Source: a virus. Taken from it: a DNA stretch of 64,000 nucleotides. Position 1 is the first letter of the stretch; each line of letters opens with the position of its first letter. The DNA is taken from positions 148 to 64,147 of the IMG/VR virus record IMGVR_UViG_3300032295_000534; one strand, given 5' to 3'. This document shows, piece after piece, positions 1-64,000 of the stretch. The translations under genes were made by a program, and so were the position numbers. A model generated the notes under the pieces. The model had not been told where the DNA came from. It saw only the letters and a program-made list of their open reading frames with translations, and did not search any database.

Positions 1-1614
1 TTCTTTAAAGCTTAAGTCGTCTTTGTTCAACGCATCCATCTTGGCGTTTAAACCATCAATAGCCATCGTGAGCTGCTCGGGGCTGTAACGAGTTGCGTTT
101 GTGCCTTCAGGTAAAGCCTGCGTTGTAGCAAACCCGGGAAGCTTGTTTAAACTCGTAACCGCAGCATGGATCTGGGGCTGGGACATCTGCATAGGATCGC
201 TGATGCCAGTTGTCCTAGAAAGAAAGTCAGCAAAGCTTGGAGCGGCAGTGTCTACGTTTTTGGCTTGAGCAGTCTCAATGATCTGCGCAGGCGTGTAAAC
301 CTCATTGCTGTAACCAGACTTCGTTCCAATCAATGCGTTTAAAGCATCTGTTTCTTTAGCTTTATCTGTGCCGGGCAGCGCATCAATGATGTCATCTAAA
401 GCATAAGAAGTTAGTGCTGGCTTACCTGTAGATGCACGGTGTTGCTCGATAGTCTTGGCCAAGTCAGGGCCAAGTTCATCCATGGTAAAGACGCCCAAGG
501 GGTTCTTGGTCATCTCTAACTGTTCGTCTAAACGTTTCTTAGCAGCAGCAATCTCTTCACGCTGTTGCTGTTGATATTCTTTCTGGGCTTCTATTTCATT
601 GCCAACAAACTCTTGACGCAGTTCTCTCATCTTTAATGGAGAGACAGCCGCACCCATCATGCCGCCAATTACCGAATCACGCACTGCGCTAGACAGTACG
701 CCTTTACCGATGTCTGTGGGAACGCCTGCTTCGGTCAGAGCTACGTTTGTTCCGGCAGTGCTAACCGCAGACTGAACACCCTCTGGAAGAGCCTCACCAA
801 CTGTGCTTCTTGCAATTGCTTCTTTCCAAGTTGGCTCGTCCATCTTGACGGGCTTACCTTGGACTTGAGGAGGCTTCTTAACAGCACGACCCAACAAAGC
901 TTCAGCACCGATAGCGCCTTCAAGCGCACCAGTGGCAGTAGATGCGGCTTGCCTTGGTAGATTCTGTAGAGAATACTCTGCGGCTTTTTGAGCCAAGCGT
1001 TCTGCCTCTTCTTCAGGAACTCCTTTGTTAAGAAGTTCTTGTTTAACTGTGGCGTAGTCTTGGCCTTTCTGACCACCTAGACCAACAGCGCCACCGATAG
1101 TGGCGGCAGGCAATGCGGAGGCAACCTTCTGCGCCGCTTTAGCAGACATGCCAAGGCCGGTAAGTCTGGCAACAGCCGCAGGGATAGTAGCTTGTGGGGC
1201 TAAGAATGTACCAGCCACATATGGAACCATAGAGCCAGCAGCTTGAGCAAGAGTCTGTAGCGGTGCTTCACCAACAGCACCAAGCTTGGCTTTGATCTCT
1301 TCTAAAGTGTTGCCTTCTGCGGCCTTCTCAAGTTGTTGGCGACGCTGAATCTCAGCCTGACGCTCAGGCGTCATGGTTTCACCAGCAAGTTGCTGAATAC
1401 CGCTTAACTTCTTGGAGACAACATTTTCTGCGCCAGCAAGATCGGAAAGGCTTTGAGTTGTACCGGCTACGCCCTGACCAAAGGAAAGGGCTAGGTCTTT
1501 AAGAGAGAACCCAGCACTAGGTTGCTTTACGGCTTCTTGAAAAGAAAAAGACTTCTTGTCCTTGTCTTCTTTGGGTGCGTTAAATGCCTCTTCAAACGAG
1601 AATTCTTTTGCCAT
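1..1614 (-). CDS. N-terminal part of giant virion/ejection polyvalent protein (runs off the left edge; not in ORF track)
   Basis: RBS CAGGAG at 1620-1625, ATG at 1614 (MAKEFSFEEAFNAPKE...). Frame open in all stretches I checked, ending ...MDALNKDDLSFKE at base 1. Gly/Ala-rich hydrophobic segments. Confidence 0.85.
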   Translation of the reverse strand, partial: MAKEFSFEEAFNAPKEDKDKKSFSFQEAVKQPSAGFSLKDLALSFGQGVAGTTQSLSDLAGAENVVSKKLSGIQQLAGETMTPERQAEIQRRQQLEKAAEGNTLEEIKAKLGAVGEAPLQTLAQAAGSMVPYVAGTFLAPQATIPAAVARLTGLGMSAKAAQKVASALPAATIGGAVGLGGQKGQDYATVKQELLNKGVPEEEAERLAQKAAEYSLQNLPRQAASTATGALEGAIGAEALLGRAVKKPPQVQGKPVKMDEPTWKEAIARSTVGEALPEGVQSAVSTAGTNVALTEAGVPTDIGKGVLSSAVRDSVIGGMMGAAVSPLKMRELRQEFVGNEIEAQKEYQQQQREEIAAAKKRLDEQLEMTKNPLGVFTMDELGPDLAKTIEQHRASTGKPALTSYALDDIIDALPGTDKAKETDALNALIGTKSGYSNEVYTPAQIIETAQAKNVDTAAPSFADFLSRTTGISDPMQMSQPQIHAAVTSLNKLPGFATTQALPEGTNATRYSPEQLTMAIDGLNAKMDALNKDDLSFKE

Positions 1615-1634
1615 TACAAACTCCTGTGAGGCTA

Positions 1635-3401
1635 TTATTGCACTGGTTCAAATGCTTTACCATTCCATTTTGCTGGGCCTCTGGCAGTTTGATAAACAGT
1701 TCCAACGTTTAAATCACTTGGCCCTGCTCCGGCTGGGATCGGCTTGGCTGCGGAAGGCAGTGTGTTTATACCACCACCGCTTACGCCAAATGTTTTATCC
1801 AAGTCGATAATAGCTTTGTCATACAACTCTTTTTGCTTTTTGCCATAAGGAGTGTCGCTCATTAAATGTTGGAACCGCTCATCAATTTTATTTTTAGCGT
1901 CAATATAAGCTTTGCTCTTGCGTGCGTCAGTGCCTTCCACAGAAGCTGCACCGCCAGCCAAAGCTGCACGTCTAATTGACTCCTCAATAGACATGCCTTT
2001 GTTTTCAGCCCTGATAGCTGCGGCACGGTTCATGAGATTGTCTTGAGCGCCCATGCCAGCAACCTTAAGCTGGTTCTTCATCTTGGCTTCTTCAAGCAAT
2101 CTGTTCTGACGCAGTTCCTCAGCCTTATCCTCAGACAAGTTAAGAGCCTTAGCAATCTCTGCGCTTTCTTTATTAATTCTGTCTTTCTCGGTTTTAGTAA
2201 GAGTGAACATGCCAAGACGTTCGCCGTACTGAGCTTCTTTCTTCTTAGCGCCAAGATCGAGAATTTTTTCCATCAATGCATCTTGTTGAGTCTGGCGTTC
2301 TTTCTGTAGAGCACCAACTCTAGCCGCACCAATAGCTCCAGACTGCGCCCAGTTACGGCCACCAGCTTGCGCTATTTGACCCAAGTACTCCATCAATGCT
2401 TCGTAACCCTGTTTAGGAGCGTTTAAACGTTCCTTACGGGCTTTAAGCTCTGACGCCATTTCATCGTAAATGGACGTGTCTTTTGCGCCAACTTCTTTTA
2501 AGTACTTCTGTTTAAACGCTTCTTCATCAAACTTTTGATTATCAGCAAGTGATCTTTGCAGGAAGTCACGACCAACACCAACTGATGGAAGCTTTGCCAA
2601 ATCAGTCAAGCCAGCAGGCATAGGAGCGCTATCTCTAGCGGCAGAAGCATTAACGTTTGCAGAAGGTGGACGATCTCCGGAAGTAACAAAAGGCACTGAA
2701 GACGATACTGCTGGAGTACCAGTCATACGTGGGTCTGGTTGACGACGGAAATTAGGATCGGTTGGGGATGGCTTTGGCCGCATATCATCTTTTAGCGCCT
2801 GCAACTGCATTTCTACTTCTTTGGCTTGTGGAGCGCCAGCAGATTTTAAGAAATCAGCTTTTTGTTTTAACTCAACCAGTTTTTTAACGCGCTCTTGCTC
2901 GGCTGCCCGAAGTTCTGCTTTGGCTTCTTCCTCCGGAGTTGGCCCACTAAAACCAGACAATTCTCCTGACGATGGAATGTTGCCACCATTGGTAAACCCA
3001 ATAATTCCACCACCAGCATAACCTTCACCTATGTTAGTTGGTAGGTTGTCAATGCCCTGCGCCTGCATGGGAGGGCGTGGTGCATTTGGTGGGACAGCCA
3101 TGGGCAGTCCTTCTTTACGTTGTTGCTGTTGAGCCTGTTGCATCATCTGCGCTTGGATAGCTTGACGGGCACGCTCTTGTAAGCTTTGAGCAACAGTGGG
3201 CATGTCTGTTGGAGTTTGCAATGCTTGTTGAATACCCGCAGCATTACGGCCTTGGGTGATGTCGTTTAAAGCAAGCAACTGGCGCAGATCCCGTGGGATC
3301 CCACCATTTTGTTGTTTGTCTTTCTCAACTTTCTGAGCCAAGGGCTGAGGATTGCCCAAATATGCAGCTGCAATCTTATTGACTGGTGTAGGTGTAAACA
3401 T
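1635..3401 (-). CDS. Probable internal virion (ejection) protein
   Basis: 588 aa, Q/A/K-rich helical, YAGGG/FTNGG motifs, lies between nozzle and giant protein as in podovirus ejectosome operons. Confidence 0.6.
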   Translation of the reverse strand: MFTPTPVNKIAAAYLGNPQPLAQKVEKDKQQNGGIPRDLRQLLALNDITQGRNAAGIQQALQTPTDMPTVAQSLQERARQAIQAQMMQQAQQQQRKEGLPMAVPPNAPRPPMQAQGIDNLPTNIGEGYAGGGIIGFTNGGNIPSSGELSGFSGPTPEEEAKAELRAAEQERVKKLVELKQKADFLKSAGAPQAKEVEMQLQALKDDMRPKPSPTDPNFRRQPDPRMTGTPAVSSSVPFVTSGDRPPSANVNASAARDSAPMPAGLTDLAKLPSVGVGRDFLQRSLADNQKFDEEAFKQKYLKEVGAKDTSIYDEMASELKARKERLNAPKQGYEALMEYLGQIAQAGGRNWAQSGAIGAARVGALQKERQTQQDALMEKILDLGAKKKEAQYGERLGMFTLTKTEKDRINKESAEIAKALNLSEDKAEELRQNRLLEEAKMKNQLKVAGMGAQDNLMNRAAAIRAENKGMSIEESIRRAALAGGAASVEGTDARKSKAYIDAKNKIDERFQHLMSDTPYGKKQKELYDKAIIDLDKTFGVSGGGINTLPSAAKPIPAGAGPSDLNVGTVYQTARGPAKWNGKAFEPVQ

Positions 3402-3414
3402 TTAAATATCCTCT

Positions 3415-6171
3415 TTATGGTTTCACGCCAAGGCCCAGCGTATCAAGCAATTTTGCTACAGTTGTTGCACCACCAGCGGCAGACTCCAAAAAGTTTGGCT
3501 GAGATAAGTTGTAGTTTGTTGCAGTGATTGGCAAACCTTGGAGCAAAGACTGCTGGAACTGAAGCATCTTATAAGGATTTGCCCTAGCTTCTTCAAACGC
3601 TGCTTTATCAGCTGCGATGCCTTCAGACTCAATACCACGTTGTACAGCGCCTAATCCAACCTGTTGTTGCAACTGACGCAAACCAAGATCACCGCTAGAA
3701 ATACCTAAGTTACCTTGAGTCTGAGCCGCTTGGAGGGCGGTGTTAAGACCAGCCAAACCTTGCTGTGCGCCAAACTGTCTGGATTGTTCTGCGGCTGTTT
3801 GTGCAGATTGACCAAACTGAGCGGCAGACTGAGCACCAGTCATAGCTTGCTGTTGTTGGAACTGACGCGCAGCTTCTTGAGCTTGCTGTGCAGACATACC
3901 ATACTGAGCCATCATCTGAGCCGCAGTCATCCCCTGCTGAGCGCCAAACTGTTTAGACTGCTCAGACGCTTGTTGTGCCTGCATATTACGGGCTTGGTCA
4001 GCGTTGTACTGAGCCATAGCGTTTTGATACGCAGTGTCGTAGCCCTTACCAGTGATGTTGGCTAGGTTAGTGCCAAGGTTACGCTGACCTTCTGCGGTCA
4101 AGATAGCCTGACGACCACCACCAAACGCACCAGCCTTGGTCATTGCGGCTTTGTTTTGCTGCTCAGTAATATCAGACTGACGACGTGCTTCAGCCAACTG
4201 TGGGTTAAGAGATGTCTGCAAGTACGGATTCATGTACTGCTGAGCTTGATCTCCACCAAATGTGCCTGATGTAAACGCAGTATTTTGATACTGACCGGGT
4301 GCTTGGAACTGGTTGGTAAAGTTGGTAGCCGTACCAGCCGTAGGCGCATTAAACTGATTTGTAAACTGCGCAGGGGTGTATGCCATGCCTTGCGCTTTAC
4401 CGGCAATATCTCCAGCAGTTTGAGCGGCAGTGCCTACGCTACCGGGAACTGATAAGTTAGCCGCAGTACCAAACGCTTGTTGTTGCAAAGGAGAAGCGCC
4501 TGCTGTTAATGGGCCACCATATTCTTGATATGGGGCTTCAGCCAAAGCCTGACCTTTACCTAGCATGTTGGTAATGTAGTCGCCAGCCCAGCTTGATGGG
4601 GCTTGCTCTGTACCGGTGACGCCAGCAGAAGCGGCTGTAGCGGCTGTAGGAGTTGTACCACCAGCGGCAAAACTTGCAACAGCACCGCCAGCAGCCATTC
4701 CACTAGATTTTTGACGCTCATCCATCAAATCACGAATATCCCGCGCTTCCACAAAAGCGTTGTATAAATTCCTTGGGGAATTCTGCATAAGATTTCGTTC
4801 AGCAATTTGGGGCAATCGATCTGAAAAATGTTTTTGCTGTTTTGCAAGGTGTTGTGGTGAACGTGCAGCTTTTAGGAATCTTTCAAGGTCGGCGGCAGTA
4901 AGTTCTGGAACTGGAGCGCCGATTGGATTTTGAAGTACAGAGCCGGGGACTGGGCCGTTTTCAACCCATGCCTGTGGCCGTTTTGGCGGTGCAAGCATGC
5001 CCCTTGCTGTCTTAGCCAATGAACCTAAGCCTCGTGCAATGGGTGCGGCAAACATCTCTGGGTGACTCCCCTCAAGACCTTGCTGTTTTGCCAAGTACTC
5101 ACGGTATCTTGGGTTTGACAAATCTCGCTCTTCAAGCACACTAAAGTAGTCGTCAGTTAATCCACCTTTGGCATAACCTTGAGCTAAACCACCGGGCATG
5201 AACTTATCTGCGTTGATTTTCTTGCCTTGTTTCTTTGTGCCGGTACGAGCCTGACGGATCTTATCCATCATGCTGTACAGTTTCTTAGCACCGGCATCAG
5301 AATTACCATTACCTAAATGGGATACAACATCCGCAGGGATAACAAATTCACCATGGCTAAGAGCGGCTGGTTGGTCTTTACCAATTTGAGCGGGGATTTT
5401 ATCTGCCATACCGTCAGTTTCACCTTGTAAATAACGACCTTTAGCCATGCCGCCAACTGCATAGTTGGTTGCAAATTCACTTGGGTTTGCCGTGCGCATC
5501 ATGTTTTCAGGCGCATCGTACTGGCGAGGCGTTGGCGCTGTGTTTACGGCTTTCATATCGTTGATAAGTTGCTGCGCAGCAGAAGTTGGGGCAGCGGGAG
5601 ACATACCACCAACCAAAGAAGTAAGACCGCCACCAACGGGAGCTGAACCTTTAGGCACAAAAGATACATCACCACCATAGCGAGTGCCACCAGAACCGGG
5701 GCGACGGCTTGGATCTGGCGCAGTAACCATGTTACGTACTGCGTCATACTTAGGAATGCCACCTTGGTAGCCAACTTTGTTTGCTTTGGGGTTCAAAGCA
5801 CCGGTCAAACCTGCAACACCGCCACCAAAAACACCTGCTAATGCTGCTAATTGTTTCCCGCTATAAGCTGTGCCAAGCAGTTTATTAAGGGCATCTGTAA
5901 TACCAGAGTTTGGCTCACTTGCACTACGGGGTGTATAGCCACCAGTGCCGCTGTTAACGGTAATTGTGCCGTCTGGGTTTACTGTGTAAGAAGTCCCTGC
6001 GCCACCATCACCAACTAAATATTCGCCGTAATCGCCACCGCCATAATCCGTAATGCCGGGGAAAGATGGCGTTACAGGAATGTCATAAGGATCAAGATTT
6101 GAATATGTTGGCTCATCATCATCTACGTATGAGTAGTTGCCATCTTCATCAGGGCCGACGTAGTATCCCAT
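3415..6171 (-). CDS. Probable internal virion / DNA-transfer protein, multi-module
   Basis: 918 aa; DGMADKIPA..LSHGEFVIPAD segment resembling a conserved tape-measure/ejection motif; Q/A/G-rich C-terminal half (YMNPY, GAFGGGRQA) like pilot proteins. Confidence 0.65.
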   Translation of the reverse strand: MGYYVGPDEDGNYSYVDDDEPTYSNLDPYDIPVTPSFPGITDYGGGDYGEYLVGDGGAGTSYTVNPDGTITVNSGTGGYTPRSASEPNSGITDALNKLLGTAYSGKQLAALAGVFGGGVAGLTGALNPKANKVGYQGGIPKYDAVRNMVTAPDPSRRPGSGGTRYGGDVSFVPKGSAPVGGGLTSLVGGMSPAAPTSAAQQLINDMKAVNTAPTPRQYDAPENMMRTANPSEFATNYAVGGMAKGRYLQGETDGMADKIPAQIGKDQPAALSHGEFVIPADVVSHLGNGNSDAGAKKLYSMMDKIRQARTGTKKQGKKINADKFMPGGLAQGYAKGGLTDDYFSVLEERDLSNPRYREYLAKQQGLEGSHPEMFAAPIARGLGSLAKTARGMLAPPKRPQAWVENGPVPGSVLQNPIGAPVPELTAADLERFLKAARSPQHLAKQQKHFSDRLPQIAERNLMQNSPRNLYNAFVEARDIRDLMDERQKSSGMAAGGAVASFAAGGTTPTAATAASAGVTGTEQAPSSWAGDYITNMLGKGQALAEAPYQEYGGPLTAGASPLQQQAFGTAANLSVPGSVGTAAQTAGDIAGKAQGMAYTPAQFTNQFNAPTAGTATNFTNQFQAPGQYQNTAFTSGTFGGDQAQQYMNPYLQTSLNPQLAEARRQSDITEQQNKAAMTKAGAFGGGRQAILTAEGQRNLGTNLANITGKGYDTAYQNAMAQYNADQARNMQAQQASEQSKQFGAQQGMTAAQMMAQYGMSAQQAQEAARQFQQQQAMTGAQSAAQFGQSAQTAAEQSRQFGAQQGLAGLNTALQAAQTQGNLGISSGDLGLRQLQQQVGLGAVQRGIESEGIAADKAAFEEARANPYKMLQFQQSLLQGLPITATNYNLSQPNFLESAAGGATTVAKLLDTLGLGVKP

Positions 6172-6182
6172 AATTATTTCCT

Positions 6183-9100
6183 TTATTCGGCTTCACCGCC
6201 AACGGGGGTTAAATCAATATCCGTCCCAAACAAGTCTTCCCCAAAAAGATCTTTGTAGGATTTTATCTTAGCAACTTCATTATTGCTACTCATCATTGCC
6301 AACAGCGCTTGCAGCTGGTTGTTTTTACTGGAAGCTGCTTCAGACTGCGCTCTTGCCACTGCATCTGCTTTTGCTTTAGCGGCTGCGGCTGCTTGAGATT
6401 TAGCAAGTGCAGCAGCTTGGGATTGTTGTTGGTTCAAAAGGTTCTGGAATAGCGCCTTAGTCTCCGCAGACTGTTTGCCCAGTCCAGATGTAAGCTGTCC
6501 ACCAAACTCAGTTTCCAAATCCGCAATTCGTTGAGCCATCTCTTCTTCGGATAAACCAAACTCAGCTAGTAGCTCTTCTCTTGTCTTTTCAAGACTACCT
6601 TCAATATCTTCAAAATTACCACCAAACTCAGTTTCTAAGTCTGCAATTCTTTGGTTAATCTCGTCTTCTGTAACGCCAAACTCAGTTAGTAGCTCTTCCC
6701 GCGTCTTGCCAAGACTGCTTTCAATGTCTTCCAGATTACCGCCAAACGTGGTTTCCAAATCTGCAATCCGTTGCTGCATTTCTTCTTCCGACAACCCAAA
6801 TTCAGCAAGTAAATCTTCCCTTGTTTTTTCAAGGCTGCTCTCAATATCACCAAAGTTACCGCCAAACTCAGCTTCTAAGTCCGCAATGCGCTGGTTAATC
6901 TCGTCTTCCGTCACACCCAATTGGTCAAGCAAGTCTTCTCGTGTTGTGCCAAGACTTTCTGCAAGTTCATCAACACCAGTCTGTGTTTCAGCAAGTTTGG
7001 ACTCTAAGCCTTTAGTAGACTCGGTAAGCTGCCCACCAAATTCAGACTCAAGATCAGCAATCCTTTGCTGTAAACCTTCTTCGGTAATGCCAAGCTCGTT
7101 AAGCAAGTCTTCTTTAGTAGTTCCTAGGCTTTCCGCAAGTTGAGCGCTGAAGTCTTCTTCCAGCCCAGTAATTTTTGATTCAATACCTTTAGTGGATTCA
7201 GAAAGCTGACCGCCAAACTCAGACTCTAAATCTGTAATCCGTTGTTGCAATCCCTCTTCCGTAACGCCAAGTTCTTTTAACAAATCATCTTTGGTTGTGC
7301 CAAGGCTTTCAGCAAGCGCATCTACGCTGTCTTGAGTGCCAGCAATCTTAGACTCCAAACCTTGAGTAGCGCCGGTAAGTTGTCCGCCAAATTCAGATTC
7401 CAGATCGGCAATACGTTGTTGCAAACCCTCTTCTGTAGTACCCAGTTGCGTAAGAAGGTCTTCTTTAGTCATGCCAAGACTTTGAGCAAGATCTTCTTCT
7501 GTCAAACCAGTTGGAATTTGAGACACCGCTTTATCAACAATAGACTGCACGTCATCAATTTTTATTCCGGGATTTTCTGCAAATGTTTGAGACACGATTG
7601 ACTGGACATCTTGCTCCGACACGCCTTTGGGAATGTCAATAGAGTTAATGGCAGTCTGTACGTCCTCTGGTGTGGCAAAGTTTTGCCCGCTAATGATTTT
7701 GGTAATGTCGTCAGGCGTGACTGCGGTCTGTTTAAACTGTTCAAGCTGTTTAAGAAAATCATCTAACCCGCTTGGTTGTTGCTGAACCGTGACTGGGTCT
7801 GTTTCTTCTGGAGGGATGTAGCCCTCACCGCCCGGTTGGAAATAGCCGGGGATTAAGCTGGCATTAAAATCATCTGGATCACCGGGGCCAAAACCTAATG
7901 CAAGTTTTGGATCTGCGGAGGCTGTATTAACTGTAGAGCCAAAGGCTTGAGCCGCGCTAAGAAGAGCCGCAGGATTACCGCTATTAACTGCGTTGGTAAG
8001 ACGAAGAGCAGATGCCGCAAGCTTTGCGTCACTACTACCCGTCAATGAACTAGCCGCATCAAGAAGCCCCGCATAGTCTCCTTTGGAATACGCATTTGCA
8101 GCGTTAAGTACCTTTACACCAGTGCTAAATTCAAAGGGTAAACTAGCCCCAGCATACCCAGCCGCAGAGTTAATAAGTCCTGCAACGTTGCCTGTTTGAA
8201 GCGCATTTATACCGCCAAGAATGTTTTTGGCATCACCAATTGGGATTCCAGCAAAGTCTGTAAACCCTGCCCCGCCAGCAGCACCAAGAGTGCTAAGCGC
8301 TGCTCCTAATAAATTTCCTTGCTTGACTGCAATTAAAGCGTTTAAACCTTGAGCAAAAGGAGCTAAGCCGGGAACAAAAGAAGCAATTGATAACAGCGGT
8401 GCAATTTTATCCATGTCACTACTAGACGCACCTTGCGTATAAAAGTACGGATTGCCTTGCGCATCAAACTGAACACCGTAACCGGTGTTGCCTTTACCCT
8501 CATAAGTTCCACCAAAAAAGTTACCCGTTTGGCGTTCAGTGTATGTATTGGGAACTGCTTGACCAGTGGCTTTGTTGCCAAAAGTCTCGCCAGTTTTAAT
8601 CATTGGGACGCCATCTTTTTCAATGACTAACGTTGGGTCAATTGGTACAAATTGAGGATTCTCATCCATACCCATTGGCTGTGAGTACGTGCCGTACACA
8701 GGTTTTAGCTGAGATTGATTAAGATACTGAGGAACCATTATTTGATTGCCTTCAGAATCAGTACCCCCGGGTACTGTAATGTAGTAATTACCATCAGCAT
8801 CTTGGTTAGCTAACTGGCCGTTAAAACCCATTTTTACTTCGGCTTGTTCATACCGAGGTACTTTGCCAAACTGCTTGATATCGGTAATCCCAATCCCAGC
8901 AAGAATCTTAGCCATGTCTGCGGCGTTAGCTTCTGCGGAGCCATGGCCTGCGCCAGACCATTTGTCAGTAATACCTTGACCTAAAATTTGCTTGGTTAAT
9001 GCGCTTGTGTAATCAACTTTTGGTGCAATAGGCGTAGTAGGTGCAGCAGGAGAAGGCGTAGTTGGCGCTACAGTAGGACTTGCGGGAGCAACAGTTGGCT

Positions 9101-9407
9101 GCTTAGAAGGCTGCGTAAATTTAGTAACTTCTAAGTCTGACTCACCAAATATATCCTTCATTACAGGATCAACAGTAGGTGGCGTTGGCAGGGTAGCAGG
9201 GGTAGCTGGTTGGGATGCAAAGAGCTGCTGAACAACATCGGGTGCGACTGGCTGGGGCGTTGGTGCAATTAACTGTGGCGCAGGCTTAACAACCGGCATA
9301 GGCGGGTTAATGATGTTAGCCAACATCTCGTTTTGATACAGAGCATCCTCACCAAAACTATCAGCGTCTTCGTATATGCTTTGCAAAAAATCTCTTTGAA
9401 TAGCCAT
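6183..9407 (-). CDS. Probable virion protein with Pro-rich N-terminus, hydrophobic middle and acidic helical repeats
   Basis: 1074 aa ORF in the structural operon; repeats listed separately. Confidence 0.6.
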   Translation of the reverse strand: MAIQRDFLQSIYEDADSFGEDALYQNEMLANIINPPMPVVKPAPQLIAPTPQPVAPDVVQQLFASQPATPATLPTPPTVDPVMKDIFGESDLEVTKFTQPSKQPTVAPASPTVAPTTPSPAAPTTPIAPKVDYTSALTKQILGQGITDKWSGAGHGSAEANAADMAKILAGIGITDIKQFGKVPRYEQAEVKMGFNGQLANQDADGNYYITVPGGTDSEGNQIMVPQYLNQSQLKPVYGTYSQPMGMDENPQFVPIDPTLVIEKDGVPMIKTGETFGNKATGQAVPNTYTERQTGNFFGGTYEGKGNTGYGVQFDAQGNPYFYTQGASSSDMDKIAPLLSIASFVPGLAPFAQGLNALIAVKQGNLLGAALSTLGAAGGAGFTDFAGIPIGDAKNILGGINALQTGNVAGLINSAAGYAGASLPFEFSTGVKVLNAANAYSKGDYAGLLDAASSLTGSSDAKLAASALRLTNAVNSGNPAALLSAAQAFGSTVNTASADPKLALGFGPGDPDDFNASLIPGYFQPGGEGYIPPEETDPVTVQQQPSGLDDFLKQLEQFKQTAVTPDDITKIISGQNFATPEDVQTAINSIDIPKGVSEQDVQSIVSQTFAENPGIKIDDVQSIVDKAVSQIPTGLTEEDLAQSLGMTKEDLLTQLGTTEEGLQQRIADLESEFGGQLTGATQGLESKIAGTQDSVDALAESLGTTKDDLLKELGVTEEGLQQRITDLESEFGGQLSESTKGIESKITGLEEDFSAQLAESLGTTKEDLLNELGITEEGLQQRIADLESEFGGQLTESTKGLESKLAETQTGVDELAESLGTTREDLLDQLGVTEDEINQRIADLEAEFGGNFGDIESSLEKTREDLLAEFGLSEEEMQQRIADLETTFGGNLEDIESSLGKTREELLTEFGVTEDEINQRIADLETEFGGNFEDIEGSLEKTREELLAEFGLSEEEMAQRIADLETEFGGQLTSGLGKQSAETKALFQNLLNQQQSQAAALAKSQAAAAAKAKADAVARAQSEAASSKNNQLQALLAMMSSNNEVAKIKSYKDLFGEDLFGTDIDLTPVGGEAE
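6490..7500 (-). repeat. About 7 intragenic repeats (SLGxTREDLLxxxGxTEExxQQRIADLExEFGG); last four have a 120-bp period
   Basis: CCAAACTCA-like anchors at about 6502, 6622, 6742, 6862; alternating VTEDEIN/LSEEEM units suggest a 240-bp duplication. Confidence 0.9.
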
Positions 9408-9416
9408 GTTTAAACC

Positions 9417-10082
9417 TTAAGGAGGCGTTGGGCGTGGATCTGGTAACCGCGCAACAAAGTTTACAGCCATTACCGCTGAAGCAACAGCAGGATATGGAGC
9501 AGATGCGGGTATTGCCTCCATCGTCACGTTTGTATCATCTGCGCCCCAGTACATCTCAATGTATTCATTAGCCGCTAAATCAATGTCAAAGATCCAGTTA
9601 ACATTCATGTGGTTGTCTGAGCCTTCAACCGTATACCTATGAGATGAATAACCAATTGTTGTTGTCCCACGCTTAATCCAAATTTGTACGTCTTTGGCTG
9701 ATGAATTGGTGCTTTTTAACTGGGCCGACAACTGAAAGTTATACACGCCACCAACAGTCACTTCAATCTTTGACGTACTGCCAGACTGTAGTGCCACAAA
9801 GTTATTCAGGTATGTCTGGTTAAACGTGATGGGATAGCCTGTGTCTACAGCCGCCAACGTCTGGTCTGCGGTGTTAAAGAACAAACCATTGGGAAAATTA
9901 ATGTTTGCGGGATCAACATCATCGCTAGTTCGTAGCTGGGCAAGAATGGCATCTAGTCTGTTGAAATACAAACGCAAGACATTGTTAAGTTGATCTATGT
10001 ATTGAGCGTTGTACTGGACAGGAGCCAACGGCAAGTTGGGCGCGGCAACCTGATTAAGCTCATATACGGAGGTAACAATCAT
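9417..10082 (-). CDS. Tail-associated structural protein with C1q/TNF-like C-terminal beta domain
   Basis: PNLPLAP..Y..QLNNVLRLYF N-terminus; GVYNFQLSAQL, LAANEYIEMYW strands. Confidence 0.55.
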   Translation of the reverse strand: MIVTSVYELNQVAAPNLPLAPVQYNAQYIDQLNNVLRLYFNRLDAILAQLRTSDDVDPANINFPNGLFFNTADQTLAAVDTGYPITFNQTYLNNFVALQSGSTSKIEVTVGGVYNFQLSAQLKSTNSSAKDVQIWIKRGTTTIGYSSHRYTVEGSDNHMNVNWIFDIDLAANEYIEMYWGADDTNVTMEAIPASAPYPAVASAVMAVNFVARLPDPRPTPP

Positions 10083-12202
10083 GAGTTACCTCTGCGGCCA
10101 TCTTGCTTGATGTCAATACGGGGTGAACCTAACTGCCATGCGCATCCAATCTGATTAGAAGACACTTGCAAAATCATCTGACGACCACGCACCCTGACGT
10201 ACACCTGCCCCGTAAACTGCTCAATCACAGCTGTAGATGTACGGGTTACTGTAGCGTCCGAGTTACCACCCAAAGAGATCGGGTTGTTGTAGCCAGAGCC
10301 TGAGTTCTGCATGGGGATGAGCGTCATCACAACCTGTGGGTTCTCGGTATCAGAGCCACGGAACGTAATGTCTGGCAGCATTCTCCAGACAAAGCCAAAG
10401 TGATCGCCGTCATCAATGTCAAATTCAGCAGAACTGATGACTGCCTCGATTGGAAGTCTTACATCGGTTTCTACGTCATCGTTACCCTGTTCATGGTTTA
10501 CAAGGTTATGGCTGTATGTAGCGGCAATAGGATAGTCACGCAGGCCAGAGTCAAGCCATGCTGTTCGTGCCATTGTGCCGTATGCCCACACATCTTCTTG
10601 GTAGTTGTATGTAACGTATCTATCAATGGTATTGCTGTTAGTAGAGCAGTAGAACCACCAGACTTCATTGAAGCCTTCGTTAGTTCCTGAGAATACTTGT
10701 GACCACTGCGCCAAGTTAATGTCTTGGTAGATGAACTGGCGCAAGTCGCAGCGCAAAGTCTGCACACGGCCATCGTATTTGTAGAACTTGTCTACGCCCA
10801 TCCAGTAGATCACACCGGACGCAACAGATACTGCGTTTTGACCGGCAATAGAAATGTTGTCACCCAGAAGCTGGGTAGACCAAACCACGGGTGGGCCTTG
10901 GTATTGGAGAGAATACAAAGATGAATCTGTAAACACCACAACCTCTTGACGAGTTTGAATGGCGGCAAGAATCTCAGAGCCGTGAGACAGGCGGATACTA
11001 CCGGCTTGGTTTGTAGCAGAAGGAGTCCAGTCCGTTACAGATTCCTGATCCGACCAGCGGATTAACATAGGATCTTGGACGGTACTGCCGTAGTCATTAC
11101 AGCCAAACGCAAATACAAATCGGCTGATGTCAGATACAAAGATGTAGTTCTGAATAACTGGGCAATCTGACGCGCCACCTAAGTCGGTAATATCAATACC
11201 CCGTGGAGAAAAGCTTTGCGTTCCAGACTGAGTGCCGCTGGTGTTGATGGCCGCGCCGCCAAAAGTCAAAGATAGATTGCAAGTTGTGCCGCTTGCATTA
11301 ACCACATAATAGACTGTGCTGACATCCAAGCCAGTCGGCAAAGCGCCTGTCGTGTTGAGCATTACAGCAGTGCCATCTCTCAAAGCCGTCTGAGTAGTAA
11401 AGACCGCAGGAGATGCAATTGTGATTGTGGTGGCTGAGTTAGACACACCAATCTGGGCAGACCAGTAATAGATACCGCCACCTTTGGGGCCGTAGATCAG
11501 GTCTTCACCAAAATTAGCCTGACTCCACAACTGGATGGAGTTAACCGATGCCGTACCGTAACCCCAAGTACCAGAACCCCAAGGGCCACCACCCCAGCCG
11601 GTTAGCGCAACAGCATAAGCTGGGCCAGTATGAATCTCATAAGACGCAGTAACTGTAGCTCCACCACCGGGTGAGCCAGCGATAGCAGTAGCGTTAGGTG
11701 TTACTGAGATAACAATTGTGTAGGTATTGGAGTCAATAACAGTAACTTGGAAGTTCTGATTCAGGACAGACGCAGTAACGTTTGTACCAACCCCGCCAAT
11801 GTCTGCGGCTCCGCTGAAGGTTACAAAGTCGCCCGTGTAGCAGCCATGGTTTGTGTCAGTGACTGTGACTGTCGTAGAAGCTGTAAGCGCAAACGGGTTG
11901 TTGTTAATAATCCCAGACGCACGGATAGGCGTCACATCGTAGTACGCACCACCATTGGCAATGTAGAACTTAAGATTAGTACCAACCCCGATCAGGTTGA
12001 GTGACGCTAGGGTGATCCAGTTCCACAAAGAACGGCAAACACCTTGGAATGTATTGCTTGAAATACGAACCCAGCCGCCAATCTTTTCTGGCGTGCCCTG
12101 ACGGAAGCGCATTTTGTCGGAAACATACCAGCCGTTCTCAGCCGTGTACCGGGTGTTTTCCTTGTTTACACCTGCTTTCAGGGTTAGTTTTTTCAGCGGC
12201 AT
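10079..12202 (-). CDS. Tail tubular B / nozzle (P22 gp10-like stabilisation protein)
   Basis: 707 aa beta-rich; IRWSDQE, AGSIRL, YWMG..FY.YDG, EVWWFY motifs; position downstream of lysis genes. Confidence 0.7.
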   Translation of the reverse strand: MPLKKLTLKAGVNKENTRYTAENGWYVSDKMRFRQGTPEKIGGWVRISSNTFQGVCRSLWNWITLASLNLIGVGTNLKFYIANGGAYYDVTPIRASGIINNNPFALTASTTVTVTDTNHGCYTGDFVTFSGAADIGGVGTNVTASVLNQNFQVTVIDSNTYTIVISVTPNATAIAGSPGGGATVTASYEIHTGPAYAVALTGWGGGPWGSGTWGYGTASVNSIQLWSQANFGEDLIYGPKGGGIYYWSAQIGVSNSATTITIASPAVFTTQTALRDGTAVMLNTTGALPTGLDVSTVYYVVNASGTTCNLSLTFGGAAINTSGTQSGTQSFSPRGIDITDLGGASDCPVIQNYIFVSDISRFVFAFGCNDYGSTVQDPMLIRWSDQESVTDWTPSATNQAGSIRLSHGSEILAAIQTRQEVVVFTDSSLYSLQYQGPPVVWSTQLLGDNISIAGQNAVSVASGVIYWMGVDKFYKYDGRVQTLRCDLRQFIYQDINLAQWSQVFSGTNEGFNEVWWFYCSTNSNTIDRYVTYNYQEDVWAYGTMARTAWLDSGLRDYPIAATYSHNLVNHEQGNDDVETDVRLPIEAVISSAEFDIDDGDHFGFVWRMLPDITFRGSDTENPQVVMTLIPMQNSGSGYNNPISLGGNSDATVTRTSTAVIEQFTGQVYVRVRGRQMILQVSSNQIGCAWQLGSPRIDIKQDGRRGNS

Positions 12203-12211
12203 GGATGACCT

Positions 12212-12649
12212 TTATTTACTGGCAACGCCTTTGGTCTTCTCAAAAGAACGCATACCGGCAATGCCTAAGATGCCTGATAATATCACCCATAGTTGGTCTG
12301 CGTCCAGTACTGGTGGAGGCTCCATGCCCGCTGGAATCCAACCCATTGCCTGCAAGTATTTCCAGCCCCACTGAAACAGCGGATACAGCAGAAACTGATA
12401 GGCCATAGCCGCCACGCCAATCCACCCAATCGCAGGCCGCCAGCCAGAAACAAACACGCTGGACGAAGCCGCTTCAATTTTGTTAACTTCAATCTGCGCT
12501 AGGTCAGTGGCTTGGTTAATCTTCTTTTCTTCAAGATCAAGCTTACGCTGCTCGATCTCCATTTCCATTTTTTCTTTGTCGGTCGTAATCAGGTCGCCTG
12601 CAACCTTACCAACGGCTTCAATAATTGATCCAACGGCAAGCAAGCTCAT
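12212..12649 (-). CDS. Holin (GTA 3TM holin-like)
   Basis: FVSGWRPAIGW and GILGIAGMRSFEK motifs, TM segments, adjacent to endolysin. Confidence 0.8.
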   Translation of the reverse strand: MSLLAVGSIIEAVGKVAGDLITTDKEKMEMEIEQRKLDLEEKKINQATDLAQIEVNKIEAASSSVFVSGWRPAIGWIGVAAMAYQFLLYPLFQWGWKYLQAMGWIPAGMEPPPVLDADQLWVILSGILGIAGMRSFEKTKGVASK

Positions 12650-13161
12650 GCTAGACCTTTCAATGTGCGGTTAATCCAGCCCTTGAGGAACTTAACCTGT
12701 ACGGGGTTCTTGTTGCATATCTCAACATAGCGGGCAATCTTAGCCAGAGCGTAGGACTCTTTGAAGCGCTGGCCGTCTGTGATGGTGTTGAGTTTCTCTA
12801 TGGTTTTAGCGCCAATCCCACCATCGGGCGTAGCACCCACAACCAACTGAGCCAGTTTGACCGCCATGCCCATGCCTGCGTTTACACCAAAGTTAAAGAT
12901 AGAGTTGGCTACGTCTTGATTGGTAATCTCATTGCCACGCATCTTGTCCCAGAACTCAATGCGATAGAACTCACGCACCATGCTAGTCAGGGAGCCGCCA
13001 AACTCCTTCTTGTCTACCAGAGGCCAGCCGTTCCACTGCGGGTTCTTGTTACGGGCAATCCCGGCGTAGGTCATCCCGCCTGTATCACCGGGCACTTCAT
13101 GAAGGACGTAGCCGCCCTCGTCTTTAATCATCTGCTCAAAAGCTGGTTCAAACTGAGCCAT
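12646..13161 (-). CDS. Endolysin, glycoside hydrolase family 108 with peptidoglycan-binding domain
   Basis: EGGYV..PGDTGGMTYAGI catalytic motif; DGGIGAKT and FLKGWINR. Confidence 0.9.
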   Translation of the reverse strand: MAQFEPAFEQMIKDEGGYVLHEVPGDTGGMTYAGIARNKNPQWNGWPLVDKKEFGGSLTSMVREFYRIEFWDKMRGNEITNQDVANSIFNFGVNAGMGMAVKLAQLVVGATPDGGIGAKTIEKLNTITDGQRFKESYALAKIARYVEICNKNPVQVKFLKGWINRTLKGLA

Positions 13162-13772
13162 TACTGTTTACTCCTTGAAAGCATACTGCTGGCAATCTGC
13201 AACATACTAATTGCTTTGTTTAAGTCTTTAGGCTCTTTGTCCCACCCAACCGTGATCTGTCCAACAAACCGACCCTGTTCAGGAGGAACGCTGACACGGC
13301 AACCAAAGGTCACGCCCTTCTCAATATACCAAAGACCCATTTCACTCTGGGGCCTAGCGTATTCACCACACGGTATTTCATTAGCCATCAGCGCAATCAC
13401 ATCATGGTTGTTGGCAGAATTCTGTGTAAACAGACCAACGTCTAAACCATCGTGCGTCTTATCTCTGCCTTCGCGGGTGTAAGCACGGAACATAACTCTT
13501 GTGCCAAACAGCGGATTGACTTTGAAGATGGCTACCACGGTTGCATCGGTGTTTTTGAACAAATGAGCCACAACATCTTCTGCCCGGTCTTCTGCGATCA
13601 TCGGGAGCTTCTTGTTCTCCTTGTACGCATCAAACAAGAACGCTTGGTTCTGCCAGACAAAGTACCCCGCGAACGCAAACACTGCCATCAGGATCAGCGC
13701 AAACAACTTGAATGGGCTATCCACATAGGACAACACCTTGCTCAATATGTCTGATGGCTTTTCTTCACTCAT
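13161..13772 (-). CDS. Membrane-anchored protein of the lysis cassette (possibly GAF-like, antiholin/holin T-type)
   Basis: N-terminal TM helix followed by a soluble domain; function inferred from position. Confidence 0.45.
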   Translation of the reverse strand: MSEEKPSDILSKVLSYVDSPFKLFALILMAVFAFAGYFVWQNQAFLFDAYKENKKLPMIAEDRAEDVVAHLFKNTDATVVAIFKVNPLFGTRVMFRAYTREGRDKTHDGLDVGLFTQNSANNHDVIALMANEIPCGEYARPQSEMGLWYIEKGVTFGCRVSVPPEQGRFVGQITVGWDKEPKDLNKAISMLQIASSMLSRSKQ

Positions 13773-13918
13773 AGTCCAAGCATCCCTAATAACTTGTTCA
13801 CAATCTTGTCAGACAGATCGTCCGGCAGGAACTTAAGAAACCCAAGCACCCACCAAACCACGCACATACGCACGAAGATTTTGAGAAACAGATCAAATTG
13901 CTTCTGGTACTCATTCAC
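13769..13918 (-). CDS. 49-aa membrane peptide (not in ORF track)
   Basis: GTG start overlapping upstream TGA and ATGA overlap downstream; MNEYQKQFDLFLKIFVRMCVVWWVLGFLKFLPD... Confidence 0.65.
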   Translation of the reverse strand: MNEYQKQFDLFLKIFVRMCVVWWVLGFLKFLPDDLSDKIVNKLLGMLGL

Positions 13919-14418
13919 CGACCACACCTTGACTTGGCGCACAAATCTGATATTTCAGATATGCCAACAAATACTGCAAACAACAAGCCAACAATAGTTA
14001 GTCCTGCAATCAGGTACGTCATCTGCTCTTCTTCGGCTTCCTTCTCACGCTTTTCCTGCTCACGCAGTTTGCGCATCTCTTTGGCGTCATCCACATCCAT
14101 CTGTGCTTGACGCTCTTTGATCTTGTTCCAGACATCTATCTTGCCTGTCTGCATGAACAACATCTTCAATTCTTCTTCAAACGCTCTGGCCTGTTCAAGC
14201 GCCATCTCAATCTGAAGTGCGGCTCCTAAATTGGAGCCTTTGTTCCCGCCTTTTTTAGCTTCAATCAAAGCCCGAGTGGCAGCACTCTTTGCATCAAACA
14301 TCTTGCCGATCATCGGGGCAAGACTACTCAGGTCATTGGCAACTTTACTCGCCTTCTTGACCATGCTGATGGCGCTTTGCAGGCCATTCAACGCTGCAAT
14401 TGGATCTATTGGAATCAT
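13915..14418 (-). CDS. Hypothetical protein with coiled coil and C-terminal TM helix
   Basis: 167 aa ORF, C-terminal hydrophobic helix. Confidence 0.65.
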   Translation of the reverse strand: MIPIDPIAALNGLQSAISMVKKASKVANDLSSLAPMIGKMFDAKSAATRALIEAKKGGNKGSNLGAALQIEMALEQARAFEEELKMLFMQTGKIDVWNKIKERQAQMDVDDAKEMRKLREQEKREKEAEEEQMTYLIAGLTIVGLLFAVFVGISEISDLCAKSRCGR

Positions 14419-14497
14419 AGGTACAACTTCAAAAACAGTACATTCCAGTAACCCAACAGCACTACAGGGGCCGAAGCCCCTGCCAAGTCACACAAGG

Positions 14498-14737
14498 TTA
14501 CTTAGGTTCTACGTCAGACACGGCCTCTTCAGGCTTGGCTTCTAACGCTGTCTTTAACATTGTGAAGAAGGCATCTCTGCCAACTTGCAACTGATCTACG
14601 GAAAATCTTGCCGAATCTAATTTACGGTCAAGGTCTGCTACATGATTCAACAACATCTGCTGCTGTTGCGTCATATCTTCAAAAGCGTAATCTACACCAT
14701 CGATAGAAATTTGAGTTTTTTTCGTGTCTTTACTCAT
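14498..14737 (-). CDS. Small tail-fibre-associated hypothetical protein
   Basis: 79 aa, ISIDGVDY then helical segment, downstream of tail fibre. Confidence 0.6.
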   Translation of the reverse strand: MSKDTKKTQISIDGVDYAFEDMTQQQQMLLNHVADLDRKLDSARFSVDQLQVGRDAFFTMLKTALEAKPEEAVSDVEPK

Positions 14738-15420
14738 TTTTCACCTTTCAGTTTACAGTTATCAAAATGCCAGCGGCTGGCATTACCAGCACTACTAGCC
14801 CGATTGCAATGTGGACAGGTTAATTTTGGTCTATCCATTTGCCATGCGCTCATTTTTGCTAGAGCTTCTGGCGTATGTTTACGGCCAATATTTACCTGCC
14901 TCAAATGCTCTTTGGTTTCTTCTGATTGTTTAAACGACTTCATTCTTTCATTCAGAGCTTCCCGTACATGGGGTAGCATCTTCCTGCCTAAAGCCTTTTG
15001 CCGTAACTTCTCCTTACGTTCATCAGAAAAAATAACACCTGTATTTGCCTGCCTAATTTTCTCAATTGACTCAGGCGTATGCTTGTGGCTTTTGCCTTTG
15101 AGCTTTTGACTCATTGCCAGCTTGCTTTCTTCTGAGTGCTTTAGTCCTGTAATGCCTTCACCGCCATCGGTCAAGTTAACAAGTGTTACACCCAGCATCC
15201 GCAACTGGTTGATCTTTTCTATTTCAGCAAGCAATATCAATTCTTCAGACTGGTCTTCAATAACAACACGGGAATCAAACCCGCCAGCCTTGTTTACAAC
15301 ATTATGCCAATATTGGTTTCTGTCACGCTTAGAACAGTGGCGACCGCCACGCCCTTTGCCGATATAAAAGACTGCCCCCGTATCTCTACGGATGTGTTCA
15401 TACACGTAAAAGGCAGTCAT
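14734..15420 (-). mobile_element. Free-standing GIY-YIG homing endonuclease with NUMOD3 repeats
   Basis: YVYEH...FYIGKG..R, NLTDGGEG, repeated HSEES/HTPES units, C-terminal CPHC; likely start ATG 15420. Confidence 0.85.
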
Positions 15421-15431
15421 TGAAGTAGTGT

Positions 15432-15761
15432 TTAAACTGTAGTTGCCCAAGGCAGTGCAGGGGTGACCACTGGAGGATTTACCTGATTCGCGATTTGCTG
15501 TGCAACAGCGGCTTCAGTAGCTGTTTTGTCAACGCCACCAGCCCAGATCCAACCCAACACTTGATTTTGTGTCAAGCTTGCGTATGGGGTGAAGGGTGAG
15601 CCTGCTGTGTAAGTTACACCGCAAGTGCTGTAGACAGAGGCGTTGTATGTGCCGTCAGTACCAGAGCAAGTCCAGTGAACGGTAAAAACGACATCGGTGT
15701 TGCCGTCTTCTTGTGGGTAGCAGTCCATTGCTGTAACTGTCCATGTGTATGTATTAGCCAT
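15432..15761 (-). CDS. Tail-fibre-associated protein
   Basis: YTWTV..MDC...DVVFTVHW, FTPYASLT...VLGW, C-terminal LPW; directly after fibre. Confidence 0.6.
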   Translation of the reverse strand: MANTYTWTVTAMDCYPQEDGNTDVVFTVHWTCSGTDGTYNASVYSTCGVTYTAGSPFTPYASLTQNQVLGWIWAGGVDKTATEAAVAQQIANQVNPPVVTPALPWATTV

Positions 15762-15776
15762 GATTTTCCTTTCGGT

Positions 15777-18700
15777 TTAAAGATTTGCGGCATCCAAACG
15801 TGCCTTGAGTGATTCAATGATTGCTTGTTGTTCTTGGATAGCTTTGACCAAACGAGCTTCTGTTTTACTCCAGCCAGCAATCATTTTCATTCCATCTTCA
15901 CGCTCACCAACAACATCTGGGTAAATAGATTCCATGTTTTGAGCAATAAAGCCTGTTTGATGACCACCACCTTCAGATTCAATGTAGTCAAACTCAACAG
16001 GGCGCAACGCCATGATGTTAGCCAATTGAGGCGCAAGATCAACAATATTTTCTTTTAAGCGTTCATCTGAATAAGACCCAAAAGCGGCTGTATTTGCGCC
16101 ATTTGCTGTAATTTGACCAGAACCAGCGGTATTGTTGTTGACAGTAAAACGAACAAGAATTTGAGATGTTGTTGTATTGTTATCAAATTTGCCAAAAATA
16201 GCCGCTGGATTTGCAACATCACCAGTAACACCTTGACACGCAAAAGCTGGAGATGTGTTTGCGGATGGAACAACGAATATCCTTGAACCATTAGTGTTTG
16301 CCGTAGTACCCACCAGCAAATTCCCGCTCGAGTCTATGCGGGAACGCTCTACTGATGAACCAGAAGTAGTATCGTTAATAACGAAAGCATTTGTAGATGC
16401 ACTAGCGCCAAAAGACCAAGACCAGTTACCTGATTTAATAGAGCCATACAAACCTTCTGCATCTACCTTAACGCCAGAAATACTTACTGATGTTCTACCC
16501 ACTAAGAACTCACTATTAGCCGTAAGCGTAGCTGCCTGAGTCCAAGTAACAGTATTTCCTGCTGTACCTGATGGGGCGGTAAACCAACGCTGTTGACCGT
16601 TATATGTGTCGTGCCTTGTAGCAAAACTTGTTGTTTGGTATTTCCAAGCGTATGCACTATCAATGTACGCATTGTTTATGTATTGCGTGTATGCACCGCC
16701 ATCGTTAAAGATAGATGTTGTTGCGCCTATTTGCAAAACTTTATATGAAGTTGTTTGCCAAGCATTAGGTGTAACGCCTAAACCAAGATTCCCTGCGCTA
16801 TCAAGGCGCATACGAGTTGCACCACCAGACCTAAAAGCCAAGTCGTTTGAGATAGCGCCAATAGCCACATTGCCATCTGTCAAAGCGCCAGATGTGCCTG
16901 AGTCTTGAAATGCAATGAAGCCGTTTGCAACAGTTGATTTGAAACCACCAACATAACTGCTACCGCTGTTGACTTGAAGTTTTGTGACTGCTCCGGTTGT
17001 GCCAACACCTACATTGCCGCCTTCTTCTATACGAACACGCTCTGTGTTGCCTGTATAAAGAGTAACAAATGCGTTTGCACCGCCAACTGTTGAACCACTG
17101 ATTCTAAGTTCAGCGTTAACACCCGCAATGTTTTGATCTCCGTTAGTACCAGAAAATCCAGTTTTAAATGTTAATTTATTAGTTGATCCGCTAGTACCAG
17201 ACGCTGAAAGTGTTAGCGTAGGATTAGCCGCTTTAAGTTCTAAAATAGAAATTGGTGCGTTAGTGCCAATACCAACATCCCCTGCGCTTGTAATACGCAT
17301 ACGCTCGTTTAGCGTAGGGCCAGAAGTCGCTGTGTAAAACCCAAGTGCGCTAAGATTGCTTCCTGCGGAATCGTTTAATGCCGCTATACCAGCAGGCCAA
17401 ACATTCCCATTTGGGTTTTCTGTTCCAAGCAAAAGCCTAGCGCCAAAGGTGCTGTCTGTTGACCCAGAACTTTGAACTTGAAACATTGCAACATCTTGCA
17501 CACCAGTTGTTGCGGCTACAGTAGTATCAACGTGTATTTTATAAACTGGGGAGCTAGTGCCAATCCCAAAATTGCCAGATGCGGTTATACGTGCGCGCTC
17601 TAAATCGCTTGTGTAAAAAGCCAACGGCAAATATGAACCTGTAGAGCCGTAACTTGTGCCAATAAGCCCCACAGTTCCCGTGTTGGCTATTGAAGTAAAT
17701 GAATCAGTTGCGCTTGCAATAGAAACAATGCCGTAGTTTCCAGTGGTTGTTTGTTTAACCCACAACTTACCATTGTCACCACCACCAATTCCAGAAGGTC
17801 TTGCTTGGGAATTTACAAATAAAGTGCCTGTCGTATCAAGCACCATTGATGGTGTTGCAGAATCGTTTACACCAAATGCAATAGGATAAGCACCAGCAGT
17901 CGTCAAATACAAAGCAGATGTAGATAAACCTCCAAGGTTTCTTGCTGTAGATTTCAAACCACCAATGTGATTGCCAGCAACATTAAGTCTGAAATACGCT
18001 TGAGTTGAATAGTTTGCGGTATTTGTATCTGTATTTGTAACAGCAATGACATTAGCGGAATTTGCTGAAGCAGAGACATCTAACTTATAAGCAGGGCTAC
18101 TTGTACCAATACCCAGACCTGTGCTAGTTAGGCGCATACCTTCTGTGCCGCTTATCTGAAAGATTGCAGAACCCGCAGCCGAGTTAAGCGTGAAGGTGTC
18201 GCTATTGGTGTACATGACGGTTTTTTGAGTACCGCTCTGAACAAAACTTAAAGCAGCAAAATCACCTGCGCTGTTTGCGCCGTTAATAATGCTAATGCCG
18301 TCGTTACCACTTGCAGAATACGACTGCAAGCGATACCCACTTTGAGCATTAGCGCCAACTGTAAATGTAGTTCCATTAAAAGTAAGCGCAGAACCGCTTG
18401 TAACAACCTTAGAGCCGTTTAAATAAGCTACTCCGTTAGCAGTACCACCAGAGAAAGTTACAGAACCAGATGCAGTAAAGTCTGTTACGCCCGTGACCGC
18501 GCCAGTGTCGCCAACAATCACTACGCCGTTCTGAAGCAACTTACCAGTCGTGCCATCAAACCTAGCCACTGCGTTGTCAGTAGAAGAGCCGGGGCCGTAC
18601 ACATCACCAGATGCGGCTGTAGACCAAGACAGAACACCAGAACCGTCTGTCACCAGAGCTTGACCGCTTGTGCCGTCATCGGCAGGCCATGTCAGTGTGT

Positions 18701-19337
18701 AGCTTGCACCCAATGTTCCGGGCGCACGAAGGCCAACATACTCACCACCGGTCGTGTCTTGCAGACGAAGAGTGCCTTGACCTGTGATGTTGACTTGTGT
18801 GGAGCTAAGTGTTGTGCCGTCCCATGTCAGGTTAGCTGAAGCACCAAACAGACCGCTGCTGTTGAACTGAATCTGGGTGTTAGAACCTGCTGCGTTAGCA
18901 ATCGTACCGGCAATCTTCAGGTAATCTGTGCCGTTGAAAAACACAGTGACCTTCTCGCCAGCAGCAATAGAAACACCAGACTGACCAGAAGCCTTGAAAG
19001 TAATAGCGTAGGATGAAGCGTTATCGACAACGTATGTCTTGCTGTAGCTGGGGCCTGTGACGACTTTAGTGGTTGTCGTACCCGACACTTTAACGATGGC
19101 AAACTGCGCTGTGACTGTGCCCGCGCCAGCCAGAGTTGATGTGATATTAGAAGCTGAAGAGTCACCGGTGGTGTTGGCCAGAGTGACTGCACCGTCACCT
19201 GTCAGGGTCAGAGTGGCTGCAATTGCAATGTTTGTGTATTGCGTAATACCGTTATTAACGGTGTCGCCCCATGTGCCGGAGAGTTCGCCCTGTACCGGTA
19301 GAGCTAAACCTAATTGTGCCGTTGCGCCTGTAGTCAT
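15777..19337 (-). CDS. Tail fibre with C-terminal intramolecular chaperone (peptidase S74)
   Basis: Repeated ERMRITSxGxVGIGTxxP units; SDERLKENI, LRPV.F, GFIAQ chaperone motifs. Confidence 0.9.
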   Translation of the reverse strand: MTTGATAQLGLALPVQGELSGTWGDTVNNGITQYTNIAIAATLTLTGDGAVTLANTTGDSSASNITSTLAGAGTVTAQFAIVKVSGTTTTKVVTGPSYSKTYVVDNASSYAITFKASGQSGVSIAAGEKVTVFFNGTDYLKIAGTIANAAGSNTQIQFNSSGLFGASANLTWDGTTLSSTQVNITGQGTLRLQDTTGGEYVGLRAPGTLGASYTLTWPADDGTSGQALVTDGSGVLSWSTAASGDVYGPGSSTDNAVARFDGTTGKLLQNGVVIVGDTGAVTGVTDFTASGSVTFSGGTANGVAYLNGSKVVTSGSALTFNGTTFTVGANAQSGYRLQSYSASGNDGISIINGANSAGDFAALSFVQSGTQKTVMYTNSDTFTLNSAAGSAIFQISGTEGMRLTSTGLGIGTSSPAYKLDVSASANSANVIAVTNTDTNTANYSTQAYFRLNVAGNHIGGLKSTARNLGGLSTSALYLTTAGAYPIAFGVNDSATPSMVLDTTGTLFVNSQARPSGIGGGDNGKLWVKQTTTGNYGIVSIASATDSFTSIANTGTVGLIGTSYGSTGSYLPLAFYTSDLERARITASGNFGIGTSSPVYKIHVDTTVAATTGVQDVAMFQVQSSGSTDSTFGARLLLGTENPNGNVWPAGIAALNDSAGSNLSALGFYTATSGPTLNERMRITSAGDVGIGTNAPISILELKAANPTLTLSASGTSGSTNKLTFKTGFSGTNGDQNIAGVNAELRISGSTVGGANAFVTLYTGNTERVRIEEGGNVGVGTTGAVTKLQVNSGSSYVGGFKSTVANGFIAFQDSGTSGALTDGNVAIGAISNDLAFRSGGATRMRLDSAGNLGLGVTPNAWQTTSYKVLQIGATTSIFNDGGAYTQYINNAYIDSAYAWKYQTTSFATRHDTYNGQQRWFTAPSGTAGNTVTWTQAATLTANSEFLVGRTSVSISGVKVDAEGLYGSIKSGNWSWSFGASASTNAFVINDTTSGSSVERSRIDSSGNLLVGTTANTNGSRIFVVPSANTSPAFACQGVTGDVANPAAIFGKFDNNTTTSQILVRFTVNNNTAGSGQITANGANTAAFGSYSDERLKENIVDLAPQLANIMALRPVEFDYIESEGGGHQTGFIAQNMESIYPDVVGEREDGMKMIAGWSKTEARLVKAIQEQQAIIESLKARLDAANL

Positions 19338-19347
19338 TTAAAAGCTC

Positions 19348-20196
19348 CTAATTCGTGTCGATCGGTGTCCACCCAGCACTCTGAGTATCATCAACCTGCG
19401 CCCAGCCAGAAGACTGAGTATTGTTAATATTTTGCCAGTTTATTGATTGTGTGTCATCAATATTTTGCCAACCAGCAGCTTGCGTATTTGTGATGTCTCC
19501 CCAGTCTGCATTTTGTACATCATCAATAATTTCCCAAAGAGGTCTACCCAGCAGTAAATCAGAAATTGTAGCCAGCTCAACAACAGAAGCCATGAAGGTA
19601 GCAACCGCCACAGCCTCATCTGAAATTGTCGCTGCTTCCGAAATTACCCCGTTAACCGTAACCCCTGTCGCTACAGAATCAGACCCTGTTGCCGTTTCAC
19701 TAACTTCTGCGCCAATAGCCAAACTGCTTGATATTGCATCCGACCCAGTTGCTGTCTCAACAATATACGCTAAGAATGTGAAAGCTGAAGATACGGCATC
19801 CGTGCCCGTTGCGCTCTCGGTGATCTGGCTTAAGAAGTTGGCAAATGCCGTTGCCTCATCAGAAACACTGGCTGTCTCAGAAACAGATACCCCATACGTT
19901 GGGATAGCACTAATCGCATCCGACCCTGTACTTGACTCACTGACCGCAGCCCCAAACGTTGCAAGCGCACTGATTGCGTCTGAGCCTGTACTTGTCTCTG
20001 ATACGGCTGAACCAAATGTAGCCAAAGCGCTAATGGCATCCGAGCCGGTAGCTGTCTCAGAAACACTAGACAACACACTAACAACTGAAGAAGCGGCATC
20101 TGTCCCTGTCGCAGTTTCAGCAACACTCCGGTCATAGACTGAATCGCCCCAGCCAGCCTGACCCCATGCGCCAGAACCCCAGCCGCCTTCAGCCAT
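19348..20196 (-). CDS. Ser/Ala/Thr-rich repeat structural protein
   Basis: About ten 20-aa repeats (xVSETATGSDAISALATFG) and six 11-aa Wxx[I/V]xxTQ repeats. Confidence 0.8.
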   Translation of the reverse strand: MAEGGWGSGAWGQAGWGDSVYDRSVAETATGTDAASSVVSVLSSVSETATGSDAISALATFGSAVSETSTGSDAISALATFGAAVSESSTGSDAISAIPTYGVSVSETASVSDEATAFANFLSQITESATGTDAVSSAFTFLAYIVETATGSDAISSSLAIGAEVSETATGSDSVATGVTVNGVISEAATISDEAVAVATFMASVVELATISDLLLGRPLWEIIDDVQNADWGDITNTQAAGWQNIDDTQSINWQNINNTQSSGWAQVDDTQSAGWTPIDTN

Positions 20197-20203
20197 TTAG
20201 ACC

Positions 20204-20782
20204 TCAAGCAGCGAGGCTGAATGTGTAGGTTACAGAGATAATGTCGCCCGAAACAACTGAACGGTCGCCCGGAGAGCTGAAGTCAGATGCAGAGAACAAC
20301 GTACCAGTCGTACCGCCTTTAGCACTACCGCTTGTCAAGAACGCACCGCCAACAGTTGCTGTACCGTTGATATTGAACGTAGCTGGAGAAGCAGAGTTTG
20401 TCACCACGGATGGGTTAGCGGTCGTTGCTGTAACAAAAGTAGCAGCCACACGGGTTGCGTTGCTGTATGTAGTAACTTCAGTCCAGCCAGCGTGGGAAGA
20501 CATAGTGTCACCAGCAGCAGGTGTATTAGAAGCGCCAGCGCCATACAGACCGATGTACCAAGTGGTAATCTGGGCAACAGAAGTTAAAGCCGTACCAGCC
20601 ATGTAAGCCAGACCAGCATTAACAACCAAGTTCTTGGAGTCGGCAGACCATTTCAGGTTGCCGTCTTTGTCGTGGCACTCAACGTGGTAAACGCCTGTAG
20701 CCTTGGCTTCTTCGCCTGACTTAGTACCGGCAATAAAACCACTAGAAACATGGTCGATAGCTTTTAGTTTTTCCGTGGTCAT
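20204..20782 (-). CDS. Virion structural protein
   Basis: 192 aa; NLVVNAG, WYIGL, GTLFS..F....V.SGD motifs common in phage tail accessory proteins. Confidence 0.6.
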   Translation of the reverse strand: MTTEKLKAIDHVSSGFIAGTKSGEEAKATGVYHVECHDKDGNLKWSADSKNLVVNAGLAYMAGTALTSVAQITTWYIGLYGAGASNTPAAGDTMSSHAGWTEVTTYSNATRVAATFVTATTANPSVVTNSASPATFNINGTATVGGAFLTSGSAKGGTTGTLFSASDFSSPGDRSVVSGDIISVTYTFSLAA

Positions 20783-20791
20783 ATTGACTCC

Positions 20792-21208
20792 TTAATTAGA
20801 AGAACGAATCAACGCCGCCGTTGCGGTATTAGCAGGCATTGTGATTGTAAAATTGGTAGACGTTTTATCTGAACCGAAGTCCAGCACGGCAATGGATTTA
20901 TTACCCTGCGTCACGTTGTAAATCAAAGCACAACGAGCGGTCACAGAAGCGTTGAACACCACATCCGCAAAGTCTACATACGCTGTAAACCCAGAAGAGT
21001 TGATGGTTACGCCCGTCAGGGCTACACCACCAGCCACATAACCTGTACCCGTTACCTCTGCGGTTGTCGTGTAAACGGTGGTTGCCTCGTTTAAATCAGC
21101 GTTAGCCGTGTACAGCGCAATTTTAAGCGTGTCTGTAAGTAGGTTGTGAACGCCCGTGTACAGCTCCGTTTTGAAGCTGGTGGTCTGGGTTTGTAAGATG
21201 TAACTCAT
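20792..21208 (-). CDS. Virion structural protein
   Basis: 138 aa; SFK.EL..G.H....KIALYT, EV.GTGY.AGG, LDFG.DK motifs. Confidence 0.6.
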   Translation of the reverse strand: MSYILQTQTTSFKTELYTGVHNLLTDTLKIALYTANADLNEATTVYTTTAEVTGTGYVAGGVALTGVTINSSGFTAYVDFADVVFNASVTARCALIYNVTQGNKSIAVLDFGSDKTSTNFTITMPANTATAALIRSSN

Positions 21209-22044
21209 GCAACAGCCGTCCTAACTTGACCATCACGGTAAGCATCAGCACGTTGTTTGCCATCTGCCAAGTTTTTATACAGAGCAATCGCTTGTACATA
21301 ACGCTCTTGAGCAACCTTCATCATGTCGCCCTCACCCTTCATGTAAACAAGGGCCTCGCAAATAGTGCCGTACAACAAAACAGAATCAAAGTTATCGCCA
21401 AGCCAAGTAGTACCAGCAGTGACAATAGACTCTGGGTAGTAGTTGTAATGCAGTTCTGCGTTGTATGCAGCCGAAGGAGTTGGGCCAACAATGAACGTCA
21501 ACTCATTCACATCGTCCGAGCGAGGGCCAAAGATTGCATAGTGCTTAGGCTCAGACGCATACGCAGACAACGGATATGCCTCACGGATGAAGTTCACATC
21601 TTTGTTTAACAGATACAGATAGTCACCTTGGAACACCACAGAGCCAGACACCGTACCGCTGTTAGCAACAGTCAATGTAATGGTTGTACCAGCAATACTA
21701 CGCACTTGAGCGTTAGTGCCAATGCCTGTACCCGTAACCTGCTGACCCGCCGCAATACCTGTAGTGCTTGCCACTACGATTGTTTTCTGACCAGATGTAC
21801 CGGTAGCAGTTGTAGTGTTGTACGGGTATACGGACAGGCTATATACAGACAAAAAGTCTGATGGGCACTGAAGATATTTGTTGCCGGTGGTTAGTACGCC
21901 CGTCACATTCTTTCGCAAGTTAGCAGGTTGCGCGGTGTTGTATACCCTTTGCTCACATTGTCTAATGAAGATGTTCATATCAACTGTGGGAAATGAATTC
22001 TCACAGTAATCAGAAACCGCAACTACAAGTTCATCATAAGTCAT
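21205..22044 (-). CDS. Head-tail adaptor / tail tubular A-like protein with inserted beta domain
   Basis: Likely start ATG 22044 (MTYDEL, ATGA overlap); P.DFL, P..YA, GPTP...Y, LLYG...EA motifs. Confidence 0.65.
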   Translation of the reverse strand: MTYDELVVAVSDYCENSFPTVDMNIFIRQCEQRVYNTAQPANLRKNVTGVLTTGNKYLQCPSDFLSVYSLSVYPYNTTTATGTSGQKTIVVASTTGIAAGQQVTGTGIGTNAQVRSIAGTTITLTVANSGTVSGSVVFQGDYLYLLNKDVNFIREAYPLSAYASEPKHYAIFGPRSDDVNELTFIVGPTPSAAYNAELHYNYYPESIVTAGTTWLGDNFDSVLLYGTICEALVYMKGEGDMMKVAQERYVQAIALYKNLADGKQRADAYRDGQVRTAVA

Positions 22045-22730
22045 GTTGCTTCCCTTTTTTGCTTTAGCAAGGGCAGTGCAAGTTTTTTGCAATACGCATA
22101 AAAAGTGGTGGTTGATAGCCCGTGTTTAGCACAAGCATCTGAAATTTTACCCCCAAGCAAACAGTCTGTGTGAATCAAATTTGTTTTTCGCTTGGTTTCT
22201 TCAGTTGCCGCAAAACGAAAATTTTTTAATGCTTGACTTAATTTACTTCTAGTTTCGTTAGATGGCGATACGCCTAACTGACGCGCCCGAGCTTTTTCCC
22301 GAAACTCTTGTGATTCAATACGCCCTTTACGGTGCGTGGATAATTTTTCTCGGTGTTCATCCGTTAGCACTTTGCCTTTGTGCAGTGCAGACATTTTTGC
22401 TTTAAATTCAGGCGTATGCGACCAACCACCGCGAACCAAAACCTCATGCGGAGTCCGCAATATGTTGTATGTCTGCAATGACATCAAACGAGTTTCGTAT
22501 TCAATACGCTGCTTTTTTGGGCAAACCAGCAATAACTTAAAGTCAAATGATTTTTCACCGTATTTATCCCAAGCTTTTTGCAGGATAAAAGAATGGTGTT
22601 TTCCACGACGCAACGTACTCCGATGGGTTTGCCATCTGGATTTGTAATTGGTAGTGCTTCCAATATAACGGTGGCCATTCACCGTATTTTCTATTGAATA
22701 CACATATCCTGCGTCGTTGGCAGTTGTCAC
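22041..22730 (-). mobile_element. Free-standing GIY-YIG homing endonuclease (NUMOD3)
   Basis: GYVYSIEN..NG.RYIGST....RW..H...L....H....LQ.AW.KYG; HTPEFKAKMS; overlaps both neighbours by 4 bp. Confidence 0.9.
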
Positions 22731-23181
22731 GCCATCGGCCCCCGAGCCATAACACCTTTAGTAGCTGCACCTGTACCACGGATTTTAATGCCGCTGGTCT
22801 TTGCTGCTGGTTGAGGGCGACGAGAAACATTACCTACAGACATATTGACTGTAGATGCATCACTGTGATCTGGGCCACTGCCGGGATTAGCAGAAGCTTT
22901 AACTGCTTTGCCGGACATGGTGTGTGGTTTAGCGTACACAGACGCATCACCAACTTCTTTACCCATCATTTTTTTGCTAAATGTAGCCATGATTAGCCTC
23001 GTTTCTGTGCGGCAATTTTTGCCAAGTTGCGACCCATAGACTTCATGTCAGCATTGGTTTTGCCTTTGCCCTTGCCTTTACCGCCCATCGTTTCTTTCTG
23101 AATAGGGCCGCTATTACCTAAGTTTTTACCTTCGGTTTTACCTTTTTTAGCGATGCCATCGGCTGATCGTGTATATGCCAT
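22727..23181 (-). CDS. Two small basic proteins (22727-22990, 22993-23181)
   Basis: K/G/M-rich; RGTGAATKG and ADGIAKKGKTEG motifs. Confidence 0.7.
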
Positions 23182-23192
23182 GTTTAAACTCC

Positions 23193-23576
23193 TTAAGATA
23201 TGCTAACTGTACCAACAAATGTCGTTGCCACCAAGTAGTTGGGGGTTAATCCTGCATCAAAATTACTAGCTCCGCCTACAGGCCCCCAACCCCATTGAAT
23301 GTCTCGTGAACCACCAGACAAATTCCCGCTTGCGTTTACACCAGAAGTTACATAAGTTGTATCTCTGCGTGGGTTACGCAGAGCTTGTGGATCATCTACT
23401 GGAAACGTGCCAAGCATCAATTGTGGTTGATCTGGATCCCAGCATTCAGAACAAACTAACAACTCGTACTTGCGTTGTTTAATGATTTCGGTCTTGAGCT
23501 GCTTTAATCTAAATTGCTGCCCGCAGCGATCACATTCAGCAATCGCTTTCTTGCCGGATGCAAAACGATTGCCCAT
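23193..23576 (-). CDS. Zn-ribbon hypothetical protein
   Basis: CDRCG...VCSECWD.DQPQ, DPQALRNPR. Confidence 0.7.
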   Translation of the reverse strand: MGNRFASGKKAIAECDRCGQQFRLKQLKTEIIKQRKYELLVCSECWDPDQPQLMLGTFPVDDPQALRNPRRDTTYVTSGVNASGNLSGGSRDIQWGWGPVGGASNFDAGLTPNYLVATTFVGTVSIS

Positions 23577-24511
23577 TAGTAACCCCCGCCGCTTCCAATA
23601 AACATCTGCCTAGGTACAAATCTTACTGCTGCTTTCTCTCGATCTTCACCAGCAACAATGTCAAATGTTTCATCATAAATCTGCTTAAGCATTGGAATGC
23701 GTGGCATTAGCTCAGGCACTTTAATGGCAATGTGATACGCCAAGCCCGCTACCAAACATGGCAGAAAGCGGAAGTTCATGTCAGCTGTTTCCATACCAGC
23801 GCCAGCATCTTGAACACGACGCAGTCTCCAGTATACAAACTGATATGGCGTTGAGTTATCAGGCGTAGGCCAGACAGTTACAGCTGGAAGTTGGGGAACA
23901 AATACCGCAGTGCCATCGGCTTGAGAGGCGGCAGTTGTATTATTTTGACCACGGAACACACCACCCAAAGTATTACCAGAGACATAGGTGTAGTAAATAT
24001 CTTCTGTACCAAGGCGAATAAAACCAGCGTTTGCTAGTCCAACCACCGAGTTAAGCGTGATCGTTGTGTCTGTGGAATTGATGGCTCCGTCAAGAACCAA
24101 AGCTGTTGGATTGGTTTCACCAGAAAGTCTTTGAATCCACACTTGAATTGGACGAGCTTGTTGTAACTTGTTTGGAATAGTGGCATAGGTAGAAACACTA
24201 ATACGTGTAATTGTTAGGTCAGCCTGTGTTGATGCAGTGTTAGACCCAGTACGAATGACATGCTCAAGCAGATCAATTGTGTCCGTTGGTAGGGCGTATG
24301 TTGCTAAACCCGGAGTCAGGTTAATGATTCCCTGCTCCATAGTCCACATGTTGATACCTTTAGACTGCCACTCAATGGTCATCAGGTTCATTGAACGACG
24401 AGCTGTACGCAAGTCATAACCAGAACGCATTTCACGGCCCGCACGCTCCCACGCTTCCTCGGCAATCTCCGTGAAGTCCATATTGAAGAGGGTTGAGCCG
24501 GTAGTGGTCAT
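23576..24511 (-). CDS. Head closure/adaptor protein (P22 gp4-like) with inserted domain
   Basis: EEAWERAG...TARRSMNL...W, WPTPD, CLVAGLAY motifs. Confidence 0.65.
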   Translation of the reverse strand: MTTTGSTLFNMDFTEIAEEAWERAGREMRSGYDLRTARRSMNLMTIEWQSKGINMWTMEQGIINLTPGLATYALPTDTIDLLEHVIRTGSNTASTQADLTITRISVSTYATIPNKLQQARPIQVWIQRLSGETNPTALVLDGAINSTDTTITLNSVVGLANAGFIRLGTEDIYYTYVSGNTLGGVFRGQNNTTAASQADGTAVFVPQLPAVTVWPTPDNSTPYQFVYWRLRRVQDAGAGMETADMNFRFLPCLVAGLAYHIAIKVPELMPRIPMLKQIYDETFDIVAGEDREKAAVRFVPRQMFIGSGGGY

Positions 24512-25931
24512 TTTTTAGCCGTCTTTGCAGAGTCAATAAAAGCTTGAGCTGTAGGCGCTCCCTTTTGACCGGGTTTGCGCATTTTCTCGCCACGAGCACG
24601 TTTGGCATGGATGTTGGCGTAAAGTCCAACTTTACCGCCTTCAGCATACTGCGTAAAGTCAGTGTCATCCCGGCGTGCTTTACGTACACCTTTGGGCATT
24701 TTGCTGGGGGACATGGCCCCCATTCCACGGCTTGCCATCATAATTTAGCAGGCGTAACCGCCGCCTTTCATAGTGATCATTGTGCCTTTAGTTTTGCCTT
24801 TAGTGGCGCAACCATCAGCACGCTTAGATGCGGAAGAGACTTTACCGCCAGAAGCATAACCACGCTGACCACGGACTGCATCTCGTGGGTCTTTCTTTGC
24901 GGGAGCATATTCAGTGGTTGTCAAAGATTTGGTATACGCTTTTTCGGTGGCATCTTGCATCTTGCGTTCTGCCATTTCTTCCCGAGCTGCTTTTTCTGCT
25001 GGACTCATATTAATTCCTTAACAAATTTTGCAACGGGTTTTGCCTTTGGTGGCAATACCGTCAGCACGTTTAGAAGCAGAAGTAACAGAGCCGCCAGACT
25101 TCATGCCAGCCGCCTTCTTGGCTTTAAAATCTTTCATGGCTCTAGCGGCTTCTTGACGCTGTAAGCCCAACTTCAACATGGCATCACGATCTTCTGGTGA
25201 TCTTTCCATAATGCTGTTATAGCGGCGAGGTGTTCTCATATCACGACCGGGATCAATTGCATCTGCGGCTTCTTGAGCAGCTTTATCAGGAGAGTCACCA
25301 GCAGTAGGATCTTTCTCTGCTCTGCGCTTTAAACCACGCTCACGATTTAAATAATCACGCAGACTTAGACCAGAATCTTCCAATTCTTTTTTGGAAACAA
25401 CACGGTTCTTAGGTGCTGCTTTAGGAGCTTCATTTTTAGGGCCAGCAGCCATAGATCTGGCAATGTCTTGAGATTCCATAGAAGCATTTGCTGCTTCCAT
25501 TGGATCTACGTCACCGCCCATTTGGAATTTACGTCTTCTCATGTTTAAACTCCTTAACAGGCTTTGCCGCCCATGTTCATCTTAATCATTGTGCCTTTGG
25601 TTTTACCTTTGGCAGCAACACCATCTGGCGTTTTACCAGTTTTAACAGCACCCATCTTAGATGCAGCCATGCCACCTTTAGACAGCTTGGTCATAGTTGC
25701 GCCTTTGTGCAGACGGCCTTCGTGTTTATTCACGGCCTTCTGCATCATCTTTTTGTCCATTTTTACATCTTCGTGTTTCATGTCGCCACCTTTTGCAAAT
25801 TTACGGCCTTTATCAGCCGCTGAAAAATCTTTACCCACGGACTGTGGGACGCCTACTTTCTTGGCAAACGATGGATTGTGCGCCACCGCTTCCATGAAAT
25901 TGTGTTGCTTCTTACTCGTGCTTGGCATCAT
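24508..25931 (-). CDS. Four small basic paralogue-like proteins (24508-24741, 24745-25008, 25018-25542, 25554-25931)
   Basis: Shared xxxGG motifs; three carry DGxAxKGKT; tightly packed with RBSs. Confidence 0.75.
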
Positions 25932-26191
25932 TATCCTTTTTGCCGAATAAGCTGGTCAATCTTTTCTTCAAGCCTGTTGAAGCGTTGGTCAATGTGGTCA
26001 GAAATTCGTTGAACTTCTGCTTTAGTAATGAAATCACGATGGTTCTCCTCTCGTGTTATGTTGAGTAGTCGCTCAACTCGCTTTAACTCAGAAGCTACTT
26101 CTTTGACTTCAGCAAACTTTTCACGCAGGAAAAATCCGCCAACCCCTAGGATGACGGATAAAGCAGCCGACCAAAGAAAATGGTAATCCAT
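25931..26191 (-). CDS. Small membrane-anchored coiled-coil protein
   Basis: N-terminal TM helix, C-terminal RFNRLEEKIDQL. Confidence 0.7.
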   Translation of the reverse strand: MDYHFLWSAALSVILGVGGFFLREKFAEVKEVASELKRVERLLNITREENHRDFITKAEVQRISDHIDQRFNRLEEKIDQLIRQKG

Positions 26192-26437
26192 TTAGCAATT
26201 CCATGCTCTAAGAGCTTTGTTGATGCGTGAGTTTGGGTCGTTGGCGGTCTTTGCGCTGGTTAACTTCTTCTTCATGCCGCCCATCCTCGCACAGAAAGAG
26301 TCGCGCCGGGAGCCGCCTTCTGGCTGGGGCGGTTTCAAATTCATGCCTTGCGCTTTCGCGGAGGCTCGTCCCTTGGCATTCAAGCCGCCCTTCTCTGATT
26401 TGCCTTCTTTCCTCTGCCATGCTGGTGATTTAGCCAT
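26192..26437 (-). CDS. Conserved small basic phage protein
   Basis: AWQRKEGK..GGLN.KGRAS, RR.SFCARM, SRINKALRAWNC. Confidence 0.75.
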   Translation of the reverse strand: MAKSPAWQRKEGKSEKGGLNAKGRASAKAQGMNLKPPQPEGGSRRDSFCARMGGMKKKLTSAKTANDPNSRINKALRAWNC

Positions 26438-27170
26438 TTACGACTTTCAGTTTGGATTGATAGATATTTTCCAACATTGGCATGACAACCTCTTCACGGA
26501 AGTTACGTTCAAATGTTTCTTGTCCAACATGAGGAAGGCTAATGTCTACGTCAATATAGACTTTAAATCCCATCTGCGTTGCTCTGTCGCAGAATAAATA
26601 ATCTTCACCAACATACTTGCCGTCCACAATGGCAAAGTCAAATACTGCTGACATCTTCTCTGTTGGGGACTTTTCATAAGTCCACTCAGGGTGTGCAAAT
26701 ACCATTTGCTCAATGACATGGCGTTGGATCAACATAAACCCAGTAGGCGCTCTCTTCAAACGCATTAACGAACCTTCAAACTCTAGGTCGCCATTGTCAT
26801 CTTGGTAAATGTCTGCAAAGAACTTAGCATCCTTTGCCCTGCGTGGATATGCGCCAGCAGTGATGTCTTTATCACCGCTCTGGGCCATTAAACGCAAGAT
26901 GTCGTCTGGGTTAACAATCACATCAGCATCAATAAACAGAAGCTCTGTGCAATCTGTCTTTAAGAATTCGTGTACCAAGGCGTTACGAGCCATGGTAATG
27001 ATTGAGCAATTAGACAAATCAGACAACGTGATGGAAACGCCAAGACTCATTGCTTTGGGCATTAACTGCGCCAGAGCAAATGCGGTCTTGATGTTTAACT
27101 TGCCGTCATAAGCTGGGATGCCTATGAACAACTTGCGGCCCATCAATGTTGCCTGTTTTTTCTCAGCCAT
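26430..27170 (-). CDS. Glycosyltransferase (GT-A fold)
   Basis: IGIPAY, ARN.LV..FL, LLFIDAD (DxD), TGFMLI.R, GEDYLFC, L.HVG. Confidence 0.8.
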   Translation of the reverse strand: MAEKKQATLMGRKLFIGIPAYDGKLNIKTAFALAQLMPKAMSLGVSITLSDLSNCSIITMARNALVHEFLKTDCTELLFIDADVIVNPDDILRLMAQSGDKDITAGAYPRRAKDAKFFADIYQDDNGDLEFEGSLMRLKRAPTGFMLIQRHVIEQMVFAHPEWTYEKSPTEKMSAVFDFAIVDGKYVGEDYLFCDRATQMGFKVYIDVDISLPHVGQETFERNFREEVVMPMLENIYQSKLKVVNG

Positions 27171-27438
27171 AGAAAACCACTGCGGTAAGCCCCGCTCCAG
27201 TTGTTATGACAAGACTTGTTTCACACAATACGCCTTCGCCCGGAATCCAAATATCATCCGATGCTTGACCTGCGACAGTAAATGTAAACAATGTGGTTGC
27301 GCCATCTTTAACAGCAATGGTAGAAGCTCCAGAAGAACTGTACCAAATGCCTTTAAAACGAGCGCGTCCGTTATATACAGTAGTGGTTGCGCCAGCTGCG
27401 CAATCCTTACCTACTACGTCAGTTTGCATCATAATCAA
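27163..27438 (-). CDS. Small beta-rich virion protein
   Basis: 91 aa, IPGEGVL, ends VFYG. Confidence 0.6.
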   Translation of the reverse strand: MIMMQTDVVGKDCAAGATTTVYNGRARFKGIWYSSSGASTIAVKDGATTLFTFTVAGQASDDIWIPGEGVLCETSLVITTGAGLTAVVFYG

Positions 27439-27445
27439 TCTCCTT

Positions 27446-27468
27446 TAAAAAAGGGGCCGAAGCCCCTT
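27446..27468 (-). terminator. Intrinsic terminator
   Basis: AAGGGGC-UUCG-GCCCCUU followed by a U run on the minus strand. Confidence 0.75.
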
Positions 27469-27475
27469 GGGTTGA

Positions 27476-28024
27476 TTAGGAATCTGCGAACGGTGTAGCC
27501 ACAGTACCAGAGCCGACAACAACGCCAGTCACCATGTACTTGTCAGCTGCAACTGCCACGATTTGAATCCATGTGCCAGCAACGCCACCGGTAGTTGAAC
27601 CGTTCAAGTTGATGAAGTCATTAGAAGAACCGTTAGCAGAGAAACCAACAACTGCACCAGATGTGTCTGAGTCAATAGAAATAACAGAGCCAATGAACAA
27701 GTCACTAGAACCGGAAGTAGTACCAATCTTCAAAGAACTTGTAGAAATGGTAGTAGGAACCCAGATTGTGTAAGTCACGCCTTCGTTGTTGGCTGTGCTT
27801 GGATCTTGGCCGGGGCCAGATGTTGTGGGATTAGCTGATACATTGATTGCAGGCAATGTCAAAGTAACAGCTGCCGCCAAAGAGCCACCAACAGCAATAA
27901 TGCGACCGCCGTGGGCTTCTGGGCTTAATGTGGTGCTTGTTGTGATATCAACTACAGACGCTGGGCCTTGTTGATAGATGCCGCCCAATGAACGAACTGG
28001 GCCTTGAAACGTAGTACGTGCCAT
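27476..28024 (-). CDS. Capsid-associated structural protein
   Basis: MARTTFQGPVRS N-terminus, LTLPA, LNGSTTGG; follows major capsid. Confidence 0.6.
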   Translation of the reverse strand: MARTTFQGPVRSLGGIYQQGPASVVDITTSTTLSPEAHGGRIIAVGGSLAAAVTLTLPAINVSANPTTSGPGQDPSTANNEGVTYTIWVPTTISTSSLKIGTTSGSSDLFIGSVISIDSDTSGAVVGFSANGSSNDFINLNGSTTGGVAGTWIQIVAVAADKYMVTGVVVGSGTVATPFADS

Positions 28025-28113
28025 GATGTATTCCTTACATACAAGTTAAGTGCATCAATCCGTATGTTGTCTGCCGGGACAGTTTGATGCACCGGAAAGC
28101 CCGGATTAATATG

Positions 28114-28142
28114 TTTATACCACTTCGTTTAAACCAATGCAA
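28114..28142 (-). promoter_or_regulatory. Sigma70-like promoter TTGCAT-17-TATAAA with GTTTAAAC in its spacer
   Basis: Exact 17-bp spacing, TG extension, directly after the capsid terminator. Confidence 0.6.
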
Positions 28143-28143
28143 C

Positions 28144-28173
28144 AAAAAAGGGAGCCGAAGCTCCCTCTTTTTT
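28144..28173 (-). terminator. Intrinsic, probably bidirectional, terminator after major capsid gene
   Basis: AGGGAGC-UUCG-GCUCCCU flanked by A and U runs. Confidence 0.85.
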
Positions 28174-28182
28174 TGATGCCTA

Positions 28183-29091
28183 TTAGGCTCCGGGTGAACC
28201 GAAGATGCCCAAAGGATCAGACACGCCGAAGCTGTAACGCTCACGGGCTTTGTAACGAACGTTACCTGTGTCAAAGTCACCATCCATGCCGGTAGACATA
28301 GGGGTGCGAACGAAGTGCTTCAAACCGTTAGGCACGTCAGTCAACAGGAACCAAGCGTTGGTGTCTGTCAAGAAGTGGTTAACGGTATAGCCTTCAGGAA
28401 TTGAACCGTTGTTCTTGATAGCGTTGATATCGTTATCAGCAGTAGAAACACGGAGTTCGGTTTCCAGCAGACGAGTAGCAACGAACATCAAAGAAGGAGG
28501 AACAATCAACTTCTTAGGCTTAGCGGCGATCAGCAAACCACGCTCATCTGTCCAAGCAGCGATTTGAATAACTGCGTTTTCCAACGAAGTTTCATTCAAG
28601 TCAGCAGCGGTAGATGGAGTGTTGCTGTTAGTACCACCAGACACCAAGGGGTGAGCAGTAGAGCAAAGCACCACGCCGTCGCCATATGTTGGGCCGCCGG
28701 TGAAAGCGTTGTTCAACACATAAGCACCTTTGACTTGCTTGGTGTAAGCCATACCACGGGCCAAAGCCTTGGTATAACGTGAAGACAAGCTGTCATACAA
28801 GTTATCTTCCACAGCTTCCTCAGTGATGGAGAAGCCCATCGCAATGGTTTCGTGGGTGTAACGTGCAGTCCATGCTTCCTGTGCATTGTCATAAGCGATG
28901 GCAGAACCCTCGTTTTTGACTGGTGCAGCAGAGAAACCAGACAGCTTGGTCTCTTCTTCAAAGCTACGCTCAGATGTCTCTGTTTCGTAGATCTCTTTAT
29001 GCTCTTCGCCGTACTTAGCGTACTCAAGACCGAACAATGCGTTCAGACCGGGGAGCAACTCTTTCAATAGTTGTGCGCGTGAAATAGCCAT
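28183..29091 (-). CDS. Major capsid protein (HK97 fold, Mu gpT-like)
   Basis: 302 aa; MAISRAQLLKELLPGLN, GDGV.L.S.AHP, PKKLIVPP, RYKARERYSFG; strong codon bias. Confidence 0.85.
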   Translation of the reverse strand: MAISRAQLLKELLPGLNALFGLEYAKYGEEHKEIYETETSERSFEEETKLSGFSAAPVKNEGSAIAYDNAQEAWTARYTHETIAMGFSITEEAVEDNLYDSLSSRYTKALARGMAYTKQVKGAYVLNNAFTGGPTYGDGVVLCSTAHPLVSGGTNSNTPSTAADLNETSLENAVIQIAAWTDERGLLIAAKPKKLIVPPSLMFVATRLLETELRVSTADNDINAIKNNGSIPEGYTVNHFLTDTNAWFLLTDVPNGLKHFVRTPMSTGMDGDFDTGNVRYKARERYSFGVSDPLGIFGSPGA

Positions 29092-29104
29092 TTTAAGTTA
29101 CTCC

Positions 29105-29719
29105 TTAGATGCCTTCAGTATTGTTATACTGATTTGTGTTGAACTTAACGAGGAACTCGTAGTAAGTCGTGGCAGCTACGTTAGCATTACCTGTAGCTGT
29201 ATCAGGCACAACGTCGATCACACGAACGGGCAACGTATTGGTGGTGTTAGCGGAAGAACCGTCAATACCATAATAAGAGTCACCAGTGGTGGTAGAACCA
29301 ACGTTAGCAACCAAAGCGACGTTAGAACCAACCAAAGCACGGCTATAAGCTGTAGGAGTGGTGGAACCAGCGACAGTGGCGCAAACTTTGAAAGCTGCCA
29401 TAGGATCATCCACAACAAAGGCAAAAGCCATGTTGGTAGATGTTGAGGTCGCCGCAGGATAGTACTGGCTAAACGTAGGCTGGCTCAAAGAGTTGATGTA
29501 AGAACAACCAACTAAAACACCAACAACACTACCTGAATTGGTTGTACTAGCAGCTACGATGTAGCCGTTAGTATCAATCTTAACGGTGTCACCGTTCAGG
29601 ATTGCTGTAGCGTAAGCAGGTGCTACGGGGATTTGACGGATCGCTCCGGCGTAGGGTAGGCCGTCAATGCGATTGACAGGCTTGAAACCATACGTCTTGT
29701 CAATGGTAGGGTATGCCAT
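29105..29719 (-). CDS. Capsid decoration/cement protein
   Basis: YGFKPV, I.NGD.V, VGV.VGC.Y, VVDDP motifs; immediately upstream of MCP. Confidence 0.65.
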   Translation of the reverse strand: MAYPTIDKTYGFKPVNRIDGLPYAGAIRQIPVAPAYATAILNGDTVKIDTNGYIVAASTTNSGSVVGVLVGCSYINSLSQPTFSQYYPAATSTSTNMAFAFVVDDPMAAFKVCATVAGSTTPTAYSRALVGSNVALVANVGSTTTGDSYYGIDGSSANTTNTLPVRVIDVVPDTATGNANVAATTYYEFLVKFNTNQYNNTEGI

Positions 29720-29737
29720 CTATAGACTCCAGAAAAA

Positions 29738-30193
29738 TTAAAGACCTTTTCCGAAAGTGACCGTGGACTTACGTTCTTTGAACATAGGCATCCTCGGATC
29801 ATTCTCGCGCATGTAAGTGTTATCCACTGAGGCCATTTGAGCTTCCGATTGTTTTCGGTAGTAATCATTTCGCTGTTCAGTAAACTCCACAGGTGTTTTG
29901 CAAAGCAACAGACCACCGACTTCAATACTGTCAGGAAACTTCCCGTTGGAAGAACCAAACAGACGGATTTCGGGATGGTCAGAAGCCTTAACAGGTTCCC
30001 AGCCTTCGCGTAACTTACCGGAAATGTTCGTGGCATCATCTTTACCTAGCGACGCAATCCTTATCCAGCGATACGCATAACCTGCCTCCGGATTGGGGTC
30101 AGGTAGAAGCTGTGGAGGCATCCATTGTTTTGGACGTTCCGCAGATTCGCGGGTGCTCAGATCACGGCCTTGACGGGCGATAGACTTTTCCAT
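29738..30193 (-). CDS. Conserved head-module protein
   Basis: W.PP..LP.P, YRWIR, REGWEPV, GGLLLCK.P. Confidence 0.7.
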   Translation of the reverse strand: MEKSIARQGRDLSTRESAERPKQWMPPQLLPDPNPEAGYAYRWIRIASLGKDDATNISGKLREGWEPVKASDHPEIRLFGSSNGKFPDSIEVGGLLLCKTPVEFTEQRNDYYRKQSEAQMASVDNTYMRENDPRMPMFKERKSTVTFGKGL

Positions 30194-30195
30194 TT

Positions 30196-31158
30196 TTATT
30201 TCCTCATTTCTTCAGCAACCTTACGGGCGTACAGTTCCAAAGGAACTCCCAACCGCTTGGCGATATTCACTTGTGTCTGCGTTAGTACGATCTTTTTAGG
30301 CGCTGTACTACGGGTGGCAGGTGAAACAACATTGGATTTGGTACGTTGAGGTTTCGCATCAACGGACTCCCCGGCTCCAACTTGGTCTGGGAATCTTTCT
30401 CGGATGTCAGTGTCAATACGTTTATAGTACTCTTCACTGCCAACCCTGATACCGTTCTCTACAAGCTCTTCATGCAGCCCTAGAGCGTATGAAGTCATCC
30501 GTTTATTGCTTCCAAACCACTGATTTCGGTCTTGCCATGCAAGTAGTTTTTCGTCAACGGGTGCAGCTTGTTGAGGCTGTGGTGTGATTTGTACAGGAGT
30601 TTCTCTTTCCTGTAAAGGGGCAGGTTTAAAATTATTTACTTTATCTGCGCGGATCTTGGCGGTAGTTAGTGCTTCCTGCGCTTCTAACAACTTATCCGCA
30701 TCTCCAGACTCGTAAGCTTCTTTGTACTGCCGCTTAGCATTTTCAATCTCAGAGTTAACAACTTTCTTTGCTTGTTCTAGCAAAGCTTGTTGGTTCTGAT
30801 TGACTGAGCCTTTTAAGCGTTTGTTCTCTTCAAACACCGCCTGAGCAATGCGAAGAGCCTCGTCTTTTTCACGTTCAGCAGCCTCTTTGGCTCTGCGTTC
30901 TTCGTGATAGCCTTTTGTGAAGTGTTTAAACCTGTTTTTTACACTCTCAGAGTATGTTGCAAGTTCTTCTTCGGTAGGATCTTGCGGGGCTTCGGCCATT
31001 GGAGTACGGTATCTGTCCTCCTCTGGGGTGTCATCCACCACTTCAATCTCAGGTTTTTCTTCTTCAACTGACTCAGTTTCTACAACTTTCCCACCTTTAC
31101 GGGGGTTTTGTTCTGCTTCATCAGGAAACTCAAATTCTGTTTTTTCTGTATCGGCCAT
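30196..31158 (-). CDS. Capsid scaffolding protein
   Basis: Acidic coiled coil, W..RN.WFG, C-terminal LT..Q..IAKRLGVPLE.YA. Confidence 0.75.
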   Translation of the reverse strand: MADTEKTEFEFPDEAEQNPRKGGKVVETESVEEEKPEIEVVDDTPEEDRYRTPMAEAPQDPTEEELATYSESVKNRFKHFTKGYHEERRAKEAAEREKDEALRIAQAVFEENKRLKGSVNQNQQALLEQAKKVVNSEIENAKRQYKEAYESGDADKLLEAQEALTTAKIRADKVNNFKPAPLQERETPVQITPQPQQAAPVDEKLLAWQDRNQWFGSNKRMTSYALGLHEELVENGIRVGSEEYYKRIDTDIRERFPDQVGAGESVDAKPQRTKSNVVSPATRSTAPKKIVLTQTQVNIAKRLGVPLELYARKVAEEMRK

Positions 31159-31168
31159 GATTTACTCC

Positions 31169-31579
31169 TTAACTTGGTCGTTGGATACCACGGGGGTCTT
31201 GCACAACCGCTTGCACGGAATCATCATTGATCAATCTCCACTCAGTGCCGTGAATCTTCATGCGGGTTCCGGTGTTAGGACGCACTAACACAAAGTCACC
31301 TACCTTACAGCTTGGGCCAGAGGGGAAACGAGAGGCGTCTTTAAACGCATCAGGGCCAATCTTTGCAACAAATAACACGGGGGAAAGAAGCTCCTCGTGA
31401 TACATCGCAGTCGCAGATTTCAAAATACCGGTCTCACTAAACTCTTCTTCTGCTTTGGGTAGCATACAGAGGAGGTGGTAAGTTGCCGGATCTGGTACTT
31501 GTTTGGCTTTCTCTTCAGCGTTGGTATTTAGCACACCGCTTAGATCAACCGCACTAACATCAAATTCAGTCATCGTCAT
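31169..31579 (-). CDS. groES: GroES-like co-chaperonin
   Basis: TGIL mobile loop, V.KIGP, CKVGDFVL, G.....G.E.RLIND..V.AVV; start 31579 or 31573. Confidence 0.8.
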   Translation of the reverse strand: MTMTEFDVSAVDLSGVLNTNAEEKAKQVPDPATYHLLCMLPKAEEEFSETGILKSATAMYHEELLSPVLFVAKIGPDAFKDASRFPSGPSCKVGDFVLVRPNTGTRMKIHGTEWRLINDDSVQAVVQDPRGIQRPS

Positions 31580-31763
31580 AGTCCTTAGTTTTACGCACGA
31601 GGTCAGCAAGTTCATACTGCGCGGTTTGCAGACCCCGGATCGTTCCGCACAGTTCTTTGTAGTGATCGTGGGATTTAGCACCACCACCACTGACAACATC
31701 GACTAACTGCTTGACATGTTCATCAAGCTTCTTGTTTAAACTCTCAAGCAGTTTGTCCATCAT
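31566..31763 (-). CDS. Small helical head-module protein
   Basis: 65 aa, Y.ELCG.IRGL, between portal and GroES. Confidence 0.7.
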   Translation of the reverse strand: MMDKLLESLNKKLDEHVKQLVDVVSGGGAKSHDHYKELCGTIRGLQTAQYELADLVRKTKDYDDD

Positions 31764-34249
31764 TCACCTCTCGGTTGATTTTTTGCGTTCAACATCATTT
31801 GCAAAAGCTGTTGTTTAGCTTGCAAATCTTGTGCTTGCTGGTTATGCATCAAGGACTGTTGATGCTCCTCTTGGGCACGTTTCATTTCAGCTTGGTGCTT
31901 CATTGCTTGAACAGCAATTTCTTGTTGCGCTTTTTGTGCAGCCATTGCTGGGTTCTCACCTTGCTGAGACTGAAGCTGTTGAGCTTTGAGCTGAAGTTCT
32001 GCTTGCTTGATTGCTAAATCTCCCTGAACCTTCTGCGCTTTTGTCTGCGCATCTTGTTGTTTGATTTGCAATTCAGCTTGTTGCATTTGCACAACAGGAT
32101 CTTGCATCTGTTGTTGGGCTTGTTGTTGAGCTGCTTGGTTTTTATCAATTTGAAGCAACTGGGTTGCAGCTTGAGCAACAAGTTTAGAGAGTTGAACTTC
32201 CACGTCCTCTGACATTTCAGTGTCAGGTTTTGGTAAGGTAGCACCAAGACGCTGTTCAATTTTTGTGCGGTATTGGAATGCTACGTGTTCTGCTACGTGA
32301 GCCATGATAGAAGCTTGCATTTGCTGAGCCATTGGGTTCTGACCCAGTTGGCCCATCACAATAGGATCTTGCATCATTGATGTGTGGACAGCAATGTGAG
32401 CATCGTGGTCTTGGTAGATAAACGCTTTGGTAGGTTTGCCGGTCAAGAAAGACATATTCTCAGAGACAGGATCTCTTGGCTTCATGTCGTCCTCTACAGG
32501 TACAAGCTTGTCTGCGTTTTTAATTCCCAGAACTTCAATCATCTGGCGGTGCAGGACTGGTAGGTTGTAGATCTGAGGAGCGCCTTGAGCCAACTGAATG
32601 ACTGCTTGGTACTGCATGATCCTCTGAGCCATCGTGGCGGAATTAGGATCTGACACGGGGATAACATCCACCATGTCATAGTCTGCTCGTTTAGCTTGAG
32701 GAGTTCCGAATACTGGGGTGTATTCATAATCCTCTGGCATGTAATCACGAATGATTTCTTTGAGCAGTTTAAACTCTTGCTTCATTGAATAATGAACACG
32801 AGCCTGTACCGCAGACATGGTTTTTAACTGGCGCTCTAACAACGCCAGAGTTGTACCCACGGGAGCATTGGCAGACATATCGCTGATGTTCATATCTGCG
32901 ATTGAGCCAAGCCTGCGTCCTTCATCTGTGATTTGATTCAACAGGGCCAACAGAACCTGAGATGGTTCTTTGTATGGCAACGCCATGATGTTCTCTTTGA
33001 CCGAGCCGCTAGGCACATCAACATCACGGAACTCACCGGGCTGGATTGGTGTGTCGTCGCCTTTTATGCGAAGACCACGGGTCTTAAGACCTCCGGGCAA
33101 GTTAGACAAAGTTCCTGCGTCTACCAATTGACGAATTAAAGATGTGCCTGCACGGGCGTATCCACCGATCAGGTGAATCAAACCTAGGCCATAAGCACCG
33201 AATCCGGGTACATATGTGTACTGGACAAAGTGCTGACGTTTAAGTTTATGTTTGTCGTCTTCACCCCAGTTACGGCGGATAGCAAGAATCTTAGTTGTTC
33301 CTCGCTCCAATGTGATGACATATGGAAGAGCAATTCCATCTTCATCTTCATAGCCGGGCAGGTCATAGTCTACGTGGATCTCATAGACTTGGTAACGGTC
33401 ATCGTCGTTTAAACTGTAGCCTTGGTCTTCTGCCTTTTTCTTTTCTACGTCGGTGTAGAACTGAAGAGGATCACCCAGATCGCAGTCAATATAGAACCCG
33501 TTAACTTGAAGCTTACGGATATCATTCTTTGTCTTGCGCATGATGTGGGTCACACGCTCTGATGTCATGGCGCTAGAAGCGCCGTAAGGGATGATTACAT
33601 CTTCTGCCGGGATAAAGATAGACGCTTGGCGGCCTAGGCTTGGATCGTAGTAGACCTTTTTGAAGGCTGCGCCAGCCAGACCTAGAGAATACAAAAGACG
33701 CTCATGCTCAGGACGGTACTCAGGCATACCTTCCGTGAGTCTGAAATTCATGTCATCTCTGACACGCTCCGCAGCTTCTTCTTTGAGTTTGTCAATTGCA
33801 CCAATAATTTCCGTCTTGACTGGGCCTTGAGCCGGAAAGGTTTCAATGATTGTTTCGCTTTGAAAGCGCACTGCGGCTTCGGTAAGAACAGTTGAAAATA
33901 CACCACACGCCCCCAGCCATGGCTCAGTACGCTCTTCATATTTCATTCCCAAAACATCAAGACCTTTGACATACATCTCAACCCACTCTTTGCGGGAATT
34001 GATGTCTGTGTCTACCATTCCAATTAGGTCACTTGCAATCTTCTCAAGTTCACCTTCATCCATATACTCGGCAAGGTTGTCATCAAAACCTTCCTCATCT
34101 TCTTCTGGCATGAGGTTAATTTCCATCCCGTCGATGCCAATTCTGACGCCTTCTGGGTTCTCAATTTCAATCTCAATGGCTGGGGTATCGTCAATTTCTA
34201 GACCGCTTAAACCCAATGGAGCTTGGCTCAATGATTGTTCAATGCTCAT
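31760..34249 (-). CDS. Portal protein (P22-like, Q-rich C-terminal barrel)
   Basis: 829 aa directly after TerL; AVRFQ, G..FKKVYYD, GFGAYGLG, Q-rich coiled coil. Confidence 0.85.
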   Translation of the reverse strand: MSIEQSLSQAPLGLSGLEIDDTPAIEIEIENPEGVRIGIDGMEINLMPEEDEEGFDDNLAEYMDEGELEKIASDLIGMVDTDINSRKEWVEMYVKGLDVLGMKYEERTEPWLGACGVFSTVLTEAAVRFQSETIIETFPAQGPVKTEIIGAIDKLKEEAAERVRDDMNFRLTEGMPEYRPEHERLLYSLGLAGAAFKKVYYDPSLGRQASIFIPAEDVIIPYGASSAMTSERVTHIMRKTKNDIRKLQVNGFYIDCDLGDPLQFYTDVEKKKAEDQGYSLNDDDRYQVYEIHVDYDLPGYEDEDGIALPYVITLERGTTKILAIRRNWGEDDKHKLKRQHFVQYTYVPGFGAYGLGLIHLIGGYARAGTSLIRQLVDAGTLSNLPGGLKTRGLRIKGDDTPIQPGEFRDVDVPSGSVKENIMALPYKEPSQVLLALLNQITDEGRRLGSIADMNISDMSANAPVGTTLALLERQLKTMSAVQARVHYSMKQEFKLLKEIIRDYMPEDYEYTPVFGTPQAKRADYDMVDVIPVSDPNSATMAQRIMQYQAVIQLAQGAPQIYNLPVLHRQMIEVLGIKNADKLVPVEDDMKPRDPVSENMSFLTGKPTKAFIYQDHDAHIAVHTSMMQDPIVMGQLGQNPMAQQMQASIMAHVAEHVAFQYRTKIEQRLGATLPKPDTEMSEDVEVQLSKLVAQAATQLLQIDKNQAAQQQAQQQMQDPVVQMQQAELQIKQQDAQTKAQKVQGDLAIKQAELQLKAQQLQSQQGENPAMAAQKAQQEIAVQAMKHQAEMKRAQEEHQQSLMHNQQAQDLQAKQQLLQMMLNAKNQPRGE

Positions 34250-34257
34250 AATATTCC

Positions 34258-35757
34258 TTAGTAGTACTCTACTTTTCTGCGGTGGTAAGTAGGCTCATCT
34301 TCTTCATCTGAATCGATGGAGATGAAGCCACCCAAGCGAAAACGCATCAAAGCCTGACTGCTTGAGTCAACAAGGTCGTCATGATCGCCGTTGGGGAAGG
34401 AGGCTAACTCATCCATCACTTCCTCAGCCCAACGGGTCTCAGGACACCAAACAATTCCAGAGGCAAATAAGTCTGAGATTGCGTTTACACGCGATATCTT
34501 ATCGTTTCCTTTGCCCGGCGTATACTCTGACATAGGGATTCCCATCTTTCTCATCTCATAGATGAGCGGAGCGCCAGCAGCTCTCTTCTCAACGATCAAC
34601 GTATCTGGTTCCCATTCCCTCCACATCTCCAAAGCTTTGTGTTTTAGCTCAGGAAACTCCATGCGTGCTTTAAACGCATCAAGGAGAATGATGTTTGGCT
34701 TCAAATCACCGTGTTTGTTGGGATGTTGGAAGACGCCCCACGTTGTACAGGCTGAATAGTCGGCTCTATTGTTCTTTTCAAACGCAGTATCCCAAGATTG
34801 GATGATGTATTCACACTGCGGGGGTGAATCTTTCTCCCAAATCTGCCAATTCTCACGCTTAATGATTGCGCCTTCTTCGGAAGTGGGGTTCTGTTGGTAC
34901 TGCGCTTCCCATTTAGAGACTGGAAGCTCTGATCTGAGGGCTTCTAGGGCTTGTTTAGACCAAAATCCGGGCCACAAAGGGTTCCCGTTGGGCATGATTG
35001 CGGGAAAATCAATGACTTCCCACTGATCTACGCCATCTTTAGCCGAATTTTTTAGAATTTGACCGGTTAAATCTCTCTTAGACCACCGGGTCATCACAAT
35101 AATGATGGCTCCACCCGGCTGTAGACGCTGACGAGGGCCGGAAGTGAACCATTCATAGACCCCGTCAAACACTGCGGGGTTAGCCTGCTTGGCTTCCTGC
35201 TCAGAATGTGGGTCGTCAATGATCAATAGATCAGCGCCCTTACCTGTAACAGCGCCGCCAACACCGATAGCGAAGTAATCCCCACCCATATGAGTGTTCC
35301 AGCGACCTGCGGCTTTTGAATCGCTCGATAGCTTAGTCTGAAAAACCTTTTGATACGGCTCTGATGAAACAAGATTCCTAACCTTTCGTCCAAATCCGGT
35401 AGCCAGCTCGGCAGTATGGGCAGTCTGAATGATCTTCTTATGAGGAAACTTCCCCAAGAACCACGCAGGTAAAAGAAAAGAAGCAAACTCAGACTTGGTG
35501 TGCCGAGGCGGCATGTTAATAATCAACCTCTTGAGTTGCCCATTGGCAACTCTCTCAAAGGCATCTGCCATGATCTTGTGATGAGCACCAGAGATGAACA
35601 CAGGCCACATCTGGGTCACGAAGTACAAGAACGACTCCTTGCTTCTCTCAATCCTGTCCATCTCCAGAAGCATCTGGATCTTAGCCCGGTTCTCAGGCGA
35701 AGCCTTCGGAACCATGGACATGTACTTAGAGATCTCTGCGTGCGTTAATAAACTCAT
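34258..35757 (-). CDS. terL: Terminase large subunit
   Basis: NMPPRHTKS Walker A, LLIIDDP Walker B, MTRW, QSWDTA and HDDLVDS nuclease motifs. Confidence 0.95.
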   Translation of the reverse strand: MSLLTHAEISKYMSMVPKASPENRAKIQMLLEMDRIERSKESFLYFVTQMWPVFISGAHHKIMADAFERVANGQLKRLIINMPPRHTKSEFASFLLPAWFLGKFPHKKIIQTAHTAELATGFGRKVRNLVSSEPYQKVFQTKLSSDSKAAGRWNTHMGGDYFAIGVGGAVTGKGADLLIIDDPHSEQEAKQANPAVFDGVYEWFTSGPRQRLQPGGAIIIVMTRWSKRDLTGQILKNSAKDGVDQWEVIDFPAIMPNGNPLWPGFWSKQALEALRSELPVSKWEAQYQQNPTSEEGAIIKRENWQIWEKDSPPQCEYIIQSWDTAFEKNNRADYSACTTWGVFQHPNKHGDLKPNIILLDAFKARMEFPELKHKALEMWREWEPDTLIVEKRAAGAPLIYEMRKMGIPMSEYTPGKGNDKISRVNAISDLFASGIVWCPETRWAEEVMDELASFPNGDHDDLVDSSSQALMRFRLGGFISIDSDEEDEPTYHRRKVEYY

Positions 35758-35984
35758 AAAGACATCACAGCTTTCGCAGATTGATCCACCAACCGGATGG
35801 CGTGGAACTTGTAGGGCTTGGTCACAAGATGCCCGTCAGTCTTTAACCTGTGAACAATCCTGTGGATATTTGACTTTGACTTCAAACCAATTCCTTTAGC
35901 AATAACTTCATAAGACGGCGGAACCCCGTGCAACCTAATGTATGCACGAATGAAATCTAACACTAACTGTCTCCTCTTAGTCAT
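35754..35984 (-). CDS. LexA N-terminal-type winged-helix DNA-binding protein (no peptidase domain)
   Basis: MTKRRQLVLDFIRAYI..HGVPPSY..IA...GLKS.S.IHR.V..L...G; likely start 35984. Confidence 0.8.
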   Translation of the reverse strand: MTKRRQLVLDFIRAYIRLHGVPPSYEVIAKGIGLKSKSNIHRIVHRLKTDGHLVTKPYKFHAIRLVDQSAKAVMSL

Positions 35985-36002
35985 GCTCCGCATTCTCTCC
36001 GA

Positions 36003-36166
36003 TTCATATGAGGGCACACTGCCCAGAGCGGTGACTAGCCGTCCAGTTTGGTTGTCAACCTCAATGTGCCTTCATATGAGTTGGTACTCGCTGCGTCTGT
36101 TGGTACTGCACCTCATGAACTAAATCACTTGGCTGAGTGTCATCCAACAACATCCGCTTTCCCAAC
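36003..36166 (-). ncRNA. Structured leader RNA (two long hairpins)
   Basis: GUUGG/CCAAC stem with GAA/AGUA internal loop and UUGUUGG/CCAACAG stem (36080-36166); 16-bp stem 36003-36018 with 36065-36080. Confidence 0.55.
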
Positions 36167-36172
36167 AATTGG

Positions 36173-36201
36173 AGTTTAAACGCAAATGCGAACGTTCGCA
36201 A
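36173..36201 (-). promoter_or_regulatory. Sigma70-like promoter TTGCGA-17-TAAACT overlapped by palindrome TGCGAACGTTCGCA
   Basis: 17-bp spacing; -10 overlaps GTTTAAAC; predicted +1 near 36166 matches the 5' end of the hairpin. Confidence 0.55.
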
Positions 36202-36371
36202 CATGTTTTTCAAAAATATATATACCCCCGGGGTAGGCTTTTTGGGAAATGAAGGGGGGGTGTTCTGTGGGATGTATTTGGGAGAGTGGATTAGAGCGTA
36301 ACGCGCGGGAGGGTGTCATGTCATGCCAAGTGGGGGTCGGGTACTGGTGGGGGTAGCAGTATCCCGAATGT

Positions 36372-37040
36372 TTAAACGCCCTGTGCATCATGCGCAACGA
36401 CACTGTTTAAACGTTTCGCATCCACATCCATCACGTTAGCTTTGCTTTGTTCTAACAGTTTCATGTGCCCTGCAAGTTCTCTCTTCAATTGGTCTGCGGT
36501 GATCACTGCTTTGTCTTGTACTTCTGTCGGGGTGAACAACCCTGCCGCCTTGCCCATCAGTTCCAGTGCTTTAAGTTTCGTACCTTCCTGCTTGGCTTTC
36601 TTGCTTAGTGCCAACAGACCTTTGAGAACATACCTCTTTGATGCCGCAAGGTCTTCACTCAGGTGTTCTGCTGTCTCTTCCCATGCTTCATCCAGTATGT
36701 GTTTGATCCTTGGATCTTTCATCAGCTTGTTAGCTGATGCGCTGATACTTGCATCTGATCCTGTATCGTTTGCATAGGCATTCCTGTACGCTGTTCTCAG
36801 GCTGTCTCCCTGTATAACCCTCTGTGTGAACAGTACTTGACGTGGGCTTAGAGGCTTTGGTCTCTTTACATCTGATCCTTTATGTCTTCCGTCCTTTCTT
36901 AGCTTTGGTCTATCTGCGGCATGGGCATACTGTTCCGCTTCGCTAAGGTCTTCGGGGCTTTCATCCTCCCCCCATTCCTCCAATTCCTCCAGTGCCGCAT
37001 CCAACTCCTCTTTGTACTCAGCCTTGCTTGCCTTGCTCAT
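36372..37040 (-). CDS. terS: Terminase small subunit
   Basis: LSPRQ..F, AYRNAY, ASANKLMKDPRI, KLKALELMGKAAGLF; likely start 37040 after GGAG. Confidence 0.8.
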   Translation of the reverse strand: MSKASKAEYKEELDAALEELEEWGEDESPEDLSEAEQYAHAADRPKLRKDGRHKGSDVKRPKPLSPRQVLFTQRVIQGDSLRTAYRNAYANDTGSDASISASANKLMKDPRIKHILDEAWEETAEHLSEDLAASKRYVLKGLLALSKKAKQEGTKLKALELMGKAAGLFTPTEVQDKAVITADQLKRELAGHMKLLEQSKANVMDVDAKRLNSVVAHDAQGV

Positions 37041-37113
37041 GTTTAAACGCTCCATATGTAACTACACCGCACCCGTTTTCCATGCACCAACGCAGGGAAA
37101 CACACTGTTCGCA

Positions 37114-37227
37114 TTATGCACAGTTTATCAACACCCTGTGGACAAGTCAAAAGTTATCCACAGGAAGTTATCCACAGCTTATCCACACCCCCGACTTATC
37201 CACAGCCTTATCCACAGCTTATACATT
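37114..37227 (+). promoter_or_regulatory. DnaA-box cluster (putative origin or DnaA sink)
   Basis: TTATCCACA at 37154, 37168, 37179, 37196, 37208; TTATGCACA at 37114; near matches at 37125 and 37137 (reverse). Confidence 0.85.
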
Positions 37228-37579
37228 TGTTATACAGTGCATAAATACAACACATGATTTGATTACCTTAGTACTACAGAACATACATAAAGTAATACGC
37301 TAAAACTGTGGCGCTTTCGCATTTAAACGCCCTCAGTGCGTTTTTTTGACCTCCATGCACCTACCCCCTTACCACCTCTCCGATCGCCTCACCTGAGCCG
37401 TTTTGAGCGTTTTTTAATACTTTTCAAAATGGTATTACTTTCATCTCAAATTGATTACTTTTTAGTCCAACTCACAGCACCTTGCTTGCCTAATATAAAT
37501 ACATACAAAGTCTCGGACACCCCACCATCACCCCTCCATTTAATAACCCTACAATTTAGTCAGGTTAATATTGTGGGTG

Positions 37580-37609
37580 TTTACACGACAATATCACTTG
37601 ATCTACAAT
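37580..37609 (+). promoter_or_regulatory. Sigma70-like early promoter TTTACA-18-TACAAT
   Basis: Near-consensus hexamers upstream of the plus-strand block. Confidence 0.55.
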
Positions 37610-37782
37610 CACCACATCGCAAGAGATTACCGCTTAGACCTGATGACCCGTGATGGGCAAAGAACATCAGATAGTGCAGATCTCTCCAACCTCTAGGTGA
37701 TCACACCACAGAGGGCTGTAGACAGTACAGCGTTAAGCCTTTCGGGCTTAACAGTGCGCTGTTGCACGACTATGGAGACCCC

Positions 37783-38072
37783 ATGAAAAAACTTCTCACC
37801 GCTTACCAAGCTGACCCCTCACTGGCAAACGCCAAGCGTGTTTTTCTCTATGACTACAAACATGCTTTCGCTTCCATCATGCTTAGTCTTGAAGATCAAG
37901 CCCTGCTTCAGCAGATCATTGCACGTCACAACAAAGGAGAGTGAATATGTACACAGCACAAATTGACCGACACGGCAACATCATCGTCTGCAAGGGCGAC
38001 ACAGAGCGAAACGGCTACCGCATCTTTTTCACTGGCACATATAACGAGTGCCTAGGCAAAAAGGTTGCATGA
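37783..38072 (+). CDS. Two small early proteins (37783-37944; 37947-38072)
   Basis: GGAG RBSs; MKKLLTAY... and MYTAQIDRHGNIIVCKG... Confidence 0.65.
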
Positions 38073-38141
38073 ATTTACAGCGTGATGCCCCTCCGCACGG
38101 GGGCATTGCAGTGGAAATTCCCACTTCTTTGGAGACCTACC

Positions 38142-38753
38142 ATGACCCTACCAATCAAACACCTCACCCGTGAGGACTGGCTCACTGCCGCAGTCGATGA
38201 ACTGCGTCCTTTCTTTCTTTCCAATGGCGTGTCAATCACTGACAAGATCAGGGTTTCCTGTGCCCTGCCGTCCAACGCTAAACGCACCAACTTCAAGTCG
38301 GTTGGCGAGTGTTTCCCCAACACCAACAGCGCTGACGCTCACTTTGAGATCTTCATCAGCCCTGTACTGGCTGACCCAACCAAGGTCTTTGAGACCCTTG
38401 TTGCCATGCTGTGCCATACCGCCAAGGGTGCGCTGAACCATGGCAAGCCCTACCAACGTGTCGCTGATGCCATGCACTTGTTGCCCAATGGCACTGCCTC
38501 TGCCCGTTACAAGTCGGTGACTCATGGCAACGCATTTGTTGCGGCCTACCAACAGATCATCGACTCGCTCGGGGCTTACGTCCACGCTGAATTGTCAGCT
38601 TCTGTTGGCAAAAAACAGGGCACTCGGATGCTGAAATGTGTGTGCCCATCATGCGGCTACACAGTCAGGCTCACCGCCAAGTGGGCGTTTAAACATGGCA
38701 ATTTGAATTTGCCACTTTGCCCCAATGAGGGTGATGTTCTTGCATTGATCTAA
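38142..38753 (+). CDS. SprT-like protein with C-terminal Zn ribbon and degenerate HExxH
   Basis: TREDWL, IRVSC, GECF, EIFISP, LVAMLCH, NHG, RMLKCVCPSCGY; RBS GGAG before 38142. Confidence 0.65.
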   Translation: MTLPIKHLTREDWLTAAVDELRPFFLSNGVSITDKIRVSCALPSNAKRTNFKSVGECFPNTNSADAHFEIFISPVLADPTKVFETLVAMLCHTAKGALNHGKPYQRVADAMHLLPNGTASARYKSVTHGNAFVAAYQQIIDSLGAYVHAELSASVGKKQGTRMLKCVCPSCGYTVRLTAKWAFKHGNLNLPLCPNEGDVLALI

Positions 38754-38780
38754 AAGAAACCAGTACCTAGGAGAGAAAAC

Positions 38781-40205
38781 ATGGCCTCATTAAACACAAT
38801 CAAAACCCTGACCCCCATCGACAAATACGTCATCAATGGTGCGGTTATCGCCCTCAAAGCCCCTCAGTCGGTGATCAACGACAAGGACAAAATGGTTCGC
38901 CTGAACTGGCTTGCTGACCTAATCGAGGACGGCAACGTCAGCCTCGACTACATCAAAGGTTGCCCTCCTGTTGCTGACAGTGTGGGCGGTGTTGACAACG
39001 CCAAGCTTGAGGCGACAGCTACAGCGGCAAGCCGTGCTGAATCAGTGGCATTGGATGCCCTAGACAAAATCAACACCATGACAGGCAAAGTGGCAGTCCT
39101 CGCAGGGCTTTTGCAAAACATGGGCAACGACATTCAAGACGTGTCCCGCAAAGCCGCTGTGACTGTCGATGAAGACAAGATCAACGCAGAGGTTGCCAGT
39201 GCAATTGCCAAGGCGTTTAAACCCTTTGCTCAGGCCGTCAAAGACGCCAAGGCTGAGTCGGTGCTTGCCAGTGCTACCAGTGCCACGATCGTTGACCGCA
39301 AGTCTGCGTTTGATGTGTTTGGCATTGACGTTAAAGACTTCAAGGGTGACCCTGTGATGGTTGACATTTGGGACGCACCCAACGCCCCCGCCATTGACCC
39401 CAACTTTGTGTGGCAAGACGGCATCCTGAAGCACTTGCTTGCCTCTCAAAACACTGGCGAGAATGCATGGTTCGGAGGCCCGAAAGGCACTGGCAAATCA
39501 GAGACAGCCCGACAGTTTGCCGCTCGGACAGGCCGCTCCTACACTCGCATTAACTTCCACAAGTACACCACTGCTGACGATTACGTAGGCGCTGTGGGCT
39601 TGGAGAATGGTGCGACAGTGTTCAAGAAAGGCAACTTCTTGGAAGCTTTCACCTCCCCCTCTACCGTGGTTTTGCTCGATGAAATCAGCATGGCTGATGC
39701 GGGAGAACTAGCACCCCTCAACGGGTTCTTGGAAGAGAACAGCGCAGTCAATTACGGGGGTTTTGTGCACCGTAGAGCGCAAGGTGTGTTGGTCTTTGCC
39801 GCTGACAACACCATGACCAATGGCGACACGTCAGGACGTTATGCAAAGACGCAGAACATGAATTCATCACTGGCTGACCGCTTTGCCCGAGTGATCCCCT
39901 TCACTTACCTTTGTAAGGATCAGGAAGTCGAGGCCATCACCCGTCACACAGGCTGTCATAAGCAGTTGGCAGAACACGTAATCAATGCCATCACTGCCGC
40001 CCGTGCCAAGGTTGCCACTGGGGATGTTATCGATCCCCCATCTATTCGTTCAGCACTCGCATTCATTCGGGCACTGAACGTTCTCACTGTCGATGAAGCT
40101 TGGGAGTCAACCATCACTTCACGTCAACCCGAAGAGAGCCGCACAGCACTTGATGCAATCAAGGCGGCATACATCAACGCTAGTGTTCTAGCAAAATATT
40201 TGTGA
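38781..40205 (+). CDS. MoxR/CbbQ/CobS-type AAA+ ATPase
   Basis: GPKGTGKS Walker A, VLLDEI Walker B, AADNT, N.SLADRF arginine finger, S.R. Confidence 0.9.
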   Translation: MASLNTIKTLTPIDKYVINGAVIALKAPQSVINDKDKMVRLNWLADLIEDGNVSLDYIKGCPPVADSVGGVDNAKLEATATAASRAESVALDALDKINTMTGKVAVLAGLLQNMGNDIQDVSRKAAVTVDEDKINAEVASAIAKAFKPFAQAVKDAKAESVLASATSATIVDRKSAFDVFGIDVKDFKGDPVMVDIWDAPNAPAIDPNFVWQDGILKHLLASQNTGENAWFGGPKGTGKSETARQFAARTGRSYTRINFHKYTTADDYVGAVGLENGATVFKKGNFLEAFTSPSTVVLLDEISMADAGELAPLNGFLEENSAVNYGGFVHRRAQGVLVFAADNTMTNGDTSGRYAKTQNMNSSLADRFARVIPFTYLCKDQEVEAITRHTGCHKQLAEHVINAITAARAKVATGDVIDPPSIRSALAFIRALNVLTVDEAWESTITSRQPEESRTALDAIKAAYINASVLAKYL

Positions 40206-40212
40206 GGCAACC

Positions 40213-41169
40213 ATGAGACATTACCGAGGCTTTGAGTTTAAACGTGCAGTTACCCTTGCGATTCACAAGGTCTGCGCTGATCTTGGACGTGACCCAGTGA
40301 ACATTGAATGGGGCGGCACTCAGTCTGCATCCATCACCCCCCGAGGCCATCTCTGCCTGACCAACGTCAGGGATGACGCAGTGCTGACCCACTCTGACTT
40401 GATGCGCTTTGTTGGCTACGGTGTGCATGAACTGTTGCACTGGACATACACCAACTTTGACGCAACATGTAAGGGTTGGGATCACAGCCAGTATGTGGCT
40501 CAATTGCATAACGCATTAGAGGATGCATGGATCGAGCACAAAGCAATTAAGGTTGGCCTGACAGGCAACATTGAAGCCCTGCTTACCGCCCTGATCAACG
40601 GTGTTGTTGTTGAAGCCATGGACGAAGTGACCGACTGGTCAAACCCTGCGCAGTACCCCTTTGTTCTCGCTGTCTACGCACGTAAACATGCGACAGTCAA
40701 AGTGCCAGTGGCTGAGGGTTTGCAACCAATCTTTGCCGAGGCAGTAAGACGTTTAAACGCTTGCGACAATTCATGGCAAACCTTGGATGTTGCAACGTGG
40801 GTCTTTGACAAGCTGACGCAGATCCAACCGCCCAACATCAACCCCAACCCCGAACCCACAAAGGGCAAAGATAAAGGCGACAACCCAACCGATGGCGACA
40901 CACCGACAGATGGTGATGAGGATGGCACTGGAAGCCCCTCAGATGACCCTACAGGAGGCGATCAGGAGGGCGGTGCACCTACCCCCCCAACAAACCCTGC
41001 GAAGCCTCCTATCAGCCGTGGCCAACCAGTGGAAGCACGCAAGGTTGAACCCGATACAAAAGCACCCGAGGGTGCAGAGACAGGCGGCACATACTGGACG
41101 GGCAGTATTACCAAGAAAGAAAAACACACTAGGCCACACGCTGACCCAGTGTTCCCAATTAACTTTTAA
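40213..41169 (+). CDS. CobT N-terminal-like protein with HExxH zincin motif and acidic Pro-rich tail
   Basis: GVHELLH..YT.F, NALED..IE. Confidence 0.75.
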   Translation: MRHYRGFEFKRAVTLAIHKVCADLGRDPVNIEWGGTQSASITPRGHLCLTNVRDDAVLTHSDLMRFVGYGVHELLHWTYTNFDATCKGWDHSQYVAQLHNALEDAWIEHKAIKVGLTGNIEALLTALINGVVVEAMDEVTDWSNPAQYPFVLAVYARKHATVKVPVAEGLQPIFAEAVRRLNACDNSWQTLDVATWVFDKLTQIQPPNINPNPEPTKGKDKGDNPTDGDTPTDGDEDGTGSPSDDPTGGDQEGGAPTPPTNPAKPPISRGQPVEARKVEPDTKAPEGAETGGTYWTGSITKKEKHTRPHADPVFPINF

Positions 41170-41179
41170 TGGAGGTCAC

Positions 41180-41851
41180 ATGATCCCTGCAAGATTACGC
41201 TACACAGTGCGCAAACTGTTTGAGAATTCAGGCTTTGAAGAGTACCAACACAACCGCAAGTCAGGCGTGTTGAACATTCGGGCACTGCCCACAATGGCTC
41301 ACAATGACCGACTGTTTAAACAGCGCAAAGAACATGACGGCATCGACTCTGCGGTTGTGATTGTTTTGGATGTATCAGGCTCGATGTTCAAGAGCAAAGA
41401 CCCCCTGACCTCCAAGATGTACCACGCCATCCTTGCCACGTATGCCCTACTGGACACGTTGACAAAGGCAGGGGTTGCAACCAGTGTTGTGACCTTTGGC
41501 TGTGACGTGTCGATCCTTAAGGACTTCAACACCCCCTACCAACGCATCAAGCCCCTGCTAGAGCGCATCACCGCAGGGGGCGGCACAAACGACAGCACAG
41601 CCCTGCAATATGCGCATGGCCTGTTGCTGAATCGCCAAGAGGAGCGCAAGGTTTGCTTCCTCCTGACGGACGGCATCGGTGATGCTGACCAGTGCAGAGA
41701 GCAAGCCATCACAGGCGAGAACCTTGGCATCACAACGATTGGCGTGGGCATATGCTCGGGCTTGTCGCACATCTACAAAAACGCAGTGACCATCGAGAAG
41801 ATCGAGGACTTGGGCACAGTGGCGTTTGACAAGCTGAAGCTTGCGGCCTGA
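41180..41851 (+). CDS. von Willebrand A (CobT C-terminal-like) protein
   Basis: Own GGAGG RBS; SG.LN, DVSGSM MIDAS, GGT, LTDG, IGVGI. Confidence 0.85.
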   Translation: MIPARLRYTVRKLFENSGFEEYQHNRKSGVLNIRALPTMAHNDRLFKQRKEHDGIDSAVVIVLDVSGSMFKSKDPLTSKMYHAILATYALLDTLTKAGVATSVVTFGCDVSILKDFNTPYQRIKPLLERITAGGGTNDSTALQYAHGLLLNRQEERKVCFLLTDGIGDADQCREQAITGENLGITTIGVGICSGLSHIYKNAVTIEKIEDLGTVAFDKLKLAA

Positions 41852-41905
41852 GGGGGGCTTGCCCCTCACCCCTAAAAAAGAAACCAGTACTTAAGGAGAG
41901 AAACC

Positions 41906-43504
41906 ATGCAAGGATTAGACGCACATTACTCTGCGCTTTGGGTTGCCAATGAACGCAGACTTGCCGAGCAGGGCAAGACCAAAACCTACACAGTCTCAGT
42001 GGCTGTTGAGGGATACGTTGACATCGTGATTGATGCCACCAGTCGGGAGGAGGCAGAAGCCTCAGCCCTCGACAGGGTAGAGGTGCAGGGGATGCTTGTT
42101 ACCGAAATGACAATCACAGACGTGGAGGAGTGGAAATGAAAACTTACAAAGTGTGGGCAAGAATGACAACGTACCTTTACACCTACGTGGATGCAGAGGA
42201 CTACGAACAGGCTCAGGAGAAAGCCAACAACCTTGATGGCTCAACGTTCATCGACAAGGGCGATGGCGACTGGGATATCTACAGCGTGGAGGAGGTGACC
42301 AATGTCTGACCAAGAAAAGATTGACTTACTGGGCGAGGCTTTGAACAACCTAATGCAGTCTGCCGACACCTACATTGACGAAGGGTCTTGGCTTGACGAA
42401 TTGCTCTATGACATTGGACGTGCCCGTGATGCACTTAAACAAATACAAACAGGAGAGAAATAATGGCACACATGGTTCAAACACATGATGGTTGGGTACT
42501 ACGGAATGATTGGCACGTAGAGGACGTGGAAGCACGGCTTGAGGATTATTGGGGCTTCACGCTGTCCGATGATGAATGCCTCAAAGTGTTAGAACTTGTT
42601 GCTGATTCATTTGATGCCAATGACGGCATTAATTGGGACGCCATCGATGCCGCTATTGAATGCCTATTTGGTGACCGAAAGGTAGAAGAATGAACCTCAC
42701 TCCCTACGAAAAATTGGAACGTGTTGTGTTCCTAGTTGGCACGATTGTTTTACTGCTTGATTTGTTTTACTGGAGACCATGATGTTTAAACACATAACAC
42801 CTCACCCTTGGACTGCGCACAGCGCTACTGTTTGGGGGTATGAGAATGCGCACGGGCAACCGCAAGTTGCGTCATGCGTCAACAAAAACCAACCAACGGC
42901 TACCCAACGGGCGAATGCCCGACTGATTGCCATTGCCCCGCAGATGTATGAGATCATTCAAAAGATGCAGAGTGACGAAGCAAAGGCACTGGTGCGCTAC
43001 ATGGAAAAGGAGACCGAACATGCAGATTAAAACAATCGACAGAGATGAACAAGAGATTGACTACGAACGCCTGTTTAAGGCTTACGAAGGGCTGATAAAG
43101 TGGATCGACACCAATGATGTAGATGGACAGGAGACCCTCGGTTTGCTAATCAAAGCCGCAGTGTCCCTTGCTGTGGTCAATGAACGCCCCAAGCGTGAAG
43201 TCTTGGAGGTTGTGTCTGTTACCTACGACATCGAGCGTTCTGTGCGTCCTAGGGCTGATGAGGTGCATTGATGAAGAGGATCAAGACGATCACCCAATCA
43301 GACCCAACCTTTCTCAAAACAACTTACTCCCATGACAGCCTTGTTGACCTTGTTAACCATGAGCGGTTCGTCAACCCTGCTGAGAAGTACATCACCTACG
43401 CAGACAAAGCGTGGGCGGTGTACCGCATGGGCAGAGACCGACAGCCTCGGTTCTGTGGAAAGTATCAAAACATAATCCAAGCTGTGCGAGTCGCACGAAT
43501 TTAA
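41906..43504 (+). CDS. Run of about 8 small early hypothetical proteins (41906, 42136, 42302, 42463, 42690, 42779, 43020, 43268)
   Basis: Overlapping start/stop coupling and GGAG RBSs; 42779 has HTPxPW...ANARLIA.AP-like motif; 42690-42782 is a 30-aa TM peptide. Confidence 0.65.
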
Positions 43505-43529
43505 GGGAGCATTGCGCTCCCTTTTTTTT
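43503..43529 (+). terminator. Intrinsic terminator ending the early block
   Basis: AAGGGAGC-AUUGC-GCUCCCUU followed by a U run. Confidence 0.85.
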
Positions 43530-43629
43530 GGTCTAAACCTTAACGTTTAAACGCATATGCTGGCAGGTTAAACAAACTCCAGGATTGCGTTTAAACATCT
43601 ATGCAGCCAGCAGCTGCTGCGTGCTACGT

Positions 43630-43956
43630 TTAAACAGTCGTGATAAAGACGGGTGTCCTATCACCGACATACGCCCCGAGGATATTGAACTCAAAGAATT
43701 CATACGCCTCATCAACTGTCATTGACCGACTCAGGATCTCCACGATCTTTGTTGTGTCATAAGCAACGACAGGAACATCCCCTATCCTTTCTGACACCCC
43801 AATGATTGCCTCGTCAAACTCCTTATCACTCAAAAAGAGAAGCTCAGTATCCCAATCTTCTGCAAGCTGATCCCTCACGTTTAAACGTGGCGCAGGTACA
43901 TCCTCTGGCTCATCTGGTGAGCTACCTGAAGTATTGTTTAAACTGTTAGAAGGCAT
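43630..43956 (-). CDS. Conserved hypothetical phage protein
   Basis: FDEAIIGV, VAYD..KI, EAYEFFEFNI.GAYVG..TP.F. Confidence 0.75.
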   Translation of the reverse strand: MPSNSLNNTSGSSPDEPEDVPAPRLNVRDQLAEDWDTELLFLSDKEFDEAIIGVSERIGDVPVVAYDTTKIVEILSRSMTVDEAYEFFEFNILGAYVGDRTPVFITTV

Positions 43957-45628
43957 CGAGGTTCTCCGAGTATGTTCCTGCGGTTTTGTTGTAGATCATT
44001 GTGGTTTCACCCTGTGTTCCGACCCATCTGTATCTGCACTTCCACACAGCGATCTCAACATGGTGATCCTTTCTGTGGACTGTCACCCCGCAGTCCGTCT
44101 TTGCCCACCAAGCCATCGACCCTGCGATGGACATCCCGTCAGGGCGGGGCTGTTCTGTACCTTGTCGGGTGATCTTAGAAGGGTGAGCAACGAACCATGT
44201 ATGTACGTCATGGGCTTTGCAGAACTTCTGCACCCGAGTCAGCATGTCGCTGATGGCGGCTGTCTCTGTCCCGTCACCCCTAGGCAACTCGATGTAGTTG
44301 TACGGGTCAATGACCAACCCCCGAACCCCCATCCTCTTAACCGCAACCCTTGCTCTATCCAAGATCGAGTCGAGTGTTGAAGGCTCTTCCCCGTTTGTGT
44401 CAATGAACAGGAAATGTTCTTTGACGAATTTAAACGCATTCTCTTTTTCCTGCTCAGACATCCTCTCCTTGCCGTCAAAGAAACGCTTGCGAGTGTAGAT
44501 CTCCATCAGTCGGCTGATGTGAATCTCAGGCTGATTCTCAAATGAGCAGACCGCAAACTTCCAATCATGGGCTTGCGCAAGGTTAACCATGATCTGATCT
44601 ACAAAGTTGGACTTGCCCGATGACGGGTAACCAGTGACGACAGTCAACTGTGCAGGGGCGACTGTGTAAATCTCATCAACTGATTGGTAGCCTGTCGAGA
44701 AACCTTTCCCCGTTCCCTTCGTATATAACTCGTTTAAACGCTCGTAGAAAGTGCCTGCATCCGAGATCCCCGAAACTGGGTACGGGGCGGCTGATGCCAG
44801 TACCTCCCCCACCTTAGTTGGGTCATCAAGCATGACCTCGTTTAAATCTTTTTTCTCAAACTTGGCGAGTCTGCATTTCTCTTTTCCAATACGCCTTGCC
44901 AGTTCTTCGGCTAACGCCTGACCCGCAGTGTCTTGATCAGTTGCAAGAATCACGTAAGGGACTGAGTCAAGGACTTCCCTTGCGTTCCATACGTAGGCAA
45001 ACTTCTTGTCTTCGGAGGGTAGAACCTTTCCATCTGCGACTTTGATTGGCGCTCCGCTTGGTACGCTCACGACATTCTCGTAGCCTAATTCCATGAGGGA
45101 CAAGCAATCTATCTCGCCCTCAACAATGATGAGTGGTTGATCCTTCTTAACAAGGTCAAGCCCAAAGAAATCATGCGCACCACCCGAGTCTTGCGTGAAG
45201 TCTTTCTCAGGGAATGATCTGTACTTGGCGGCTACCAATGCACCTTTCCTGTAGTAAGGAAAGCCAATAGCATCTGCGCTCTTACCAAGCTTTCCAAAGT
45301 ACTTCTCTGATGCAAACAACTTCATCTTGTCTGCGGTTGCGGGTGATATGCCTCTTGTGGCTAACCATGCGTAATGTTGGTCTTGCAGTTTGTTTGAAAC
45401 AATTGTTGGGTTGGGTACGGCTGACAAAATTCTCTCCTGTTGTGGTTGGACTGAGCCGCTAGTCTGACAATGATGGCAATGGAACACGACCGCCCCGTCT
45501 GTCTTGCGAGTTAGCGTCATGTCCTTTTGATTTGATTTTCTGCGTTCAGCAGAACAGTACGGGCAAGCTACCCGAGTGCTTTCGTTGAAGTGGAATTGAT
45601 CCACAAACTCAGCGATCCTTTGATTCAT
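43946..45628 (-). CDS. Primase-helicase (T7 gp4/Twinkle-like)
   Basis: CPYC..CHHC Zn finger, TOPRIM IVEGEID and ATDQD..G, TGYPSSGKS, LVIDPYN, VAHP.K. Confidence 0.92.
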   Translation of the reverse strand: MNQRIAEFVDQFHFNESTRVACPYCSAERRKSNQKDMTLTRKTDGAVVFHCHHCQTSGSVQPQQERILSAVPNPTIVSNKLQDQHYAWLATRGISPATADKMKLFASEKYFGKLGKSADAIGFPYYRKGALVAAKYRSFPEKDFTQDSGGAHDFFGLDLVKKDQPLIIVEGEIDCLSLMELGYENVVSVPSGAPIKVADGKVLPSEDKKFAYVWNAREVLDSVPYVILATDQDTAGQALAEELARRIGKEKCRLAKFEKKDLNEVMLDDPTKVGEVLASAAPYPVSGISDAGTFYERLNELYTKGTGKGFSTGYQSVDEIYTVAPAQLTVVTGYPSSGKSNFVDQIMVNLAQAHDWKFAVCSFENQPEIHISRLMEIYTRKRFFDGKERMSEQEKENAFKFVKEHFLFIDTNGEEPSTLDSILDRARVAVKRMGVRGLVIDPYNYIELPRGDGTETAAISDMLTRVQKFCKAHDVHTWFVAHPSKITRQGTEQPRPDGMSIAGSMAWWAKTDCGVTVHRKDHHVEIAVWKCRYRWVGTQGETTMIYNKTAGTYSENLDAF

Positions 45629-46125
45629 TTCATTGTCTCTTTAATGCTTTGATTGATCAAAGCTTGAGCCATTAACATGACATCTTCATCGTGAAAAACG
45701 TTTTTAGCTGTGTTGTAAATCCAAACAACCACACGTGTATTTTCCAACGTGTAGCCAATCTTTGGATCAATTCTGTCTAGAGATGGCGACCACGGATTTC
45801 TTGCTTCTAATCCGTATGTAAATGGCAAGCCAGTAACTTCGCAAAAACCATGTTTTAATTTTTGCATGATCCATTCGGGCGTTAGTTCATTCCCGTCACG
45901 GAATCTTCGCCCAACCTTAGTCCCATGAAACATGGCGATTGCCCTGCCGCGCATGGTTGATTTATATTTGGCTGTCTGAAGGGTATGTATCTCAGGATCT
46001 TTTATCCTGCGGTAAGCGTTCTTACATTGAACACCACAATACAAAGCTTGCCTGTTTTTTCCTAAAGCTGCCAAATCAGATTTACAGTTTAAACATTCCT
46101 TTTGGTTTAAACTTTCTGCAATCAT
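45625..46125 (-). CDS. HNH-type (homing) endonuclease
   Basis: CLNC/YCGVQC N-terminus; CEVTG, PSLDRID...GYT..N..VV...N.AK. Confidence 0.75.
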   Translation of the reverse strand: MIAESLNQKECLNCKSDLAALGKNRQALYCGVQCKNAYRRIKDPEIHTLQTAKYKSTMRGRAIAMFHGTKVGRRFRDGNELTPEWIMQKLKHGFCEVTGLPFTYGLEARNPWSPSLDRIDPKIGYTLENTRVVVWIYNTAKNVFHDEDVMLMAQALINQSIKETMK

Positions 46126-46364
46126 TTCATACTCCCATTAGATTTTCTTGGGAACGAACGATTCTTTGCAGGTGATTCAAGGCGGATACCATCTGCGTTT
46201 GATCCACCCTTGCTGAGTGCCTTGACGTGAGCCACGTCTTTACCTTGTCGGGTCACACCCTTAGCGTCTAATTTTCTACGGGCACGTTGACGCTCCATTC
46301 GGTCTTCGTGTTCGCCTCGGGATTGTTGGGTCTTGTATTCTTGTTTGTAGTTACGTGTAGCCAT
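46122..46364 (-). CDS. Small HNH-like protein
   Basis: RNYKQEY, R.RARR, GKDVAH...LSKGGSN, NRS. Confidence 0.65.
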   Translation of the reverse strand: MATRNYKQEYKTQQSRGEHEDRMERQRARRKLDAKGVTRQGKDVAHVKALSKGGSNADGIRLESPAKNRSFPRKSNGSMK

Positions 46365-46385
46365 GTTTGCTCCTTGGAATATCAA

Positions 46386-46853
46386 TTAAACCGCATGAAA
46401 CCTGACAAGGTCAATTGGACAAAGATAAAAATCCTGTGTCACATCTTCGTATCGTGAATCCTTACGCTTTTCTGAATACCATTGTTTACACGTACTGGAA
46501 TTGACGACTGCGATGTGTTTTAAATCTGCGCTTTGGATGATGTATGCGTAAGGCTTGGGCTTGGCATTGTCAAACGAATGCTTGGCGCAGACGATGAATT
46601 TATCCCCGAATTTCCAGTCTGCCTTGTTGGTGAATGTGATGCCAAGTGTCTTGACTTCCACACGCATATTGATGTAGAGATCCCCGTTGTCTACATGCTT
46701 CATCCGATTCTCATAACTGTCTGAGACAGTCGATGGCGGTATCGTTACTGAGTACCCCAAACTGTTTAACCAATTGGCGGCTGAGATCACGCCCTCATGG
46801 CTTTCACTTAAATGCTTGACGAACTTTTGAAAGTCTCTTTGTCTTGTTTCCAT
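46386..46853 (-). CDS. Putative PD-(D/E)xK-fold protein
   Basis: D.GDL.I..RVEVK pattern. Confidence 0.5.
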   Translation of the reverse strand: METRQRDFQKFVKHLSESHEGVISAANWLNSLGYSVTIPPSTVSDSYENRMKHVDNGDLYINMRVEVKTLGITFTNKADWKFGDKFIVCAKHSFDNAKPKPYAYIIQSADLKHIAVVNSSTCKQWYSEKRKDSRYEDVTQDFYLCPIDLVRFHAV

Positions 46854-46886
46854 CTCTCTCTCCCTTTAAGTATCTAGTTGTATTTT

Positions 46887-48428
46887 TTAAATATCCAATT
46901 CAATCTGCTCGGGTGCGGTGTAGTTCTCGATAGGTACTCCTTTGTCTAGTTGGTTGATGATGTCTTCTTGTGTGGCGACCCTGATGGTCATGATGCCCAG
47001 TGAAACGTGGGCAATGGCTTGTCTGCGGTTGGATGCCCTGACCAGTCTGACCTGATCACCGACACCGATCGTGTAAACACGTTGCTTCATGTGTTCTCCT
47101 GCTCGGCAAGAATTGCACAAGCACCAACCCAACCCATGCCGCCAAGCAGGGCAATAGGCCAATACACCCACGCAGGTAAAAATTCAACTGCCGCTGAAAT
47201 AGCAAAAGGCAAAATCATGATGTGTAGATATGCTTTTTGTTTCTTGGTCATGTGTTCTTCTCCTTGTTGTTCATTAGCTTCACCCAATCATGGCCTGATT
47301 CCCAACCATCTTTAAACCCCGCAGTCCAAGCCCGATCCCATGCCTGACACCACAATTCATAGTAGCCGCCATACAGCGGAAAGCCTTTGTCAAATAAACC
47401 ATGCTTGACTAGATGCTTCACATCCTTGCGTTTGATGAACGCTTCCCATGCTTTGTCGCGGGCTTGGTTGTGGATTGGTATGTCGTCAAGTAAACCTTTA
47501 GGCATTGTTCTTCTCCTTGAGTTTGGCTTCAGCCCATAACGCACCAAGAGCAAAATAAACTCCGTGGTCATCCTTCTTGGCTTGATAATCGATTTCTGCG
47601 TGAGTCAACCCTACCCATGTGCGCTGTGGTGAGAACGAATCACGGAAGCACTTGTCAAGTGAGGACGACTCACGGAAGCACTTGTCAAAGTAGTCCTCGT
47701 ACAGTTTCTTTATTTCGGGGTGCATAGGCTTATCCTTCGCTTCTTGCTCTGGTTTAAACATAACAGTTGCAGGCTCGACAGACGCTTTACTTCTTGGAAT
47801 GCCATTGGCATCGATATACAAGTTTGCACCACATACACATTCCCAAGCCTCATCCTTCGCTTCTAGTGCGGCTTTAATAGCGGTGATGGCTTCATTGTTC
47901 TTTTCCCAAACTTCGGTTGGCGCATCGGTTTCAAGCCATGCCCTATCTTCTTTCAACGCCTCCAATGCTAATTTAAGAGCTTCGTCTTTAGTCATGCTTT
48001 CCCCCTTGCTCGTAGGACGTTAATTACAATTGCACAAACAACCCAGAGGCAGGATAACAACCAGACACTGCCACACATTGGCAACACCCATTCAAATCCC
48101 TGCTTTCTGTTACCAATAAGTTCGGTAAGAAGTTGCACAACAAAAATGATTGTTGTAATTTGAAATACGGTTTTGGGCCAAAAATAGTCTACTCGTTTCA
48201 TGCTTGTCCCCTTGCTCGGATGGCTTCGGCACAGGCTTCAGCCAAGTTGTATGGCGTTCCATCATTTGTCTGCTCACAAACCTTTGCACACGCCTCACGC
48301 TCTTCAGCAACAACCCTTTCAACAAGAGCCATCAGGTGCTGAGTACTGCAGTGCCATGACTTGTACTCACGGTTTTGGTCTATGGCTTCCGCCAACATAA
48401 ATGCGACTTGCTCTGCGTTGTATTTCAT
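46887..48428 (-). CDS. Run of six small hypothetical proteins (46887-47090, 47087-47251, 47248-47505, 47498-47995, 47992-48201, 48198-48428)
   Basis: ATGA-type overlaps; modular ends (WVGLT..EI, RARG[QK]A); some starts approximate. Confidence 0.65.
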
Positions 48429-48901
48429 AGCCTCTCCTTATCGCCCCTTGGCGGGGATTTAGTTAATTTCAACCCATAGACCCCCCTACCCCATGAGAGT
48501 AGAGAGGGATGGTTTCAACCGCCTTACGGCTTCTGCATGTCAGCGTTAGCTGACCCCTATGCTTGCAGATACGACCAGCACCGTGGATTGTTCGGGAACT
48601 GCCCCCTAGCCTTACGGCATACCACGTAACCCTTTTCTTCCACGCAGGCAGATGTCTACCCCTTGCTATCGTGTGGAGTACGGTTGTCGTAGGAGGAGGA
48701 GGAACTAGATCGGCTCACATAAAGCAGTGTGCTTTAGCGTTTTGTCCGATTGTTAAATCATGTGATGGCGCTAACCCACCACCCGACCTAGTCCCAAAAA
48801 CAAAAAAAGCCACTTACAACTGCGCCCGATAGGAACCCCGTGAGGAGCAGACGCATGTATAAATGGCTTTGATTTTGTCGCTTCCTATGGCAACGGTTTG
48901 G

Positions 48902-48932
48902 ACTGTATCACAACTTATTTGGCTTGTGTCAA
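48902..48932 (-). promoter_or_regulatory. Sigma70-like promoter TTGACA-19-TACAGT with extended -10 (TGn)
   Basis: Perfect -35 and TGa-TACAGT; spacer longer than optimal. Confidence 0.5.
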
Positions 48933-49158
48933 GCAATACCAAAAATATTTTTACCAACCACCAAGTTACCGGAAGAGTTGAAAAGAAACCGCAGCCCGGG
49001 ACGGCGTAAAGCGTTTAAACACATACGCCGGGGAGCTTCTGGGGTAGTTTAAACAGCTGCTGCTGGCCAACAGCTGTGTTTTATGCACCTGTTGTATTTT
49101 TGATTTAAACTATGGGTTACCACAACTTGCAGTTGCTGGTACTCTCCTCCCGTTTGGG

Positions 49159-49596
49159 TTAGCCCTTCCGAGTTTTCTTGGAGGGGCTTTTTTTTGGGGC
49201 TACCTCGGGGATCTTCTCAATGATGATCTCTGCACGGGGGTTCTCAGGATCTAGTCCCCAGTAGCAATGACGCTCTTTCACCTGACGATCATTCTCATAT
49301 ATGAGTCCCTGCATCAGGTCTAGGATCAGGCTCTCATCAAGGTCAGGTCTGCGTGACGCATAAAAAATATGCAGAGTAACTCGCAGATCACCCGTCATTA
49401 GGGTAGACAAGGGCTTGCACTGTTGCCTAAATACATCAGAGTAAGTTAATGCTTTCTTAGACTTAATCAGTCTAGACATACCACCGTAGTGAACAACTCT
49501 TCTAGAGTTTGCTTTGGAAGCTGGCTCACCAAAAATAATTTGTGATAGTACTTGCAATTCATGTGAAACATCGCTATTATTGAGTTCCGGTTTCAT
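49159..49596 (-). CDS. rusA: RusA-like Holliday junction resolvase
   Basis: GEPASK.N, RRPDLD...ILD..QG..YENDRQV, PRAEI.I; start uncertain. Confidence 0.8.
   Translation of the reverse strand: MKPELNNSDVSHELQVLSQIIFGEPASKANSRRVVHYGGMSRLIKSKKALTYSDVFRQQCKPLSTLMTGDLRVTLHIFYASRRPDLDESLILDLMQGLIYENDRQVKERHCYWGLDPENPRAEIIIEKIPEVAPKKSPSKKTRKG
49161..49195 (+). terminator. Plus-strand intrinsic terminator, antisense to rusA 3' end
   Basis: 12-bp stem whose three G.U pairs only work on the + strand, followed by U8. Confidence 0.7.
49552..49580 (+). promoter_or_regulatory. Sigma70-like promoter TTGCAA-17-TATTAT
   Basis: 17-bp spacing upstream of the RBS and ATG at 49617. Confidence 0.65.
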
Positions 49597-49616
49597 ACAG
49601 ACCTTAAGGAGAGTAA

Positions 49617-50482
49617 ATGAAAATAACCAACAAACAAGGCTTACCCGCACCGTTAGTGGCTTTGCTTGCAAGAGACTTCTATACAAAGGGTGCATCTCAG
49701 TATAGCGTAACAGAGTTAATGTCGCCACCAAAGATCCGCAGAATGCGAGAACAGTACGATGAGGAGATGGAGATTGACGTTACTAAATTGATTGCTTCAC
49801 AGCTTGGAACATTCATGCACGCCAAGCTTGAGGGCAAGACAGTTGAGGGTTACACCAACGTGAGCGCATCTTCCACTCGATTGATGGCATCACCATCAGC
49901 GGTGCAGTAGATCTACAGGAACACACAGATGACGGGATTGTCATCATTGATTACAAGTTTGTTAAGGCTTGGTCAGTCATGCAGTCCAAGGATGACTGGG
50001 TCACCCAGTTGAACATCTACAAATGGCTTGTGGAGACAGTCAAGAAACAAAAGGTCTGCGGTCTAAAGATCTGCGCCATCATCAAAGACTACACCGCCCA
50101 CTCCAATCAGGAGAATTACCCCGAGGCTGAGGCTGTGATGATTGACATCCCTATGTGGGATTCAGTCACTACAGAGACCTATGTACGCAAACGCTTGGAC
50201 ATGCACCGTGCCGCCAAGCAAGCACAGGAATTCGGGGAGGACTTACAAGCCTGTACCGATGAAGAACGATGGATGAGCGAGACCATCTACGCAGTGAAGA
50301 GAGAAGGACGCAAGACAGCGATCCGAGTATTTAAGTCAATCGATGAAGCCAACGAACTGGCAGAAAAGGAAAAAGGATATGTCGAGGAAAGAAAAGGCGA
50401 ACCCAAGCGATGCACCGGAGATTTCTGCGGAGTCAGCAAGTGGTGTAAACAATACCAAGGAGAAATCAATGTCGCCCCATGA
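49617..50482 (+). pseudogene. PD-(D/E)xK exonuclease (Cas4/lambda-exo-like), broken by a 1-nt frameshift near 49860
   Basis: SVTELM..P and GT.MH in the first frame; ERIF..ISGAVD..IIDYK..QLNIY and C-terminal Cys in the second frame from 49862. Confidence 0.8.
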
Positions 50483-51200
50483 TTTACTAAAGATCAACGT
50501 CAATGATCACACTGAGAAGAAGAACGGCTTAACCTACCTTTCGTGGGCATGGGGTTGGGCTGAGGCTTTGAAGGCTGACCCAAGCGCAACCTTTGAAGTT
50601 AAGACTTTCATGCGTGATCAGTACACGGAGATGCCATACATGGACGTTAACGGTACAGGCATGGTATGGGTCACTGTGACTATGTTCGGTCAGCCACGCA
50701 CATGCATGTTGCCTGTGATGAACCACCGCAACCAACCCATTCAAAACCCTGACGCTTTCCAAGTCAATACAGCCATCATGCGTTGTATGACCAAAGCCCT
50801 CGCCTTGCACGGCCTTTCGCTTTATATCTATGCGGGCGAGGACTTACCGGAGGAGGATGCAAAAGCCGCTCCTAGCACGGAGGCAACGGCTCCTATGGGC
50901 GAACTGTACAAGAAGGAAGATGGCGCTAAGTACGAGAAGATCTTAACTAAGACCGCACCCAAGAAAGCGCAACCCACTGAGTGGGACAACTCAGACGCAA
51001 GCCGAAAGTTGTTTGCTGACGGAATGATTGAGTGGACAACCCACTGCACCACAGTAGCAGGTTTAAACAGCTACTGGAAGAGCAATGAACTTCAGCTTGA
51101 TTCGCTGAAGGAAACGCACCCTCCTCTTTATGAGGAGGTCTTGAAATGCTTCAAAGCCTTGAAGCTAAAACTTAACCAAACGGAGAAACCAAATGAGTGA
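50470..51200 (+). CDS. Single-strand annealing protein (Sak3/DUF1071-like)
   Basis: INVNDHTEKKNGLTYLSWAW, LPVM..RN, NTAIMRC.TKA.AL.GL.LYIYAGEDLP. Confidence 0.85.
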
Positions 51201-51492
51201 TTACCAAGCCAAGCCCGACACAGGATCCCTGTTCGCCACACAGTCTAAGAAGACCCCCAAGTCTCCTGATTACTTTGGCACGATTTCCATCAACCTTAAG
51301 GATCTGACAAACCTCAAGACCGAAGATGGTCTGACTGTCATTCGCCTGTCAGGTTGGAAGAAGGTTGCCAAGAACGGCAAGACATTCCTGTCACTGGCTG
51401 TAGATCGCTACGTTCCTAAAGAACAAGGCGGCACACGTCAAGAGAACCAAGCGCAGGATTTCCCTGCTGATGATTCGGATATTCCCTTCTGA
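51193..51492 (+). CDS. Putative single-stranded DNA-binding protein
   Basis: GSLF, PDY.G, LSGWKK, FLSL and acidic DDSDIPF tail. Confidence 0.7.
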   Translation: MSDYQAKPDTGSLFATQSKKTPKSPDYFGTISINLKDLTNLKTEDGLTVIRLSGWKKVAKNGKTFLSLAVDRYVPKEQGGTRQENQAQDFPADDSDIPF

Positions 51493-51501
51493 GGAGAGAC
51501 C

Positions 51502-52553
51502 ATGAATAAAACACAAAAGATTCTTGCTTACAAAGAAGCCAACCCCACACACAAGCCAAGCGATGTTGCTAAAGCTTGTGGTGTAACAAACGCCTATGTC
51601 TATCAAGTCTTGCACAACGCTAAGAAAAAAGCAAAGAAGGAGAAGCCAGTAGCTAAAGAAAGCAAGCCCGCTCCTACGCAAGGTCAGCAAGTACTACGCA
51701 AAGAACTTGATCGTTTACACGCATTGATTGCAAATTTGGAAATGCTTAGAGACATCAATGATCAAGTAATAGAAGAGCAAGAAGCCGAACTTGAGCAGTT
51801 GGAAAATGACGTGATTGGCTACCGTGCAGTGATCTCCTATTTGCAGGGGCAACTTGATGGCCTTACAGTTTGAAGCCCGTAAAGTAGCGTTGAAGCAAGA
51901 CCGCACTGGTTTTATCTTGACGCTTGCTCTGCACCCTGACGAAGTACCGGAAGAGATTCTGCGTGACTTTGTTGGGGCGAGATATGCCTGTGCGGTGGTT
52001 CGCATCCAAGATGATGAGTCACCCACACCATATGACAACCGAGTAGCCAAAGCCGGAATGCTTTGCCGCGACCCCGATTTCCAAGAATACTTGATGTGCG
52101 ACAACGAAACAGACGCTGCACACATGTTGTGTAAACGCTGTGGAATAAATTCAAGAACAGAGCTGTATGGCAATGCAGTCGCTCAAGCCGCATTTGACAA
52201 TTTGGTCGCAAGCTATGAGACAACGAAAGCAAACGATGACCCTTTCTAAAAAACTAAAACCATTCATGACGTATCTAGATGATGCAGACTACGTCAAGCT
52301 AAAGAAGTTTGCCAAGTCCAAGAAGGTGACGATGGCTAGGATTCTGCGTGAAGGATTAGATGTGCGTATGGCACAAGACAACCCTTATCTCAAAGGATTT
52401 AATGACGGTTTAACAGCCGCTACAAAAGTAGTAAACGAGCATCAAGCATCGCAGATGAGATTCCCGTCAGGGCAATCATTTGGAGAGATGATGAGTGTAG
52501 AGATTGCAAACCTAACCATGAGGGAGGTTGCCAGTGAAAGTTCTAAAGGGTGA
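51502..52553 (+). CDS. HTH plus coiled-coil protein (51502-51873), hypothetical (51857-52249), ribbon-helix-helix-like protein (52236-52553)
   Basis: SDVAKACGVT.AYVY; FMTYLD..Y.KLK.FA....TMA.ILREGL. Confidence 0.6.
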
Positions 52554-52764
52554 CCGCAATCAATGTCAGGGGTGCAAGGAATACTTTAATAGCACTGGTG
52601 CTTTTAACAAGCACCGCACAGGAAAGCACGGAGTAGACCGCAGATGCAGAACACCTGAAGAAATGATTGAAAAAGGTTTTAGTTTAAACGCAGCCGGTTA
52701 TTGGATTGCTTCAAAGATGCCGGATCATTTGAAACTTAGGGAGAGAGAAAATGTTGACGAATGA
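52528..52764 (+). CDS. Phage zinc-binding protein (FDXHR-like)
   Basis: CQGC.E.F.S..AF.KHR.G....RRC, GYW. Confidence 0.7.
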   Translation: MPVKVLKGDRNQCQGCKEYFNSTGAFNKHRTGKHGVDRRCRTPEEMIEKGFSLNAAGYWIASKMPDHLKLRERENVDE

Positions 52765-55700
52765 ACAACTACGCAGAAAAGCAAGGAAGATCTATAACAA
52801 CAAAATGGTTCCCGAACATATCAACCAACACAATCAACGTAAGTGGGTGCGCTCAGTCTTGCAATTGGGGGATCGTTGGTTGATTGCTAAACCGATAGGG
52901 AGTCTAAATGCAACCCAAAGTAATTCTTGAATTTACTTACCCTGACGATGAAGATAGATTGTTATTTGCAGTCAAAGGGCCGGAAATGTATAAGGCGCTC
53001 ACAAATATTAAGATGGCTGTAACTGGGGAGTTCCCCCATAAGGCTGATTTAAACGCAGTGTTGAGTCGTGTACGTGATTTAACAAACCAAATCTTTGAGG
53101 AGTTAGGTGAGTGACACCCCTATCAGCGGAATACACAAGGTGTAAACCTAAGAAGCCTGATGCCAAATGCGAGAACTGCAAGAGGTGGCTAGACCATCCC
53201 AAGCAGACTCGCGGCAATGGCATAGTCAATGTACAAGACAGCAAGAGCAAGGCTTGCTTCTACGTTCCAGTATCACTACAGGAGGATTCATGACACAACA
53301 ACGAAAAATTGGTAATCGCCGCAGTATGAATGTTGGCGGTCTTATCTTTCATATCCGTGATGATTTGGGGTTTGTGAAGATGGCATCTGAGTTTTACCTT
53401 TTGGGTAGCCAAACACAATTGAACCTGCTTGATGATTGGATCAATGCGTTGGAAGAAATGTATAACGCAGAACGCAACGAGGCCGGAACATTGAAAGAGC
53501 GGATGTTTCAGCGCAGACTGGCAAGACAACTCCGTGTTGTAGACGAGGAGGATGAATGACATGGCCCTTCCCCCCATTTCCAAACCCAAAGGACACGGGG
53601 AACCGAGTCCCAAAGTTCAACCCAGAGAACCACGAAGACGCCCCCTTGGTGAAAGCACAGCAAGGCAGACCATTGCCATGATGCGTTCAATAGCAAGCCA
53701 CAAGCCGATCAGTCCGTTCCATTTGATGGCGGCTGATGAGATGGAGCGTTTGTTAAATGAAGTTTTAGAGTACAGGAGGAAGAAATGAACATTTCGGCTG
53801 TTAACAAATACGAATTGGTACTGCATAACGTACCAATGTGTGCGGTGTGCAACAAGCCAGTCGAGCGTGTCGAGTCCATGTACGACATAGCCTATGGCGG
53901 AAAGCGGTTTCGCGTGTACTGCCACGGCGATATGGAGGAGGCGATGCTTGACGATGTGACGATTGAAGATTGTGATTCTGTCCAGTTTAGTCAGGCGTTC
54001 ATAGACAAACTGCCGCAGAAACAACTGGAGGCCAAATGAACAGAGAAGACATTATTCGCATGGCACGGGAGGCGGGGGCAGTGTTCCCTGCCGATGGAAG
54101 TTATCACAGGTTTGAGTCTGAAGAAAACCTTGAACACTTTGCCGCCCTTGTCGCTTCTGCCGAGCGTGAGGCGTGTGCAGACATCGCTGAGAATTGGAAC
54201 AGTAACGGATTCCCCCGCACTGGGGTTGCTGAACAAATCCGAGCAAGGGGACAAGCATGACTGATGAAATGCAAAGAGTATGGGAAGCACTACGCGCAAT
54301 CTATGGCATGGACTTAACTGCGGCAACGCTGGTAGTGCTTACCAAAGACGGAGAAACTGCCGTGAAATTCCAAACAATTTACTTTCCGCAACAGGAGACA
54401 GAGAAATGACTACGCTTGGAGAATATTTGCGCGGGTTAAGACTGTGCCAAACAAATGTGTCACTGGAAAAGATGTCACTAAAAATTGGATGCACAAAGTC
54501 GTATTTGTCTGACGTTGAAAACGACAAGATTGTGCCCCGATTATCTAAAGCCAAGGATATAGCAAAAGGATACAAAACAAGCCTTAATCAAATGGGGAAT
54601 TACTTATGAACACAAATCGCAGTGGTAATTTACACGAGGTAATGCGCCAAGCCGCATGGGATTCGGCAACCGTAGTGCCTGAAGGTGACATACGAGCCTT
54701 AAAGCACCGAATCCATGAACTGGAGGGTGAGTTGCTTGGCTATAAAAAAATCGTGGCTGACCAAGACGCAATGCTAGAGCGCCAAACAGCCCGCATCGTT
54801 GACTTACAAACACATATTGCAAACTTAGAAGGAGAGTGAATAATGGGCGAGCTACATTTACCCGAACTTTGGTATGCCAAAGCGCACATGCCAACTGAGA
54901 GAATTTTTAAAGACTATTTCTGTGACAAGATGTGCCCCGGCTGGAGCACCACCCCGCTTGCAGGTTTGCATACTCTGGCTATTAAACGCATTGCAGAACT
55001 CAACACTAAGATGCCCGACCAGTGGCAATACACCATCCTTGGTTGGGAACTAAACAACTCAAAAACAGAAACGGATGGTGAAGAATTATGAGAAAAAGCC
55101 TTCATTTAACAACAGAATTTTTGCCTAGAAAATGGCCGTGTTTTGCCATTGGATTTATTGCCGCTGGAAACGAATTTGTACTGCATTTGTACTTAATCTG
55201 TTTCCGTATTCGGTGGGGGTATTAATATGAGCGAACCAGTTGAATATCAGTACAGGACTCGACCAGATTGGATTCCTGAATGGAACGGATGGAATACATG
55301 TAGCAAAGAATCGGCAGAAGCGTATGAAAAAAACCCATATTTGCATGACTGGCATTACGAAGTCCGAAGGCTTTACATCACCTCACCACAGCGCAAGCCG
55401 TTAAGTGATGAGGAGATAGGCGCAATCCTTGAAGATGTTAACGCCTATGGCACACGGCTATATACATTTGCCCGAGCCATTGAAGCTGCACACGGCATTA
55501 AGGAGCAAGAATGACTGAATGGACTAAAGAAGAGGACGAAGCTTTCAACGAAGTTGAGAAGCACAGTAATCTTGGCAAACAGATCCTGCGGGATCTTGGT
55601 CAGCCATATTATTTTGATATCTATGTATCGCCTTCTCAGCGTAACGCAGTATTAGAAGAAGTGGCTAGAGAGTTTGACAAGATGCCGTTTGGTGACACAG

Positions 55701-56294
55701 CGGCATCGTTTGCTAAATTTGTAAGGAATATGAAGACGTGAACGGTTTTGTAAAAAAACAATTAGATTTAAATGGGCAGCAGCTAAATAAACATCAGTTT
55801 AAACAATGCGACAAATGCGACCAGAGCAAACCACCAGAAGGAGGAATCCAAATGAATCCTAATAAGTGGTACTGTGCCGCTTGTTGGACTTTGAGAGCAA
55901 CAAGAAGACCAAAGAATGCCTAGACCCAAACCACCATCATTATTAAAATCTAGATATATCAGGATGTCAGATGAAGAATGGGAAAAATTTAAACAGATGG
56001 GTGGCGCAGATTGGCTAAGAAGAATAATGAGAACAAGACCAGCCCGGTACTACGAAGTGTTTAAACATACGAAAGAAAGCAATGACTGAAAGCAAAAAAG
56101 AATATTGTGAGTTCATAGGAAATAAAGCCTTTGAAGACGACGGAGGTTGGAGCTACGAAGTTTGGCAGGCAGCCCAGCAGGCTTTGTTTAAACGCATAGC
56201 TAACCGGTTTCTTGGCTACAAAGACATTGATTACACCGGTAGTGAGATAGCTCGTTACGTTAACTTCTTGGCGAAGCAAGATGTACCGGAATAG
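52751..56294 (+). CDS. Run of about 17 small hypothetical proteins including an XRE HTH (54406-54609), Zn-ribbon proteins (53111, 53785, 55738) and an RHH-like protein (55916-56089)
   Basis: Coupled overlaps; LGEYLRGLR...SYLSDVEN; CxxC pairs; IRMSDEEWEKFK..GGA.WLR. Confidence 0.6.
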
Positions 56295-56568
56295 ACACCT
56301 ACTAGACATTGTCAGGGAGTCACCATGCCAAATCTGCGGAGTGCAGGACGGCACGGTGGTTGCCGCTCATTCCAACCAACAGCGAGATGGCAAAGGAATG
56401 GGACTGAAAGCCCACGACTACCGCATTGCGGCACTGTGCTACACCTGTCATGCCAAGATGGATCAAGGCTATGAATGGTCAAAGGACGCCAAGTTCAAAG
56501 CTTGGGATGAAGCCCACCGCAGAACCATTGGCTGGCTCTTTGAGCGGGGTCATATCACTGTGAAATAG
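56281..56568 (+). CDS. YbcO/DUF1364-like HNH-fold nuclease
   Basis: CQIC, VVAAHSN, GKGMG.KA.D, ALC..CH. Confidence 0.75.
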   Translation: MYRNRHLLDIVRESPCQICGVQDGTVVAAHSNQQRDGKGMGLKAHDYRIAALCYTCHAKMDQGYEWSKDAKFKAWDEAHRRTIGWLFERGHITVK

Positions 56569-59500
56569 TTTTCTTCAGTTCCCTGATACTGGATGTCATG
56601 GCATTCTGAGCCTCAGTAATAGCCAACAGGGAGTCTCTCTTCTCTTCAGAAGACATATCCGATGAGCGGATTTGGATAGCCGCTTCACGCATGACTTTCA
56701 TCTGTTTCTCAACGCTACTGATGTAACCTCTCATGCCAAACAGCTGAGCGTTCTTCTCCATGTAAGCGCCAAGGTCTTCAGCATTTCCTGTGCGCTCCAT
56801 CAAGTTGACTGTTCTTACAACCTCATCAACAGAGTTCTTCAGTTCGTAGTAAGCCGTGACTGTACCCTTGGCTTCTTTGTCAACTGCGAATCGTTTGATG
56901 ACAGGCATTTGCTCAAAGCGCTTGGCAACTTTAGGTGATTCATCATTCCCGAGGAGGATCGCATCAATCAAGTCAACTGCGTACATTCCCATGGAGCCTG
57001 TGTATCCCTGCATGATGTGATCAATCATGATGGGTGACTCACCTAGAATCTTGCCCATTTTCTTAGCCAACTCTGATGTTCCGGGGGATACTTGGAATTC
57101 CTTGGTAACACCTTCCATACCTTGACCAACGATGGGTCTCATCGTGAAGAAGGAATAGTTTGTACGTGCCTCAACGATTGGCAAGAATGTCTGAGGTATT
57201 GGGTTGATACCGAAGGTACTAACCAAGTTCCGCTTCATTGAGTCTGCCAAGTCTTTGCCTGTATCGTTACCAAAGGAATATTCAAGCAAACGCTCAGGGA
57301 TTGTTTTAAACAGCACACCAACCTCAAACGGGATTGGGATACGTATTCCTACGGATGGGAACAACCAATTGTTGTCGCGTGTCTCTTGCTCTTGCTTGAG
57401 GTATTCCTCTTCATCATGAGTCAGGAACCAATACATAGCAGACAAAGCCATGAGGGTTGCACCACGGATGAAGAATGATTTCTGAATTGCAGCCGCATCT
57501 TCACTAGCCATCTTGCCAAAGGCGGCACGGTAGAACACATCCAAGCCCTGCATACGTGCATTAAGGAATGGAACAGCCGCAGTCAAGATGCGAACAATCG
57601 CTAGGTTACCCTTGCGGTTGAAGTTCAGTACTTCCATGGCACGGAAGATGGCTTCTGCCTCGTTGCCTGTACGCTCCAAGGTCGCTTTGTACACCGCCAT
57701 GCGGGTAGCGGCATCAGATGCTTCTGTGCCCTTTTCCAGACCACGCCAGAGGCTTGTAAACGGCTTGAGTGCTTTCTCTGCACCACGCTCAGTTCCACTC
57801 TCACGACGAAGAGCCGCACCCAAAACAGAGCCGCTGGTTTGGATGTCTTGAGCAAACTCATAACCACCAATCACACCGGCCTTACGAAGGGCAAGATAAG
57901 CTGGGTCTTTACCACCGATGGCTTTGCCAAAGTTGGAGATGGTAGAGGCGATAGGTGTCATCTTTGCACCGCTAGTCACCCATGCAGACAAGGAGTCACG
58001 CATCAAGTTAGCCATCATGAAGCCGGGATCTTTGGTGACCATGTTCCGGAGCAAGTTAGCTGGGGCGGAGAAGATGCTCAGGAATGGCAGTTCTGGGAGG
58101 TTTAAACTCTTAACTGCGTCAATGAACAGCTGGTCAGCCACGTCGTAGGAGACAGGCTTACCTTTCTCCAAGACAGTCACAACTCCGGGAGCGTATGACA
58201 CGTCATTACGCTTCTTGGCTTCACCAAGTTGTACAGCCACACCGACAGCACGCTGTGCCGCAGTGTTCTTCATACCGGCTTGGATGATTGACTGAGTGTT
58301 ACGCACTACGGTCTCAAGGAAGTCGGCCAGAGGAGCTTCTTGTTCTTCCTTAATTCCTTTGAGCTTCTTAGGGGGAGTAACTCCGGAGATGTTCTGGAAC
58401 AGCTTAGGGCCGACAGTATCTTGTCCATCAAACTGACGATAGAACGGAATGTAGTCTGAGTAACGCATGAACTCTGCGGCTCTCTCTTTAGCGAGAACGC
58501 CAGTGGCTACTGCGTAATTCATCAGTCCGTTGTTGTACTCAATCCAGTCTTTCTGGACTTGTTTAAACTCAGGATACTTCTTCTCCAGCTCTGCTGCGTA
58601 AGCAATTTCTGCGGCTGTGTAGGTGTGATCTTTGCCGGTGTCTAACAGGCGTTTACCCCGTTTAGAGCCAGCCCAGAATTGGTAGGTTTGATAGATGCGT
58701 GGATCACCGATCTTAGCCAGAGGCATCAGGATCTCAAGCACACCCTTCTCACCCTTAGCGTTGCTGATAGTGGTGAAGCCATTGTCAAACACAGGAATGC
58801 CACCCTGACCCTCGATGCCACAAGCCATAGCCGCAATAGCGGCGGCATTGTCAGACATGAGAGCGGCAGATTCTGCGCTTGCATCAGCAAGGAGAGCGGC
58901 TCCCCCCATCTTCTTGGCAAGCTCTTTGTCGTAAACACCGAGTTGGTTGTAGCGGTTGAGCCATTGTTGGCGCAGCGCATCCACACTCTGTGGTTTAAAC
59001 GCATTAATAATGCGCTCAAAGAAACCTTGTTCTTCACGGACGGTGGTGATGCGGTTGATACTAGAGTTGATAGCCGCACCGTTAGGCAAGGAATCCACTT
59101 CATCTTTAACACTACGCAGGCTAAGACGAACGTCTGGGCTAGTCCTGTCAAATGTTCCAATGTTGCCGGTAGCAGACTTAATCTGCACTGGGCTATAGAC
59201 TGCGAGGTTCTTTTGGTTGCCTTGCTTGATGTAGAAGCCATCAAACCCTGCGGCTCTAATAGCGTCTTGGACACGGTCAGACTCAAGTCGAGCCACATTG
59301 TTGGCAAGATCTTCTCTGTCTATGTTGCTTAAACCAAGAGCCGCAATGTGGTCTGGGTTCTCATAGTCAAATGGTCGTTCAGCCCGTACATATACAGGCA
59401 TGATGTTTTGACCAGCTTCTGGGAATAACTTATCAGCCGCAAGCTTCAGGAAGTCCAAAGCCTCGCCCTGCTGATTGGGTGATCTTATTTCCTTGATAAG

Positions 59501-62500
59501 AGCCGCAGACTGTTTGTTGTTTCCATAGGAAGCACGAACATCCGCAATGGCTTGTGTCTTGGCTTTATCCAGTTCCTGTGCAGAGTAATCTGAAAGATCA
59601 CGTTCCAGTGCTTTGTTTTCAGCAGATGTTTCTGCGTACTCACCAGCAAACTCAGGATTGGTCGTCAAGAAGATAGCGCCAGCCTGCCTTGGTTTAAACG
59701 CAGTAATGTCCCGAGCAGTGCCGTGGTACATGACCATTGGCGTGCCGTCGTCATTGACGATCTTGCTAAGACCAAAGAACTGTTTAAACGCAGGTGTATC
59801 CGGCGCTTTACGTAGGCTGTATTTAGCTTGAGTTGGAACACTGCCACGCTGTTGCTCAGGTGTCAGCACTTCCTTTAGCTCTGTAACGGGCGCATCAACT
59901 TTAGCGTCACCAGTCATCACAAACTCAAGAGGTGGCAAAGCCGCCTTCTGATCTGCAAAGCCTCGCTCAATAAGGCTCAAGCCTTTTGCTTCTGGACGGA
60001 AGTTCTGCCATGCATTCTGAGCACGGGTTTCTGCTGTCAATGCCCAACGCGCAAACGGATCTTGCGTCATAGCCATGTGGTTGCGCCAAGCGGCTGCTTC
60101 ACCATTTGGGCCAAACTGCGTTTCAGTCAGGTTGTGGGCAAAGTAGTCATGAACTGCACGGAGCAGATCGTTGTACAACATTGGCCTACCGTTTACATCT
60201 TTAAGGCCGGAATCTTTGAGCAGCGGGTGGTTCTTGAAGTTAGAACCGGGCGGCCCAAATGTCTCAGGAGATGTGGCGTAAACCTTGAATCTGTTGTTTA
60301 CACTCACATCACGACGGACTTCATCGCTGTTGGCGTAAGGCTCGTCAATGGTATCCATCAACTCAACCTTGATGGGCATGACTTGATATTGCTCTTTGAG
60401 AGAATTTGCCAACGCAGTGTAGGCTCGTTTGACCAAAGGATTCTTCAGGTCGTTGATTGGCATGGCATCAAATGCCCTTGACAATTTCTCCTGTTCTTTA
60501 ACCTGCTTGGCGTTAAGTGGCTTCTGTTTAAACGTTGTAACAGGAGCTTTTGTTAAGTACTCAGCAATCAGTTTGGGAGTTACTGTGTCACTCGCTTGCT
60601 TGGTAAGAATGTCGCTTTCAGGGTAGGCGACTTTGCTGTACGGGATTCTTGCTCCATCCCCTTCTCCGTAGACGTAGAGGCGTTCAATAGTGCGTCCGAC
60701 TCGGCTAGAGCTGTCTCCCACCAACTCGTGGACTCGCTTGACTCGCTCTGCGAAGGATTTGTAGTTTGCTTGTTCATCGCCTTCTGTCCTTACAAAGTAT
60801 GTTGTCAGTTTGTTGTCGGTAATTGTAAAACCTTGCAAGCCAGACTCATCAATTACCCGTGAAATTTGGCTGTTGTTTAGTTGTTTCTTGAGGCCAATTT
60901 CATACACTGCGGTAGCGTATGAGCCATCACCAAAGTCATGGCCAAACTTCTGCGCAGTCTCTTGACGCACATGGATCTGTTGTTGGTTATAGCTATCAGC
61001 AAACTTAGCCAAAGCCGCCATCACATCGTTCATTTCTCTTTCAGAGAATGCAACGCCAACGGAGATAGATGGCTCACGGTCAGACAGATAAACGCCCTTG
61101 GCGTACTCAATGTTGACCTTAGCGCCAGTACCGCTTAACAAGAATTTCAAGGAGCTTTCTGCGACTTGTTGCAGTACGGTATAAGCCTCTTTATCACGCC
61201 CCATGGCACGTTGATACAACTCACGCAGGCCGGGGATGGAGTTGGTAACCGCAGAGAGGTTGAATGTCAGCTTCTCACGGATGTCTTTGGCTTCACGCAG
61301 GCGCACACCACCTTCAGGTGTAAACGCTTTGTCGTAGCTTGAACCACCATTTGATACAAAGTCTCCAGTGCCAGATCCAACCCAATCAGGGTTGTCAATG
61401 CCACCAGCAATCTTCATTACCTTTTCACGGGTATCCTCAAATGATTGCTCACCAGTCTTGTATTTAGTCCACTCTGCACGAATCTTAGGCTTGATAGTGC
61501 TCTTGATGTTCTCGCCAAACAAACCACGCACAGCTTCCCATGTGATGGATTGCATCTCACGGGCACGAACTTTCTTTTGCTGAGCGGCTTCACGATAGGC
61601 ATCTGCAATGATGCCGTATGTGCCACCAACACCAAGGTTGATGTTCTTACCTGTACCACCAAAGTTGTGAACAACCTCTTGGTCTGTACCAGCCAACGCC
61701 TCAAACAAGCCTGCGGCAACTGCGTGAGTGTCAATGGTTACGTGGCCGATATCGCTGTTAGGCGCGGCAATGTTGTTGTAGAAGGAGCGGATCTTGTGCT
61801 CTTCGCCCAACTGTTCGCTAATGTTCTTTCGGCTTCCATCACGGAAGATGCTGACAGTCTTCTTGATTGGGTCGTATGTAGACCACATCATGATGGCAGG
61901 TTCGCCATCATTCTTACGAACAAAGTCGCCAAAACCACCCTCTGGGGTAACGATTCTGTATTGACGGGAGTTGTAAGCCTCGTCATAAGCACGTATAAAC
62001 GCAGCCGCATCATCTTGCGTCATGTCGTTTAAAGTTGTGCCTGCACGAGATACGTTTTTGATCTTGTCAAAAGCAGCCTGACGTTTCTCACGTTCCTTAC
62101 GGCTTGTGGCTTCCTTAACATAGCTCTCAGCGTACTTGAGCATGTTTGCATCCCATGCCTTGTTGCTTTGCTCAGTCAAGATGTCCAACGCACGCTCAGC
62201 CATGGACACGTTCTGGAACCAGTCTTTCTGTGGAGACATGGCGGCCATAATGCCAGCCACTTGTTCCATGGAAACTTTATATTCCTTGCTCATGTCGGTG
62301 GCAATACGGTTTGCACCGTCATACCAAAGCTTACTGCGCTCACGGATATCAGGAGGAACTTTGTTGTAGAGATACAGTAAGTTGTTAATGATGTTGCGTT
62401 TAAACACATTAATTACATCATTGGGCGGTGTATTGTTTGGCACAAATCCGTAGCCTTTAATGGCTTGGATGGTGCGTTTATACATGTCGGGATTAGCCTT

Positions 62501-64000
62501 CATGGCCTCACGTACAGCCGCCTCATCAATTGACAACATGTCTGTGATGGGGTCGTTGGTGCGTTTAACGCCCTGTGGATTACGTGTGGATATCTCTGTT
62601 TCGCCTTCAACTGCGGCACGGATAAGAGACTTTTTGGACTCAACTTCTTTAACAGGCTCTTCAGTAGCAACTTCTTTAGTTGTTGTTGTTTTTTCGGCAG
62701 GAGCCTTGAGTTCACCTTTCTCAACCTTGCCAAACACATCTTCATAGGTTTGGAATCCGTTGCCAGTCAGAGCGTTTCTCAAAGAAGCAAAGAAGTTGCG
62801 CATTTTGTTCAAGAGCGCAGTCAACATTCCGGGAGGTGCTTTGTTGGCATCAAAGTCAGCAAAAGCATCAGCAATTGCTTCTTCTAATAAAGAAGCGTTG
62901 CTAAGCGGCTTTAGGATGTACTCGCCTTTTTCGTTCTTTACACCATTTGCATAAGCGTCGTAGCGGGACATTGTTTGTCCAGCCACATTAACGTTGACAT
63001 TCTTGAGGTACTTCTGTACCCACTCACGTTCAGCCTGACGCTCTAATGCAGACCATTGTTGGGGTGTAAAGAAGCCAAGTTCTTTCAAGGCGTGAATAGC
63101 TTCATGGCGCAGGGTGGTAATAGGTTCTTCTGCGCTCAATGCAATTTGGATTAGCTTGGCTTGGTAAGAACCATCAGCGCCACCCTCAATCGCGTCAACA
63201 ATCTTAAGGCCAACATCCTTCAAGCCAAACTTAGTGAGCAGGGCTGGAAGCTCCACTTTAAGCTTGTCTAGCTTGGCTTGTTGCTCAGGTGTTGCCGCTG
63301 TCGCAGGAGCGCCAGCTGCTGGTAAGGTTGCCCTGCGTTGGATTTCTGCGTTTACACGCTGCTGCAATGCGGGCGAAGGGCGCTTTGCCAGATCCTGAAG
63401 GTCTACGTCGGATAGATCTTGGAAGATAGCCTGTTCAGCTTCAGCACGGTCTTGTGCAACAGTCCGAATCTCATCGCCTTTACGAACCACGTAGGACTTA
63501 GGCTTGACCTTCTTAACGCCCGTAGGAACAACCTCAAGAGGTGTGCTGTAGGACTCCTTCTTTGCCACCAATTCAGCAATGGTGGGCATGGAGGCGTCCA
63601 TCAGGTCTTGATGTGCTTTCTCTGCGGCTTTGTATTCAGGTGTGCCAAACTTACCTTCAATGGTCAGCTTGTTAAGTTCGTCTTCTGACTTGGCGGTCTT
63701 CTCGTCAATTGCTTTTAGTTCAGCTTCAACTCGCTTTAACTCAGCGCTGGTTGTACGCTCAAGCTTAGAAACAAGATCGGAGGCAGACTTCTGATCAGGC
63801 GCAGAGAACAACTTCTCATCACCACGCATAATTTCATAGGCATCAGCAACTTCTTGCTCAGGGCCAACTTCTTCAGAAATGCCGTATCCAGTAGGCATGG
63901 TGCGTGAGGGAACACTAACTTTTTGGTTCTCAGTGACGATGCGACCACTGCGGTTAGCATCATTGAGCAGAGCGTTAACAGCAGAACCTTTGAGTCCTGT
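56555..64000 (-). CDS. C-terminal part of giant polyvalent virion protein (zincin, glycosylase-like, ADP-ribosyltransferase, LPD38-like)
   Basis: Frame open to 64000. HEAIH near 63100; WY...SPQ...KIRSFYNNI...VTIDTH at 62330-61535; HDYFAH near 60140; YHGT...QIKSATGN at 59730-59160; RIPIPFEVG near 57330. Confidence 0.85.
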   Translation of the reverse strand, partial: TGLKGSAVNALLNDANRSGRIVTENQKVSVPSRTMPTGYGISEEVGPEQEVADAYEIMRGDEKLFSAPDQKSASDLVSKLERTTSAELKRVEAELKAIDEKTAKSEDELNKLTIEGKFGTPEYKAAEKAHQDLMDASMPTIAELVAKKESYSTPLEVVPTGVKKVKPKSYVVRKGDEIRTVAQDRAEAEQAIFQDLSDVDLQDLAKRPSPALQQRVNAEIQRRATLPAAGAPATAATPEQQAKLDKLKVELPALLTKFGLKDVGLKIVDAIEGGADGSYQAKLIQIALSAEEPITTLRHEAIHALKELGFFTPQQWSALERQAEREWVQKYLKNVNVNVAGQTMSRYDAYANGVKNEKGEYILKPLSNASLLEEAIADAFADFDANKAPPGMLTALLNKMRNFFASLRNALTGNGFQTYEDVFGKVEKGELKAPAEKTTTTKEVATEEPVKEVESKKSLIRAAVEGETEISTRNPQGVKRTNDPITDMLSIDEAAVREAMKANPDMYKRTIQAIKGYGFVPNNTPPNDVINVFKRNIINNLLYLYNKVPPDIRERSKLWYDGANRIATDMSKEYKVSMEQVAGIMAAMSPQKDWFQNVSMAERALDILTEQSNKAWDANMLKYAESYVKEATSRKEREKRQAAFDKIKNVSRAGTTLNDMTQDDAAAFIRAYDEAYNSRQYRIVTPEGGFGDFVRKNDGEPAIMMWSTYDPIKKTVSIFRDGSRKNISEQLGEEHKIRSFYNNIAAPNSDIGHVTIDTHAVAAGLFEALAGTDQEVVHNFGGTGKNINLGVGGTYGIIADAYREAAQQKKVRAREMQSITWEAVRGLFGENIKSTIKPKIRAEWTKYKTGEQSFEDTREKVMKIAGGIDNPDWVGSGTGDFVSNGGSSYDKAFTPEGGVRLREAKDIREKLTFNLSAVTNSIPGLRELYQRAMGRDKEAYTVLQQVAESSLKFLLSGTGAKVNIEYAKGVYLSDREPSISVGVAFSEREMNDVMAALAKFADSYNQQQIHVRQETAQKFGHDFGDGSYATAVYEIGLKKQLNNSQISRVIDESGLQGFTITDNKLTTYFVRTEGDEQANYKSFAERVKRVHELVGDSSSRVGRTIERLYVYGEGDGARIPYSKVAYPESDILTKQASDTVTPKLIAEYLTKAPVTTFKQKPLNAKQVKEQEKLSRAFDAMPINDLKNPLVKRAYTALANSLKEQYQVMPIKVELMDTIDEPYANSDEVRRDVSVNNRFKVYATSPETFGPPGSNFKNHPLLKDSGLKDVNGRPMLYNDLLRAVHDYFAHNLTETQFGPNGEAAAWRNHMAMTQDPFARWALTAETRAQNAWQNFRPEAKGLSLIERGFADQKAALPPLEFVMTGDAKVDAPVTELKEVLTPEQQRGSVPTQAKYSLRKAPDTPAFKQFFGLSKIVNDDGTPMVMYHGTARDITAFKPRQAGAIFLTTNPEFAGEYAETSAENKALERDLSDYSAQELDKAKTQAIADVRASYGNNKQSAALIKEIRSPNQQGEALDFLKLAADKLFPEAGQNIMPVYVRAERPFDYENPDHIAALGLSNIDREDLANNVARLESDRVQDAIRAAGFDGFYIKQGNQKNLAVYSPVQIKSATGNIGTFDRTSPDVRLSLRSVKDEVDSLPNGAAINSSINRITTVREEQGFFERIINAFKPQSVDALRQQWLNRYNQLGVYDKELAKKMGGAALLADASAESAALMSDNAAAIAAMACGIEGQGGIPVFDNGFTTISNAKGEKGVLEILMPLAKIGDPRIYQTYQFWAGSKRGKRLLDTGKDHTYTAAEIAYAAELEKKYPEFKQVQKDWIEYNNGLMNYAVATGVLAKERAAEFMRYSDYIPFYRQFDGQDTVGPKLFQNISGVTPPKKLKGIKEEQEAPLADFLETVVRNTQSIIQAGMKNTAAQRAVGVAVQLGEAKKRNDVSYAPGVVTVLEKGKPVSYDVADQLFIDAVKSLNLPELPFLSIFSAPANLLRNMVTKDPGFMMANLMRDSLSAWVTSGAKMTPIASTISNFGKAIGGKDPAYLALRKAGVIGGYEFAQDIQTSGSVLGAALRRESGTERGAEKALKPFTSLWRGLEKGTEASDAATRMAVYKATLERTGNEAEAIFRAMEVLNFNRKGNLAIVRILTAAVPFLNARMQGLDVFYRAAFGKMASEDAAAIQKSFFIRGATLMALSAMYWFLTHDEEEYLKQEQETRDNNWLFPSVGIRIPIPFEVGVLFKTIPERLLEYSFGNDTGKDLADSMKRNLVSTFGINPIPQTFLPIVEARTNYSFFTMRPIVGQGMEGVTKEFQVSPGTSELAKKMGKILGESPIMIDHIMQGYTGSMGMYAVDLIDAILLGNDESPKVAKRFEQMPVIKRFAVDKEAKGTVTAYYELKNSVDEVVRTVNLMERTGNAEDLGAYMEKNAQLFGMRGYISSVEKQMKVMREAAIQIRSSDMSSEEKRDSLLAITEAQNAMTSSIRELKKTISQ

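Follow-up and report, generated by a model that had tools for sequence, protein, structure and literature searches.

A densely iterated octamer, GTTTAAAC, in a lake-phage genome and its co-occurrence with a SprT/Wss1-like zinc-ribbon protein, a candidate reader

Cluster A mycobacteriophages carry stoperators (L5 gp71, Bxb1 gp69), asymmetric sites of 13 bases that follow the direction of transcription and are recognized by a temperate phage's immunity repressor, and the USS, DUS and Chi words are host-encoded, non-palindromic and polar. SPRTN, like Wss1 a DNA-dependent metalloprotease of the zincin fold, recognizes DNA by structure and is not known to do so by sequence. Similar in form to the word described here is HIP1 (GCGATCGC), found with alternate highly iterated palindromes in the chromosomes of cyanobacteria (Elhai 2015, PMC4390886; Xu et al. 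2018, PMC5861425); phages go unmentioned in the main text of both papers. Actinobacteriophages encode an annotated 'SprT-like protease', such as Lizalica gp46 (bioRxiv 10.1101/2025.05.26.655371), and the main text of that preprint contains 'TAAAC' and 'TTTAC' 0 times each and describes no DNA word. We found no description in the literature of a pairing between such a word and a SprT-like protein.

The DNA analysed here (the window) comprises 64,000 nucleotides of a viral genome of 64,147 bases (IMG/VR record IMGVR_UViG_3300032295_000534). The first-pass annotation had counted 49 exact copies of GTTTAAAC against one or two expected from base composition, and both statements hold: every listed start is correct, while the average over 100 dinucleotide-preserving shuffles was 1.35 copies (maximum 4) and Markov models of orders 0-2 predict 1.2-1.4. 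At 0.77 copies per kb, GTTTAAAC is the commonest 8-mer of the genome; the runner-up palindromic octamer has 6 copies and the other 15 NTTTAAAN words have 0-5 each, so words of this form are not equally frequent. A Markov model of order 6 predicts 41.7 copies, a figure inflated by the word itself, because the heptamers GTTTAAA (58 copies) and TTTAAAC (59 copies) almost all come from GTTTAAAC. Genes contain 35 copies, whereas 1000 codon shuffles that preserve the amino acids left 4.3 on average and never more than 10, and shuffling of codon order left 0.9. The flanks show a preference for YGTTTAAACR and GTTTAAACGC.

The variants of the word are enriched in a pattern of their own. The second most enriched word of the window is the asymmetric GTGTAAAC/GTTTACAC (Table 1), and GTGTAAAC, changed at position 3, is the strongest one-letter variant (11-fold), whereas variants at the end positions are enriched 2-3.5-fold, changes at position 2 or 4 go with depletion, and GTGTACAC, the double variant, is absent from the window. 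In related contigs, GGTTAAAC/GTTTAACC occurs once against 23 expected, and GTTGAAAC has an observed/expected ratio of 0.28. Since the asymmetric form is enriched here and is the sole form in three actinophages (strand splits 6:16, 8:17 and 23:16), the palindromy of GTTTAAAC may be incidental.

The initial comparison with HIP1 survives in part. As the two papers report for HIP1, an octamer is tens of times over-represented in several gene frames and between genes, at the DNA level and with one-letter variants enriched. However, HIP1 belongs to the host chromosome and GTTTAAAC to phage genomes across many host phyla; deviations from HIP1 favour the first and last positions, not position 3; and HIP1 is linked to cognate methyltransferases (Elhai 2015, PMC4390886), whereas none was found for GTTTAAAC, in agreement with the first reading of the window (searches of all six frames with PF01555, PF02086 and PF00145 yielded nothing at E<=1). 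These three families lend no support to a methyltransferase link, nor do 401 sampled Burkholderiales genomes to a host-chromosome property, and the analogy is only formal. A further difference is that GTTTAAAC tracks a SprT-like zinc-ribbon protein (see below).

The array would resemble stoperators in offering dozens of short sites, dispersed and also within genes, to one phage DNA-binding protein. By contrast with stoperators, the word is palindromic and only 8 bases long, its variant stands in both orientations (9 versus 10) and its candidate reader has a predicted zincin-like fold rather than being a helix-turn-helix repressor. The window encodes a protein with a LexA-type DNA-binding domain at 35754-36017; the integrase families PF00589 and PF00239 had no match in its six frames at E<=0.1.

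Table 1. Positions of the word, its variant and associated features in the window
Feature	Position	Strand	Details
Array of 49 GTTTAAAC	46..62405		16 in 1-36 kb, 33 in 36-64 kb
One-letter variant, 19 copies	293..63357		+ strand: 9 GTGTAAAC, 10 GTTTACAC; ~2 expected
Word immediately 5' of ATG	9408..9415	-	gene 6183-9407 (minus strand)
Close word pair 36370/36405	36370..36412		3' end of gene 36372-37040
Best sigma-70-like promoter in scanned 36-56 kb	37579..37609	+	TTTACA, 18 bases, TACAAT; 10/12, consensus match only
Gene for 203-residue SprT/Wss1-like protein	38142..38753	+	ATG 38142 after GGAG; one GTTTAAAC at 38687
Three words in 91 bases (43545, 43589, 43628)	43545..43635		convergent junction, rightward and leftward operons

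The first 36 kb of the window form the late, structural arm and the remainder the early arm, which encodes replication and polyvalent proteins. By our gene calls, the in-gene copies split 17/18 between two possible phases, and about 13-14 copies are intergenic or at a gene boundary; non-coding DNA is only ~8% of the window, and the word is denser between genes than within them. Site 38687, first counted as non-coding, falls inside a gene (Table 1). The earlier claim that the word is carried in all three frames therefore holds for two phases within genes, but the Val-stop frame is found at gene ends only. Its companion claim, that this is not a peptide motif, is supported by the equal use of two phases, the intergenic copies and the excess over synonymous shuffles, all of which place the word at the DNA level. 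Where the protein permits it, GTTTAAAC is usually present (35/48 positions): it fills 18/21 x-Phe-Lys-(C-start) contexts, for which codon usage predicts 2.2, and 17/27 (Cys/Ser/Arg/Gly)-Leu-Asn contexts, for which codon usage predicts 0.7. The word is under selection at both the synonymous and the protein level.

Several copies occupy conspicuous places. Four directly precede an ATG (9408, 23182, 25543 and 37041), and in two of these cases (23182 and 25543) an AAGGAG ribosome site is completed by the word's opening G. Close pairs recur at 46087/46105 and 49013/49047, and a terminator-like hairpin (43503-43523) stands just before the triplet at the convergent junction. The promoter-like site in Table 1 heads the rightward operon that contains the SprT-like gene, and a copy of GTTTACAC (37579-37586) spans its -35 hexamer.

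Individual sites are also conserved among relatives. Eighty related IMG/VR contigs (TerL 88-97% identical) hold 622 copies of GTTTAAAC in 723 kb, and in 78 of them no palindromic octamer ranks higher. In alignments with these contigs the word is retained in 362/537 site comparisons, against a background of 28% among other 8-mers; where the alignments are least similar, retention is still 57% for the word and 9% for the background. The commonest replacement at lost sites is the K variant (39/175).

The first-pass annotation had proposed that a sequence-specific factor acts on these sites. Association supports this proposal and provides a candidate, the product of gene 38142-38753, which probably binds the word. 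This gene had escaped both the first-pass annotation and our gene calls. The N-terminal part of the protein is zincin-like, with AMLCH in place of HExxH, and the C-terminal part carries KKQGTR followed by a cysteine ribbon (CVCPSC...LC). At the position aligned with HExxH, the window and its nearest relatives have AMLCH and a sister group has AQLCR or SQLCR; the motif is intact in outgroups and in 10/10 cultured homologues. Q159, T161, R162, C171, R176 and C193 are invariant in the family alignment and C168 is nearly so, in what would be a zinc-binding DNA-binding module. The AlphaFold2 model (mean pLDDT 88.4) matches SPRTN (6mdw; Z 6.8, rmsd 4.3 over 105 residues), Wss1 (5xbn; Z 6.6, rmsd 3.1 over 102 residues) and the minigluzincin 4jiu (Z 6.3), Z scores that the tool rates as middling, and Foldseek E-values are 0.1 or weaker. 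The predicted order of domains, a zincin-like domain and then a small putative zinc-binding DNA-binding module, would be that of SPRTN and Wss1, from which the window protein differs in lacking HExxH. Pfam SprT-like families, PF10263 included, have no match in the window at E<=1, and relatives from other word-rich contigs reach PF10263 at E 2e-5 to 9e-4, below the cut-off. A profile built from the SprT-like frames of three unrelated word-rich viral contigs nevertheless recovers frame 38142-38753 at E 3.7e-12, the next-best window frame scoring 0.55.

The word and the SprT-like gene co-occur across unrelated phages. By tblastn the family is present in 163 cultured phage records, in which homologues are annotated 'SprT-like protease', and we sampled 10 of these at even steps down the ranking. 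Exact GTTTAAAC is found in 4/10 (R26L 20, Venkman 34, Arya 7 and Mano 4 copies, the counts for Arya and Mano covering the exact word only), with 0-1 copies of reversed-word controls. In three actinophages the top 8-mer is GTGTAAAC/GTTTACAC, with 22, 25 and 39 copies against ~0.1 expected. The word or its variant is thus present in 7/10 sampled phages, whose hosts range from Actinobacteria to Proteobacteria at GC 0.34-0.71; the other three (PSA20, MW2 and Epa5) have neither form, and their protein has a cysteine-free tail without KKQxTR. Frame 38142-38753 is the only frame that the window shares with the three actinophages (tblastn E<=1e-3), and in Arya and Mano the annotated ribosome site of the SprT-like gene itself is closely preceded by a word.

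Among uncultured viruses, a scan of viral contigs for three GTTTAAAC close together yielded 94 stretches, 26 of them with at least four dispersed sites. A four-sequence SprT-like profile matched 15 of these 26 (three by construction), 2/27 stretches with two or three sites, 0/41 single-cluster stretches and 0/120 bacterial stretches among the matches listed. It matched 0/3 distant word-poor relatives; in distant TerL relatives that lack the gene, the word counts are 0, 0 and 3. Searching 10 of the remaining contigs over their whole length gave one further match. No family member was found in the contigs of 9 of the 26 word-rich stretches, 8 of which are fragments (15-58% complete); the ninth (G419, GC 0.29) is rated 100% complete.

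We consider it probable (about 0.6) that the GTTTAAAC array is a set of selected docking sites for the phage's own SprT/Wss1-like protein. The address word would be GTKTAAAC, often C-GTKTAAAC-G, read at the DNA level and retained by selection in the phage lineage, and the C-terminal KKQxTR zinc-ribbon tail would most likely do the reading. In most family-bearing phages the N-terminal zincin keeps HExxH, so that a protease would be anchored to the phage's DNA; in the freshwater lineage studied here the catalytic residues are gone (AMLCH), leaving a putative protease-dead reader. Because HExxH is lost and the array is nevertheless dense, DNA reading rather than proteolysis appears to maintain it, and a protease role elsewhere cannot account for the array of the window. 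The variant on the -35 hexamer of its own operon's promoter suggests autoregulation, and sites at operon junctions and throughout genes suggest occupancy along the whole DNA. More tentatively, phages of at least three bacterial phyla may share an undescribed two-part system in which a KKQxTR reader tethers a DNA-dependent protease to GTKTAAAC on phage and not host DNA, where it would clear host proteins that load on the phage DNA, such as defence nucleases, roadblocks or crosslinks. The lake lineage would have dropped the protease and kept address and reader, so that occupancy itself would be functional.

It is rather unlikely that another factor reads the word, either a hidden phage protein, too small or too diverged for detection, or a protein conserved in bacteria, for instance RNA polymerase, and that the SprT-like gene merely travels with it. 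The link to the SprT-like protein is one of co-occurrence, most small early genes of the window have no Pfam match and could include a hidden partner, and two contigs found via the protein alone, L333 and L336, have no word in the 11 kb and 5.4 kb covered. For RNA polymerase in particular, the variant contains TTTACA, close to a -35 hexamer, and one copy sits on such an element; yet promoter-like sites number 18 in 20 kb, below the 21.2 of shuffled sequence, so the words do not act as promoters in general. Against a different reader, the SprT-like frame is the sole one common to the window and the three actinophages, and within the family the word tracks the zinc-ribbon tail. An RNA or translational role, as a -1 frameshift signal or a ribosome-site spacer, is scarcely credible: UUUAAAC is a classic -1 frameshift heptamer, 17 or 18 sites have the xGU UUA AAC phase and four words directly precede an ATG, but the equally used other phase cannot slip that way, 13-14 sites are non-coding, the word stands on both strands relative to genes, its leading G and the K variant are irrelevant to slippage, and frameshifts in dozens of genes would presumably be harmful.

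Two further readings dispense with a phage-encoded reader. A HIP1-type drive, linked to a phage or host methyltransferase or to repair, is improbable. The depleted neighbours GGTTAAAC/GTTTAACC and GTTGAAAC fit conversion into the word, and HIP1 itself has been linked to methyltransferases (PMC4390886). However, the three methyltransferase families are unmatched here, the diversity of carriers in host and GC fits no single host enzyme, individual sites are kept far above background, which points to selection on sites, and the strongest variant is not at the ends. That the phage copies a word abundant in its host, be it an uptake sequence, a Chi-like site or a host HIP, we regard as very improbable. 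Like USS, DUS and Chi, GTTTAAAC is a short word at about one per kb, within genes and with a dedicated (here candidate) reader protein; its density resembles that of uptake sequences, and a word-rich host could fall outside the genome-scan matches listed. Against this, GTTTAAAC is enriched in none of 401 sampled Burkholderiales genomes (the best has 109 copies in 3.5 Mb, and in most of them the reversed control word is the commoner of the two), the 120 bacterial triple-word stretches among the matches listed are mostly tandem repeats, distant relatives without the SprT-like gene are word-poor, and the hosts of cultured carriers are very different.

The word and its proposed reader matter for phage biology and for experiment. 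Because of GTTTAAAC, the site of the rare cutter PmeI occurs every 1.3 kb of this phage's DNA, and the word could serve as a signature by which to recognize such lake phages. The pairing is directly testable in cultured carriers, which include Methylophilales phage Venkman, Dinoroseobacter phage R26L, Enterobacter phage Arya and numerous phages of Arthrobacter, Microbacterium and Streptomyces. In an abundant group of lake phages the word restricts the choice of codons and even the sequence of proteins. Should the pairing prove real, this would be the first SprT/Spartan-type reader of a specific DNA word known to us, and would give the long-unexplained iterated palindromes of cyanobacteria a phage counterpart with a testable candidate reader.

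All 49 copies of GTTTAAAC (henceforth the word) lie exactly where the first-pass annotation had placed them, and this number compares with a mean of 1.35 and a maximum of 4 in dinucleotide shuffles. The word is the commonest 8-mer of the genome, and no other palindromic octamer has more than six copies. The annotation had asked whether other NTTTAAAN 8-mers are equally frequent and whether codon usage could account for the excess. Neither is the case: other NTTTAAAN words have at most five copies each, and the genes hold 35 words, against a mean of 4.3 and a maximum of 10 in 1000 synonymous shuffles. Since shuffling the codon order leaves 0.9 of these 35 in-gene copies and synonymous shuffling 4.3, codon choice and protein sequence are both bent towards the word. 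The word fills 18 of the 21 peptide contexts able to hold it in one reading phase and 17 of the 27 in the second, compared with 2.2 and 0.7 predicted from codon usage, so permissive positions are nearly saturated. Site density is about five times higher in non-coding than in coding DNA, four sites stand directly 5' of a start codon, and 33 sites fall in the early/replication half of the genome compared with 16 in the late half. The enrichment is genuine and very far from random.

The one-letter variant GTGTAAAC/GTTTACAC (the K variant) is likewise in excess, with 19 copies in the window against 2 expected, split 9 to 10 between the strands. In 80 IMG/VR contigs whose large terminase subunit (TerL) is 88-97% identical to that of the window phage (the relatives, L002-L081) it has 215 copies against 19 expected. 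Because this variant is enriched and the double variant GTGTACAC is not (0 copies in the window; 6 in the relatives, where 16 are expected), the selected word is GTKTAAAC (K = T or G), and the palindrome may be merely the T form of an asymmetric word. One-letter changes at position 2 or 4 are under-represented among the relatives, and end variants of GTTTAAAC are mildly enriched. One of these one-letter neighbours, GGTTAAAC/GTTTAACC, occurs once in the relatives against 23 copies expected, and four times in the window phage.

The relatives contain 622 copies of GTTTAAAC in 723 kb, and it ranks first among palindromic octamers in 78 of them. When the window was aligned with them, 362 of 537 site comparisons retained the word, compared with a retention of 28% for other 8-mers; the least similar alignments gave 57% for the word and 9% for other 8-mers. 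Where a site was lost, the K variant was the commonest replacement (39 of 175 cases). This pattern of retention and replacement points to selection on individual sites, although turnover does occur: the site at 33407 is missing from all 73 aligned relatives. Copy numbers in the more distant relatives DSL-LC04, 023Pt_psg01 and Pag-Yong1 are 0, 3 and 0. As a side observation, the records of Planktothrix phage Pag-Yong1, Synechococcus phage MinM2 and Planktothrix phage Pra-JY27 are all 65,014 bases long and give identical match statistics, and Pag-Yong1 has 68.5% GC over 50 kb, which is odd for phages of such cyanobacteria.

The viral record is 64,147 bases long, of which the window omits only the first 147. 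It is classed in IMG/VR as having direct terminal repeats, is rated 100% complete by CheckV, and carries a terminal repeat of 123 bases by our own check. The gene content is that of a tailed phage; we found no integrase in it, and no tRNA genes in the window. DNA nearly identical to the window occurs in lake, freshwater and subsurface metagenomes (sequencing runs from 15 studies), where no host is named. Megablast of the window against cultured phages gave no match, and the nearest named TerL relatives, DSL-LC04, 023Pt_psg01 and HTVC023P-type pelagiphages, are at most 58% identical. Among 20 small early proteins, Pfam matched a LexA DNA-binding domain only. With its frame open at both window edges, the polyvalent protein is apparently encoded by one gene of some 3000 codons that runs through the circular junction; a HEAIH motif lies roughly 300 residues into its 56558-64000 segment. 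The 318-residue HELLH protein may be a zincin partner of the CobS-like ATPase/VWA pair. The DnaA-box word TTATCCACA and parts of it are among the most enriched 8-mers of the relatives' terL-side loci, which fits the DnaA-box cluster that the first-pass annotation had noted separately.

Features of the window phage; the five gene blocks derive from our own gene calls
Feature	Coordinates	Strand	Remarks
Block	1-37 kb	minus	late and structural genes
Block	37.7-43.5 kb	plus	early genes
Block	43.6-49.6 kb	minus	
Block	49.6-56.5 kb	plus	
Block	56.5-64 kb	minus	polyvalent protein
Portal	31760-34249	minus	
Large terminase	34258-35757	minus	
Small LexA-domain protein	35754-36017	minus	LexA DNA-binding domain alone (PF01726, E 1.6e-11); just upstream of terL
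Palindrome TGCGAACGTTCGCA	36187-36200		beside LexA-domain gene
DnaA-box cluster	37114-37570		noted in the first-pass annotation; adjoins early promoter
Promoter-like site	37579-37609	plus	heads operon of SprT-like gene
SprT-like protein	38142-38753	plus	203 residues
HELLH protein	40213-41169	plus	318 residues; no Pfam match; between CobS-like ATPase and VWA protein
T7-type primase-helicase	43946-45628	minus	
Sak annealing protein and RusA resolvase			encoded in window
CobS-like ATPase with VWA partner			encoded in window
Polyvalent protein	56555-64000 and 1-1614	minus	ART-PolyVal and LPD38 domains; spans the record's junction

The first-pass annotation had seen no methyltransferase, and indeed three DNA methyltransferase families had no match in the six frames of the window. 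None of 401 sampled Burkholderiales genomes is enriched in GTTTAAAC (largest count 109, in 3.5 Mb), with or without four genomes flagged as unpublished (G384, G299, G031 and G210). Bacterial and archaeal genomes were also scanned for three words at short gaps. This returned at least 120 stretches, among the matches listed nearly all tandem repeats and none related to the window by tblastx, and such a listing is weak evidence on hosts. Two side observations follow. In an Aquimarina MAG of 2.1 Mb (G003, the genome of stretch L151), GTTTAAAC occurs 438 times and the reversed control word 49 times. Many of the copies form pairs with a spacing of about 134 bases, and so resemble a small repeated element flanked by the word more than a word scattered on its own. 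Several anammox genomes (Brocadia and related; L090, L134, L137, L178 and L190) were among the triple-word matches listed, and in the two whose site positions were viewed (L090 and L137) the word lies in short 9-base tandem runs. Methylophilales phage Venkman (L329-L330) has in common with the window a Sak protein (48% identity), the primase-helicase, four structural-arm frames and a SprT-like protein; these common proteins give a weak hint that the host may be methylophilaceous or another betaproteobacterium.

Which phage gene accompanies the word was approached through viral contigs. A scan for three close words returned 94 stretches, of which 26, spanning a GC content of 0.21-0.60, had at least four dispersed sites. 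Five of the 26 lacked clear homology to window proteins (L275 had a single weak match), and three of these five stretches each encode a frame that matches SprT-like models weakly and has both an intact IHELIH motif and a CxxC...CxxC tail. A profile built from the three frames picked out a single window frame, 38073-38750 (E 3.7e-12; next best E 0.55). Pfam SprT-like models have no match in the window, and the frame was absent from our own gene calls; its true start is the ATG at 38142, with GGAG upstream.

After addition of the window's protein, the resulting four-sequence profile matched 15 of the 26 word-rich stretches (three by construction), 2 of 27 with two or three sites, 0 of 41 tandem-repeat stretches with a single cluster, 0 of 120 bacterial stretches (among the matches listed) and 0 of 3 word-free distant relatives. 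It also matched 27 of the 80 TerL relatives; the remaining loci are short and may not span the gene position. Whole-contig search of ten further word-rich contigs added one match; of the nine word-rich contigs with no match, eight are fragments and one, rated complete, has no such gene. Wider searches of viral contigs in the reverse direction were poor, a single distant protein recovering two loci and a three-sequence alignment five. Two contigs found through the protein alone count against the pairing of word and gene: L333 lacks the word over the 11 kb examined and L336 over 5.4 kb. Other window proteins were considered and set aside: that encoded at 43630-43956, adjoining the triple word cluster, lacks cysteines and zincin features, and the HExxH candidates (the HELLH protein and the polyvalent protein) did not match the SprT profile.

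Cultured phages allowed the reverse test. The window's SprT-like protein matched 163 cultured phage records by tblastn, mostly annotated 'SprT-like protease' and including, by the first word of the organism name, Arthrobacter (70), Microbacterium (45), Streptomyces (11), Bordetella (9), Pseudomonas (8), Escherichia (5) and Dinoroseobacter (3). We surveyed 10 of the 163 carriers, taken at even steps down the ranking, together with three non-carriers. Exact words number 20 in Dinoroseobacter phage R26L, 34 in Venkman, 7 in Enterobacter phage Arya and 4 in Achromobacter phage Mano, four phages in which the reversed control word is found at most once; in both Arya and Mano the annotated ribosome site of the SprT-like gene is closely preceded by a word. 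Microbacterium phage Zeta1847, Arthrobacter phage Sue2 and Streptomyces phage UNTPL have no exact word, and the K variant is their top 8-mer with 22, 25 and 39 copies, against about 0.1 expected. The K variant thus links proteobacterial phages and actinophages. In these three actinophages, the SprT-like frame was the sole window frame matched by tblastn.

PSA20, MW2 and Epa5 have neither the exact word nor the K variant. All seven carriers of either form have a SprT-like tail of KKQxTR followed by a cysteine ribbon, whereas the tail in PSA20, MW2 and Epa5 is of another kind and cysteine-free. Presence of the word thus goes with the KKQxTR zinc-ribbon tail rather than with the zincin domain alone. 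A different enriched word, AAGAAGTA/TACTTCTT, is common to Pseudomonas phage PSA20 and Bordetella phage MW2 (L320-L325), with 13 and 12 copies where about 0.6 are expected; it may serve these phages as an address word or be a promoter element.

An AlphaFold2 model of the SprT-like protein, built with 22 family members, has a mean pLDDT of 88.4 and a pTM of 0.86. Over the N-terminal 160 residues, its structural matches are SPRTN (Z 6.8), Wss1 (Z 6.6) and archaeal minigluzincins (Z about 6), with scores that are middling but all from one fold family. Foldseek alone gave weak E-values, and a profile search of PDB sequences returned only chance-level rows. At the aligned catalytic position, the window phage and its nearest relatives have AMLCH and a sister group AQLCR or SQLCR, while the next outgroups (HELCH, HEMCH) and 10 of 10 cultured homologues keep HExxH. 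Venkman gp1, Arya gp63, Zeta1847 gp45 and Lizalica gp46 are cultured-phage homologues bearing the motif. The catalytic motif has thus been lost in the abundant lake lineage. Because word density is similar across contigs of all three motif kinds (0.7-1.6 per kb), the array does not depend on proteolysis, and the lake lineage's version of the protein is best regarded as a candidate reader only.

The arrangement of the sites differs between phages. In R26L, UNTPL and Sue2 the sites are spaced more evenly than expected by chance (coefficient of variation 0.37-0.56; no more than 2 of 2000 random placements were equally even). They cluster strongly in Venkman's early arm and come close to random within each arm of the window phage. 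Of the promoter-like sites between 36 and 56 kb, the stretch scanned, the one heading the SprT-like gene's operon scores best, and a variant word covers its -35 hexamer; three words stand just 3' of a terminator-like hairpin at the 43.5-kb operon junction. These placements, each a single case, would fit a DNA-bound protein that also touches transcription.

In the literature, supplements aside, we found no description of the word in phages or of its pairing with a SprT-like protein. The main text of the Venkman paper mentions neither, and the main texts of the HIP1 papers (Elhai 2015, PMC4390886; Xu 2018, PMC5861425) include no phages. [quoted passage not shown] The present analysis contributes the near-saturation count, the link through the K variant, the association of word and tail, and the loss of the catalytic motif in the lake lineage. 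Since the word and the SprT-like gene co-occur consistently in both directions of testing, we favor, at a probability of roughly 60% on this genomic evidence, the reading that the array is a set of putative docking sites, on which the phage's own SprT-like zinc-ribbon protein would dock across the genome.
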